Made by a program: the position numbers and the translations under genes
Notes under the pieces: model-generated
The model's database searches: none
The model's input: the letters and a program-made list of their open reading frames with translations, nothing else
Told to the model about the DNA's origin: nothing
Assembly (NCBI GenBank): GCA_036785375.1
Contig: JAWMAR010000070.1
Coordinates: 4,526,001-4,590,000 of the forward strand
Direction: 5' to 3'
Source of the DNA: Leucoraja ocellata
Lineage: Eukaryota
Length of the DNA: 64,000 bases
Shown here: positions 1 through 64,000 of the stretch, piece by piece
Layout of the letters: each line of letters starts with the position of its first letter
Numbering within the stretch: position 1 is the stretch's first letter

Positions 1-28
1 CAATTAAAGATTGACGTCACTCCAATGA

Positions 29-67
29 CTAGTCAAGTAAAATATCATGGACGCTTTTAAGTAAAGT
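29..67 (-). CDS. Gene A terminal exon (TLLKSVHDILLD*)
   Basis: Strong polypyrimidine acceptor ttccctcttgtgtttttccag|, phase 0, TAG stop. Confidence 0.65.
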   Translation of the reverse strand, partial: TLLKSVHDILLD

Positions 68-3000
68 CTGGAAAAACACAAGAGGGAAAATAAGGATTGC
101 AAGGATATGCTGATGTGCTTCCATGTACAGAGGTATTTGGAGGTTTGTGTATAGCATGGATACTGGGGAGGGCTGGTGGGGCTGAATGTCCTGTGTAGTC
201 CCCTAAAACCTGATTTTGAAAAGATTTAAACATTCAATGAATCCATATTTCATGTCCTTACCTGGGTTCCATTTGCCCTGTCTCTGCGTTGTGTGTTGCA
301 CTTGGATTCTGCAATATACAATGCTATTGTTGTAAGGACCATGTCAATGTACAGGCCATGTTTCAACATCTATGCGTTACATTCTGATACAGTTACATTC
401 TTATTTCAATGAGCGTCATCTGCTTTGATCTGCTCTTGTTCACGCCTTACATGCTCTTTGTACCCTTCCGTATCTCTAGTTTCCCTCTCCCCTGATTCTC
501 AGTCTGAAGGAGGATCTCCATCCGAAACGTCACCCATTCCTTCTCTCTGGTGATGCTGCCTGTCCCGTTGAATTACTCCGGCATTTTGTGTCTATCTTTT
601 GTGTAAATCAGCATCTACAATTTCTTCCAACAGAAACTATCAGCATCTCACTTCAAACCAACTTCATAGCTGTGATGCAACTTTTCCTCTCCATATTGAG
701 GCTGAGTTCCCGTCATGTGAAATAATAATAATAATTATTATTATTTTTTTAATTTTATTTTTATTAGAAGTACGGTAAATTACAATCCTACACAACACAT
801 ATATCTTAATACATTTTTTGTACCGCTTCATTTTTTTTTGAGCTTTAAGAAAAAGGTAGAAGTAAGGAAAGTAAAGAAAGTGCAAGAGAGTCGTGCAGTG
901 CAAGAGTGTAAGGAAAAGAAAGCCCCTTAGGAAAGAAGTTAGAGAAGGAAGTAAAGTGAGAAAATAAACCCTAGAAAAGAAAGAAAGAGAAAATAGAAAC
1001 AATCGCTCTATTATAACATTAAACTCCGCAGAAAGGAGACTACCAACCAAGTCTGTTTTTGTTATTTTACCTCCCGTTACCAGGTCCTGATTCCGCTTAT
1101 TTATATATTTGTTTTTTTTTAGATTACTATTGCACCTCATACTTGTAATAGGTCCAGAAACATAGACCACGTATTTTGGAATTGGTCTGCTTTACCTGCT
1201 AGGAGGAATCTCATCTCTTCCAGATGTAATGTTTCAAACATATTTGATATCCACATTTTTATTGTTGGTGTCGGCGCATTTTTCCAGAATTTAAGTATAA
1301 GCTTTTTTCCCATTATTAGCCCGTAATTAAATAAATTCTTCTGAAACACGTTTAATTCAGGGTTACCTTCCGATATTCCGAAGATAATCCATTCTGGTTT
1401 TGGTACCAGTTTTATTTTGATCAATTTTGAAAAAATATCAAATATTTCATACCAGAATTTTTGGATTTTTGTACAAAAAACAAAAGAGTGCGCTATGGTA
1501 GCTTCTTGACATAGGCATTTATCACAGATTGGTGAAACATTAGGGAAGATTTTATTTAATTTAGTTTTTGAATAATATAATCTATGTAATGTTTTAAATT
1601 GGATGAGCGTATGTCGTACGTTGATCGAACATTTATGCACCTGTAATAAATGATTATCCCAGGTCTCTTTTGAGATTTTTATAGCTAATTCTTGTTCCCA
1701 ATCTTTTCTAATTCCATCTGTTGTGGGTATTTCTATGTTTAAAATGATATTATATAGGTACGATATTAAATTAGCTGATTCCGCCGTGAAAGAATTAGAT
1801 TGAGCTCCTAGGGCTAACGGAATTAATGGGTGTGGGGAGAAAGCAGAAACGGGGTACTGACTTTGTATGATCAGCCATGATCATTTTCAATGGCGGTGCT
1901 GGCTTGAAGGGTCGAAAGGCTTATTCCTGCACCTATTTTCTATTGTCTATTTTCTATTTTTCTATGTGGAGTTAAGCAGTACTGTCACCCGGATGCAGTG
2001 GCGCTTCCATAGTTTTAACGCTCCATTAGGCTAGACAAGGACACCTAAACTCTGGTTCTTGGTTGACTGGAATAAATTCCAATGACTTCCCAGTTGGTCA
2101 AAAACTATCACATACAGCTTGAAGTTATGAAGAAAAAGTGGAATCTCACCCCTGTGTCTATTCCTTAGATACAATAGTAGGAAAGCGAAGACCACAACGA
2201 GCAGAACCCCGGTGCCACTGAGAACAATTATCAAAATAAGTCTGTTGGAGAGAAAAAGAAACAGTAATTTTCGGAATACAGCGGATTTTTAACTATTGTT
2301 AGAGAAGAAACATATATAATTTCTACGGCTCCTTGCAGAGCCTTGGAATATGGTTAGCCCAGTAAATGCATTTCGGCATTGTTGGGTTGTGGGAAATGCA
2401 AGGCAGGTGGCTTATGATCAGGTTTGGGGTTTGGTTTTGGTTTGTTATTGCCACATGTACAGATGAACCGTGAAACGTTTTGCTTTGCATGTTATGCCAT
2501 CTAATCAGAAAATACATTCATAAATCCAATCAAACCCAACCCGTGTGAATAGATGGAGCGAATTGAAAGATACAGAGTGCCTGGCCAACATTTGTTCTGT
2601 AACACAATGGTTGAACATCTTTAACAAATCCAGAAGAAGACATCCATTATGTTTTCAGGGCATTTAGTGTGCCTGTATGTGGCCACCACAGATGTCACCT
2701 TGAAGAATGCGGGCATTTCATCCATTTACCGTGATCGACATGAAAGCTTTGACCAACCTTTCAGGGTTGCGCTCACAAAGGATATCAAGGGCCAAGCCCT
2801 TAGCCATTCATTCACCAGGAACTTCCCCATCGGTGCCACGCCAGAGCAGGTCAAACAAAACATTGTTGGAGTTTGGCAAATACAGCCTTGGGTGAGGTGA
2901 GTGTGGGGCAGTCATTGTGACTACTGCACAGAACACGACCCGAGAAGAACATGATCTCATTTCCCAACAACATTCATAGCACAGCAGAGTGATACATACT

Positions 3001-6000
3001 GATGCTGCCACATCTATACATTTTCTGCACATATGTTGCCGGATCCGCAGAGTAACTCCACTATTTAGTGACCATCTTTGCTACAAACCAGCATCAGCGG
3101 CTCCGATTGATTCCATTTCCATTCTAATGAACTATGGTGAAAAATAGTGCTTGATTGTCTCGTTTTAATGCCAAAATAATTATTGCATAATTTGGGAGGC
3201 AATTTTGCCTTTGTATGGCCGGCTTCCAAGGGGTACTGGTGCTTCAGTTATACCGACGTCTAACGTCAGGTCCCATTGAAGTCAATAGGAATTCCTCCTC
3301 CCATTTATATCTTGCTCTCTTGAAGCATGGCTAATCGAATGATAAACGCTGTACCTTTCTGGGTAATGGACTTCACTGTTTTCCTCTTGGCGGTCGCTGG
3401 ATACATTTGAAAATGCAGAAGATGCACTTGTCATTTTTTCTGTTGTGGATGTTGCACAAGAATATGCATTGTCTGTTAAGACAAAAAATAAAATTCACTT
3501 TCACTTGATCTTCCCGGACAATCACGCCAGCGAGCATATTTGGCAGATGGGAAATCTTTACCTGGGGGAAGGGCTGATTCATTGCGGGTATAAGGAGATT
3601 TTTCCTCAGTGTAATTGGCCGTCTTTTGCATCAAACGAGAGAGGTTTCCAAATATGAGTGTCGCCCGCATTCACTGATCATTTCTGCTTTATTCCTATCC
3701 CTCTGTAGCGGGGACGCAGACATGCCGCTGGGACGGTGAAATTGTTTAGATTGGTGGCACTGCAAAGCATGTCTACTCGTGTGCTAGCACAAGGGAAATT
3801 TCCAACCAGGGAGCTAGCCTTGCTTATACTAGAAACGTGACCCAAGCTTCAATAGTGATCCAGATGACAGGTTTAAGATCGGGGGAGGGGGGAGGGGGGG
3901 TTAGTAGGATCCTGGGGGGGTGGGGGGGGGGGGGCACCTTTTCTGCCCAAATGGTGGTCGGTGTATAGAAAGATCTGCCAAAGGAGATAGTTGAGGCAAG
4001 TACGATCACGACGTTTAAATACATCTGGATAGATACATGGATAGGATAGGTGTAGAACGTTTTGCGCCAAACACAGGGAGGTGGGACTGGTGTGGATAAT
4101 AGGCGTCGGCAAGTTGGGCTGAAGGGCTTATTTCCACACTATATTTCTCCATGACACCGGGGCATATTGGATGAAGTATATTAACATCACTATCAACTAT
4201 ATCACTCGATCGCCATAATCACTATAAAAATAATGGATAGAGAAACATTGCATGCGCAGATTAAGCAATTGTCCACTGTCACTGGCTCCCGCCCACTCGT
4301 ATCTGGCTTTCTGAGCTGCCATAGTAACAAGACAACTGATCGATTGGCAAAGAATATTGAAATGTCCTAATGGGAATTATATTTTGAGGGCGGCACGGTG
4401 GCGCAGAGGTAAGTTGCTGCCTTACATCGCCAGAGACCCGGCTTCGATCATGTGTACATGTGCTGTCTGTATGCAGTTTATGCGTTCTCCAAGTGATCGC
4501 GTAGGTTTTCTCCGGGTGCACTTGTTTCTTCCCACATTCCAAATATGTGCAGGTTTGTAGGTTAATTAGCTTCTGTTAATTGTCCTTAGGGTGTATGATG
4601 GAACTGGTGTGCGGCTGGTTGTTGGTTGGCACTATCCCGATGGGCCGAATGGCCTGTTTCTATCCTGTATCTCTAAAGTAAACTTGCGTGGCTGGAGGTA
4701 GAATGTTAGCACCTTGAATTTTCGGATAAAGGGGCTATTTGGTGAACATTTGTCTGAAAGTTTACAAAATAATTTCTCATCTGTGACAGAAGTAATGGAT
4801 CCTTATAGTGACACTAACCACATACTTCCAAATTCTGTGAGAATTCCTCTCAACGTCAAGTCAACTCAAGTCTATTCGTCACATACACATACGAGATGTG
4901 CAGTGAAATGAAAAGTGGCAATGCTCGCGGACTTTGTGCAAAAAGACAAACAAACAAACAACCAAACAAACTACAAACAGAATCACATATTCTTCTACAT
5001 GTTAAATATTGTGGGGGGAAGAAAAAGGTTCAGTAAAGTTAGTCCCTGGTGAGATAGGAGTTTACAGTTCGAATGGACTCTGGGAAGAAACTCCTTCTCA
5101 ACCTCTCCGTTCTCACAGCATGGCAACGGATGCGTTTGCCTGACCGTAGCAGCTGGAACAGTCCGTTGCAGGGGTAGAAGGGTCTCCCATTATTTTATTG
5201 GCTCTGGAGTTGCTCTCGTCATGTATTTCCTCTCAGAATCATGTGGGGCCCTCAAAATCACCCCAATCCATCGTTTCCCATAACACCAAAACATCCCAGG
5301 AATCAAACTGACGATTCAGTCATACCCTCCAGCACTTACCATTCTTACCGAAATGCACCACATAACTGCAATTCTCTCCGGTGTTGGACACTGCCACAGT
5401 AACCATTTCACTGGACTCTGTCCCACGATTATTTGAGGCTTTGCAGTAATATTGATGGCTTTGTTGTTTGAAGTATTGACAACGTAGATCCAGGTTGTTG
5501 TTATTTGAGATCTTTAAGGTATTTTCATACCAGTTGTAGCTAATGGGAAGAGATCCCCGCTCAGACCTACAGGACACTGTCACTGAGCCTCCGACACAGG
5601 AGACATTGGCTGATGACAGAAATCCAAGCACAGGAACAGACACAGGTTCTGTGGGAAAGGAGCAAACAATGGATACAAAGTCAACAACTGAATATAAACG
5701 ACTCACCCATTCTGGCACCCTTGTACCTCGACTTGTGAAGAGGTACACGCGAACCTCGCGAACTTCGGTGCTCGCAATATGACCTCGGCCTTTACACAAG
5801 CGAGCCTGGACATCCTGGTTGCTAATCATTTAAGTCCCCTTCCCAATCCCATTCCACCCTTTATGTCCTTGGGTTCCTCCATTGCCAAAACTGTTTTGAA
5901 AGAGAAATAGCACCTTATATTCCCCTTGACAATCCGACAACGCAACGGTATGAACATTGTATTCACGGATTTCAAATAATACCTCACTATCGCCCCACCC

Positions 6001-9000
6001 CCATGCAACTCCCACCCTATCCTCGCCATCCTTCCATCATNNNNNNNNNNNNNNNNNNNNNNNNNNNNNNNNNNNNNNNNNNNNNNNNNNNNNNNNNNNN
6101 NNNNNNNNNNNNNNNNNNNNNNNNNNNNNNNNNNNNNNNNNNNNNNNNNNNNNNNNNNNNNNNNNNNNNNNNNNNNNNNNNNNNNNNNNNNNNNNNNNNN
6201 NNNNNNNNNNNNNNNNNNNNNNNNNNNNNNNNNNNNNNNNNNNNNNNNNNNNNNNNNNNNNNNNNNNNNNNNNNNNNNNNNNNNNNNNNNNNNNNNNNNN
6301 NNNNNNNNNNNNNNNNNNNNNNNNNNNNNNNNNNNNNNNNNNNNNNNNNNNNNNNNNNNNNNNNNNNNNNNNNNNNNNNNNNNNNNNNNNNNNNNNNNNN
6401 NNNNNNNNNNNNNNNNNNNNNNNNNNNNNNNNNNNNNNNNNNNNNNNNNNNNNNNNNNNNNNNNNNNNNNNNNNNNNNNNNNNNNNNNNNNNNNNNNNNN
6501 NNNNNNNNNNNNNNNNNNNNNNNCCCATCTCTCAATTCCAGCTTTCTCCTCCCTTATTCTATCTGCCTGAAGGAGGGTCACGACTCGAGTTGGTTTTGTC
6601 CATTCTCTCCACAGATGCTACCTGACCCGCTAAGTTATTCCAGCACTTATGGTTTTGTTCACGTGTCATACACCTGTCCAATGTTCGGTGGCTCTAGAGA
6701 GAGGCTATAGTTGTGCTTGGATTAAGCGAATTGTTGGGGGGGGGGGGGGGCGGTGGGTGGTCAGTGGTAAGTGGCTGATGGGGGTGGGGGCGCATTGATG
6801 GGACAGAGGGAGAGAGAGAGAGAGAGAGACCGCTGGGTGGGGAGGGAGTGACTGGCCCCTGCCCCAGGAGGACTGAACGCAGTCTGTTGAACTCACGGGA
6901 CTGATTCCCTGTTTATGATTCTTCAGGTATTCAGACCAGACCAATTGTTTCTCACTGATCTGTTCCCGTCGGATTATTAGTTTGAGTCGGAATGCAAACC
7001 TCTGACAGGGTGACATTTCACACAGTTCAGAAGCAGGGGGAATGTGTTGAGCATCCCACTTGAAGTGGGTGGCCGCTCAGTGGGACAGAGCCCGCACTGG
7101 GTGAGAGCAACATGAGTGGGGTTTCCCGACCCCCGCCCGCTCCCCGCAGGTCGCTGCACTGCTGCGGAGCCTCGGGATATCGGTGCTGCCCTGACCCTTC
7201 CCGGAGAAAACGTGGATCAGGCATTTCAGTGGAGACGTCAAGTCAATTGCTGTGAAACGTACCGGTAGATACTTGGAGATAAACGTTAAACAATGGATCG
7301 TAGCCAGATGCAGTAATTCCACAGCTGTACCATCCTGTTTCTCCAGAGCGAAGATCCTCCACAGTCACAGTAAATATTCCTCGTGCCGGGTTATCGGTGA
7401 TTGACGCTCTTCCACTCCGTCCGTGTTGCCCATTTGTTTCCAATAAAACTCTACACTGGCGGGTCCACCCTTGACACCAGTATTTTGTGTGTGAGCGGTA
7501 CTTTGCTTCATAGTGACAATCGATTGTGATCGCTCTTCCCACAACTCCTCTTACATGTTCCTTCCCCCACACCGCACCTGAAACTGAGAGGACAAATCTT
7601 CTGAAAATGAACAGGAGAAATCAGCCGAACATTCGGAATGATGAGGGGTGTGTTGGACAACATTCACCCCCGCACCAACACTGGACCAGATCATCCATCA
7701 CTGAATGGACTTGCCCTAGTTTCAATTGGAAACGTCTCTGCCATTTCCAACCTAGTGGTAGGAAACAACATCTCATATTTCCCGTCGGCAAATTACACCT
7801 CAATGGTATGAATATTGATATCTCTAACTTCAAGTAAACCTTACATCACCCCTCTGTCCATCCCTCCCCACCCAAGTTGCACCAGCTTCTTGTTGAATCT
7901 CATTGTCTGTAACTAGTTCTCACTTACCGCACAGCAATGGCCTGTTTCCTTTACCATTGTTACTTTTTTACATATCTTTCATTCATTTGTTCTATATCTC
8001 TCTAAACAACCGTCTATATCTCTCGTTTCCCTTTCCCCTGCCTCTCAGTCTGTAGTAGGGTCTAGATCTCTAAACGGCACATATTCCTTAGNNNNNNNNN
8101 NNNNNNNNNNNNNNNNNNNNNNNNNNNNNNNNNNNNNNNNNNNNNNNNNNNNNNNNNNNNNNNNNNNNNNNNNNNNNNNNNNNNNNNNNNNNNNNNNNNN
8201 NNNNNNNNNNNNNNNNNNNNNNNNNNNNNNNNNNNNNNNNNNNNNNNNNNNNNNNNNNNNNNNNNNNNNNNNNNNNNNNNNNNNNNNNNNNGTCTATCTT
8301 CCAAACCAACATTGTCTCTTCTGTCCCCTCAGCATTGCGGAGTGTCCTCGTCTGTCGCTCGTCACGCTGCTGGGAGCGGCATCCCGGTCTTAGGTGTCTG
8401 TTGGTGGCTTCCCAGAGGATCTCGCAGTTGTGAATGGAAGGAGACCACAGAGTACAATATTCAGCAAATTCATCACTTCAGCTACCAACTAAATGGCTCG
8501 TTTTAATGACCGAGTGAGAAAATACGTCCAGGAAAAGAAATGGGATTCTGGATAGTGATCCCCTCTCACTCACAATCGGTGTCACAACAGCTTCAGGATT
8601 AAGGCTGGGCCTTGCTGAATTAGACAAAAGCACAACAGAGGCAAAACGAAATGAGAAGTAAATGGTTACTTATTGCGACAGCGCCGTTGACCGACACTCT
8701 ACCCACGAGGATTAGAGAACTAAAAAAATAACGGCTAAATTATAAAACAAAACCTGCCGTGTTGTCTATTTGAGAATTTAAAGCGTAATTTACGTTCTGC
8801 TTTCAGTGAGAACAGAAGTGCAGTAACTAGATCTATGACAAAAGTATAGGGGCGCGTTTGCACTTTGATGTTATTTCTACTTGCGCGGGAGTGTGGCGAC
8901 TTTTCGGGTGATGGTCCTAGGAGGGACTAATTTAGGCAACTAATGAACAGCGCTCGCTCCCCCCTCTCCACCCCACCCCCCTCACCTTCCCTGTGCCCCC

Positions 9001-9679
9001 AGCACCCCCCCCCCCCCCCCCCCCCCCCACCGTGCAATCCCAACTGGATACATCGAAACACAGAAACGCAGAAAATAAGCGCAGGAGTAGGCCATTCGGC
9101 CCTTCGAGCCAGCCAGCACCGCCATGCAATATGATCATGACTGAGCATCTAAAATCACTATCCACGTTCCAGCTTTTTTTTTTAACCATATCCCTTGATT
9201 GCATTAGGCCTTCAAGCTAAATCTAATTCTCTCTTGAAAACAGCCACTGCCTTATGTGACAGAGAATTCCACAGATTCACAGCTCTCTGGGTGAAAATGT
9301 TTTTTTCTGATCTCAGTCCTAAGTGCCATAACGGTGCATATTGCTTCCTAGCAGTACCCCCCCCCCCCCCCCCCCCCCCCCGATCCCCGCACATTACCAG
9401 TTCTACACACCCGCGGGACAATTAGAATCGAACCCGGGTCTTTGGTGATTGTAAAGCAGCAACTCTACCACGGACCCACCGTGCCCTGCCGTAGAACAGT
9501 GTTGATACGAGAATGCCTGTCAATACAGTTCAGTTACATTCGCTGGGTATTTTATACATTTACCCTCCATATATGTCGGCCATCTCTGCTGTGAAAACTA
9601 ACACTGGTTATCAGAAGGCTCAGCTCTATCTCTGTCACTCACCGGGTAGAGAACAAACGATAAGAATTGGAATCCACAT
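29..9679 (-). CDS. Gene A: CD300/pIgR-like (MDIR-type) Ig receptor, 7 exons: 9679-9643 leader, 7583-7263 V, 5648-5340 C2, 3472-3355 stalk, 2241-2150 TM, 308-262 cyt1, 67-29 cyt2; 320 aa
   Basis: All introns are GT-AG, phases chain 1/1/1/2/1/0 and the total is 963 nt ending in TAG. Leader, V, stalk and cyt1 exon lengths (37, 321, 118, 47) equal those of gene B. Confidence 0.85.
262..308 (-). CDS. Gene A cytoplasmic exon 1 (ESKCNTQRRDRANGTQ)
   Basis: 47 nt, phase 1 to 0, same size and similar sequence to gene B 32679-32725. Confidence 0.8.
735..1785 (-). mobile_element. 5'-truncated L1-clade LINE (ORF2 C-terminal zinc knuckle plus 3' UTR and A-rich tail)
   Basis: ORF 1137-1640 has IQFKTLHRLY..CDKC..H..C..KFW (CCHC/zf-RVT region); upstream in-frame WEQELAIKISKETW; T-rich tail on plus strand near 743. 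Confidence 0.85.
2150..2241 (-). CDS. Gene A transmembrane exon (LILIIVLSGTGVLLVVVFAFLLLYLRNRHR), uncharged
   Basis: Hydrophobic span plus basic stop-transfer residues; ccaacag| acceptor and G|GTGAGA donor; phase 2 to 1. Confidence 0.88.
3355..3472 (-). CDS. Gene A Ser/Thr-rich stalk exon (DNAYSCATSTTEKMTS...HYPE)
   Basis: 118 nt, phase 1 to 2, same length and same Y-x-C-x-x-x-T-T start as the gene B stalk. Confidence 0.8.
4388..4683 (+). mobile_element. tRNA-derived SINE (chondrichthyan HE1-like family)
   Basis: GGCGGCACGGTGGCGCAG..GCTGCCTTACA..GACCCGGCTTCGATC A/B-box head; related copies near 14218, 16478, 18515, 35563 and on minus near 12210, 21680, 25620. Confidence 0.75.
4855..5210 (-). 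mobile_element. Rex1/Babar-like LINE 3' fragment
   Basis: TCAAG-repeat tail followed by sequence I recognise as the Rex1-type 3' end; not verified by search. Confidence 0.5.
5340..5648 (-). CDS. Gene A C2/I-set Ig exon
   Basis: EPVSVPVL..SVTVSCRSERGSLPISYNW..QYYCKASN; ttcccacag| acceptor, G|GTAAGT donor. Confidence 0.92.
6041..6523. other. Assembly gap (483 N)
   Basis: N run. Confidence 1.
7263..7583 (-). CDS. Gene A V-set Ig exon (CD300/pIgR type)
   Basis: ITIDCHY..KYWC..QC..SITDNPARGIFTVTVEDL..GWYSC; extra C-C' cysteine pair typical of CD300/pIgR/TREM domains; ctctcag| acceptor and G|GTACGT donor. Confidence 0.95.
8092..8291. other. Assembly gap (200 N)
   Basis: N run. Confidence 1.
9643..9679 (-). 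CDS. Gene A leader exon MWIPILIVCSLP
   Basis: 37-nt ATG...CCCG|GTGAGT exon, homologous to five other leaders in the window. Confidence 0.9.
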
Positions 9680-9736
9680 TGTTTTCTTCACGGAGACCAG
9701 TACAACGCGTGTCCGTCGCTCAGTCCGTGTAAGATG

Positions 9737-9762
9737 AATGGGGAAGAAGGAAGCAGGAAGCT
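9737..9762 (-). promoter_or_regulatory. Gene A putative Ets/PU.1 promoter element
   Basis: Minus strand CTTCCTGCTTCCTTCTTCCCC, about 60-80 nt upstream of the ATG; equivalent motif precedes every leader. Confidence 0.5.
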
Positions 9763-10609
9763 GGGTTGTGAACCCGCAAGTATGCCAAATATAAATATCA
9801 CACGTATGCACTTGACACCCTCTCAGCTCAATTTTGCAAATTCATCTCTTTGCATTTGCATTGCCTGTCGGAAATTGTTCGGTTTGGTTTAGTTTAGATA
9901 TGCAGCGCGGAAACCGGGCCTTCGGCCCACCGAGTCCACGCCGACCAGCGATTCCCCGCACATTACACATACGTTGTGTGCCGGGCTTGCTTCAGGTGCG
10001 GTAATTCGTGCGTCTGGTACCAAGGTTAGGACACGTTCTGCCTCGCCTGGAAAGATCCGACATATTCGCGGCTACCCAACTACGACAAGAGAAGGTAGTT
10101 GTGTTTCGAGGTTTCCACGCTGAAACAGTCGGCTGCTAGTGACATGTAAACCAATACAAGTCTTCTCATATTATAATAAGTCTCGCCCATGACAACAGGC
10201 TCCGCCTCCTCTCCAGGTTGTGTCCATACATGGTGAAAGTCTCTCCACCAAACATGCTGCGTGCGTGTTTCTCATGCAGCCAGTGTGTCAGGGGTGGTGG
10301 GCATGATCTAGTACAAGAGGCAACTCATGGGCCGAACCGTCTGAGGCCTTCAACCCTACATTGATATTAATAAACGGAAGCAAAAATAAAATAAAATGCT
10401 GGACGAACAGAGAAGGCCAGACAGCAGCTGTGAAGAGAAATGGACAGATGACTTTTCGGTTCGGAATCCTTCTTGAAGAGGAAGGGTTACGACCTGAAAT
10501 GTGTTCCACCCATTACACTCATGGATGTTACCTGCCCGCGTAGTTACTCTTTTCCCCCCCTCAGTTCCTAATATATTTGGCCTCTTGTGTCTCTCGCGAA
10601 ATAAACAGG

Positions 10610-11020
10610 ACCACAAGACATGGGACCATAAATAGGGCATTCGGCCCATCGAGTCATTCGATCATGGCTGATCTATTTTTTCATTCTCAACCCCATTTTG
10701 CTGCTTTCTCCCCATAACCCCTGATACCCGAACTAATCAAGAATTTATCAATAGCCGCCTTAACAATACCCAATGACTTGGCCTCCACCGGCGTCTGTGA
10801 TATTGAATTCCACAGGTTCACCGCGCTCTAGCTAAAGAAGTTCCTCCTCATCTCCATTCTAAAAGGATTGTCTTTATTCTGAGGCTGTGTCCCCTGGTCC
10901 TACACTCTCCCACTAGTGGAAACATCCTCTCTACATCCACTCTATCCAGGCCTTTCACTATTCGGGAATTTTCAATAAGGTCAATTGTTCAAATCTCCAG
11001 CGAGTGCAGGCCCAGTGCTG
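10610..11020 (-). mobile_element. CR1-clade LINE 3' fragment
   Basis: Minus-strand CR1 RT C-terminus and 3' UTR; related fragments near 9055-9320, 13440-13640, 20905-21238, 22370-22720, 32770-32990, 34326-34490. Confidence 0.7.
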
Positions 11021-14000
11021 ACAAACTGTTATACTCCCCACATCCATTCTACCTAGGCCTCGACACTCGCGTCTGTCCGCTGGTTTGGGGGACACCTCCA
11101 TTCATACCATGCACAGTCTGGGCCAGTCGTGTTTATCAAGGTCGGGCTGATCTACAGATTGTGAGGAGATGCCGCAACACCCAGCGGGATGCCTCACTGC
11201 GGGTGAAAATTCACCACAGTGGAATAGACGGGTAAAGAAACACGGCTGATTGCAGACCACAGACTTTAACTGACTGTGTGTTTCGACACTTCCTCAATTG
11301 TCAACAACAAGGTTAGCTTTGACCATGGACATCATTTCCATGTATGGCATTATGATTACGATTATGTTTAAGAAGGAACTGCAAATGCTGGAAAAATCGA
11401 AAGTAGACGAAAAATGCCGGAGATTATGATTATGATCATTTACATTTCTGGTGTTGGAGGCATTTTTCCAACACAATTTACATGAAGATAGTTGAGTTGA
11501 ATTTTAGTGTAGTTTACCGAGGTACAGTCAGCTGAAAGACAATGCATGATTACAATCGAGCCATCCACGGTTTACAGGTACACGACAAAGAGAATTACGG
11601 GAATAAGATTTAGATACAGCCAGTGAAGTCCAATCTAAGACAGTGAGAGGGTCTCCAATGCAATATATAGTAGTTCATGACTGCTCACTAGTCGTGGTGG
11701 GATGGCTCAGTCACAGCTCGGAAGACGTTGTCACTGAATCTAGAGGTGTGCGTTTTTACACTTGTTTACATGTTGCCCAACCGCAGAAAGACCCTGAAAT
11801 TCCACCCATCTTTCTTTCTCCAGAAATGCTGCCAGACCCGCTAAGTTACTCCAGCAGTTTGTGTCTATCTTCGGAATATACCAGCACTTGCAGTTCCTTT
11901 CTATGGTCTTTGTATGATTTTACATTTAAACGTTTCAGGGTCACTTGACTTGCGTACGTTTTTATCGCCCATTGCAGCCAGCAGACATCTTAACAGTATT
12001 TACTATTTTATAACTGTTCCAGAAAATGAACATAGTTTTTTTTTGTTAACAAATACTTGCTATAATTTAAGAACTTCAAGTTCAGACTGATTGAGTCTGT
12101 GGTTTTCCGCCCAGGCTTGCTACTGTCGACTTCCTCGTCTCAGCAGCACCAGTAAATTTAGATTTGAGTAACAACTGGGTGACTGATACAGATACACACT
12201 GATACAGAGCGGAAAGAGACCCTTCGGCCCACCGAGTCTGTGGTAATAGGGAGAACGTACACACTCCACACGGATAGTAACCGAGTTCAGGATCGAACCT
12301 GCGTCTCTGGCGCTGCACCGCTACCGCTCTATCACTGCGCCACTGTGCTTCCTCAGTTAATCAAAATATATATATTTAAAATCAGATTTATACATGGTCA
12401 TTATTACTGATAACTTATTTTAAATTGAACACAAGGTACTGGAGTAATTCAGCGGGTCAGGGCTAGAGAATATGGGTATAGCAACGTTTCGGGTCGGACT
12501 ATCCAGTACTTTGTGTGAACGCCTGATTCTATCGTCTACAGGGCCTTGTTTCTCCACTAGTTTTTTGTTGTTGTAAATTCCGGGTTTATTTCATAGCCAG
12601 AAGATCAAATCTTCTTCTGTTATGGTAGGATTTGAACCCATAATCAATTGTGGGATCACTGGCGCAGAACTCAACGCCAAGCCGTTATTTCTAATTTATT
12701 TAATTTCTTAATTTTAGATCAATTCTGATGTCCTCCATTTATGTTGAATCAGATTTGGAGAAGTGTCCTGACGCGAAATGCCTGAGACGCTGAGTTCCTC
12801 AATTAACTTGTTTGCTGATGAACATTAAAGAAACTGCATCGCACTAAGTCACAACTCAGTTATTGTCCATGTCCTTGACTGATTGCATCCTTTCGCCTGG
12901 AATCAAATGGTACACAATACAATAATAAATCCCTGTTGTCACCAAACCAGTATCTTCGAATCCAAAACTGCATTTTTTTTAAATCTGTCAAGTTTATGTC
13001 TTCCTTTCTTGAATTTACAATAAATATTTTCTACTTTATCAATTCCTATCCAACAACTTCCCTTTTTCATGTTTGTGTGTGTTCCTCTCGGTGCACCTGC
13101 AACGTTCTGTAAGAAACAAGCAGCTAGGTTGATTCACTGGAAAACAAAACCTGTAATAATGATTGAACAGTGTATCTTTAGACCCACAGAGAGGCGCAAC
13201 CTATACAGGTACAGTAATTTACCTCTTCTGATTTTTACCGGGAATGATGATCTATCAATACCACAAAAAAAAAATTACAAGCACTATTCCTCATCTCCAA
13301 TTAGACCCTTTACGTCTCTTGGCGTATATCTTGCATTTGTATTATCTGATTGTTCGATATCATTGATATAAATACAATGTACAGGCCTAGAGGTGAAACA
13401 TTTGGACAATCATAGTAATTCCACAGATTAACTACCATCTGATTTAAGAAGTTCCTCCTCGCCTCCTTTCTAAAAGAGCACCTTTAATTCTGAGGATATG
13501 ACCTCAGGTGCTAGACTCTCTCACCAATGGAAACATCCTTTCCACACCCACTCTATGCTTTTCATTATTCTGTAAGTTTCAATAAGGTCCCCCCTCAACC
13601 TTCTAAACTCTAGCGAGCACAGGCCCAGTGCTGTCAAACGCTGTCAATAGAGAATGCATAAAGATATCAGAGTCCATTTAACCACGAGAGTGCCAACATA
13701 ATGCTCACTGACAAGATTTATCTAATACTCAAAATTTGTCTCCCAGCCCTTACTTCTCAAGCCGAGCAAGCACTCTGTAAAGATTCATAGAATAGGAAAT
13801 AGGCAGCAGGAAGATTGATCATGAGACTAGGCCGAGCCTGCACAAAACATCTGGCCGGAAGAGTTTCACATTTCTGTTTCCTCAAACAAAATGATGTGCG
13901 GCTGATAGGAAACACATAAATACAGTAAAGAAATGTCAATGCGGTCAATAAATAGAAGAATTTATTTGACAGTCTACTCCAAAATAGAATTACGAATTAA

Positions 14001-15276
14001 AATCTTGGCAGCAATGGATAACACCAATCCAAGTGAGGGGCTTATAGTCAATGGTGAAATGAGGAACAACATGTTCTCAGAACAGAAATGTGGAACAAGA
14101 TTTGTGGAAGCTAGATTGTGAAACGACTGTGAGATCATTGACAGAGACTGACCCTCAGTTTGAATTTCACAATGTGTAATTGACAATTTAAAAAAAATAT
14201 GTTTTTCATATTTTGATGGGTGGCACAGTGGTACAACTAGCAGAGCTACAGGCTTACAGAGGAGAGAGACCCGAGTTCGAGCTGACCTCGGGTTCTGTCC
14301 GTGTGGAGTTTGCACGTTCTCTCTGTGACCACGTTGGTTTTGCCCGGGTCTTCCGGTTTCCTGCTACATCCAAAAGACTTGCGAGTTTGTAAACTAATTG
14401 CCCTCTGTAAATTGCCCAGAGTGTTAAGGAAGTGTGTAGACACTTGTGTTTGAACATGTGATGGATGGTCGGCGCGGACTGATTGGGCGGAAAAACTTGC
14501 TTCTATGCTAAATCTCTGAACGAATCATCCAATAATATAACATGATGCAATGCGTTAACGTGTTAACAGGTTTGGAGAATAGCAACACAGGGGATTCCTG
14601 CGAATTGTGTGGTGAGCCTGGAAAGATTGTTCTTAACCCACCCAAAAATGTTGGGTATCAAAGGAAACTTGTCATCAGCAGCACGAGGGATGTAGATTAG
14701 AGCCCTAGGTGAAGCAGGCAATCGCTTTCAATTACCCTAATTTCCTTAGACATTACCAATCCTGATGACACCTTAATCCTGCCTCGTTCATCTTCCTGTC
14801 GGTCAATTAAAGTTGGATTCCTTTTTGTTTGCTGAGCGCAACGGAGAGGACTTTACAGTCATAGAGTGATACAGTGTGGAAACAGGCCCTTCGGCCAACT
14901 TGCTCATACCGGCCAACATGCCCCAGCTACACTAGTCCCACCTGCCCGCGTTTGGTCCATATCCCTCCAAACCTGTTCTCGCAATGTGCCAGTCCAACGG
15001 ATAGTCCCTGCCTCACCTACCTCCTCTGGCAGCTCGTTCCATGCACTCACTACCCTTTCTTTGAAAATGTTATGCCTCAGATTCCTAGTAAACCTTTCCC
15101 CCGTCGCATTAAACCTACTCAAATTTAATGTGTGATATTTCATCGGCCACTGTCACGTTTCCTGTTGCATTCTTCCACGTTTATATTGCATTAATATCTG
15201 TGGTCTTGGGAAATAATTTAGCTCTGAGGCCAAAAAGCTGAACAACAAGCTTTGGCCTGGTCGTTTGGATAAATCC

Positions 15277-15313
15277 ATGTGGATTCTGACATTTCTCATT
15301 AGCTACCTGCCCG
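15277..15313 (+). CDS. Orphan leader exon MWILTFLISYLP (no Ig exon before the next leader)
   Basis: 37 nt, ATG...CCCG|GTGAGT, upstream TTTCCTGTT..TTCTTCC motif at 15157-15177. Confidence 0.75.
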
Positions 15314-15809
15314 GTGAGTGACCGTCAAAGTTGGATATTCCAATAATCAGTGTTAGGTTGGGTCTCGTTCAAGGCTTTAAGCCTCGCTTGCTGCGTTATG
15401 TGCTACCCATATGAACACCCCTACCCTTTCCTATCACATAATTTCTGTCCAGGACATCCTCCGTTGCCAGAGTGAGGCTACATGCAAACTGGAGGAACAG
15501 CACCTTATATTTCACTTGCATAATCTTACAACTCAACAGGTTGCACATCCAATTCTCAAATTTCAAGTAACAAACGCCTATCGCCCCTCTCTTCCCTCTG
15601 TTTCCCACTCCATCCCGATGCCCAGGAAGTTCTTCTATCATCTCTGACCCCTACCCCCTTTACCATGTGTATTTACCTTCCTTGGTAAGTCATCCCCTCT
15701 CCTTGGGACCCCCCATTCTGTCATTGTGTAAGTCGCAGAGGAATAATATCCACAAGCATCGTGTCAAAAGTCCAATAGTCTTTGTCCTTTATAATCACAG
15801 TGTCCGATT

Positions 15810-16258
15810 GTATACCAACCTTCCATCCATTGACTCCATCTGCATTACACGCTGCCTTGGCAGGGCCACCACCCTAATCAATGTCCCTTCTCACCCTGGA
15901 CACTCCCTCTTATCCCCTCTCCCATCAGGCAAGAGGTATAGAAATTTGAAAATGCCTCCCTCCAGATTCAGGGTCAGTTTCTTCCCAGCTGTTATCAGGC
16001 GATTGAAGAATCCTTGCACCAACTAGACAGCGGTCCTGAACTCCTATCTATCTACCCCATTGAAGACCCTCAGACTATCTTTACTCGGACTTTACTGGGC
16101 CTTATCTTGGTATCAATGATATTCCCTTCATCCTGTATGTACACTGCGGATGGCTGCTTGTGATCATGTATAGTCTTTTCTCTAACTGGAGAGCATGCAT
16201 CAAAAAGCTTTTCACCGTACCTCGGCCCACGTGACAATAAACTAAACTATACTAAACT
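15810..16258 (+). mobile_element. Rex1/Babar-like LINE 3' fragment
   Basis: PSHPGHSLLSPLPSGKRYR..SRFRVSFFPAVIR motif, ending in AATAAACTAAACT. Confidence 0.75.
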
Positions 16259-17489
16259 TGTCAACTGGACTGTGAATGACATCCTGGCCTAAGATTTTGT
16301 GAGGTGGGCAGGAAGAGATTTATACAAACGTTCAATGTTGCTGAGGTTTAGTCGGAAATCTAATGCCCTTCTCACGACAGTGAGACTTGCTGGGCAAGTG
16401 TAAACTCGTGTCAGTTGTAGGTCGGGATTCCTAGCTGCTTGCGAGAATCAATTCTTGGAATGAAACCCACCTGGAACTGTGGTGCAGCGGTAGAGCTGCC
16501 GTCTCACTTCGCCAGAGACCTGGATTCGATTCTGCCATCGGTCGCTGCCTGTGTGGAGTTTGCATGTTCTCCTTGCGACCACGTGGTTTTTCTCCGGGTG
16601 ACAATAGACAAGTTGACAATAGACAATAGATGCAGGATTAGGTCATTCGGCCCTTCGAGCCAGCACCGTCATTCACTGTGAACGTGGCTGATCATCCACA
16701 TTCAATACCCCGTTCCTGCCTTCTCCCCATATTCCCTGACTCCGTTATTAAATACTCTATTTAACTCTCACTATCTCTTGTTCTGGTTTCCTCCCACATC
16801 CCGAAGATGTACAGGTTTATAGGTTCATTGGCATCTGTAAATGTGTCGAATGTGAAAGTGTGATAACATTGAACTACTGTGAACGGGTGATCGATATTGT
16901 GGACTTGTTTGGGCCGAAGGGACTGCATCCATTCTGTTTCTCTAAACAAACACCCAGGAGCACAACACATCGCCGCCCATCACAGTTCATATCAAATGAA
17001 GCCCACATCGGCATGTCTCGCCCACCACAAGTTGCCTGGCAATGAGCCATCGCTGTACAGCGGCCATCGGTGAGATGGGGGTGGGGCTCTGCCATCCTGT
17101 CCTGTAGCCAACACGCAGCATAGACATGGTGGTCCTCTCTCGACTACAGAAGGAAACGATTCCACAGGTGTGTCCAGAGTTGTCACAATTCCTTCTAACT
17201 TTGTCCAGTTTTCTGCACATCATAGGGTCATGTCATAGGCGCAGCATGGAGTCATAGCGTAACTATATGTTATCATTTGATGAAAACGCACTTAGATTCA
17301 TGCAATTATTTATTGCCAGAGGAAACCTCCTGCTGTTTTTCACAAATTGGCTCACTCTTGCCTCACAATCAGGTTTCCTGTTGCTTTCCTCCTCATTAAT
17401 GTTGTAACATTTCGTCTTGATGGGCGTTTAGTTCTCTGGACTAAAAGCTGAACAATAAACGTCCCAGCATGGGGTCTGCATCTAAAACG

Positions 17490-20400
17490 ATGTTGGTGCC
17501 AATTCTTCTCATTTGTTTCTTGCCCGGTGAGTAACGTTCAGAATTGGACAGTCTGATAAATAGTATTAGTTTGCCTGTTTCCGCTGCAGAGATGGTTTAA
17601 AAATGTCTAGACACGTAAAGCTGCAAAATGTTCAGCATACATTGTAATAATATGACTAGTATTGGAATATAGTCACGTAAACTCCCTCCGTCTATAACAT
17701 GGTACCACACAAATCATCACCTATGTATCTGACTCATATTTCACTTGGGCGGCTTACAACCCAACGGCATGATTATTTATTTCTCTAACTTCAAGTAACC
17801 CTTGCATTCCCTCTCTCTGTGTCAATCCCCACCTTAGTACTCTTGTTAACTTCACCTCTTTCATTCATTCGGCATCACCTCATCCCCAACCAACAATAGA
17901 CCATTGTGGACTCCACATGATTTATTGATGCAGGCTCTGTGTTGCTCTGTACTTTCCCATGCCTCTAGTTTGCCCCTCTCTGACTCGCGGTCTGGTGAAG
18001 GGTCTCGACCCAAAATGTCTCCTATTCCAATTTCTCCAAAGATGATGCCTGATCCGCTGAGTTACTCCAGCATTTTCTGTCTTTCTCAGACCATGGTTGA
18101 TTGTGAAATAAACAAAATGGGAGTTTATTTTCTGAATGTTCGTCTAAGTAATATAATCAAAGTGTAGTGGCGCCCATTCCATTTGTAAACACTAACAGTT
18201 CTCTCGTTCTAATTTAAAGCAGTAGTGAAATAACATTGTCTCCAATTATACTACACCGATTGTTTAAAGTGAAATGTATGAAAAAATGAAATACAGCAGG
18301 GGCAGGTAAGTGGCAGGTGCACCTGGAGAGGGCGAGGGGTGATGGATGGAAGATGAGGAGGGGGCGGGGGCAGGGGGGATTTGAGACGATGCCAGTGTGT
18401 GGTATGGGAAAAAAGACAAGGGGATAAACGAGGTTCAAGTGAATTAGATGGAGATGTCTGGTAGTGAGTAGAATACAGGGCAACATTACCTCTGACACTG
18501 CCGCACTCCCTCTGTGGGCGGCACGTTGGCGCTGGGGTAGAGTTGCGGCCTCACAGCACCAGAGACCTGGGTTCGATCCGGACGACGAGCGCTGTCTGTG
18601 CGGAGTTTGTCGGTTCTCCCTGTGTGTGTGGGGGCTTTCTCCTGGTGCTCTCCGGTATTCTCCCGCACCCCCAAAACGTGCAGGTTTCTGTAAAAATGAA
18701 TATTGGCCCCCGTGTGTGTCAGATAGTGCTAGTGTATGGGTTTCGCTAGTTGGCGTAGAGTAGGTGGGACGAAGGGCCTGTTTCCACGCTGTATCTCTAA
18801 AGTAAAGTCTAAAGTCAGTACATCAAGGTCATGCATAGAGAGGGAGAGCGGATCGCGGGATTACCGAGGAGGCTTTGTCTCCCCTCCACCCCACCCCACC
18901 ACACCGCACCATTACCAGCCCCACACCACCCCACACCCCAATCCCAACTCTCTTCCAGCTATCCGCACCCAACCCCAAATAGTCTGAAGAAAGGCCCTGG
19001 TCAGAAACCTCTCTTGCCCATTCCCTTCTCTGTCGAGTTACACCGGGACTTTGTGTTTGGCTCAAGTGTAAGTGAATGTCCAGATACTGGTTGGACCATT
19101 TGGACCTTCGTTGGTTAGGGTAAGAGGGGGTGGGCCAACAATGTGTTCAGTAGATGTGTCCTCTACATTCTCCTCTCAGTTTCATGAGCACTGTGGGCAA
19201 AGAAACTGGTAAGAGGAGTTTTGGGAAAATCGCTCACAATCGACTGTCACTATGGCGCGGTGCACCGCTCACGCGCAAAGTATTGGTGCGGTGGAAAGAG
19301 TCGCCAGTGTACAGTTTTAGTGGAAACAAATGGACAACACGGGCGGAGTTGAAGAGTGTCAATCACAGATAACCTGGCACGAGAAATATTTACTGTGACT
19401 GTGGAGGATCTTCACTCCAGCGATACAGGATGGCACAACTGTGGAATTAATACATCTAGCAAGGATCCATTGTATAACGTTTATCTCCAAGTATCTGACG
19501 GTACGTTTATCAGCAATTGACGACGTCTCCACTGAAATGCCTGATCCATGTTTTCTCCAGGAAGGGTCAGGGCAGCACCGATATCCCGAGGCTCCGCAGC
19601 AGTGCAGAGACCTGCGGGGAGCCCATCATACCAGTGCCGACTATCAACCACTCATTTACACTCGTCCATCTTTTATGTCTTTCATTATTTCCCCCACATT
19701 CTGATCACCTCCCCCAAAACATACAAGTCGGGGCAGAGCCCTCTAGTGGTGACTGTAAGGTCAGTCTTACCCAGACACAACATATTTCCCCCTCCTTGTA
19801 AATAAAGGCGATCATTTAAGTCCAGTTATCCAATCAAATATATGTTTTCCCCCGAATGAGTCGGGGGGGGGGGGGGGGGGGGGGGTCATCTTGACTAGTT
19901 TTGACCTAGCCATTTTGCCTTGAACAAAATGCACTTACAGGCTCGGAACAACCAGAGTCGATTGTGAGTTATTTAACCGTCAAACACAAGAACATGTGAC
20001 ATTTCGTATTCCTATTCTGAACCTATTGTAAGTATCTTATTGAATAAATAATCATCATAAGCATTAGCATTGCCCACTCTCGTAGTGCACTTCTCAAAAG
20101 TTCAATAATGTTTCTCAAGCAAGATTTTCTCTTTTAAAGTTCCCGTCTATTATTCATTATAATTCTTATTTTCTTCATATCGTCCCGTTTTCTCAATCAG
20201 TCAGGATTCTATCCCTGAAGATCAATCGCAGGCTTAATTGCTGGTTCATATCTGCTTCAGTAGATATGGGCAGTGGGAAGGAGAAGTGGGATAGCAACTC
20301 TTAGTTGGGATAATGCAATTCGATTGGAAATTGGAAGAGCCAGCAGATAGTTGAGAGATATTGTGCAAATTCGGGCAACTAGGGCTAGCCCAGAATGTCA

Positions 20401-20682
20401 ATTTGGTCCGTTTTACAAGGTGGGGCGCGGGGGAAGGGTAGAGGGGCAAGGCCACGTTTCCATGCTTTGACCCTATAATTCCAAGCTGCTCTGTTCAATG
20501 AAGATTACAGAGGAAGCAGGAGATAAATGTTGCAAAGACAAAGCAATTCCCTTTCCTCCCATTGACGTTATATATTGTCTTCTTTCCTCAGTTACATGAT
20601 ATGGAAAGTGGGGCGATGGGTGCTCTTTACCCTGCTTGTGGTGTGGACTATTTCAGTTACATGGTATACAAGAAAACCCCAG
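17490..20682 (+). pseudogene. Activating-type MDIR pseudogene: leader 17490-17526, V 19180-19500, stalk remnant 19621-19759, mini-exons 19941-19963 and 20504-20522, TM 20592-20682
   Basis: V exon has in-frame TGA at 19185 and 19350; C2 exon absent; mini-exon donor reads AT at 20523 instead of GT; TM YMIWKVGRWVLFTLLVVWTISVTWYTRKPQ is homologous to gene C TM. Confidence 0.85.
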
Positions 20683-21548
20683 GTAGGTTTTAATGGGCAT
20701 CAGTGGAATCGCTGAATGCTCCAAAATGCTTTCAAATATACAGGCCAGTCACAAATCACCCACGAATCCTATTGAAACCAAAACTCATTTTCAAAATTTT
20801 CAGTTCCGTGAGTAATATTATAGAACCTTTGTTGGCAAAATGAATTGCAGAGCGCAATGCGGTTAATGTCAGAGTCCTTGAGCCAGTTTCATAATTCATT
20901 TACGTCTAACTCCCTCTTAAATATAGCCAATGAACTTGCCTCAACTACCTTCTGTGGCAGAGAATTCCACAGATTCACCACTCTCTGTGTGAAGAACATT
21001 CTCATCTCGATCCTAAAAACTTCCCCCTTATCCTCAAACTGTGACCCCTTGCTCTGGACATCCCCAACATCGGGAACAATCTTTCTGCATTTAGCCTGTC
21101 CAACCTCTTAAGAATTTTGCAAGTTTCCATAAGATCCCTCCTCAATCTTCTAAATTCTAGCGAGTACTTTCCTCAGATTAGGAGACCAAAACAGTACGCA
21201 ATACTCCAGGTGTGGTCTCACCAAGGCCCTGTACAACTCGTCCTTGATTATGCTGCTGGCCTTGCCAAGGCAACGTGAGGTACGAATGGAGTGAAGGAAA
21301 GAAGGTTGGTTTGTGTGATTACCATCAATCAGCAAAACTAGTTTCAGTCTTATTTGTTAGAAATAATCATGGGCATGTTGTGATGTAAGGTCTCAGACAT
21401 CAGCTGGTCCTTTGTGCGTTTTTGACTAGACTGCCTGCTGCCTACTTCCTCATTTCTATTCCATTTATAATGTAAGTGTTTTTGTTAACTTTGAGGACAA
21501 AGAGCTGAGGGACAAACAGGTGTTGCCCTGGTCTCTACGAATCAAGCA

Positions 21549-21585
21549 ATGTGGGTTCCGATTCTTCTAATTTGTTCCTTGCCGG
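21549..21585 (+). CDS. Gene B leader exon MWVPILLICSLP
   Basis: 37 nt, G|GTGAGT donor; PU.1-like ACTTCCTC at about 21444. Confidence 0.9.
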
Positions 21586-24500
21586 GTGAGTAACAAACAC
21601 AGTGAGATACTTCGATATTCAATTTTCTTTTGCGCCGTTTCCGCGTCAGAGATGGTTTTAAAATGCTGGTGCTTTGGACTTTAGAGATACAGCGTGGAAA
21701 CTGGCCCTTCGGCCCACCGCACGGACCAGTAATCACCCCGCACACTAGCACTATCCTACACTCTAGGAGCAATTTACTGTTAACAAGAGCCAATTAACCT
21801 ACAATCCCGAAGGTCTTTGGACAGTGGGAGGGAATTGGAGCAGCCGTGTCACAGAGAGAACTTACAAACTTCGAATAGACAGCAGCCGCAGTCAGGATCG
21901 AACCTGAGTCTCAGGCGCTGTTATAAAGCACCAACTCCACCGCTGCGCCACTATGCGTCCAAATTCCAAGGATAGAAATTAATACCGATGATGGATTATT
22001 TTCCCACATGTTACTTGTTCGTCAACATTCGTTGTTTCCATAAACTAGGGCACTGTCTGATTCATCTCTCCCCCACTGCGGACACTGGACTTTGCCTTTG
22101 GAACTGGTGCGCTACAATGCCAAGAGCTATATTCTGCATTCTATTAATCCCCCCTCGCTTTGCCTATTGTACTTGAGTTTGTCTTGATTGTATTTATGTA
22201 CAGTATTATCTGGTTAGATTGATAGCACGCAAAACAAAACTTTTCGCTGGATCTTGGTACACGTGGCACTAATACACATCAACCTACTTCCCTTTTAACT
22301 GCGCCACGAATAAAGACAAATAGTCGCAAAATGATCTGTCTTAGTTTGATATGATAATGTAAAGATTACAAGTTATAGGAGTAGAATTAGGCCATGCGGT
22401 CCATCGAGTCTACTCCGCCATTCAATCATGGCTGATCCCTGCCTCCATTTTTCCTGCCTTCTCCCCATAACCATTGACACCCGTTCTAATCAAGAATATT
22501 CAATTTCTGCCTTAGAAATATCCCCTGACTCGGCCTCCACAGCCCTCGGAGGCAATGTGTTCCACGGTTTAACTACCATCTGACTAAAGCAGTTCCTTCG
22601 CACCTCCTTTCTAAAAGAGCGCCCTTTAAATCTGCCCTTATAACCTCTGGTCCTAGACTCTCCCACCAGTGGAAACATCCTTTCCACAGCCACTCTCTTC
22701 ATGCCTTTCATTATTCTCTAAGTTTATTAACCGTGATTTAGCAGCAAAAAATATCTGAATGAAATAAAGGGTAATATTTCTAATGCGCTCTGGCTATCGT
22801 TGAAGGAACAGTGGAATTAATATCCCAAATCGTTAAACTGAAGAGAGTGCAGGGACGATTCACAAGGATGTTACCGGGACTGGAAGACGTGCGATATAAG
22901 GAGAGGTTAGATAGGCTGGAAGCACTACAAACTGTCGGAATCTTGAGCAAATAAATACAACTAGACTAAGTGCCCATGTTCACACGGGAGGCTGGTCCTC
23001 AAAAGCAATATTCCACCTCACCACCAATTCCAATATTGCTGGCCAGTGGTGGGGGGTGGATGGGGGGGGGGGGGTACTTTCTGGAGAGCTAGTATGGGTT
23101 TTGTGGGTCGAAGGGACTGGTTTCCGTAGGGCTAGTATGGACATTGTGGGCCGAATGGATTGTTGGGCCGGCAGCTCAGTCACTCAGGCCTGGTGAGCTA
23201 GCAGCTCAGTTACTCAGGTCTGGTGGGCTGGCACCTCAGTCGCTCAGGCCTGGTGGGCTGGCAGCTCAGTTACACAGGCCTGGTGGCTGGCAGCTCCGAA
23301 ACTGCCAGAAATTCTGCTCAAAACAGGCGGGAGAGTGCGAGAGAGAAGGGGGAGAGGGTGGAGAATCAATTTTAGACCTTTTTCATCTTTTTCTGCAGAT
23401 CACAGCAGTGAAGGTGGAAATTTTATCGTGGCCTGGATCTCACAGGGAGCAAAGGAAGGGAGGGAGAAAAATACTGGGGTGAGGTTTAATGCTTGCAGGG
23501 GGAATACTTACTGATGGGCCGAAGGGACTCCTGGGCTAGTACAGGCCTGATGAGTCCAAGGGACTATTTAGTAAAATCTGAGTGAGATCTAAGTGAAAGG
23601 CACTTTTTCTGTAGTTTCCCTGGCCTCGCATGGGACAAAATGCTCCTCCTGGGATAATACGGGCATTTTAGGCAAAAGCGATTGGTTTCTCGGCTAATAG
23701 GGGCCGACATTAATGGTTTCAGGCAGGCCAAACAACTAATTTTATTTCATTTCCAATTGCATTGCAGTTTCAAGCACATGGCAGGCCAAGCCAAACAGCA
23801 GATTGCATTTTCACTTCATTTCCATTGCCATTGCACTTTCAAGCACAGGGCAGGCTCAAGCCCATCAGCTCATTGCATTTTCACTACATTTTCATTGCCA
23901 TTGCAGTTTCAAGCAGGCCAAACAACTAATTTCATTTTCAATGAGGGCTCACAAATCATTTATTCAAGTACATTGCATACTCACGGTGTTCTGTAGTATC
24001 CCAGTTCAGGCAGAGAGTCGTGCCCTCTCCCTCGCCATCTTGTAGACAGACTGAGCCACGCCCACAATTCTGGGTTTTATACTCCCTCCCCACTCCCATC
24101 GGAAGGGACGTGGTCTTCATGACGTGATTGACAGGAGAGAGAATCTCAAGATTTATAAAATACTAATAAGTCTTTATTTTTCATTGATGGGAAACATCCT
24201 CGGGGCCTGCACAGTGGAGGAGGACTCTGAGTAAGATGGACAAAAAATCAGAGCCATATGTGGTAGCGTTTTTTCTAAAATCAAAGCAGAGTCCAAACAG
24301 GAAGTGATCAAGACGACACCTTTAATTACATAGATGCCAGAGGAATTCAGCTGGTCGGGTTTGCATTGTGTTTGCCTTCAAAATTACCCCTCAACCCCCC
24401 ACCCCCATCTCTTCTTCAGTTTCAGGCGTGTTGTGGGGAGACGGGTTGTTGTCGGCAGCTGTGGGAAAAGCGATTACAACCGACTGCCATTATGATGAAA

Positions 24501-27500
24501 AATATGGATCAAACACGAAGTACTGGTGCCGAGGGAAGAGGCGCCAGTGTTCCCTTTTAGTGGAAACAGACGGGAAACACGGACGGAGTGGAAGAGTGTC
24601 AATCACAGATAACCCGGCACGAGGAATATTTACTGTGACTGTGGAGGATCTTATCTTTGAAGATAATGGTTGGTACAGCTGTGGAATTACAACACCTGGC
24701 GAGGATCAGATATTCAGCACAGAGCTACGTGTGTTTCGCGGTACGTTTATCAGCCATATACTTGACCACTCCACTGAAATGCCAGATCCATGTTTTCTCC
24801 GGGAAGGGTCAGGGCAGCACCGATATCTCGAGGCTCCGCAACAGTGCAGAGACCTGCGGGGAGCGGGCGGGGGTCGGGAAACCCCACTCATGTTGCTCTC
24901 ACCCAGTGCGGGCTCTGTCCCACTGAGCGGCCACCCACTTCAAGTGGGATGTTCAACACATTTCCCTGCGTCTGAACTGTATGAAATGTCACCCTGCCGG
25001 AGGTTTGCATTCCGACTCAAACTAATAATCCGACAGATCAGTGAGAAACAAGTGTTACTCACAGTCTAAATATCTGGAGAATCATAAACAGGGAATCAGT
25101 CCCTAGAGCTCAACAGACTACGTTCAGCCCTCCCGGAGCAGGTCAGCCCGCTCCCCGCCCCCACCTCAGGGATCAGTCATTCCCTCCGCACACCGCCGTC
25201 TCTTTCACTCTCTCCCTCTGCCCCATCAATGCGCCCCCACCCCCAGCAACCACTGCCCACCCACCGCCCGGCAACTAGCCAGCCTCTCCCTGATGGGAGA
25301 CAGATTGCAACCTTGATTTTCACAGTGAACCATCCTCAGCTTCATCGCTGCTCAACCGATCTAAAGCACTGCTGTGCACTGCAAACGCTATACACATGGA
25401 GAGGTACATCAATTGGAATGTATTCGAGGGATATGGGCCAAATGCGGGCGGGTGGGTCTAGTGTAGATGGGACATGTTGGTCGGCATGACCAGGCGGGGC
25501 CCAAAGGGTTACGACAGTGTATGACTATAGCTCTAATAGCAGACTTGGTAGCTTGGGCAGTTGGGAGGAAGCAGTGAAACAGAGAGATTTTAACATTTGG
25601 AGAAAAAGCGCTGAAACAAGCCTTTCGCCCCACCAGCGATCTCCGCACACGAGCACTATCCTACACACACTCGGGACAATTTACGGTTATATCAAACCAA
25701 TAAGCTTGCGAACCCGTTCGTCTTTGGAGTGTGGGAGGAAACCAGAGCACCCGGAGCAAACCCGTGCGGTCGCATCGAGATCGTACATACTCCGTACGGA
25801 GAGCACCCGTAGTGAGGGTTGAGGATTAAAAGGCTGATGCTCTACCGACGGAGGTATTCAGACTCTTAATGGGTAGGGGTGGATGAGGTTGTGAGATTCC
25901 AACGACGAAAGACATGGACATCCGACAGTGTTTGACTTTTTCAGGTGTAGGAAGGAACTGCTGATGTTGGTTTACACCGACGATGGACACACGCACGCTG
26001 CAGTAAGTTAGCAGTCAAGCAGCATCTCTGGAGAAAAAGAATAGGTGACGTCCTGGTCGACTGAGATTCAGGGGAGAGGGGAACTAGAGACATGAAAATG
26101 TACAATGCATGAAAGGTGTGTTGAAAGAACAAATCAAAGTCAGCCAGATGAACATGGAAAGGCGGAGCCCACAATGATCCATTGTGGATTCAAACAGTTA
26201 AACTAAACAAGACGACAAGGAAATCTATCGTTGGTTACACAGAAAAGCTGGAGAAACTCAGCGGGTGCAGCAGCATCTATGGAGCGAAGGAAATAGGCAA
26301 CGTTTCGGGCCGAAACCCTTCTTCAGACTGATCAGGGGTGGGGGTGGGTGGGGACAAGAAAGGGAAAAGGAGGAGTAGCCGGAAGGCTGGAGGGTGGGAG
26401 GAGAAGGCTGGAGGGTGGGAGGAGACAGCAGGGGAGCTGAGGAAGGGGAGGAGACAGCAAGGACTAACAGAATTGGGAGAAGTCGATGTTCATGCCCCCG
26501 GGGTGCAGACTCCCCAAACGGAATATGAGGTGCTGTTCCTCCAATTTCCGGTGCTGCTCGCTGTGGCCATGGAGGAGACCCAGGACAGAGAGGTCGGAGG
26601 CGGAGTGGGAGGGGGAGTTGAAGTGCTGAGCCACCGGGAGGTCAGCTAGGTTATTGCGGACCGAGCGGAGGTGTTCGGCGAAACGATCGCCCAACCTCCG
26701 CTTGGTCTCACCGATATAGATCTGCTGACATCTAGAGCAGCGGACGCAATAGATGAGGTTGGAAGAGATGCAGGTAAACCTCTGTCGCACCTGGAACGAT
26801 TGCTTGGGTCCCTGAACGGAGTTGAGGGGGGAGGTAAAGGGACAAGTGTTGCATCTCCTGCGGCCGCAAGGGAAAGTGCCCGGGGAGGGGGTGGACCGAG
26901 AGGGAAGGGAAGAATTGACAAGGGAGTTATGGAGGGAGCGGTCTTTGCGGAAGGCAGATATGGGGGGAGATGGGAAGATGTGGCTAGTAGTGGGGTCACG
27001 TTGGAGGTGGCGAAACTGACGGAGGATTATTTTTTGTATGTGATGGCTGGTGGGGTGAAAGGTGAGGACTAGGGGGACTCGGCCCTTGTTGCGAGTGCGG
27101 GGATGGGGAGAGAGAGCAGTGTTGCGGGGTATGGAAGAGACCCTGGTGCGAGCCTCATTTATGGTGGAGGAGGGGAACCCCCGTTCCCTGAATAGTGAGG
27201 ACATTTCAGATGTCCTGGTGTGGAACGCCTCATCCGTGGAGCAGATGCGGCGTAGACGGAGGAATTGGGATGGAGTCCTTACAGGAAGCAGGGTGGGAAG
27301 AAGTGTAGTCCAGATAGCCATGGGAGTCAGTGGGTTTATAGTGTATGTCGGTTATAAGTCTATCACCTGCAATGGAGATAGTGAGGTCAAGGAATGGTAG
27401 GGAAGTGTCGGAGATGGTCCAGGTGTATTTCAGTGCCGGGTGGAAATTAGTGGTGAAGTGGATGAAGTCAGTCAGTTGTGTGCGGGTGCAGGAGGTGGCA

Positions 27501-39929: not shown

Positions 39930-40870
39930 CCCGAACATTTCCATGGTGGTAAGGAGAATAATTCATCTTTCGCCCCATCAGCCGTCGCACACAGTATATA
40001 ATCCTCCAACATTTTCGCCACTTCCATCGAAATCCCACAACTAGCCACATATTCCCATCTCCACCGCTTTCTCCTCTCCGAAGAGACCGTTCCCTCCGCA
40101 ACGCCCTGGTCAACTCGACTTTTCCCACCCAAACCCCCCCCCCCCCCCCCCCGTCCCCAGGTACCTACAACTGCAGCAGATGCAACACCTGGCCCTATAC
40201 CTCCTCTGTTCACTCCGACTAATGACTCTAACAGTCTTTTCGGGTGAAGCAGAGGTTCACTTGAATCTTCTCTAAACTCTTCTACTATATCCGCTGTTCC
40301 AGGTGTGAACAAGATGGGAGACCAAGCGCAGACTCGGCGATCGTTTCGCTGAACAACTGTGATCAGTCTGCCTCGGCCTACGCTAATTCCCGTTTGCTAA
40401 ACACTAACTCCCCCTCCCATTCCCAAACTTACCTTTCTGTCCTGGACCTCCTCCACTGTCAGAGTGAGGCCAAACGCAAATTGGAGGAACAGCGCCTCAT
40501 ATTTCGCTTGGGCAGCTTACAACCCAGCGGTTTAAATATTGACTTCTCAAACTTCAAATAACCGTTGTTGTACCCCTGTCTCAATCCCGCCCTAGTTCTC
40601 CATTTAGATTCACTGTCCTCTTCATTATATTTTACTGATTGTATGCCTCGTTGTCACCTTCCCCTCGTCTGACAATGATCCATTCTGCATTTTCGTTTAA
40701 CATTGTCAACTTTTAGCACTTGTTTTCCATCCTTACTCTTCCATTACTCTTCTGTCACCCTGGACTTGACTCTCAGGCTGAAGAAGGGTCTCGACCCGAT
40801 TCTTCACCCATTCTTTCTCTCGAGAGATGCTGCGTGCTCCGCTATGATACTCCAGCCTAGTGTGTCTAGC
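39930..40870 (+). mobile_element. Degenerate Penelope-like 3' remnant (GIY-YIG region plus terminal repeat), copied at about 53540-54470, 57430-58230 and 61340-62130
   Basis: Homologous to 26231-27100 (SFQVRQRFTC.., KLEEQRLIFRLGSLQP). Confidence 0.85.
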
Positions 40871-41210
40871 TTAAAGGGATCGTTATTAGTTTTCGCCTTT
40901 AAATTCCAAGGCATTGAATAGGGATTTTGGTACGCTGCTCTTAATCAGTAACAACATTCAGAACATAATTTGAGATAATATGCTTCAGACGTGCAGATGT
41001 TGAGTCAACATATTGGGAATTGTGTTCAGCTTTAGTCCCTCAGCTCCAAGAAAAGTGCCGTTGAGGTGGACAGCGTGCAGAAAGGTTTTAGGACGACGCT
41101 GCCTGGACAGGATGGGATTGACGCAGGGAGCGATTGGACAAACTCAGACTTCATTCCTTGGTGTGGAAATGATTGAGCGAGGAACTTATAGAAATGTATC
41201 AATCACGAGA

Positions 41211-41749
41211 ACCATATAACATATAACCATATAACCATATAACAATTACAGCACGGAAACAGGCCATCTCGGCCCTACAAGTCCATGCCGAACAAATTTT
41301 TTCCCCTTAGTCCCACCTGCCTGCACTCGTACCATAACCCTCCATTCCCTTCTCATCCATATGCCTATCCAATTTATTTTTAAATGATACCAATGAACCT
41401 GCCTCCACCACTTCCACTGGGAGCTCATTCCACACCGCCACCACTCTCTGCGTAAAGAAGTTCCCCCTCATATTACCCCTAAACGTCCGTCCCTTAATTC
41501 TGAAGTCATGTCCTCTTGTTTGAATCTTCCCTATTCTCAAAGGGAAAAGCTTGTACACATCAACTCTATCTATCCCTCTCATCATTTTAAAGACCTCTAT
41601 CAGCTCCCCCCTTAACCTTCTGCGCTCCAGAGAATAAAGACCTAACTTATTCAACCTATCTCTGTAACTTAGTTGTTGAAACCCAGGCAACATTCTAGTA
41701 AATCTCCTCTGTACTCTCTCTATTTTGTTGACATCCTTCCGATAATTGG
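41211..41749 (-). mobile_element. CR1-clade LINE 3' fragment with (ATATAACC)n tail
   Basis: KIERVQRRFTRMLPG..GLYSLERRRLRGELIEVFK..FFTQRVVAVWNELP; empty site present in the three gene D copies. Confidence 0.92.
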
Positions 41750-42352
41750 GAAGCATGTTCATTTTCCCACGATGTGTGGGATGAGAAAGTGGAGAGCAGA
41801 GGTAATGGGAACTACTTAAAGAGGGGGAATAGTAAGGTGTCACTTACTGTAATGGCATGTTTCGTACAGATGAGTGGCCGAAGCTGAAACAATTCGCCCA
41901 AGTTCGACCTCAACAACATATGTACAACTGAAACATAACATCCCAACTTCTGTTCTGAGGGACAACATTGTCCACGCATTGGGTTATATTTATATGGAAC
42001 CTGCTGCCAGAGGAAGTTGTTGAGGCAGTTAGAATAATAGCATTTAAAATACATTTTGGACAGTTGCGTAGATTGGGATCATTGCGAGTGATAAGGGAGA
42101 AACGTGGACATATAGCTATGGCCTAGAAAGACATGTTGGTCGGCATGAATGAGCTGTTGTGATGGGCATCTTTCGATTCTCTATAACTCTAACCTTCTTC
42201 AGTTTCTGTGCTTCGCACACTCACAGAGATGTAGATGAGCCGGTGAGATATCAACCGGACGGTTCAGGCTGAGATAAAGGGTTGCCGAGATTCAGCATAC
42301 AGCATATTTAATTGTTCATACAGGTGAGTGAATGTTTGCTCCATTCCCACAG

Positions 42353-42672
42353 AACCGTTGTCTGCTCCTGTGCTCAGATATCTGTCACCAGCAAATGCCT
42401 CACGTCTCGGAGGCTCAGTGTCAGTGTCGTGTGAGTCTGTCCGTGGATCCCTTCCCATCAATTACGCATGGTGTGAGAGGAACGAGGATGGGTGTTCAAC
42501 GATCTTGTCTGGCAATCAACTGGATCTGAGTGTGAAATCCTCGGAGGTCGAGACCGTCAATATTACTGCACAGCCTCAAATAATCGTGGGACAACATATA
42601 GTGCAAGTCTCAAGGTGAAAGTCTTCAAAGGAGCAGGAACGTGCAGTTATGTGACAGAAATGAACAATACAG
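42353..42672 (+). pseudogene. Gene C internal C2 exon with 1-nt deletion
   Basis: CTGAG-TGTGAA versus CTGAGTTGTGAA in gene D (near 42530); 320 nt. Confidence 0.9.
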
Positions 42673-43784
42673 GTGAGTGTTATTTTCCCGTGGGAATATT
42701 GTTTCATAATTCCTCTGGTGTTCTTGTAGCTGCTGCTTTTCACCTTGTGGTGATGGTCGTGGGTTTCTAGGTATTTACATGCGGCATCATTGCAGCCACC
42801 GTGAGCTCATGGTGTAAAATGTGGGAGTTTGTTTGGGGGACTGGCAAATAATTGCCTGTTGCTTTCACCTGGGAGGTGTTGAGCTTCAAAAGGAGATAGA
42901 GACCGGCACTTATCACAACGGGTTGAGAACATTCCATCAAATGTCTGCCTTCTGCCTTAAAATGGTTTTCTGGCTGCCGTTAAAGATCTCACAGTCACTT
43001 TGAGACAGAGAAAGCACCAAATGCATTCTTTTTGGATCCATCATCATTTAAAACCAAGGATGAAGAATTTCATCATCATGATCATGATTTTAACTCTGTT
43101 AATTTGTGAGAGTCACTGGAATTCCAGTAATCTCACAAAATTTAGTTGTATTCTACTTGGCCGTCACTCCATCAGGTATAACCCTTACATTTGTCAAAGA
43201 GAATTTTGGAATGAAAATCCCGGTAGGTGTGGAGACGCTCACAGCCCAGAAGAGAGTGTGAATGGTTTACATCAGCGAGACCAAGTGCAGCCAAGGCCAG
43301 TGCATCTTAAACTATTTCAGTGTCATTCACTCATGAGTCTTTATCACAAAATTTCATCAGTTTGAGAAGCACTGGCCTAGGCCACAGTTTCGCTTGTGCT
43401 TGGTCTGTCTTGACCCAGAATCGCGCTTGATAGACACCCCATCCTCAACCTCCCCAGCTGATGTAGAGCAGCAGCAGTTTACACCATCTGCTCGATGCAC
43501 TGCAGCAACTCATCAATAATCCCTAGACAGCGCCTTCCAATTGAAACAGGCTCCGTGTTCAATGCATCATTCTTTACCATTCACACCCACATTGGCTGGG
43601 AAGCGCTTTGGAACGACCTGTACAGGTGGTGAGGGATATTGTACAGTATCTGTCTCTCATCGTAATCTAGGTGGAATTCAACACAGCTAAGAAAATGATT
43701 GGGCGGACTCCCTTGTATACTAGAATGTGTATGTTTGTGAAAGGCTAATTTTGCTCTTCAATTTATCAAAGATGTTTGCTTCAG

Positions 43785-44090
43785 TTTCAGGTGCACTGTG
43801 GGCTGAGAGCGAAGTAAGAGGGGTTGTGGGAAGAGGGATCACAATCGATTGTCACTATGCAGCAGTGTACCGCTCACACACAAAATACTGGTGCCGTGGG
43901 ACAAGTCGCCAGTGTACACATGTAGGTGAAACAAATGGGAAGAGCGGAAGAACGTCAATCACAGATAACCCGGCACGAGGAATATTTACTGTGACTGTGG
44001 AGGATCTTCACTCTGCTGATACAGGATGGTACAGTTGTGGAATTACTACTGGCGAACCAACATTTAAAGTATATCTCCAAGTATCTGAAG
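43785..44090 (+). CDS. Gene C V2 exon (intact)
   Basis: ITIDCHY..KYWC..QC..GWYSC; 306 nt, phase 1/1. Confidence 0.92.
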
Positions 44091-45049
44091 GTAGGTTTCT
44101 CAATGAGTGACTTTATGTCTCCACTTTGGCAACGCATAAAACATTTGTTAGGTGGGAATCTGGTGCACAGTTCTGGTCGCCGCTTTATAAAACAAAAGAT
44201 GTGGAAGGTTTGGAGAGGTTACAGAAAATGTCACCGGGATATTTAGTTGTAGTTTACAAATGCAACATGGAAACGGATCCTTCGGCCCACCGAGCCCACA
44301 CTGACTAGCGATCACACTAGTTCTATGTTATTCCACTTCCCCATTCGCTCCCTACACACAATTCTACAATACCGTCATTCACACACATCATTAGTTCAAC
44401 AGTATCACCATCAACAATTTTATACAAGGAAATTTAAACTTTGTTGAGAGTGTTACTGTTGCACTAATGAGGTGTTTGAATATTGGTATTGTAGAATTGT
44501 GGCAGAGTTTCAGATTACAAATACTGCAAATTCTGGAAATATTGAACAAATAGAGATGGTGCTGCTGTGTACTGGTCCAGTGGCTGACATGGTAGTTCTT
44601 TCAGAGGGGAGGATGGGGAGCCAACGAGATGTACAAATCTGGTAAATGGATTGTGAGGAGAAGGAACTTTCTGACAGGCAATTTGGCTGTCGCTTTGAAA
44701 TGTAGCATCTGAGTAGCTGACATTGTCCTCATCTGTACTGGAGTGTGTCCATGTTGATTCCCTTCAAAATTGCGCTCCAGCATACACAGTTTGATTTTAA
44801 TTAGACAAATGGGCAGCATCCTTGTTGTTTTCAATGCCTAACAGTGTTGCATAAACGATGCTCCCTTTTCCTGCTGGTAATTCCTGAAATGTATAAGAGA
44901 ATCCAAGATGTGTCTGATGATTTGTCTGATTTGTGTTCAGTTTTAGTTGGATAGGGTGCAGAATAGATTTACAAGGGTGTTGCGATGACTTGAGGGCCCG
45001 ACTTCGAGGGACGGGTTATAGACAATAGACAATAGACAATAGAAAATTG

Positions 45050-45468
45050 AGCAGACTAGGACATTATTTCGTGGAGTGCAGTAGGAAGAAGGATGATCTT
45101 ATGGCAGCTACAAAATCATGTGATGAATAGATCGAGTAAATGCACAGTCTTTTGCCCCGAGTAGGGGAATCGAGAACCAGAGGACATAGTTTTAAGATGA
45201 GGGGGGAATGATTTAACAAGAACCTGGGGAGTAACGTTTTTACACAATGGTTGGTAGGTATATGAAACGAACAGCCGACAGATGTAGTTATGGCAGGTAC
45301 TATCACAACATTTAAGAATAATTTGGACAGGTACATGAATAGTATAGGTTTAGGGGGTTAAGGGCCAAGCAAGGACAGGTGGAACTAGTGCAGATTGGGA
45401 GTGTTGGTCAGTGCGGGCAGGTTGGACTGAAAGGCCTGTTTCTACGCTGTATGACTCTATGACTCTAA
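45050..45468 (+). mobile_element. CR1-clade LINE 3' fragment, degenerate
   Basis: CR1 RT C-terminus, ends in (TATGACTC)n tail. Confidence 0.75.
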
Positions 45469-45591
45469 GTAGATGGTTGGGTCAGATTCCAACCAGGGAG
45501 CTCTGGCTAAGATACTGAGATGGTGGATATTGGCGAGTGTTTGATTTTATGATGTTCACTCAGTGTCTGACTGTTTGCTCCTTTCCCACAG

Positions 45592-45912
45592 AACCCGTGT
45601 CTGTTCCTGTGCTTGGATTTCTGTCACCAGCCAATGACTCCTGTCTCGGGGGCTCAGTGACAGTGTCCTGTGAGTCGGTCCGGGGATCGCTTCCCATTAG
45701 CTACATCTGGTATGAAAAGACCCCATCTGGGGATTCAAAGATTTCAGACAACAATGCCCTGGATCTACATTGTCAATCCTTCAAACACCAGCACCATCAA
45801 TATTTCTGCACAGCCTCAAATCAACATGGATCAAAATCCAGTGAAATGGTCAACGTGTCCATCTCCAGCAGTGACGTGCCCTGCAGTTTCCTAATAAAAA
45901 TCAACAGCACTG
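45592..45912 (+). CDS. Gene C membrane-proximal C2 exon (intact)
   Basis: EPVSVPVLGF..SCLGGSVTVSCES..QYFCTASN; 321 nt. Confidence 0.92.
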
Positions 45913-46388
45913 GTAAGTAGTGGAGGGGATGAGGAGAAGAAGGGGAAGTGGGGGCGGGGTGGTTCATAAAATCACGTGATAAAAGCAGTAATAGACCATT
46001 CAATCATGGCTGATGTATCTTCCCCTCTTCACCCCATTCTCCTGCCTTTTCCCCAAAGCCCCGACACCCTGAAATCCATGAACTTTATTTACTTAACTTG
46101 TCGAGATTAAAATGATGGAATTATGGCCCATTTGTCAATACTTGGTTGCTGGGCTCCAGAATTAGATTTCCCAGTGCTGGTGTAGGCCAGCTTCCCTGCT
46201 AGAACTTCCTCTTATGTTTACACAGCTATAAGCTAGGTATCTGGTGACATCAGTCCAAGCACTTTCACTTTCCGTCATCATCTCCACATGGCCACTCAAA
46301 TGTGGGACGGGATCAGTAAATCTGGCCACAATAAAATCCGAGACGACGGTATTAGATTTGGTCCACTGTGTGAATGTTGTGTATTCAG

Positions 46389-46458
46389 TACCATCGATAC
46401 TAATCCCATTTACCAGCACCTCGTCCATTGTGGCAATGCAGATACCTCCACCTTCTAG
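46389..46458 (+). CDS. Gene C candidate stalk exon (VPSILIPFTSTSSIVAMQIPPPS); ancestral start probably 46290
   Basis: Phase 1 to 2 fits the flanking exons; ends AG|GT like other stalks; 5' boundary uncertain. Confidence 0.45.
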
Positions 46459-47440
46459 GTTTAAAAATATTTATTGATTGCCTTGAAACATCCTGCTCCA
46501 AAAATTAACCATATGTTCTCCACTTTTACACATATGTGCCGTGCACAATTTATCAAAAAAGACCCCATCTATGCTGCTCAGAGTTTTGCACATCTGTAAT
46601 AGGTTTCCCCTTCCTCGCCTATCCTGCATGGACTTTTATAAAATCCCTATCTGGATTTTGAAGGTAGATAAAAATAAGAAGGAACTGCAGATGCTGGAAA
46701 ATTCGAAGGAAGCTAATCGACCATGTCTAAGGAAGGGTCTCGACCCGAAACGTCACCTATTGCTTCTCTTCATAGGTGCTGCCTCACCCGTTGAGTTTCT
46801 CCAGCATTTTTGTCCACCTTCGATTTTTCCAGCACCTCCAGTTCCTTTTTAAAGATATACTAATAGCTGGTGTTTTGATTGGGAATGCTTTAATGGGGGG
46901 GAAAGTTGTGCCTTCCTTTCACTGACATTAAATGTTGTGAGAGTATTGATCTGAATTCACAGAGGCACAGCCTGTAGAATCACAGCCTCACAACGCCACG
47001 ACCCTGGTTCATTAGGTGCTGTCTACGTGTGGTCTGCATGTTTTGCCTTAAAATTGTGGTAGTTTCATTTAAATGCTCCAATTTCCTCCCAGCTCCCTTC
47101 CACCATTAGCATTGATCCTTTTGTATTATTCCTGTCTATCCACATGGATTTTATTATGATCTTCCTTGCAGCTGCATATTCTTTCTTCCAGTGTATTACA
47201 CTGTTCTTTGTATCCTTCCACATCCCCAGTTTCCCTCTCCCGTGGCTCTTAGTCTGAAGAAGGTCTCGACCCAAAACATCACCCATTCCTTCTCTCCAGA
47301 GATGCTGCCTCTTCTGCTGTGTTTCTCCCGCATTTTATATCTATCTACTCTGTATTCACTGTATTCACTGCTCCTCATGATTTATTTCTCACTTCTCCGA
47401 ATCCATTTAACCGTGTAATCTCTCATTCCCAGTCTTGCAG

Positions 47441-47602
47441 CCATGCTCCAGCAATGACGTCAGTAATTGGTGATCGTGAGTTTTCCCCCTCATGCCCCCC
47501 CCCCCCCCCCTGTCCAACACCCGTTCTTTCTCCAACCTGATCTCCATTGACTCTGCTGCTTCGCCCCGCTCCACTTCACCAAGATGATGAAGCAAATAAC
47601 AG
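47441..47602 (+). CDS. Gene C mini-exons 47441-47475 (HAPAMTSVIGD) and 47584-47602 (DEANN)
   Basis: Phases 2 to 1 and 1 to 2; counterparts in the pseudogene at 19941-19963 and 20504-20522 (19 nt). Confidence 0.6.
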
Positions 47603-47670
47603 GTAAATGTTTCAAAGATAAACCGTCTCGTTTTCTCCCAGTGATTCTGTATCTCTTGCCCTTTGCCCAG

Positions 47671-47761
47671 TTACATCTCATGGAAAGTGGGGCGCTGGCT
47701 GTTCTTTCTCGTGCTTGTGATCTGGAGTATCTCAACCGCGGTGCTCACAAGAGGCTCTAGG
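47671..47761 (+). CDS. Gene C transmembrane exon with Arg (YISWKVGRWLFFLVLVIWSISTAVLTRGSR)
   Basis: 91 nt, gcccag| acceptor and G|GTAGGT donor; Arg near the N-terminal TM boundary as in ITAM-adaptor-coupled receptors. Confidence 0.85.
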
Positions 47762-48380
47762 GTAGGTTTCATTGTCATCATGTTCATTAAATATAGCAGC
47801 AGAATTAGGCCATTCAGCCCATCATATCTAATCCGCCCCAATCACTGCTAATCTATACCTTCCCTCTCGATCCCGTTCCTGTGGCTTCTCCCCATAGCCC
47901 TTGTCATCCTTATGTATCAAGAATATCAAAATATCCGCCTTAAAAATATCAATAGATTTGGATAGATACAAAAATGCTGGAGTAACTCAGCGGATCTGGC
48001 AGCATCTCCGGTGTGAAGTGATTTGGCCTCCACAGCCTCCTGTGGCAATAAAATCCATAGATTCACTACCCTCTGCCCTAAGCAATCCCTTCCCTTCGCC
48101 GAATGTTTCCAAACGGTTTCCATTAACGCTTTCAAATATCCTGTGAATTGATAGAAACAAAAACCGTACACGTTTTCGTACCCTGAAGTTAAACCAAATC
48201 TCTATGTAGATGATATCACGAGGTTTTGTCAGGTTGTACGTGTGCAGGGTGGATTTCTGTGCCCGGTGTGGATTCTTTGGAGTCCATCTTCCAGACATCA
48301 ATGTGTTGGGAGTGGTCGGGTCAAATAAAGCGTGGTTCCCACTGTCAGTCAGTCTGATGACCTCACATTGTCTTTTGCAG

Positions 48381-48428
48381 AGACGCGATGAGCTAGAACC
48401 TCGCCATTCGACCCACGAATTACAATGA
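48381..48428 (+). CDS. Gene C terminal exon (RRDELEPRHSTHELQ*), short tail without Tyr
   Basis: tcttttgcag| acceptor, phase 0; AATAAA at about 48568 and 48621. Confidence 0.65.
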   Translation, partial: RRDELEPRHSTHELQ

Positions 48429-48969
48429 AGACACCTAGCTTGCACCATCTTAATTTTTGTCACCTCTTACAAGGTTTCTTTCGTCAGCTTCGAACTATTG
48501 TTTTAACCTTTGCGTGGTTTCTGCTGTTCCTGTCTTATACTATATTAAACGCATACAGCTTGGTGGGAAATAAAACGTTTTTCACTGATTAATGAATAAT
48601 AATGCACCAGAATGCTTCTTAATAAATGGTTGTTGGCAAAAAATGGTTTGTCTAATTTGTTTTGTTTAGACCGCAACTTTAGTGATGAAGAACAGACTGC
48701 AATCTGACAGCTGGATAATCCTCCTGTTGCCAAACGTTAAAGGCGTTTCGGAAATATAATCAATTAATATTTCACACCATGCTATCCTATAAGGACAAAA
48801 TTATGCAACGAGTTTGTTCAGACGATAAGCCTTATTTGTCTCTCCACAGATGCTGACTGAGGTGCTAAGCACACCCATCATCTGCAAATTTTATTTCCGA
48901 TGTGCAACTAATGTTCAGAGAGGAAGGTAACTGATGATGCTGGTTTAAACTGAAGATGGACATAAATTA

Positions 48970-49620
48970 GCATAGAAACATAAAAACGTAGAAAATGGGT
49001 GCAGGAGGATGCCATTCAGCCCTTCGAGCCAGCACCACCATTCATTGTGATCATGGCGGATCGTCCCCTATCACTAACCCGCGCCTGCCTTCTCCCCATA
49101 TCCATTGACTCCACCAGCCCCTAGAGCTCTATCTAAATCTCTCTTAAATCCATCAACTGACATGGCCTCCACTGCCCTCTGTGGCAGGGAATTTCACACA
49201 TTCACAACTCTCTGGGTGAAAACGTTTTTTTCTGAACTCAGTCTTAAATTACCTCCCCTTTATTCTACGACTGTTGCCCCTGGTTCTGGACTCGCCCAAC
49301 ATTGGGAATATTTTTCATGCATCTAGCTTGTCCAGTCCTTTTATATTTTTATATGTTTCTATAAGATATCCCCTCATCCTTCTAAACTCCAGTGAATACA
49401 AGCCTAGTCTACTCAATCTTTCCTCATATGACAGTCCCGCCATCCCAGGTATCAATCTCCCGAATCCACGCTGCACTGCTTCAATCACAAGGATGTCCTT
49501 CCTCAAATTAGGAGACCAAAAATGTACACAATACTCCAGATGTGGTCTCACCGGAGCCCTATACAACTGCAAAAGAACCTCTTTACTCCTATACTGAAAT
49601 CGTCTTGTTATGAAAACCAA
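48970..49620 (-). mobile_element. CR1-clade LINE 3' fragment
   Basis: EVLLQLYRAPVRPHLEYCVHFWSP..GLYSLEFRRMRG; CATAGAAA tail. Confidence 0.9.
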
Positions 49621-49909
49621 ATTGCTAGGGTAACACAGCGTGACAGGCGTCACCTGTGGATAGATCAGGTAGATTTAGGCAGGTTGAGCGGCAGTGTTCA
49701 GCGAAACGATCGCAGAGCCTGCGCTTGTTCTCGCTTCTCGGTGACCTACCTGACACCTCGGTCGCTAAATACTTTAACTCCCCCTCCCATTCCCACACTG
49801 ACATTTCTGTCCTGGCCATCCTCCATTGTCAGATTGAGTCCGAGAGCAAATTGGAGGAAGAGCACCTCATATTTCGCTTGGGCAGCAGTATGAACATTGA
49901 CTTCACTAG

Positions 49910-50802
49910 TTGTTTTTGGAGCCAAAGAGGAACGATTGCAACTCAATGCTCAACTTCAATCGGCAATGTTAAAAACCACGGACAAAGTCAGAATTCGTGA
50001 TGTAATCGTGGACTCAGACCTTAATTTCAACAGCCACTTTAGGACAATTACTATGTCAGACTACTATCACCTTAAGAATATATCAAGGTTTAAGGACTTA
50101 TGTTTCAGCAGGATTTGGAAAAACTTGTCCATGCATTTATCTTCAGTAGACTTGACTACTGTAATACTATCCTCACAAGTCTCACTAAAAAATCGATTAG
50201 ACATCTGCAGTTGATTCAGAACGCTGCTGCTCTCTAAGACCAAGAAAGTAGATCTCAACACTCCAATTTTGAGCTCTTTATACCGGCTTCCATTCAGTCA
50301 ATGAATTGTTTTCAAAATATTACTGTTGGTTTATAAAACACTGAATGGTCTAGGGCCAAAATACATTTCTGATCTTCTGCTACATTATGAACCATCCAGA
50401 CCTCTGAGGCCGTCTGGGACAGGTCTGCTCTCTGTCCCCAGAGTTAAACATGGAGAAGCAGCGTTTAGTTTTTATGCACAATGTTTATGTAACAAACTTC
50501 CTGAAAAATGCAGTTCCGCTCCAACTCTCAGCCTTTTAAATCGGGCATGAAGACTTTGCTATTTGACGTTGCTTATAATTATTTTTAATTCTAGTTAAAT
50601 TAAATAATTATTAACTTAAACACTGCACTGCAATTTTTATTCTTGTATTTTATGCCATTCTATTTTAGCTTGTTTTTATTTTCTATGCTCTTTAATTACA
50701 TTTTAATTGCTTCAGATTACTTTTTAATGCTTTGTGTAATGCACTTTGAAGTGTCTTGTTGCTGAAATGTGCTATATGAATAAACATGCTTGCATGCTTG
50801 CT
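49910..50802 (+). mobile_element. L2-clade LINE 3' portion, degenerate, teleost-like
   Basis: DSDLNFNSH..YYHLKNISR..EKLVHAFIFSRLDYCN..LQLIQNAAA..VYKTLNGLGPKYISDLLLHYEPSRPLR..HGEAAFSFYA; AATAAA plus TGCTTGC tail. Confidence 0.85.
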
Positions 50803-52248
50803 AGGGTAGTGTTAATGTGCGGCGATCGCAGGTCAGTGTAGACTCGATGGGCTGAAGGGCCTGATTCCGCGCTGTATCTCTACACTAAACTAAACTAAAC
50901 TAAACTAGTGGAAAGTCTATTCTTGTGCAGAACAAAATGGTTAAGTTGCAGCTTGCAAAGGGCGGGGTGTGAAACTGCAAATACATTGTGTTGCTTTCCT
51001 CAGTCTGACTTGTGACTGTAACCCCGCCCATGAAGGAACTGTGGAGGATGTTGTTTGGAAATAAGAAATGGTGACCTGCAAAAATGAAGTAACCGCCATA
51101 AAGTTAGGAAAGATTCAAGGATTGCTTTGGGTAAAATGTCCCACTGACAAAGATAAATATTATCTTCTATCAGCCAATAGAATGCACGTGAACATAACTC
51201 TGATAATTTATTAGCTCTGCGTTGCAAAGAAGACAAGTTAACAATTCTATTCACCTTGTATATTCTACCTTGCTTTAACTTCACTAAGTGTATCACTTTG
51301 CCCTTGTTTGAGTTACATTACACATGTCAGTTACATTCCACATCCCGCTTTCCCAGCTGATCTCCATCCTGTGATAATTCTAGACAAAATTCTTCACAGT
51401 CCACTACACCATTAATTGTCATTTACAAAACATGAATATCATGACAATAGTGTTTCAAAGTTGGAATTAAATAGTTGATGTAGAGAGAAGAGGATCAAAC
51501 TCCAATTAACCTCAGCTGATTTCGGGTCAAAAGCCCCTACTTCCTAACGCCAGCTTCCTGTTTTGCCTCTTGTCACCGGCAATATGCCAAAACAAAAGTT
51601 CCAATGATTACATTTTTGATCTGCCGATCCACTTACAAAATCATCAAGAGGGAACGATCCGGAAGTGTACACATCTTAGAAGTATCTACTCTTCTAAATG
51701 TCGTATTTTAACCAACGTATCATTGTTTACATGAAGGGTCCCGACCCGAAACGTCACCTATCAATTTTCTCCAGGGGTACTGCCTGGCCCGCAGAGTTCC
51801 TCCTATCACTATTCAGCGTTCACAGACTCTGAGTACAGAGATAACCGCCGCTCCATCCTTATGGATACGTCACACTTGACGAAGTGGCTGAAGCAGCTGC
51901 AATACCAACGTGTAACGGGCACTTGGACAGGTCCATGGATAGGGAAGGTTTGGGGAGATATGGATCAAATTTGACCAACTTTGATGAGCATATTGGTTTA
52001 ACGCGTTGGGGAGAAGGGCCTGCTTCCCGCTGTATGACTCTGTGATCATCTGACCCAACCATTTGCTAAATATAACCCTGAGCCTTTCACACTGTAACGT
52101 GTCGAGCTGCTACTGGCTCGCTGTGGTTCTCGATCTGACTTCCTGTTCCCTTCTTCCTCATTGCTATTTGAGAGATGCGGATGTATCTGCGAGCTCAGAG
52201 CTGAGCGACAGACAGACAAGTGCTGGCCTTGTCACTGTGGATAAAACA

Positions 52249-55200
52249 ATGTGGATTCCCATTCTTCTCATCTCCTCGCTACCCGGTGAGTGAAAGCCAG
52301 ATCTTGATATTCCAATGATCAATGTTAGTTGGGGTCCCGTGCACCCTTTCCACAGCAGAGATGGTTAAGTGAGTGTAGACATGTAATGGGGCAGATATAT
52401 TGTAACCCGTCCGTCCTCTGTCCTCAGTCAGGGCGTTGTAAAGGCGGTGAATGTCTAAACACGGGTCCGGCCCAGTGTCGGTTGAGAGATGAATGTTGGC
52501 AGCGCAGCCGGCGGCACCGCCAATGAAATAGCAAAGTGGGGTCTTTCTGTAGGGTGAGAGGCCGGGCACCGCCTGGGATTGGGAAGTGAACCCAAATTGT
52601 ACTGATCCGGGGACAGAACACTGACACAACTGGTTCAATAACAGCACTCCCTGCACTTCAGACCGGAGACATTGGCCGTGAAGCAATATGACACATCATG
52701 GAACGCTCTAAGTTTTCTTTCATGTTATCTTCAAAATGTATCTATTTTCATTAAGCTGTTCATTTTCTCTCCATCTGAAAGTTTCTCCCCTCAGTTTCAG
52801 GTGCAATGTGGGGAGAGAGGGAGGTAAGAGGAGTTGTGGGAAGAGCGATCACAATCGATTGTCACTATGCAGCAGGGTACCGCTCATACACAAAATACTG
52901 GTGCCGTGGGTGGACTATCCAATGTACAGTTTTAGTGGATACAAATGGACAACACGGACGGAGTGGAAGAGTGTCAATCACAGATAACCCGGCACGAGGA
53001 ATATTTACTGTGACTGTGGAGGATCTTCAGTCTGGAGATACAGGATGGTACAGATGTGGAATTGATACAGGTGGCACGGATCCATTCTTTACCGTACATC
53101 TCCAAGTATCTGACGGTACGTTTCGCAGCGATTTTCTTGAAGTCTCCACTGAAATGCCTGATCCATGTTTTCACCGGGAAGTGTCACATCAAGTGGGATG
53201 CTCAGTACATTTCCCTGCCTCTGAACTGTAAAAACGTCACCCTGTCAGAGGTTTGCATTCCCACTCAAACTAATGATCCGAGAGGTACAAATCAGCGAGA
53301 AACAAGTGTTGCTGGTGGTCTGAACACCCGGAGAATCATAAACAGGGAATGTGTCCCCAGAACTCAACAGACTGCGTTCAGTGCTCCCGGGGCAGAGCAG
53401 CCCGCTCCCCGCCCCCACCTCAGGGATCTGCCACTTTCTCCCCCACCGCGCGCGCTCTCTCTCTCTCTCCATCTGCCCGCCAATGCGCCCACACCCCCCT
53501 GCAGCCACTGTCCACCCACCGCCCGGCAGCCAGCCAGCCTCTCCACCCGGACATTTCCCTGGTGGGAAGGAGAATAATTCATCTTTCGCCCCATCAGCCG
53601 TCGCACACAGTATATAATCCTCCAACATTTTCGCCACTTCCATCGGAATCCCACAACTAGCCACATATTTCCATCTCCACCGCTTTCTCCTCTCCGAAGA
53701 GACCGTTCCCTCCGCAACTCCCTGGTCAACTCGTCCTTTCCCACTCAAACCACCCCGTCCCCAGGTACCTACAACTGCAGCAGATACAACACCTGGCCCT
53801 ATACCTCCTCTGTTCACTCCAACAGTCTTTTCGGGTGAAGCAGAGGTTCACTTGAATCTTCTCTAAACTCTTCTACTATATCCGCTGTTCCAGGTGTGAA
53901 CAAGATGGGAGACCAAGCGCAGACTCGGCGATCGTTTCGCTGAACAACTCCGATCGTTCTACCTCGGCCTACGCTAATTCCCGTTTGCTAAACACTAACT
54001 CCCCTTCCCATTCCCAAACTTACCTTTCTGTCCTGGACCTCCTCCTCTGTCAGAGTGAGGCCAAACGCAAATTGGAGGAACAGCGCCTCATATTTCGCTT
54101 GGGCAGCTTACAACCCAGCGGTTTAAATATTGATTTCTCAAACTTCAAGTAACCGTTGTTGTACCCCTGTCTCAATCCCGCCCTAGTTCTCCATTTAGAT
54201 TCACTGTCCTCTTCATTATATTTTACAGAGTGTATGCCTCGTTGTCACCTTCCCTTCGTCTGACAATGATCCATTCTGCATTTTCGTTTAACATTGTCAA
54301 CTTTTAGCACTTGTTTTCCATCCTTACTCTTCCATTACTCTTCTGTCACCCTAGACTTGACTCTCAGGCTGCAGAAGGGTCTCGACCCGATTCTTCACCC
54401 ATTCCTTCTCTCGAGAGATGCTGCCTGCTCCGCTATGATACTCCAGCCTAGTGTGTCTAGCTGAAAGGGATCGTTATTAGTTTTGGCCTTTAATTTCCAA
54501 GGCTATGAATAGGGATTTTGGTACGCTGGTCTTCATCAGTGAGAACATTCAGAACATAATCTGAGATAATATGCTTCAGACGTGCAGATGTTGAGTCCAC
54601 ACTTTGGGAATTGTGTTCAGCTTTAGTCCGTCAGCTCCAAGAAAAGTGCCGTTGAGGTGGACAGCGTGCAGAAAGGTTTTAGGGCGACGCTGCCTGGACA
54701 GGATGGGATTGACGCAGGGAGCGATTGGACAAACTCAGACTTCATTCCTTGGTGTGGAAATGATTGAGCGAGGAACTTATAGAAATGTATCAATCACGAG
54801 AAGCATGTTCATTTTCCCACGATGTGTGGGATGAGAAAGTGGAGGACAGACGTAATGGGAACTAGTTAAAGAGGGGAGAATAGTAAGGTGGACAGTTGCG
54901 TAGATTGGGGTCATTGCGAGTGATAAGGGAGAAACGTGGACATATGGAAATGGCCCAGAAAGACATGTTGGTCGGCATGAATGAGCTGTTGTGATGGGCA
55001 TATTTCGGTTCTCTATAACTCTAACCTTCTCCAGTTTCTGGGCTTCGCACACTCACAGAGATGTAGATGAGCCCGTGAGATATCAACCGGACGGTTCAGG
55101 CTGAGATAAAGGGCTGCTGAGATTCAGCATGTGTTTGGTTTTTAACTGTTCATACAGGTGACTGAATGTTTGCTCCATTCCCACAGAACCGGCGTCTGCT

Positions 55201-58200
55201 CCTGTGCTCAGATATCTGTCATCAGCAAATGCCTCACGTCTCGGAGGCTCAGTGTCAGTGTCGTGTGAGTCTGTCAGTGGATCCCTTCCCATCAATTACG
55301 CATGGTGTGAGAGGAACGAGCGTGGGTGTTCAACGATCTTGTCTGACAATCAACTGGACCTGAGTTGTGAAATCCTCGGAGGTCAACATCGTCAATATTA
55401 CTGCACAGCCTCAAATAATCATGGGATAAAATACAGTGAAATACTCAACGTGAAAGTCTTCAAAGGAGCAGGAACGTGCAGTTATGTGACAGAAATGAAC
55501 AATACAGGTGAGTGTTATTTTCCCGTGGGAATATTGTTTCACAATTCCTCTCGTGTTCTTGTAGCTGCTGCTTTTCACCTTGTGGTGATGGTCGTGGGTT
55601 TCTAGGTATTTGCAGGCGGCATCATTGCAGCCACCGTGAGCTAATGGTGTAAAATGTGGGAGTTTGTTTGGGGGACTGGCAAATAATTGCCTGTTGCTTT
55701 CACCTGGGAGGTGTTGAGCTTCAAAAGGAGATAGAGACCGGCACTTATCACAACGGGTTGAGAGCATTCCATCAAATGTCTGCCTTCTGCCTTAAAAATG
55801 ATTTTCTGGCTGCAATTAAAGATCTCACAGTCACTTTGAGACAGAGAAAGCACCAAATGCATTCTGTTTGGATCCATCATCATTTAAAACCAAGGATGCA
55901 GAATTTCATTATCATGTTCATGATTTTAACTCTGTTAATTTGTGAGAGTCACTGCAATTCCAGTAATCTCACAAAATTTAGGTGTATTCTACTTGGCCGT
56001 CACTCCATCATGTATAACCCTTAAATTTGTCAAAGAGAATTTTGGAATGAAAATCCCGGTAGGTGTGGAGACGCTCACAGTCCAGAAGAGAGTGTGAATG
56101 GTTTACATCAGCGAGACTGAGTGCAGCCAAGGCCGGTGCATCTTAAACTATTTCAGTGTCATTCACCCTTGAGTCTTTATCACAAAATTTCATCAGTTTG
56201 AGAAGCACTGGCCTAGGCCACAGTTTCGCTGAACACTTGTGCTTGGTTTGTCATGACCCAGAATCGCACTTGATAGACACCCCATCCTCAACCTCCCCCA
56301 CTGATGCAGAGCAGCAGCAGTTTGCACCATCTGCACGATGCACTGCAGCAACTCACCAAGACTCCCTAGACAGCGCCTTCCAATTGCAACAGGCTCCGTG
56401 TTCAATGCATCATTCTTCACCATTCACACCCACATTGGCTGGGAAGCGCTTTGGAACGACCTGTGCAGATGGTGAGGGACGGTGTACAGTATCTGTCTCT
56501 CATCGCAATCTAGGTGGAATTGAGCACAGTTAAGAAAATGATTGGGCGGAATCCCCTGTACACATTGATGTATACTATAATGTATATGCTTGTGAAAGGC
56601 TAATTTTGCTCTTAAATTTATGATAGATTTTACATTCAGTTTCAGGTGCACTGTGGGCTGAGAGCGAAGTAAGAGGGGTTGTGGGAAGAGCGATCACAAT
56701 CGATTGTCACTATGCAGCAGTGTACCGCTCACACACAAAATACTGGTGCCGTGAGACAAGTCACCAGTGTACACATGTAGTGGAAACAAATGGGAAACAT
56801 GGACAGAGCGGAAGAGTGTCAATCACAGATAACCTGGAACGAGGAATATTTACTGTGACTGTGGAGATTCTTCACTCTGGAGATACAGGATGGTACAGAT
56901 GTGGAATTACTACATCTGTCGAACCAACATTTAAAGTACATCTCCAAGTATCTGAAGGTAGGTTTCTCAATGAGTGACTTTATGTCTCCACTTGGGCATC
57001 CGCACAAACCATTTGTTAGTGGGAGTCTGGTGCACAGTTCTGGTCCCCGCTTTATAAAACAAAAGATGTGGAAGCTTTGGAGAGGTTACAGAAATTGTCA
57101 CCGGGATATTGAGTTATAGTTTACAAATGCAACATGGAAACGAATCCTTTGGCCCACCGACTCCACACCGACTTGAGTTCACCGGTCACACTAGTTCTAT
57201 GTTGTTCCACTTTCCCATTCGCTGGCTACACACAATTCTACAATACCGGCATTCACGCACCCCAATAGTGCAACACTAGATGGGTGACCAAGCGTAGACC
57301 CGGAGAAACATGACATGAGTCCCCAGAACTCAACAGACTGCGTTCGGTCCTCCCAGAGCAGGCCAGCCCATTCCCCGCCCACACCTCAGAGATCACGCCC
57401 CCCCCCCCCCCCCCACCCCGATCCCCACCTCGCTCTCTCTCTCTCACCCTCCCTCTGACCCGTCAACTCGTCCTTTCCCACCCGAACCACCCGTGCCCAG
57501 GTACCTTCCCCGACAACTGCAGCGGATGCAACACCTGTCTCAATACCTCCTCCGTCCATTCCGTCCAAGGACTCCAACAGTCTTTTCAGGTGAGGCAGAG
57601 GTTCATTGCATCTCCTCTATCCCCATCTATTCTATCCGCTGTTCCAGCTGTGAACAAGTAGATACAGTAGATGGGAGACCAAGCGCAGACTCGGCGATCG
57701 TTTCGCTGAACAACTCCGCTCAGTCTGCCTCGGCCTACGCTAATTCCGGTTTGCTAAACACTTTAACCCCCCTCCCATTCCCAAATTCACCTTTCTGTCC
57801 TGGACCTCCTCCACTGTTAGAGTGAAGCCAAACGCAAATTGGAGGAACAGCGCCTCATATTTCGCTTAGGCAGCTTACAACCCAGCGGTTTAAATATTGA
57901 CTTCTCAACCTTCAAAGTAACCGTTGTTGTACCCCTGTCTCAATCCCGCCCTAGTTCTCCATTTACATTCACTGTCCTCTTCATTATATTTTACTGATTG
58001 TATGCCTCGTTGTCACCTTCCCTTCGTCTGACAATGATCCATTTTGCATTTCCGTTTAACATTGTCAACTTTTAGCACTTGTTTTCACTCCTTACTCTTC
58101 CACTACTATTCTGTCACCCTAGACTTGACTCTCAGGCTGAAGAAGGGTCTCGACCCGATTCTTCACCCATTCCTTCTCTCGAGAGATGCTGCCTGCCCTG

Positions 58201-61200
58201 CAGAGTTACTCCAGCATTTTGTGTCTATCTTAAAGGGATCGTAATTAATTTTCGCCTTTAAATTCCAAGGCATTGAATATGGTTTTTGGTACGCTGGTCT
58301 TCATCAGTGAGAACATTCAGAACATAATTTGAGATAATCTGCTTCAGACGTGCAGATGTTGAGTCCACACTTTGGGAATATGTTCAGCTTTAGTCCCTCA
58401 GCTCCAAGAAAAGTGCCGTTGAGGTGGACAGCGTGCAGAAAGGATTTAAGGCGACGGTGCGTGGACAGGATGGGATTGACGCAGGGAGCGATTGGACAAA
58501 CAGACTTCATTCCTTGGTGTGGAAATGATTGAGCGAGGAACTTATAGAAATGTATCAATCACGAGAAGCATGTTCATTTTCCCACGATGTGTGGGATGAG
58601 AAAGTGGAGGACAGAGGTAATGGGAACTATTTAAAGAGGGGGGAATAGTAAGGTGTCATTGACTGTAATGGCATGTTTTGTACAGATGAGTGGCCGAAGC
58701 TGAACACAATTCGCCCAAGTTCAACCTCAACAACATATGTACAACTGAAACATAACATCCCAACTTCTGTTCTGAGGGACAACATTCGCTACACATTGGG
58801 TGATATTTATATGGAACCTGATGCCAGAGGAAGTTGTTTAGGCAGTCAGAATAATAGCATTTAAAATACATTTTAGGACAGTTGCGTAGATTAGGATAAT
58901 TGCGAATGATAAGGGAGAAACGTGGACATATAGCTATGGCCTAGAAAGACATGTTGGTCGGCATGAATGAGCTGTTGTGATGGGCATCTTTCGGTTCTCT
59001 ATAACTCTAAAATTCTCCAGTTTCTGGGCTTCGCACACTCACAGAGATGTAGATGCGCCGGTGACATATCAACCGGACGGTTCGGGCTGAGATAAAGGGC
59101 TGCTGAGATTTAGCATGTGTTTGGTTTTTAACTGTTCATACAGGTGACTTAATGTTTGCTCCATTCCCACAGAACCCGTGTCTGCTCCTGTGCTCAGATA
59201 TCTGTCACCAGCAAATGCCTCACGTCTCGGAGGCTCAGTGTCAGTGTCGTGTGAGTCTGTCAGTGGATCCCTTCCCATCAATTATGCATGGTGTGAGCAG
59301 AACGAGCGTGGGTGTTCAACGATCTTGTCTGGCAATCAACTGAATCTGAGTTGTGGAATCCTCGGAGGTCAACACCGTCAATATTACTGCAGAGCCTCAA
59401 ATAATCGTGGGACAAAACCCAGTGAAATACTCAAAGTGAAAGTCTTCAAAGGAGCAGCAAGGTGCAGTTATGTGACAGAAATGAACAATGCTGGTGAGTG
59501 TTATTTTCCCGTGGGAATACTGTTTCACAATTCCTCTCGTGTTCTTGTAGCTGCTGCTTTTCACCTTGTGGTGATGGTCGTGGGTTTCTAGGTATTTGAA
59601 GGCGGCATCATTGCAACCACCGTGAGCTCATGGTGTAAAATGTGGGAGTTTGTTTGGGGGACTGGCAAATAATTGCCTGTTGCTTTCACCTGGGAGTTGT
59701 TGTGCTTCAAAAGTAGATAGAGACCGGCACTTATCACAACGGGTTGAGAGCATTCCATCAAATGTCTGCCTTCTGCCTTAAAATGATTTTCTGGCAGCCG
59801 TTAAAGATCTCACAATCACTTTGAGACAGAGAAAGCAACAAATGTCACTGGAATTCCAGTAATCTCACAAAATTTAGGTGGATTCTACTCGGCCGTCACT
59901 CCATCATGTGTAACCCTTACATTTGTCAAAGAGAATTTTGGAATGACACTCCCGGTAGGTGTGGAGACGCTCACACTCCAGAAGAGAGTGTGAATGGTTT
60001 ACATCAGCGAGACCAAGTGCAGCCAAGGCCGGTACATCTTAACTATTTCAGTGTCATTCACCCTTGAGTCTTTATCACAAAATTTAATCAGTTTAAGAAG
60101 CACTGGCCTAGGCCACAGTTTCACTGAACACTTGTGCTTGGTCTGTCATGACCCAGAATCGCACTTGATAGACACCCCATCCTCAACCTCCCCCGCTAAT
60201 GCAGACCAGCAGCAGTTTGCACCATCTGCACGATGCTCTGCAGCAACTCACCAAGACTCCCTAGACAGCGCCTTCCAATTGCAACAGGCTCCGTGTTCAA
60301 TGCATCATTCTTCACCATTCACACCCACATTGGCTGGGAAGCGCTTTGGAAGCAGATGGTGAGGGACGGTGTACAGTATCTGTCTCTCATCGCAATCTAG
60401 GTGGAATTCAACACAGTTAAGAAAATGATTGGGCGGACTCCCCTGTACACATTGATGTATACTATAATGTATATGCTTGTGAAAGGCTAATATTGCTCTT
60501 CAATATATGAAAGATGTTTCATTCAGTTTCAGGTGCACTATGGGCTGAGAGCGAAGTAAGAGGGGTTGTGGGAAGAGCGATCACAATCGATTGTCACTAT
60601 GCAGCAGTGTACCGCTCACACACAAAATACTGGTGCCCTGGGACAAGTCGCCAGTGTACACATGTAGGTGAAACAAATGGGAAACATGGACAGAGCGGAA
60701 GAGTGTCAATCACAGATAACCTGGAACAAGGAATATTTACTGTGACTGTGGAGGATCTTCACTCTGGAGATACAGGATGGTACAGATGTGGAATTACTGC
60801 ACCTGGCGAAGCAACATTTCAAGTACATCTCCAAGTATCTGAAGGTAGGTTTCTCAATGAGTGACTTTATGTCTCCACTTTGGCATCCGCACAAACCATT
60901 TGTTAGATGGGAGTCTGGTGCACAGTTCTGGTCCCCGCTTTATAAAACAAAAGATGTGGAAGCTTTGGAGAGGGTGCAGAAAATGTCACTGGGATATTTA
61001 GTTGTAGTTTACAAATGCAACATGGAAACGAATCCTTTGGCCCACCGAGTCCTCACCGACTTGAGATCACCGGTCACACTAGTTCTATGTTGTTCCACTT
61101 TCCCATTCGCTGGCTACACACAATTCTACAATACCGGCATTCACGCACCTCAATAGTGCAACACTAGATGGGTGACCAAGCGTAGACCCGGAGAAACATG

Positions 61201-64000
61201 ACATGAGTCCCCAGAACTCAACAGACTGCGTTCGGTCCTCCCAGAGCAGGCCAGCCCATTCCCCGCCCACACCTCAGAGATCACGCCACCCCCCCCCCCC
61301 CCCCCCACCCCGATCCCCACCTCGCTCTCTCTCTCTCACCCTCCCTCTGACCCGTCAACTCGTCCTTTCCCACCCGAACCACCCGTGCCCAGGTACCTTC
61401 CCCGACAACTGCAGCGGATGCAACACCTGTCCCTATACCTCCTCCGTCCATTCCGTCCAAGGACTCCAACAGTCTTTTCAGGTGAGGCAGAGGTTCACTT
61501 GCATCTCCTCTAGCCTCATCTATTCTATCCGCTGTTCCAGGTGTGAACAAGTAGATACAGTAGATGGGAGACCAAGCGCAGACTCGGCGATCGTTTCGCT
61601 GAACAACTCCGCTCAGTCTGCCACGGCCTACGCTAATTCCGGTTTGCTAAACACTTTAACCCCCCTCCCATTCCCAAATTCACCTTTCTGTCCTGGACCT
61701 CCTCCACTGTTAGAGTGAGGCCAAACGCAAATTGGAGGAACAGCGCCTCATATTTCGCTTGGGTAGCTTATAACCCAGCCGTTTAAATATTGACTTCTCA
61801 AACTTCAAGTAACCGTTGTTGTACCCCTGTCTCAATCCCGCCCTAGTTCTCCATTTAGATTCACTGTCCTCTTCATTATATGTTACAGATTGTATGCCTC
61901 GTTGTCACCTTCCCTTCGTCTGACAATGATCCATTCTGCATTTCCGTTTAACATTGTCAACTTTTAGCACTTGTTTTCACTCCTTATTTCTTCCATGACT
62001 ATTCTGTCACCCTAGACTTGACTCTCAGGCTGAAGAAGGGTCTCGACCCGATTCTACCCCCATTCCTTCTCTCGAGAGATGCTGCCTGCCCTGCAGAGTT
62101 ACTCCAGCATTTTGTGTCTATCTTAAAGGGATCGTAATTAATTTTCGCCTTTAAATTCCAAGGCATTGAACAGGGTTTTTGGTACGCTGGTCTTCATCAG
62201 TGAGAACATTCAGAACATAATTTGAGATATTCTGCTTCAGACGTGCAGATGTTGAGTCCACGCTTTGGGAATTATGTTCAGCTTTAGTCCCTCAGTTCCA
62301 AGAAAAGTGCCGTTGAGGTGGACAGCGTGCAGAAAGGTTTTAGGGCGACGCTGCCTGGACAGGATGTGATTGACGCAGGGAGCGATTGGACAAACTCAGA
62401 CTTCATTCCTTGGTGTGGAAATGATTGAGCGAGGAACTTATAGAAATATATCAATCACGAGAAGCATGTTCATTTTCCCACGATGTGTGGGATGAGGAAG
62501 TGGAGGACAGAGGTAATGGGAACTATTTAAAGAGGGGGGAATAGTAAGGTGTCACTTACTGTAAATGGCATGTAAGGTGTCACTTACTGTAATGGCATGT
62601 TTCGTACAGATGAGTGGCCGAAGCTGAACACAATTCGCCCAAGTTCGACCTCAACAACATATGTACAACTGAAACATAACATCCCAACTTCTGTTCTGAG
62701 GGACAACATTGTCCACGCATTGGGTGATATTTATATGGAACCTGCTGCCAGAGGAAGTTGTTGAGGCAGTTAGAATATTAGCAGTTAAAATACATTTTGG
62801 ACAGTTGCGTAGATTGGGATCATTGCGAGTGATGAGGGAGAAACGTGGACATATGGCTATGGACTAGAAAGACATGTTGGTCGGCATGAATGAGCTGTTG
62901 TGATGGGCATATTTCGGTTCTCTATAACTCTAACCTTCTTCGGTTTCTGGGCTTCGCACACTCACAGAGATGTAGATGAGCCGGTGAGATATCAACCGGA
63001 CGGTTCGGGCTGAGATAAAGGGCTGCTGAGATTTAGCATGTGTTTGGTTTTTAACTGTTCATACAGGTGACTGAATGTTTGCTCCATTCCCACAGAACCC
63101 GTGTCTGCTCCTGTGCTCAGATATCTGTCACCAGCAAATGCCTCACGTCTCGGAGGCTCAGTGTCAGTGTCCTGTGCGTCTGTCAGTGGATCCCTTCCTA
63201 TCCGTTACACATGGTGTGAGAAGAACGAGCATGGGTGGTCAACGATCTTGTATGGCAATCAACTGGATCTGAGTTGTGAAATCCTCGCCGGCCAACACCG
63301 TCAATATTACTGCACAGCCTCAAATAATCATGGGACAAAATCCAGTGAAATACTCAACGTGAAAGTCTTCAAACGAGAAGGAACGTGCATTTATGTGACA
63401 GAAATGAACAATGCAGGTGAGTGTTAACTCATTCACCCTTGGGTGAACCATTCACCAGTTTAAGAAGCACTGGCCTAGGCCACAGTTTCGCTGAACACTT
63501 GTGCTTGGTCTGTCATGACCCAGAATCCCGCTTGAAAGACACCCCATTTTCAACCTCCCCCGCTGATGCAGAGCAGCAGCAGTTTACACCATCTGCACGA
63601 TGCACTGCAGCAACTCACCAAGACTCCCTAGACAGCGCCTTCCAATTGCAACAGGCTCCGTGTCCAATGCATCATTCTTCACCATTCACACCCACATTGG
63701 CTGGGAAGCGCTTTGGAACGACCTGTACAGGTGGTAAGGGACAGTGTACAGTAACTGTCTCTCATCGCAATCTAGGTGGAATTCAACACAGCTAAGAAAA
63801 TGATTGGGCGGAGTCCCTTGTATACTAGAATGTGTATGTTTGTGAAAGGCTAATTTTGCTCTTCAATTTATCAAAGATGCTTCCTTTAGTTTCAGGTGCA
63901 CTATGGGCTGAGAGCGAAGTAAGAGGGGTTGTGGGAAGAGCGATCACAATCGATTTTCACTATGCAGCAGTGTACCGCTCACACACAAAATACTGGTGCC
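52249..64000 (+). CDS. Gene D (partial): multi-domain MDIR-type receptor; leader 52249-52285, V1 52795-53115, C2 55187-55507, V2 56640-56957, C2 59173-59493, V3 60527-60844, C2 63096-63416, V4 63890 to window end
   Basis: All complete exons are open, phase 1/1 and GT-AG; no further leader, stalk or TM exon seen between modules. Confidence 0.85.
52795..53115 (+). CDS. Gene D V1 exon
   Basis: 321 nt; DCHY..KYWC..QC..WYRC. Confidence 0.94.
55187..55507 (+). CDS. Gene D C2 exon 1 (internal type)
   Basis: 321 nt; SRLGGSVSVSCES..WCERNERGC..YYC. Confidence 0.93.
56640..56957 (+). CDS. Gene D V2 exon
   Basis: 318 nt, intact motifs. Confidence 0.93.
59173..59493 (+). CDS. Gene D C2 exon 2 (internal type)
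   Basis: 321 nt, intact. Confidence 0.93.
60527..60844 (+). CDS. Gene D V3 exon
   Basis: 318 nt, intact motifs. Confidence 0.93.
63096..63416 (+). CDS. Gene D C2 exon 3 (internal type)
   Basis: 321 nt, open; one loop Cys replaced by Trp. Confidence 0.92.
63890..64000 (+). CDS. Gene D V4 exon (truncated by window end; B-strand Cys replaced by Phe)
   Basis: tttag|TTTCAGGTGCACTATGG..ATC GAT TTT CAC TAT..AAA TAC TGG TGC. Confidence 0.85.

What the first reader, a model, noticed from the sequence alone, without database searches (positions are those of the whole stretch)
29..64000. Paired activating, inhibitory and neutral Ig-receptor cluster built from exchangeable V-C2 modules
Seen: six leader exons, nine CD300/pIgR-type V exons, seven C2 exons and two distinct membrane back ends. 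One back end is an uncharged TM plus two cytoplasmic exons (genes A, B). The other is two mini-exons, an Arg-bearing TM WKVGRW and a short Tyr-free tail (pseudogene, gene C). Established: skate MDIRs and mammalian CD300/TREM/LILR families use this paired design, with charged-TM members coupling to ITAM adaptors. Inference: this is an MDIR locus in active birth-and-death evolution, where near-identical ectodomains are wired to different outputs.
Basis: partly seen in the sequence, partly recalled or inferred. Interest (0 to 1): 0.75.

Follow-up and report, generated by a model that had tools for sequence, protein, structure and literature searches.

The report
Skate MDIR immune receptor gene cluster
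This is part of a known skate family of immune-cell surface receptor genes (MDIRs) built by repeated exon duplication; here one gene is likely inhibitory, one has lost its inhibitory tail, and the two likely activating copies are broken as assembled, so it is an ordinary member of the family with a few informative details.

Summary
The exon inventory is right: 6 leaders, 9 V exons and 7 C2 exons. The locus is a skate MDIR cluster; window genes match Raja eglanteria MDIR2, 3 and 5 at 72-85% aa.

The 'paired' picture is only partly visible in the window. No intact in-frame ITIM exon lies inside it: gene A is the MDIR2-type gene, and its ITIM exon is probably off the left edge. Gene B is intact, but its ITIM exon stops after 11 codons, a truncation shared with Rhinoraja, so it is an old tail-less receptor. 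Both Arg-TM copies are broken as assembled.

Near-identical modules (91-97% nt) link C to D, whose back end is outside the window. A, B and C are only 50-65% alike in C2. In other sharks and rays, back-end type is not significantly clustered on the C2 tree, which fits module exchange. The TM Arg is invariant (44 of 44 proteins) and also occurs in sturgeon. Adaptor coupling is inferred, not tested. Known family; modest interest.

The parts
9643..9679 (-). Gene A leader exon (37 nt, phase 1)
7263..7583 (-). Gene A V exon, intact
   Evidence: 99/105 aa to L. erinacea P0064
5340..5648 (-). Gene A C2 exon, intact
   Evidence: 93/102 aa to P0064
3355..3472 (-). Gene A stalk/hinge exon (phase 1 to 2)
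2150..2241 (-). Gene A uncharged TM exon (phase 2 to 1)
262..308 (-). Gene A first cytoplasmic exon; the ITIM exon of the orthologue is not in the window and is inferred to lie beyond the left edge
   Evidence: spliced A is 91.6% to P0064 and 72.5% to MDIR2 over 308 aa
15277..15313 (+). Orphan leader exon; no V exon before the next leader
17490..17526 (+). Pseudogene leader exon
19180..19500 (+). Pseudogene V exon with two in-frame stops
20592..20682 (+). Pseudogene Arg-bearing TM exon; no hinge or tail exon found
21549..21585 (+). Gene B leader exon
24420..24740 (+). Gene B V exon, intact; the most divergent V (70-77% nt to the others)
   Evidence: Pfam V-set E 1e-14; 104/106 aa to L. erinacea P0021
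29216..29539 (+). Gene B C2 exon, intact
   Evidence: 105/107 aa to P0021
30742..30859 (+). Gene B stalk exon (phase 1 to 2)
32077..32201 (+). Gene B uncharged TM exon (phase 2 to 1)
32679..32725 (+). Gene B first cytoplasmic exon, with a TYY motif also present in Rhinoraja
33245..33280 (+). Gene B last coding exon: 11 codons, then TGA
   Evidence: matches the end of Rhinoraja P0156, 0 of 200 shuffles as good
33281..33441 (+). Decayed remainder of gene B's former ITIM exon; the ITIM-like hexapeptide at 33334-33351 is out of frame and followed by a stop
   Evidence: 8.2 bits, iE 0.11: weak alone, but at the homologous place; contig of run X1 identical over 32885-34167
38127..38163 (+). Gene C leader exon
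39187..39506 (+). Gene C V1 exon, 320 nt (1-nt deletion, frameshift); 95.6% nt to V of gene D
42353..42672 (+). Gene C first C2 exon, 320 nt (1-nt deletion, frameshift); 94.1% nt to C2 of gene D
43785..44090 (+). Gene C V2 exon, intact
44647..44883 (-). Orphan, inverted ITIM-type last exon with two stops, inside a gene C intron
   Evidence: 55.9 bits, iE 2e-16; 56/80 aa to the Rhinoraja P0008 tail; AG acceptor kept
45592..45912 (+). Gene C second C2 exon, intact
   Evidence: 103/106 aa to the second half of P0021
47671..47761 (+). Gene C Arg-bearing TM exon (starts in phase 2; out of frame if joined directly to C2)
48381..48428 (+). Gene C short Tyr-free tail exon; TM plus tail 84% identical to MDIR5 over 45 aa
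52249..52285 (+). Gene D leader exon
52795..64000 (+). Gene D tandem V-C2 array: V 52795-53115, 56640-56957, 60527-60844, 63890-edge; C2 55187-55507, 59173-59493, 63096-63416. Open frame of 689 aa; back end outside the window
   Evidence: unit duplication 55948-59503 vs 59844-63426 at 94.8%

Best explanation
The window is a piece of the skate MDIR receptor cluster, whose exon phases would let V-C2 units be duplicated or deleted in frame and likely let whole ectodomains move between an ITIM back end and an Arg-TM back end. Shown: leaders, V and C2 exons are all phase 1, stalk exons run phase 1 to 2, and both TM types start in phase 2; V-C2 units have been duplicated with their introns. Inferred mechanism: unequal crossing-over makes and breaks genes. 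Gene A would signal inhibition through ITIMs (SHP-1/2 or SHIP by analogy) encoded just outside the window. Gene B lost its ITIMs by a stop older than the split from Rhinoraja and would act as a non-inhibiting binder or tuner. The MDIR5-type TM would pair its N-terminal Arg with the Asp pair of an FcR-gamma or CD3-zeta-type ITAM dimer. Both Arg-TM copies in this assembly are dead or, for gene C, would at best give a short or secreted product.
For: Family: V exon hits MDIR2/3/5 at 75-76% and L. erinacea at up to 90% (accessions ABC86796.1, ABC86797.1, ABC86800.1). Spliced A vs MDIR2 72.5%; C V2-C2 vs MDIR3 84.5% and MDIR5 82.0%; C TM plus tail vs MDIR5 84.4%. Phases. Duplication. Exchange: on a tree of 74 membrane-proximal C2 domains (43 ITIM, 31 Arg-TM) the label needs 21 changes against a shuffled mean of about 24 (55 and 68 of 500 shuffles as low; at least 9 changes forced by starred branches); best cross-type identity is at least 82% in 9 of 11 species and at least 92% in 4. 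Arg: with an anchor that contains no Arg, 44 of 44 matching proteins (of 134 examined, 12 species) have Arg at that column, against Lys in 22 of 44 three residues earlier; a similar TM occurs in two sturgeon pIgR-like proteins. CD89, NKp30 and NKp46 use an Arg in the top part of the TM to bind gamma/zeta dimers (PMC13107469, passages). Gene B: same 11-codon ending in Rhinoraja P0156; ectodomain 98% identical to L. erinacea against 91-97% for single domains of A and C.
Against: No in-frame ITIM exon and no intact Arg-TM gene lie in the window. A, B and C ectodomains are not near-identical. Most homologues are automatic gene models, which can be chimeric in tandem arrays and would scramble tree labels; the one named MDIR pair (MDIR3 vs MDIR5; cDNA clones by my recall) is 82% identical. 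The tree has 107 columns and 36 of 71 forks open, and in its nearest-neighbour count 45 of 74 rows had a neighbour of their own type. A 2014 screen found no FcR-gamma chain in shark genomes (PMC4016189, passages). In one catfish receptor the TM charge was dispensable for adaptor binding (PMC4810170, passage). By my recall the original MDIR paper classed MDIR5 as lacking signalling motifs. The Rhinoraja match for B is a single partial gene model.
Confidence: 0.72

Rival explanations
1. Gene C is a working activating receptor. The two 1-nt deletions are assembly errors or are bypassed by skipping V1 and C2-1, and a 19-nt mini-exon (47584-47602) restores the TM frame.
For: Each deletion can be read as a two-base run shortened to one, a common consensus error (my reading of the alignments and of P0011). 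The matching L. erinacea exons are intact in model P0021. Skipping both exons keeps the frame, and the 19-nt candidate has a strong donor and gives an open frame to the MDIR5-like tail. Its downstream intron aligns with the pseudogene's. TM and tail are intact.
Against: 13 of the 15 complete Ig exons have in-frame lengths, and both short ones fall in this one gene. The candidate matches no homologue hinge. The L. erinacea model of the same gene also lacks a hinge and reads the TM exon out of frame.
Confidence: 0.25
2. Hinge-less MDIR5-type genes make a secreted decoy: C2 splices straight to the TM exon in a shifted frame and ends after a short Cys-containing tail.
For: The direct splice in the window gives this ending. 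Three database models end the same way: P0021 and P0054 (L. erinacea) and P0031 (Amblyraja). Soluble relatives exist in carp (SITR, PMC3031540).
Against: All three are automatic models that may have missed a small exon. A stop upstream of a last intron is a likely decay target (general knowledge). An intact TM and tail frame would not be expected to persist if never used.
Confidence: 0.15
3. The WKVGRW-type receptors do not use an ITAM adaptor. The Arg is only an interface anchor, so they are neutral binders or transport receptors of the pIgR kind.
For: The Arg sits at the very start of the best hydrophobic 19-mer. The V domain is pIgR/CD300-like. No shark FcR-gamma was found in 2014. MDIR5 was called motif-less (recalled, paper not seen).
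Against: The Arg is invariant on the predicted outer side, where basic residues are normally under-represented. It goes with a short, mostly Tyr-free tail and alternates with ITIM tails on similar ectodomains.
Confidence: 0.2

Closest known systems
Raja (Rostroraja) eglanteria MDIR2 (ABC86796.1)
   Same: Gene A has the same L-V-C2-stalk-TM-tail order and is 72.5% identical over 308 aa.
   Different: The ITIM exon of A is not in the window.
R. eglanteria MDIR5 (ABC86800.1)
   Same: Gene C has L-V-C2-V-C2, the WKVGRW TM and the same short tail (84% over 45 aa).
   Different: Gene C is frameshifted in two exons as assembled, lacks the hinge exon, and carries an inverted ITIM-exon remnant in an intron.
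R. eglanteria MDIR3 (ABC86797.1) and L. erinacea P0011/P0029
   Same: Tandem V-C2 ectodomains like those of C and D (C V2-C2: 84.5% to MDIR3, 90-92% to P0011/P0029).
   Different: These end in ITIMs. C ends in the Arg TM, and D's end is unseen.
L. erinacea LOC129708990 (XP_055511094.1) and Rhinoraja LOC144605516 (XP_078277014.1)
   Same: Orthologues of gene B: 97.6% over 328 aa, and the same truncated tail in Rhinoraja.
   Different: The Leucoraja model fuses B with the next gene; the Rhinoraja model lacks the Ig domains. Neither carries a functional name.
Mammalian CD300 / pIgR / TREM
   Same: V domain type: best single-domain solved relatives are CD300f (E 5e-23) and CD300a (E 9e-20); pIgR scores highest overall through several domains. 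Paired design.
   Different: MDIRs add C2 domains in tandem V-C2 units. Activating CD300 and TREM members mostly use a central Lys or other charge with DAP12 (recalled); here the charge is an N-terminal Arg.
CD89 (Fc-alpha-RI), NKp46, NKp30
   Same: Arg near the top of the TM that binds gamma/zeta ITAM dimers: the model for how the WKVGRW TM would work.
   Different: Analogy only; orthology is not claimed and was not tested.

Membership tests
MDIR (modular domain immune-type receptors) | CD300/pIgR-like V (I-set) domains closely similar to named MDIRs | tested here: met
   75-76% aa to MDIR2/3/5; Pfam V-set; PDB CD300/pIgR
MDIR (modular domain immune-type receptors) | Modular ectodomain of variable numbers of V and C2-type domains | tested here: met
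   A and B have V-C2, C has (V-C2)x2, D has at least (V-C2)x3-V; all phase 1. The C2 exons score just under the Pfam Ig cut-offs, so 'C2' is by likeness to MDIR.
MDIR (modular domain immune-type receptors) | Multigene cluster in a cartilaginous fish | tested here: met
   Five genes or pseudogenes plus orphan exons in 64 kb; best hits are skates
MDIR inhibitory type (MDIR2/3) | In-frame cytoplasmic ITIM | tested here: inconclusive
   None in frame in the window. A's exon is inferred off-window; B's and the orphan's are broken
MDIR5 type | WKVGRW TM and short Tyr-free tail | tested here: met
   gene C is broken upstream as assembled
MDIR1 and MDIR4 types | Sequence match to these named members | not tested
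   Neither protein appeared in three homologue searches, so whether B is MDIR4-like is open
Paired activating/inhibitory receptor family | Near-identical ectodomains on opposite signalling ends | tested here: inconclusive
   Not met among A, B and C in the window (50-65% aa in C2); met in relatives (at least 92% in 4 of 11 species), mostly from gene models
Paired activating/inhibitory receptor family | Charged TM residue couples to an ITAM adaptor | not testable with these tools
   Arg invariant in 44 of 44; no skate adaptor sequence was at hand and no assay was run
Paired activating/inhibitory receptor family | Expression as spliced mRNA in leukocytes | tested here: inconclusive
   The read lay was swamped by repeats and listed no exon junction
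True pIgR (secretory component) | Only V-type domains, and Ig transport | tested here: not met
   C2-type exons alternate with V exons; transport was not testable. The database name 'pIgR-like' reflects V-domain likeness

The most novel reading that the evidence does not exclude
The MDIR5-type Arg TM is the real activating class of the family, kept from sharks and rays to sturgeon and signalling through a gamma/zeta ITAM dimer. Gene B is a third, selected class: an inhibitory receptor whose ITIM exon was cut off before two skate families split and whose ectodomain is now more conserved than those of its fast-turning neighbours, acting as a decoy or signalling through its new TYY motif.
Probability: 0.3. 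Interest if true: 0.55.

Novelty: new member of a known kind. Interest (0 to 1): 0.3.

Why it matters
MDIRs are the cartilaginous-fish counterpart of the CD300/pIgR/TREM receptors, yet my 10 library searches found them named in one paper (PMC3031540). The locus shows the exon-phase design that would make back ends interchangeable, and a dated example of an inhibitory receptor turned tail-less. It also offers a testable claim: that the N-terminal TM Arg coupling known from CD89 and NKp46 was already used in the ancestor of jawed vertebrates. None of this overturns current views; paired receptor clusters in birth-and-death evolution are the norm in vertebrates.

Tried and rejected
No whole genome is held, so the flanks holding A's last exon and D's back end could not be read.

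The original MDIR paper (Cannon et al. 2006, recalled) was not held under two recalled ids; its classing of MDIR1-5 is from memory. Ten library searches found one paper naming MDIRs and none on shark FcR-gamma with my terms; subscription papers are not covered.

Run search: no RNA holder listed. Laying one contig set and three RNA runs on 32070-48700 was swamped by repeats: bins without repeats had RNA depth of 0 to about 4, none of the 15 joints shown (4486 hidden) was an exon junction, and none of the 12 indels shown (53 hidden) was at gene C's frameshifts. This says nothing either way. The X1 contig that matches B's tail may be the window's own sample.

ESM Atlas on the MDIR5 TM region gave only 0.81 (TREM-like transcript cluster), a chance-level lead.

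The Arg count (41 of 41) was circular because the pattern held RW; it was redone. The first tree (25 changes vs about 26.5 shuffled) included non-proximal domains and fused models and was redone. There, 14 rows were dropped (11 with a V next to the TM, 2 without C2, 1 fused), 4 duplicates were collapsed, and 42 of 134 proteins could not be classed. The orphan-exon alignment was in the wrong frame and was redone. One search timed out.

A cryptic acceptor at about 33287 could put B's ITIM remnant in frame if the first cytoplasmic exon were skipped (my reading); I found no support and set it aside. Earlier-findings look-ups were empty. No complex prediction was run: no skate adaptor sequence was available.
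Full report
What is there. Using window exons as queries, tblastn finds nine V exons and seven C2 exons, and blastn finds six leader exons. All leaders are 37 nt and phase 1; 13 of the 15 complete Ig exons have lengths divisible by three. They group into gene A (minus strand, 9679 to at least 262), an orphan leader (15277), a pseudogene (17490-20682), gene B (21549-33280), gene C (38127-48428) and gene D (52249 to the edge).

Family. The V exon at 52800-53117 retrieves 116 proteins among 234 candidates. The top ones are all from skates and rays, including Raja eglanteria MDIR2, 3 and 5 at 75-76% and Leucoraja erinacea at up to 90%; mammalian CD300 follow at about 40%. Spliced in a script, A is 91.6% identical to L. 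erinacea P0064 and 72.5% to MDIR2; B is 97.6% to the first 328 aa of P0021; C's TM plus tail is 84.4% to MDIR5; D is 81.8% to P0011. Solved relatives of the V domain are pIgR and CD300f/a. PMC3031540 (passages) describes MDIRs as multigene activating/inhibitory receptors of skate and zebrafish resembling CD300, TREM and pIgR. I could not see the original MDIR paper.

Gene A. It is open through leader, V, C2, stalk, TM and one cytoplasmic exon. The orthologue continues with a long ITIM exon, which has no match in the window. Only 261 nt remain to the edge, and the same intron in B is 519 nt, so the exon probably lies outside. The 13-codon frame at 67-29, where the finding starts, has a fair acceptor but no homologue support (170 of 200 shuffles as good). 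A is inhibitory by orthology only.

Gene B. It is intact and ends 11 codons into its last exon. Downstream, in another frame, lies an ITIM-like hexapeptide followed by a stop; this stretch scores weakly against a profile of homologue tails at the expected place (8.2 bits, iE 0.11). A Rhinoraja model ends at the same point with nearly the same residues (0 of 200 shuffles as good for either tail exon), so the loss is shared by two skate lineages, on the evidence of one partial model. A contig from run X1 matches 32885-34167 with no difference, though it may be the same sample. B's V and C2 are 104/106 and 105/107 identical to L. erinacea, against 99/105 and 93/102 for A and 95/101 and 103/106 for C. 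'Neutral' is therefore well supported as a sequence class; its function is inferred.

Gene C and the pseudogene. Both carry the WKVGRW TM. The pseudogene's V has two stops and no tail exon was found. In C, V1 and the first C2 each lack one base relative to their 94-96% identical copies in D, and the full splice stops after 58 codons. Both losses can be read as shortened two-base runs, so assembly error is possible; the read lay did not resolve this. The TM exon starts in phase 2, so a phase 1-to-2 hinge is needed. The hinge of homologues is absent from the 1.75-kb intron, and the best mini-exon candidates match nothing. The 19-nt one does restore the frame, and its downstream intron aligns with the pseudogene's. 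Without a hinge the TM exon is read out of frame, as in three database models. An ITIM-type last exon, 56/80 identical to a Rhinoraja tail but with two stops, lies inverted in C's intron at 44883-44647, a trace of rearrangement.

Modules and exchange. V-C2 units were duplicated with their introns: 55948-59503 matches 59844-63426 at 94.8%, and blocks from 37030 to 44401 match 51170-57275 at 87-94%. These near-identical modules link C to D and D to itself. Among genes whose back ends are visible, C2 domains are only 50-65% identical and V exons 73-85% at DNA level. It has support in relatives. Of 134 shark and ray proteins, 74 distinct membrane-proximal C2 domains could be classed; the back-end label needs 21 changes against about 24 for shuffles (55 and 68 of 500 as low), at least 9 forced by strong branches, and best cross-type identity is 82-99% in 9 of 11 species. 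The caveats are chimeric gene models, a short alignment, and a mild same-type excess among nearest neighbours (45 of 74). C's own ectodomain is 90-92% identical to ITIM-bearing L. erinacea proteins. Both TM exon types start in phase 2, so a swap at the hinge would stay in frame (the swap itself is inference).

The Arg TM. With an anchor that contains no Arg, 44 proteins from 12 species match and all have Arg at this column; the Lys three residues earlier is kept in 22. Among the 150 best hits of a full-library search, a similar TM with RW occurs in six new proteins, two of them from sturgeons. A 2026 review (PMC13107469, passages) states that CD89 binds the FcR-gamma dimer through an Arg near the top of its TM, that NKp30 and NKp46 are assumed to do likewise with zeta or gamma, and that receptors assembling with DxxxT/S motifs otherwise use a central Lys. 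A gamma/zeta partner is therefore the better guess than DAP12. Against this, a 2014 screen found no FcR-gamma in sharks (PMC4016189, passages), and a catfish receptor kept its adaptor without its TM charge (PMC4810170, passage). Coupling is untested.

Verdict. This is a real MDIR cluster in turnover and a new member of a known kind. The three-way pairing is partly inferred from orthologues, and no intact activating or ITIM-complete gene lies in the window as assembled. The two details worth following are the old ITIM loss in conserved gene B and the invariant TM Arg shared with sturgeon. Interest 0.3.

Noticed in passing
window 26467-28717 (-): Retrotransposon copy in gene B's V-C2 intron: a 495-aa frame with Pfam RVT_1 (E 5e-07) overlapping a second frame with a GIY-YIG-like motif (no Pfam hit), so it is split by a frameshift. 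Penelope-like by recall. Decayed 3' pieces recur at 39963-40548, 53579-54139, 57462-57906 and 61354-61799 and were duplicated with the V-C2 units.
   Followed up: partly
window 31968-32035 (-): U6 snRNA fragment (Rfam RF00026, 73 bits), about 40 nt upstream of gene B's TM exon acceptor; likely a retro-copy.
   Followed up: partly
window 32679-32725 (+): Gene B's first cytoplasmic exon carries a TYY-R-D motif found only in the Rhinoraja orthologue among the C-terminal 120 aa of 140 homologues scanned; not a canonical ITIM or ITAM.
   Followed up: partly
window 7139-7595 (-), 19168-19622 (+), 24416-25289 (+), 39166-39928 (+), 52774-53544 (+): The intron stretch after first-position V exons is conserved at 76-86% across genes on both strands, well beyond the splice donor; shared ancestry, gene conversion or a regulatory element.
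   Followed up: no
window 1140-1880 (-): 247-aa open frame with no Pfam hit; resembles the C-terminal part of a LINE ORF2 by recall.
   Followed up: partly
window 6041-6523 and 8092-8291: Two N runs (483 and 200 bases), both inside gene A introns.
   Followed up: no
window 38115-38127 and 52237-52249 (+): The leaders of C and D have an in-frame upstream ATG four codons earlier, as in MDIR3 and P0011.
   Followed up: no
P0082 (Rhinoraja longicauda): A database model joins a TRIM69-like RING/B-box part to an MDIR V-C2-TM end, which suggests a TRIM gene next to the cluster or a fused model.
   Followed up: no
P0247, P0177: Multi-V pIgR-like proteins of L. erinacea and Hemitrygon, only 31-39% identical to the MDIR query, carry a related RW-type TM and are recorded with the same longest-contig lengths as the MDIR hits of those species, suggesting an older branch in or near the same cluster.
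   Followed up: partly

What the first reader, a model, noticed from the sequence alone, without database searches (positions are those of the whole stretch)
52249..64000. Gene D: one leader feeding a tandem array of at least 7 Ig exons, with potential for combinatorial splicing
Seen: one leader followed by (V-C2)x3-V. Every Ig exon is phase 1/1 and every internal V still begins with the signal-peptide completion VSGALWA. So the leader, or any C2, can splice in frame to any downstream V and give a correctly cleaved N-terminus. The V copies differ mainly in loops (RGWTIQC, RETSHQC, PGTSRQC; DTGGTDPF, TTSVEPT, TAPGEAT). As I recall, described skate MDIRs have up to six Ig domains, so this would exceed them. 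Inference: a germline receptor that could vary its length and distal binding domain by splice choice.
Basis: partly seen in the sequence, partly recalled or inferred. Interest (0 to 1): 0.8.

Follow-up and report, generated by a model that had tools for sequence, protein, structure and literature searches.

The report
Skate MDIR receptor gene, repeated Ig cassettes
This is a skate immune-receptor gene of the known MDIR family whose outer part has been lengthened by tandem copying of a two-exon antibody-like cassette; the idea that it shuffles these cassettes by splicing has no support so far.

Summary
The anatomy is confirmed. One leader exon (52249-52285) is followed by V-C2-V-C2-V-C2-V. Six exons are complete and intact (318-321 nt, phase 1/1, AG/GT sites). 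The seventh runs off the window.

The exons sit in tandem cassettes of 3.4-3.9 kb that are about 95% alike, introns included.

The gene belongs to the known skate MDIR family. Its V domains resemble pIgR/CD300 and its C2 domains resemble FCRL5. V2 is 89.5% identical to cloned MDIR3.

The 'signal-peptide tail' VSGALWA on internal V exons is not special to this gene. Cloned MDIR3 and MDIR5 carry it on 3 of 3 internal V domains, where it is a linker.

Phase 1/1 is the general rule for Ig exons. In 0 of 36 leader contexts among relatives does an internal-type V follow the leader.

RNA reads gave no exon junction and no read assignable to this gene, so combinatorial splicing is untested, not shown.

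RefSeq models with 8 Ig domains, one leader and one membrane span already exist in rays and sharks.

The V copies differ mainly in two loops, and exons diverge faster than introns.

The scan noted the same splicing idea about 12 kb further on in this genome (s1-885404).

Verdict: a new member of a known kind.

The parts
51170..52248 (+). 5' flank and untranslated part of the first exon, duplicated together with the gene
   Evidence: 51170-52391 is 87.0% identical to 37030-38269 upstream of gene C. 52054-52284 matches the translated 5' region in the L. erinacea model P0004 at 90.9%.
52249..52285 (+). Leader exon: ATG plus 37 nt encoding MWIPILLISSLP and the first base of the next codon, phase 1, donor GTGAGT
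   Evidence: It is the only leader-like sequence in 52249-64000.
52795..53115 (+). V1, the distal-type V exon (321 nt, phase 1/1)
   Evidence: Pfam V-set, E 7.6e-15. Best solved-structure matches are pIgR and CD300. Sister to V1 of L. erinacea P0153 in the tree, support 99/90.
55187..55507 (+). C2-1 exon (321 nt, phase 1/1)
56640..56957 (+). V2, internal-type V exon (318 nt), starts (V)SGALWA
   Evidence: Pfam V-set, E 2e-12. 89.5% identical to MDIR3 residues 337-441.
59173..59493 (+). C2-2 exon (321 nt)
   Evidence: Matches FCRL5 chain 9loc_A at E 4e-35 over 6 stretches.
60527..60844 (+). V3, internal-type V exon (318 nt)
   Evidence: 94.3% identical to the third V of L. erinacea P0153.
63096..63416 (+). 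C2-3 exon (321 nt)
   Evidence: 91.5% identical to the C2 of L. erinacea P0004.
63890..64000 (+). V4, first 111 nt only; the canonical B-strand Cys is replaced by Phe
   Evidence: The flank 63451-64000 is 93.6% identical to 43353-43895, the region before the last V of gene C.
55948..63426 (+). Two tandem copies of the cassette, period about 3.9 kb (55948-59503 versus 59844-63426)
   Evidence: 94.8% identity over 3,594 aligned bases. Sliding identity is 0.885-1.000.
53400..54600 (.). Interspersed-repeat block inside the V-to-C2 intron, present again in cassette 2 (from about 57400 to at least 58199, the end of the laid stretch) and in cassette 3 by homology at 61354-62551
   Evidence: Summed word depth of 1e5-1e6 in three DNA runs, against a few hundred on the exons; most RNA reads laid fall here. 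53725-54890 aligns to 57462-58655 and 61354-62551 at about 91%.

Best explanation
Gene D is a member of the elasmobranch MDIR family. These are receptors built from alternating pIgR/CD300-like V domains and FCRL-like C2 domains, and they sit in a large multigene cluster.

Its ectodomain was lengthened by tandem duplication of a two-exon cassette (V + C2, 3.4-3.9 kb), most likely by unequal crossing-over between cassettes (inferred). The starting point would have been a leader-V-C2-V-C2' gene like the neighbouring gene C.

Because whole exons were copied, each internal V exon carries the few N-terminal residues that complete the signal peptide in V1. In the mature multi-domain protein these residues are simply the linker after the preceding C2.

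The default product is inferred to be one long chain with all cassettes. By homology with gene C, that is 8 Ig domains once the C2' beyond the window is counted, followed by a stalk, a membrane span and a signalling tail outside the window. The closest annotated relative has three ITIM-like motifs.

The exons are kept intact while their loops and parts of C2 change fast, so the copies are probably selected for different binding surfaces.

Shown: exon anatomy, tandem cassettes, family membership, intact frames, loop-focused differences.

Inferred: a single full-length transcript, the 3' end, the crossing-over mechanism, the selection.
For: - Exons and splice sites.
- Only one leader and no membrane or tail exon inside the array.
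- Cassettes are 94.8% alike over 3.6 kb, introns included.
- Gene C has the same leader-V-C2-V start at 87-94% identity, followed by C2' at 45591-45911 and a membrane exon at 47669-47761.
- V exons match pIgR (E 9e-54, 4 stretches) and CD300. C2 exons match FCRL5 (E 4e-35).
- Named MDIR3 and MDIR5 are among the hits, and V2 is 89.5% identical to MDIR3.
- The tree puts V2 and V3 in the internal-V clade (99/95) and V1 with V1 of L. erinacea P0153 (99/90).
- P0153 reads VCVCVC, one membrane span, 3 ITIM-like motifs.
- Coherent 8-Ig models with one leader and one membrane span exist (P0159, P0163; P0156 has one membrane span but no matching leader start).
- Cloned MDIR3 and MDIR5 translate VSGA(L/V)WA on 3 of 3 internal V domains.
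- No frameshift or stop in six exons. From intron indel density, 3.1 indels are expected between cassettes 2 and 3 and 0 are seen (P 0.045). Between cassettes 1 and 2, 4.6 are expected and 1 in-frame indel is seen.
- Exon divergence 40/639 against intron 108/2681, p 0.0185.
- dN/dS 0.78-1.86.
- 7 of 11 V2/V3 differences fall in two loops.
Against: - No transcript evidence for this gene. In the RNA run (about 6% of it read) depth was 0 on the leader and V1. About 1-2 reads lay on C2-1 and V2. At the positions listed for them (55191, 55193, 55222, 55427, 55443, 56763), 5 of 6 show letters of other copies; 56763 is the V3-type G that all three DNA runs also carry; two further listed positions (55421, 55442) agree with the window. 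No exon-exon joint was listed.
- V4 lacks the canonical Cys. dN/dS near 1 also fits relaxed constraint. Neighbouring gene C has frameshifts. Part of the array could therefore be decaying.
- The number of cassettes rests on this one assembly. The DNA runs available are short unitigs and cannot span a 3.9-kb unit.
- The 3' end was not seen.
- No protein in the databases searched is identical to any exon (best 94.3%), so the gene is not annotated as such.
- The loop test is post hoc.
Confidence: 0.6

Rival explanations
1. Splice-choice receptor. The leader, or any C2, is joined to different downstream V exons, so that one gene gives receptors of different length and different distal V.
For: - All joins are in frame.
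- Internal V exons keep a plausible signal-peptidase region and a double AG acceptor 6 nt apart.
- This motif type is found on 97 of 233 internal V domains in a mixed set of cartilaginous-fish and more distant relatives.
- Predicted isoforms X1 and X2 of R. longicauda differ by skipping one C2 exon and by use of the 6-nt tandem acceptor.
- L. erinacea X1 and X2 differ by one V-C2 module.
Against: - Phase 1/1 is generic for Ig exons.
- 0 of 36 leader contexts in relatives are followed by an internal-type V.
- Cloned MDIR3 and MDIR5 use the motif as a linker.
- The tree shows two position-specific V clades, distal and internal.
- L. erinacea X2 uses a different, 90-95% similar set of 3' exons, so it is not a simple skip.
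- The isoforms are predictions.
- No junction reads were found.
- A search for short relatives of V2 found 2 proteins among 3 candidates, neither a leader-to-internal-V fragment.
Confidence: 0.15
2. Partly dead array. The duplicated cassettes are recent, drifting copies, and some exons (V4 at least) are skipped or make the product non-functional.
For: - V4 has Cys to Phe at the core disulfide.
- dN/dS is 0.78-1.05 for the C2 exons.
- Gene C has 1-nt deletions in V1 and C2-1 (320 nt).
- The V exon at 19176-19499 has two stops.
- No RNA read is assignable to gene D.
Against: - Six of six complete exons keep frame, splice sites and the framework residues, despite 4-15% divergence.
- Indels are absent where 3-4.5 are expected.
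- Differences cluster in loops rather than being spread evenly.
Confidence: 0.15
3. Assembly artefact. Divergent haplotypes or paralogues were stitched in tandem, and the true gene has fewer cassettes.
For: - Immune gene clusters are prone to mis-assembly (general knowledge).
- The cassette count could not be checked with independent long reads.
- The three DNA runs differ from the window at many listed positions, so they are not the source individual.
Against: - No N or gap in 52249-64000.
- Cassettes differ by 3-8%, with private indels (30-50 bp) and a shorter last intron of 473 nt against 1033-1132 nt. This is more than typical allelic difference.
- Each C2 exon has many private substitutions.
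- Gene C and many RefSeq models in other species have the same repeating V-C2 layout.
Confidence: 0.1

Closest known systems
Modular domain immune-type receptors MDIR3 and MDIR5 of the clearnose skate (UniRef entries, proteins P0166 and P0186; Cannon et al. 2006, Immunogenetics 58:362. I saw only its reference-list entry in PMC3031540; its content is recalled)
   Same: - Same V and C2 domain types. V2 is 89.5% identical to MDIR3 337-441.
- Same leader sequence, MWIPILLISSLP.
- Same VSGA(L/V)WA start on internal V domains.
- Same clades in the tree.
   Different: - MDIR3 reads VVCVC (5 Ig domains) and MDIR5 reads VCVC (4 Ig domains). Gene D has at least 7 Ig exons in the order VCVCVCV.
- The membrane and tail parts of gene D were not seen.
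Leucoraja erinacea RefSeq model 'polymeric immunoglobulin receptor-like isoform X1' (P0153, 803 aa)
   Same: - Closest annotated relative: V1 89.6%, V3 94.3% identical, and the V1 domains are sisters in the tree.
- Same alternating layout.
   Different: - P0153 has three V-C2 modules (VCVCVC), one membrane span and three ITIM-like motifs.
- Gene D has at least one V more.
- No exon is identical, so it is a paralogue or the orthologue in another species or haplotype.
Polymeric immunoglobulin receptor and the CD300/CMRF35 family
   Same: The V exons are of this V type, with the extra C-C' cysteine pair (YWC...QC). Matches: pIgR E 9e-54, CLM-1 E 5e-23.
   Different: - pIgR has V-type domains only, and CD300 has a single V (established knowledge).
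- Here V domains alternate with C2 domains that match FCRL5.
- The RefSeq name 'pIgR-like' is a similarity label, not orthology.
Length variation by tandem cassette duplication in other receptor genes, for example the long homologous repeats of human complement receptor 1 (recalled, not checked here)
   Same: A multi-exon block encoding whole domains is repeated in tandem inside one gene, which gives a longer ectodomain.
   Different: The domain types differ. Whether cassette number varies between individuals is unknown here.

Membership tests
MDIR (modular domain immune-type receptors, elasmobranchs) | Sequence relationship to the named MDIR proteins | tested here: met
   MDIR3 and MDIR5 are among the 86 hits at E<=1e-30 of the search seeded with P0003. 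V2 is 89.5% and V3 88.6% identical to MDIR3 337-441. They fall in shared clades.
MDIR (modular domain immune-type receptors, elasmobranchs) | Ectodomain built from modules of different Ig subfamilies in variable number | tested here: met
   The order V-C2-V-C2-V-C2-V comes from the exons. The two domain types are confirmed by Pfam and by solved-structure matches.
MDIR (modular domain immune-type receptors, elasmobranchs) | Membrane span with either a charged residue or an ITIM-bearing tail (some MDIRs have neither; recalled) | not testable with these tools
   The 3' end lies beyond the window.
MDIR (modular domain immune-type receptors, elasmobranchs) | Member of a large clustered multigene family | tested here: met
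   Further V exons lie at 7267-7590 (-), 19176, 24419, 39187 and 43785 in the same window.
MDIR (modular domain immune-type receptors, elasmobranchs) | Expressed as mRNA | tested here: inconclusive
   One RNA run, about 6% of it read. There were a few sense-direction reads on C2 and internal-V sequence that carry letters of other copies, none on the leader or V1, and no joints.
Polymeric immunoglobulin receptor | Ectodomain of V-type domains only (2 to 5); binds polymeric Ig | tested here: not met
   Every second domain is a C2 that matches FCRL5 and not pIgR. Ligand binding was not tested.
CD300 / CMRF35-like molecules | A single V domain on a stalk | tested here: not met
   At least 4 V and 3 C2 exons follow one leader.
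Fc receptor-like (FCRL) | Ectodomain of C2-type domains without pIgR-type V domains | tested here: not met
   The C2 exons match FCRL5, but they alternate with V-set exons.

The most novel reading that the evidence does not exclude
The internal V exons keep a working signal-peptide end and a double acceptor because the leader is at times spliced directly to V2, V3 or V4. One germline gene would then give a small set of receptors with different distal binding domains and lengths. That would be a cassette-choice way of diversifying an innate receptor in a cartilaginous fish.
Probability: 0.1. Interest if true: 0.7.

Novelty: new member of a known kind. Interest (0 to 1): 0.3.

Why it matters
MDIRs are among the oldest known paired-type Ig receptors of jawed vertebrates, and in the literature I could reach they are described mainly from cDNAs. 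This locus shows at the DNA level how their 'modules' are added: a V + C2 exon pair is copied in tandem, introns included. The copies then diverge fastest in two V loops and in part of C2.

That gives a concrete and testable picture of how receptor length and binding surfaces change in this family. It also gives a defined place to look for copy-number differences between individuals.

It does not by itself show a new diversification mechanism.

Tried and rejected
**RNA test of the splice idea.** One call of the look-up of sequencing runs gave a single RNA run, of a differently coded organism. One call of read laying on 52200-58199 at 92% likeness gave too few exon reads and no joints. The DNA runs were short unitigs, useless for cassette order.

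**Original MDIR paper and a review by the same group.** Neither is held. Three other literature searches found only one paper that mentions skate MDIRs, PMC3031540, of which I read passages. One search found nothing on this family. I therefore make no claim that MDIR genomic organisation is unpublished. Supplements were not opened.

**Short-fragment search for a leader-to-internal-V protein.** It found 2 proteins among 3 candidates, which is uninformative.

**AlphaFold model of V2 from a 6-row alignment.** Mean pLDDT was 52.4, too poor to use. I did no fold search and placed the loops by invariant landmarks instead.

**Very long RefSeq models as proof of long receptors.** I considered and rejected this. 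P0004 is a fusion of genes B and C of this locus. P0155, P0157 and P0162 hold two leaders. P0152 has no membrane span and has C2'-type domains in mid-chain. Only P0159 and P0163 (one leader, one membrane span) and P0156 (one membrane span; its N-terminus does not match the leader pattern) look coherent.

**Splice-site strength.** I compared sites by eye only, with no scoring model at hand, and drew no conclusion.

**Joined model.** All searches were exon by exon or used database proteins.

Full report
**What is there.** I read 52100-64000 and fixed the exon limits by script.

- The leader starts with ATG at 52249 and runs 37 nt to 52285 (donor GTGAGT), which leaves phase 1.
- Then follow V1 52795-53115 (321 nt), C2-1 55187-55507 (321), V2 56640-56957 (318), C2-2 59173-59493 (321), V3 60527-60844 (318), C2-3 63096-63416 (321), and V4 from 63890 to the end of the window.
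- All six complete exons are multiples of three, open, and flanked by AG and GT.
- V1 begins (V)SGAMWG. V2, V3 and V4 begin (V)SGALWA.
- Pfam calls the three complete V exons V-set (47.7-55.5 bits, cut-off 26). The C2 exons are weak generic Ig matches.
- Inside 52249-64000 there is no second leader and no detectable membrane or tail exon, so this is one gene start followed by an uninterrupted run of Ig exons.

**The repeat.** A self-comparison of the window shows that 55948-59503 and 59844-63426 are 94.8% identical over 3.6 kb. This is a tandem cassette with a period of about 3.9 kb that holds one V and one C2 exon with their introns.

- Cassette 1 is older in its V part. V1 is 85-87% identical to V2 and V3, and its V-to-C2 intron is about 80% identical to theirs. 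Its C2 exon and C2-to-V intron are 92-96% like the others.
- Identity along cassettes 2 and 3 runs from 0.885 to 1.000 per 200 columns. The lowest value is in the 3' two thirds of the C2 exon.
- The cassettes carry private indels, and the last C2-to-V intron is 473 nt against 1033-1132 nt.
- An upstream gene (gene C, 37030-44401) is 87-94% identical to the leader-V1-C2-V2 part of gene D. It goes on to a distinct membrane-proximal C2' (45591-45911), a membrane exon (47669-47761) and a last exon (48378-48425).
- The sequence before and into V4 (63451-64000) is closest to the region before the last V of gene C (93.6%).
- From this I infer that gene D arose from a gene C-like layout by amplification of the V-C2 cassette, and that V4 is followed, outside the window, by a C2' and the membrane part. 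An unchecked note of this scan (s1-885405) places a fossil tail exon 715 letters beyond the window's end. The same element lies about 530 nt after the last V of gene C (44623-44889, minus strand), which fits that inference.

**What family.** A whole-library HMMER search with V2 gave 2,359 proteins at E<=0.001, and 102 at E<=1e-30.

- The best hits are RefSeq models from skates, rays and sharks named 'polymeric immunoglobulin receptor-like', 'CMRF35-like' and 'Fc receptor-like 5'.
- Among the 86 hits at E<=1e-30 of a second search, seeded with P0003, are 'Modular domain immune-type receptor 3' and '5' of the clearnose skate.
- V2 is 89.5% identical to MDIR3 residues 337-441.
- Against solved structures, the V exon matches pIgR (E 9e-54, four stretches) and CD300/CLM-1 (E 5e-23). 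The C2 exon matches FCRL5 (E 4e-35, six stretches).
- A tree of 50 V domains from four skate species and the window has two starred clades. One is an internal, membrane-side V type (99/95) that holds V2, V3, the last V of gene C and the last V of MDIR3 and MDIR5. The other is a distal type that holds V1, which is sister to V1 of L. erinacea P0153 (99/90). V2 and V3 are not resolved as sisters.
- No database protein is identical to any exon of gene D (best 94.3%).
- The L. erinacea model P0004 matches genes B and C of this window at 94.7-98.1% in five of the six gene-B pieces (85.7% in the sixth). The window is therefore that locus in a very close relative or another haplotype.
- The membership test for MDIR is met on sequence, domain make-up and clustering. 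It is open on the membrane part and on expression.

**The signal-peptide tail.**

- The residues VSGA(L/V)WA are present on 3 of 3 internal V domains of the cloned MDIR3 and MDIR5. There they are translated between domains, so they serve as a linker.
- A motif of this type is found on 51 of 112 N-terminal and 97 of 233 internal V domains in the 223 proteins fetched. This is a mixed set that includes distant relatives.
- Their presence follows from copying whole exons. Phase 1/1 is the general rule for Ig-domain exons (established knowledge).
- Of 36 leader occurrences in the fetched proteins, none is followed by the internal V type (signature ESEV/ESDV with AAVYRSH). All are followed by a distal-type V (classed by eye). 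This is the opposite of what free leader-to-any-V splicing would give, with one caveat: gene models and representative proteins are a biased sample.

**Splice variation in relatives.**

- Predicted isoforms X1 and X2 of one R. longicauda gene differ by one C2 exon (107 residues) and by inclusion or not of the two residues VS at two V starts. That is use of the two AGs 6 nt apart that gene D also has.
- L. erinacea X1 (VCVCVC) and X2 (VCVC) share the first 328 residues. X2 then continues in a different, 90-95% similar C2'-membrane-tail set, so this is not a simple skip and may be a model across tandem genes.
- These are predictions. They show that exon skipping is plausible in the family, not that gene D does it.

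**RNA and DNA reads.** The look-up of sequencing runs listed 7 runs, none on record as an RNA holder, and one RNA run added by study. Read laying on 52200-58199 at 92% likeness read about 6% of that run.

- 886 reads were laid, nearly all on the interspersed repeats of the introns.
- Depth was 0 on the leader and V1, and about 0.9-1.7 on C2-1 and V2.
- Those exon reads came only from pairs whose first mate lies on the minus strand, which is the sense direction for the usual stranded libraries.
- At the positions listed for them (55191, 55193, 55222, 55427, 55443, 56763), 5 of 6 show letters found in other copies; 56763 is the V3-type G that all three DNA runs also carry; two further listed positions (55421, 55442) agree with the window.
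- No exon-exon joint was listed.
- So the family is transcribed in that sample, while nothing can be assigned to gene D and the splice question stays open.
- The three DNA runs are short unitigs that differ from the window at many positions. They neither confirm nor refute the cassette count.

**Selection.**

- Between cassettes 2 and 3, the exons differ at 40 of 639 sites and the introns at 108 of about 2,681 (Fisher p 0.0185; against the V-to-C2 intron alone, p 0.0010).
- dN/dS is 1.86 for V2/V3, 0.94-1.02 for V1 against V2 or V3, and 0.78-1.05 for the C2 exons. Counts are small.
- Seven of the 11 residues that differ between V2 and V3 lie in the 15 positions between Cys36 and Cys43 (C-C' loop) and between Cys87 and Phe97 (F-G loop, the CDR3-like loop) (p 7e-5). 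These loops were delimited after seeing the data.
- No indel or stop has hit the six exons. From intron indel density, about 3.1 are expected between cassettes 2 and 3 (P of none 0.045). Between cassettes 1 and 2, 4.6 are expected and one in-frame 3-nt indel is seen.
- Decay does occur nearby: gene C has 1-nt losses in V1 and C2-1, and the V exon at 19176 has two stops.
- Together this favours functional exons with fast-changing surfaces over drifting dead copies, but it does not prove it.

**Is seven or more Ig domains unusual?**

- Domain counts with profiles built from the window's exons give VVCVC for MDIR3 and VCVC for MDIR5.
- My recollection that the 2006 paper reports one to six domains could not be checked.
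- Among RefSeq models there are 8-Ig forms with one leader and one membrane span plus ITIM-like motifs (P0159 Mobula hypostoma, P0163 Stegostoma tigrinum), and P0156 (Pristis pectinata), which has one membrane span and ITIM-like motifs but an N-terminus that does not match the leader pattern.
- The 9-12-domain models look like fusions of neighbours or lack a membrane part.
- Gene D is therefore long for the family but not without precedent among predictions.

**Verdict.** This is a real, cleanly built tandem amplification of a V-C2 exon cassette inside a gene of the known MDIR family.

- Most likely it encodes one long receptor chain (confidence 0.6).
- The splice-choice reading is kept as the most novel reading not excluded (about 0.1-0.15).
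- Partial decay (0.15) and mis-assembly (0.1) remain possible.

**Limits.**

- The key paper is not held, and supplements were not consulted.
- One RNA run of a differently coded organism was the only transcript source.
All searches were exon by exon.

Noticed in passing
window 63890-64000: V4 has TTT (Phe) where V1, V2, V3 and the other four V exons read in this window have TGT, the B-strand cysteine of the core disulfide. It could be a real change, an allele or a base error. The rest of the exon is outside the window.
   Followed up: partly
window 19176-19499 (+): A further V exon of the family has two in-frame stop codons, so it is a pseudo-exon.
   Followed up: partly
window 39187-39505 and 42353-42672 (+): Gene C has a frame break in its V1, and its first C2 exon is 320 nt instead of 321. 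Its last V (43785-44090) is intact but 306 nt long, with 9-nt and 3-nt in-frame losses.
   Followed up: partly
window 44623-44889 (-): Antisense, stop-containing remnant of an ITIM-type tail exon lies in the intron after the last V of gene C. It matches the tails of P0153, P0166 and P0003 at E 0.006-0.023.
   Followed up: partly
window 24419-33797 and 37905-47717 (+): The L. erinacea RefSeq model XP_055511094.1 (P0004, 'uncharacterized LOC129708990') lines up with the exons of gene B and then of gene C of this window, running through the 5' untranslated region of gene C. It is probably a fused gene model.
   Followed up: partly
window 52054-52248 (+), also 37932-38126: The reading frame of the leader stays open for about 65 codons upstream of the ATG in both gene D and gene C. 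P0004 translates this stretch. It may be chance or may reflect read-through transcripts from the upstream gene.
   Followed up: no
window 59270-59469 versus 63193-63392: The 3' two thirds of the C2 exon differs at 23 of 200 sites between cassettes 2 and 3, while the flanking introns differ at 1.5-6.5%. This points to a local burst of change or a conversion tract from another copy.
   Followed up: partly
window 57396-57420 and 61290-61308: Long poly-C runs followed by CT-rich low-complexity sequence sit inside the repeat block of the V-to-C2 introns.
   Followed up: no
window 47669-47717 (+): The C-terminal peptide VTSHGKWGAGCFFSCL that ends models P0004 and P0005 maps onto the start of gene C's membrane exon in another frame. 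These models may therefore end in a frame-shifted reading of that exon.
   Followed up: no
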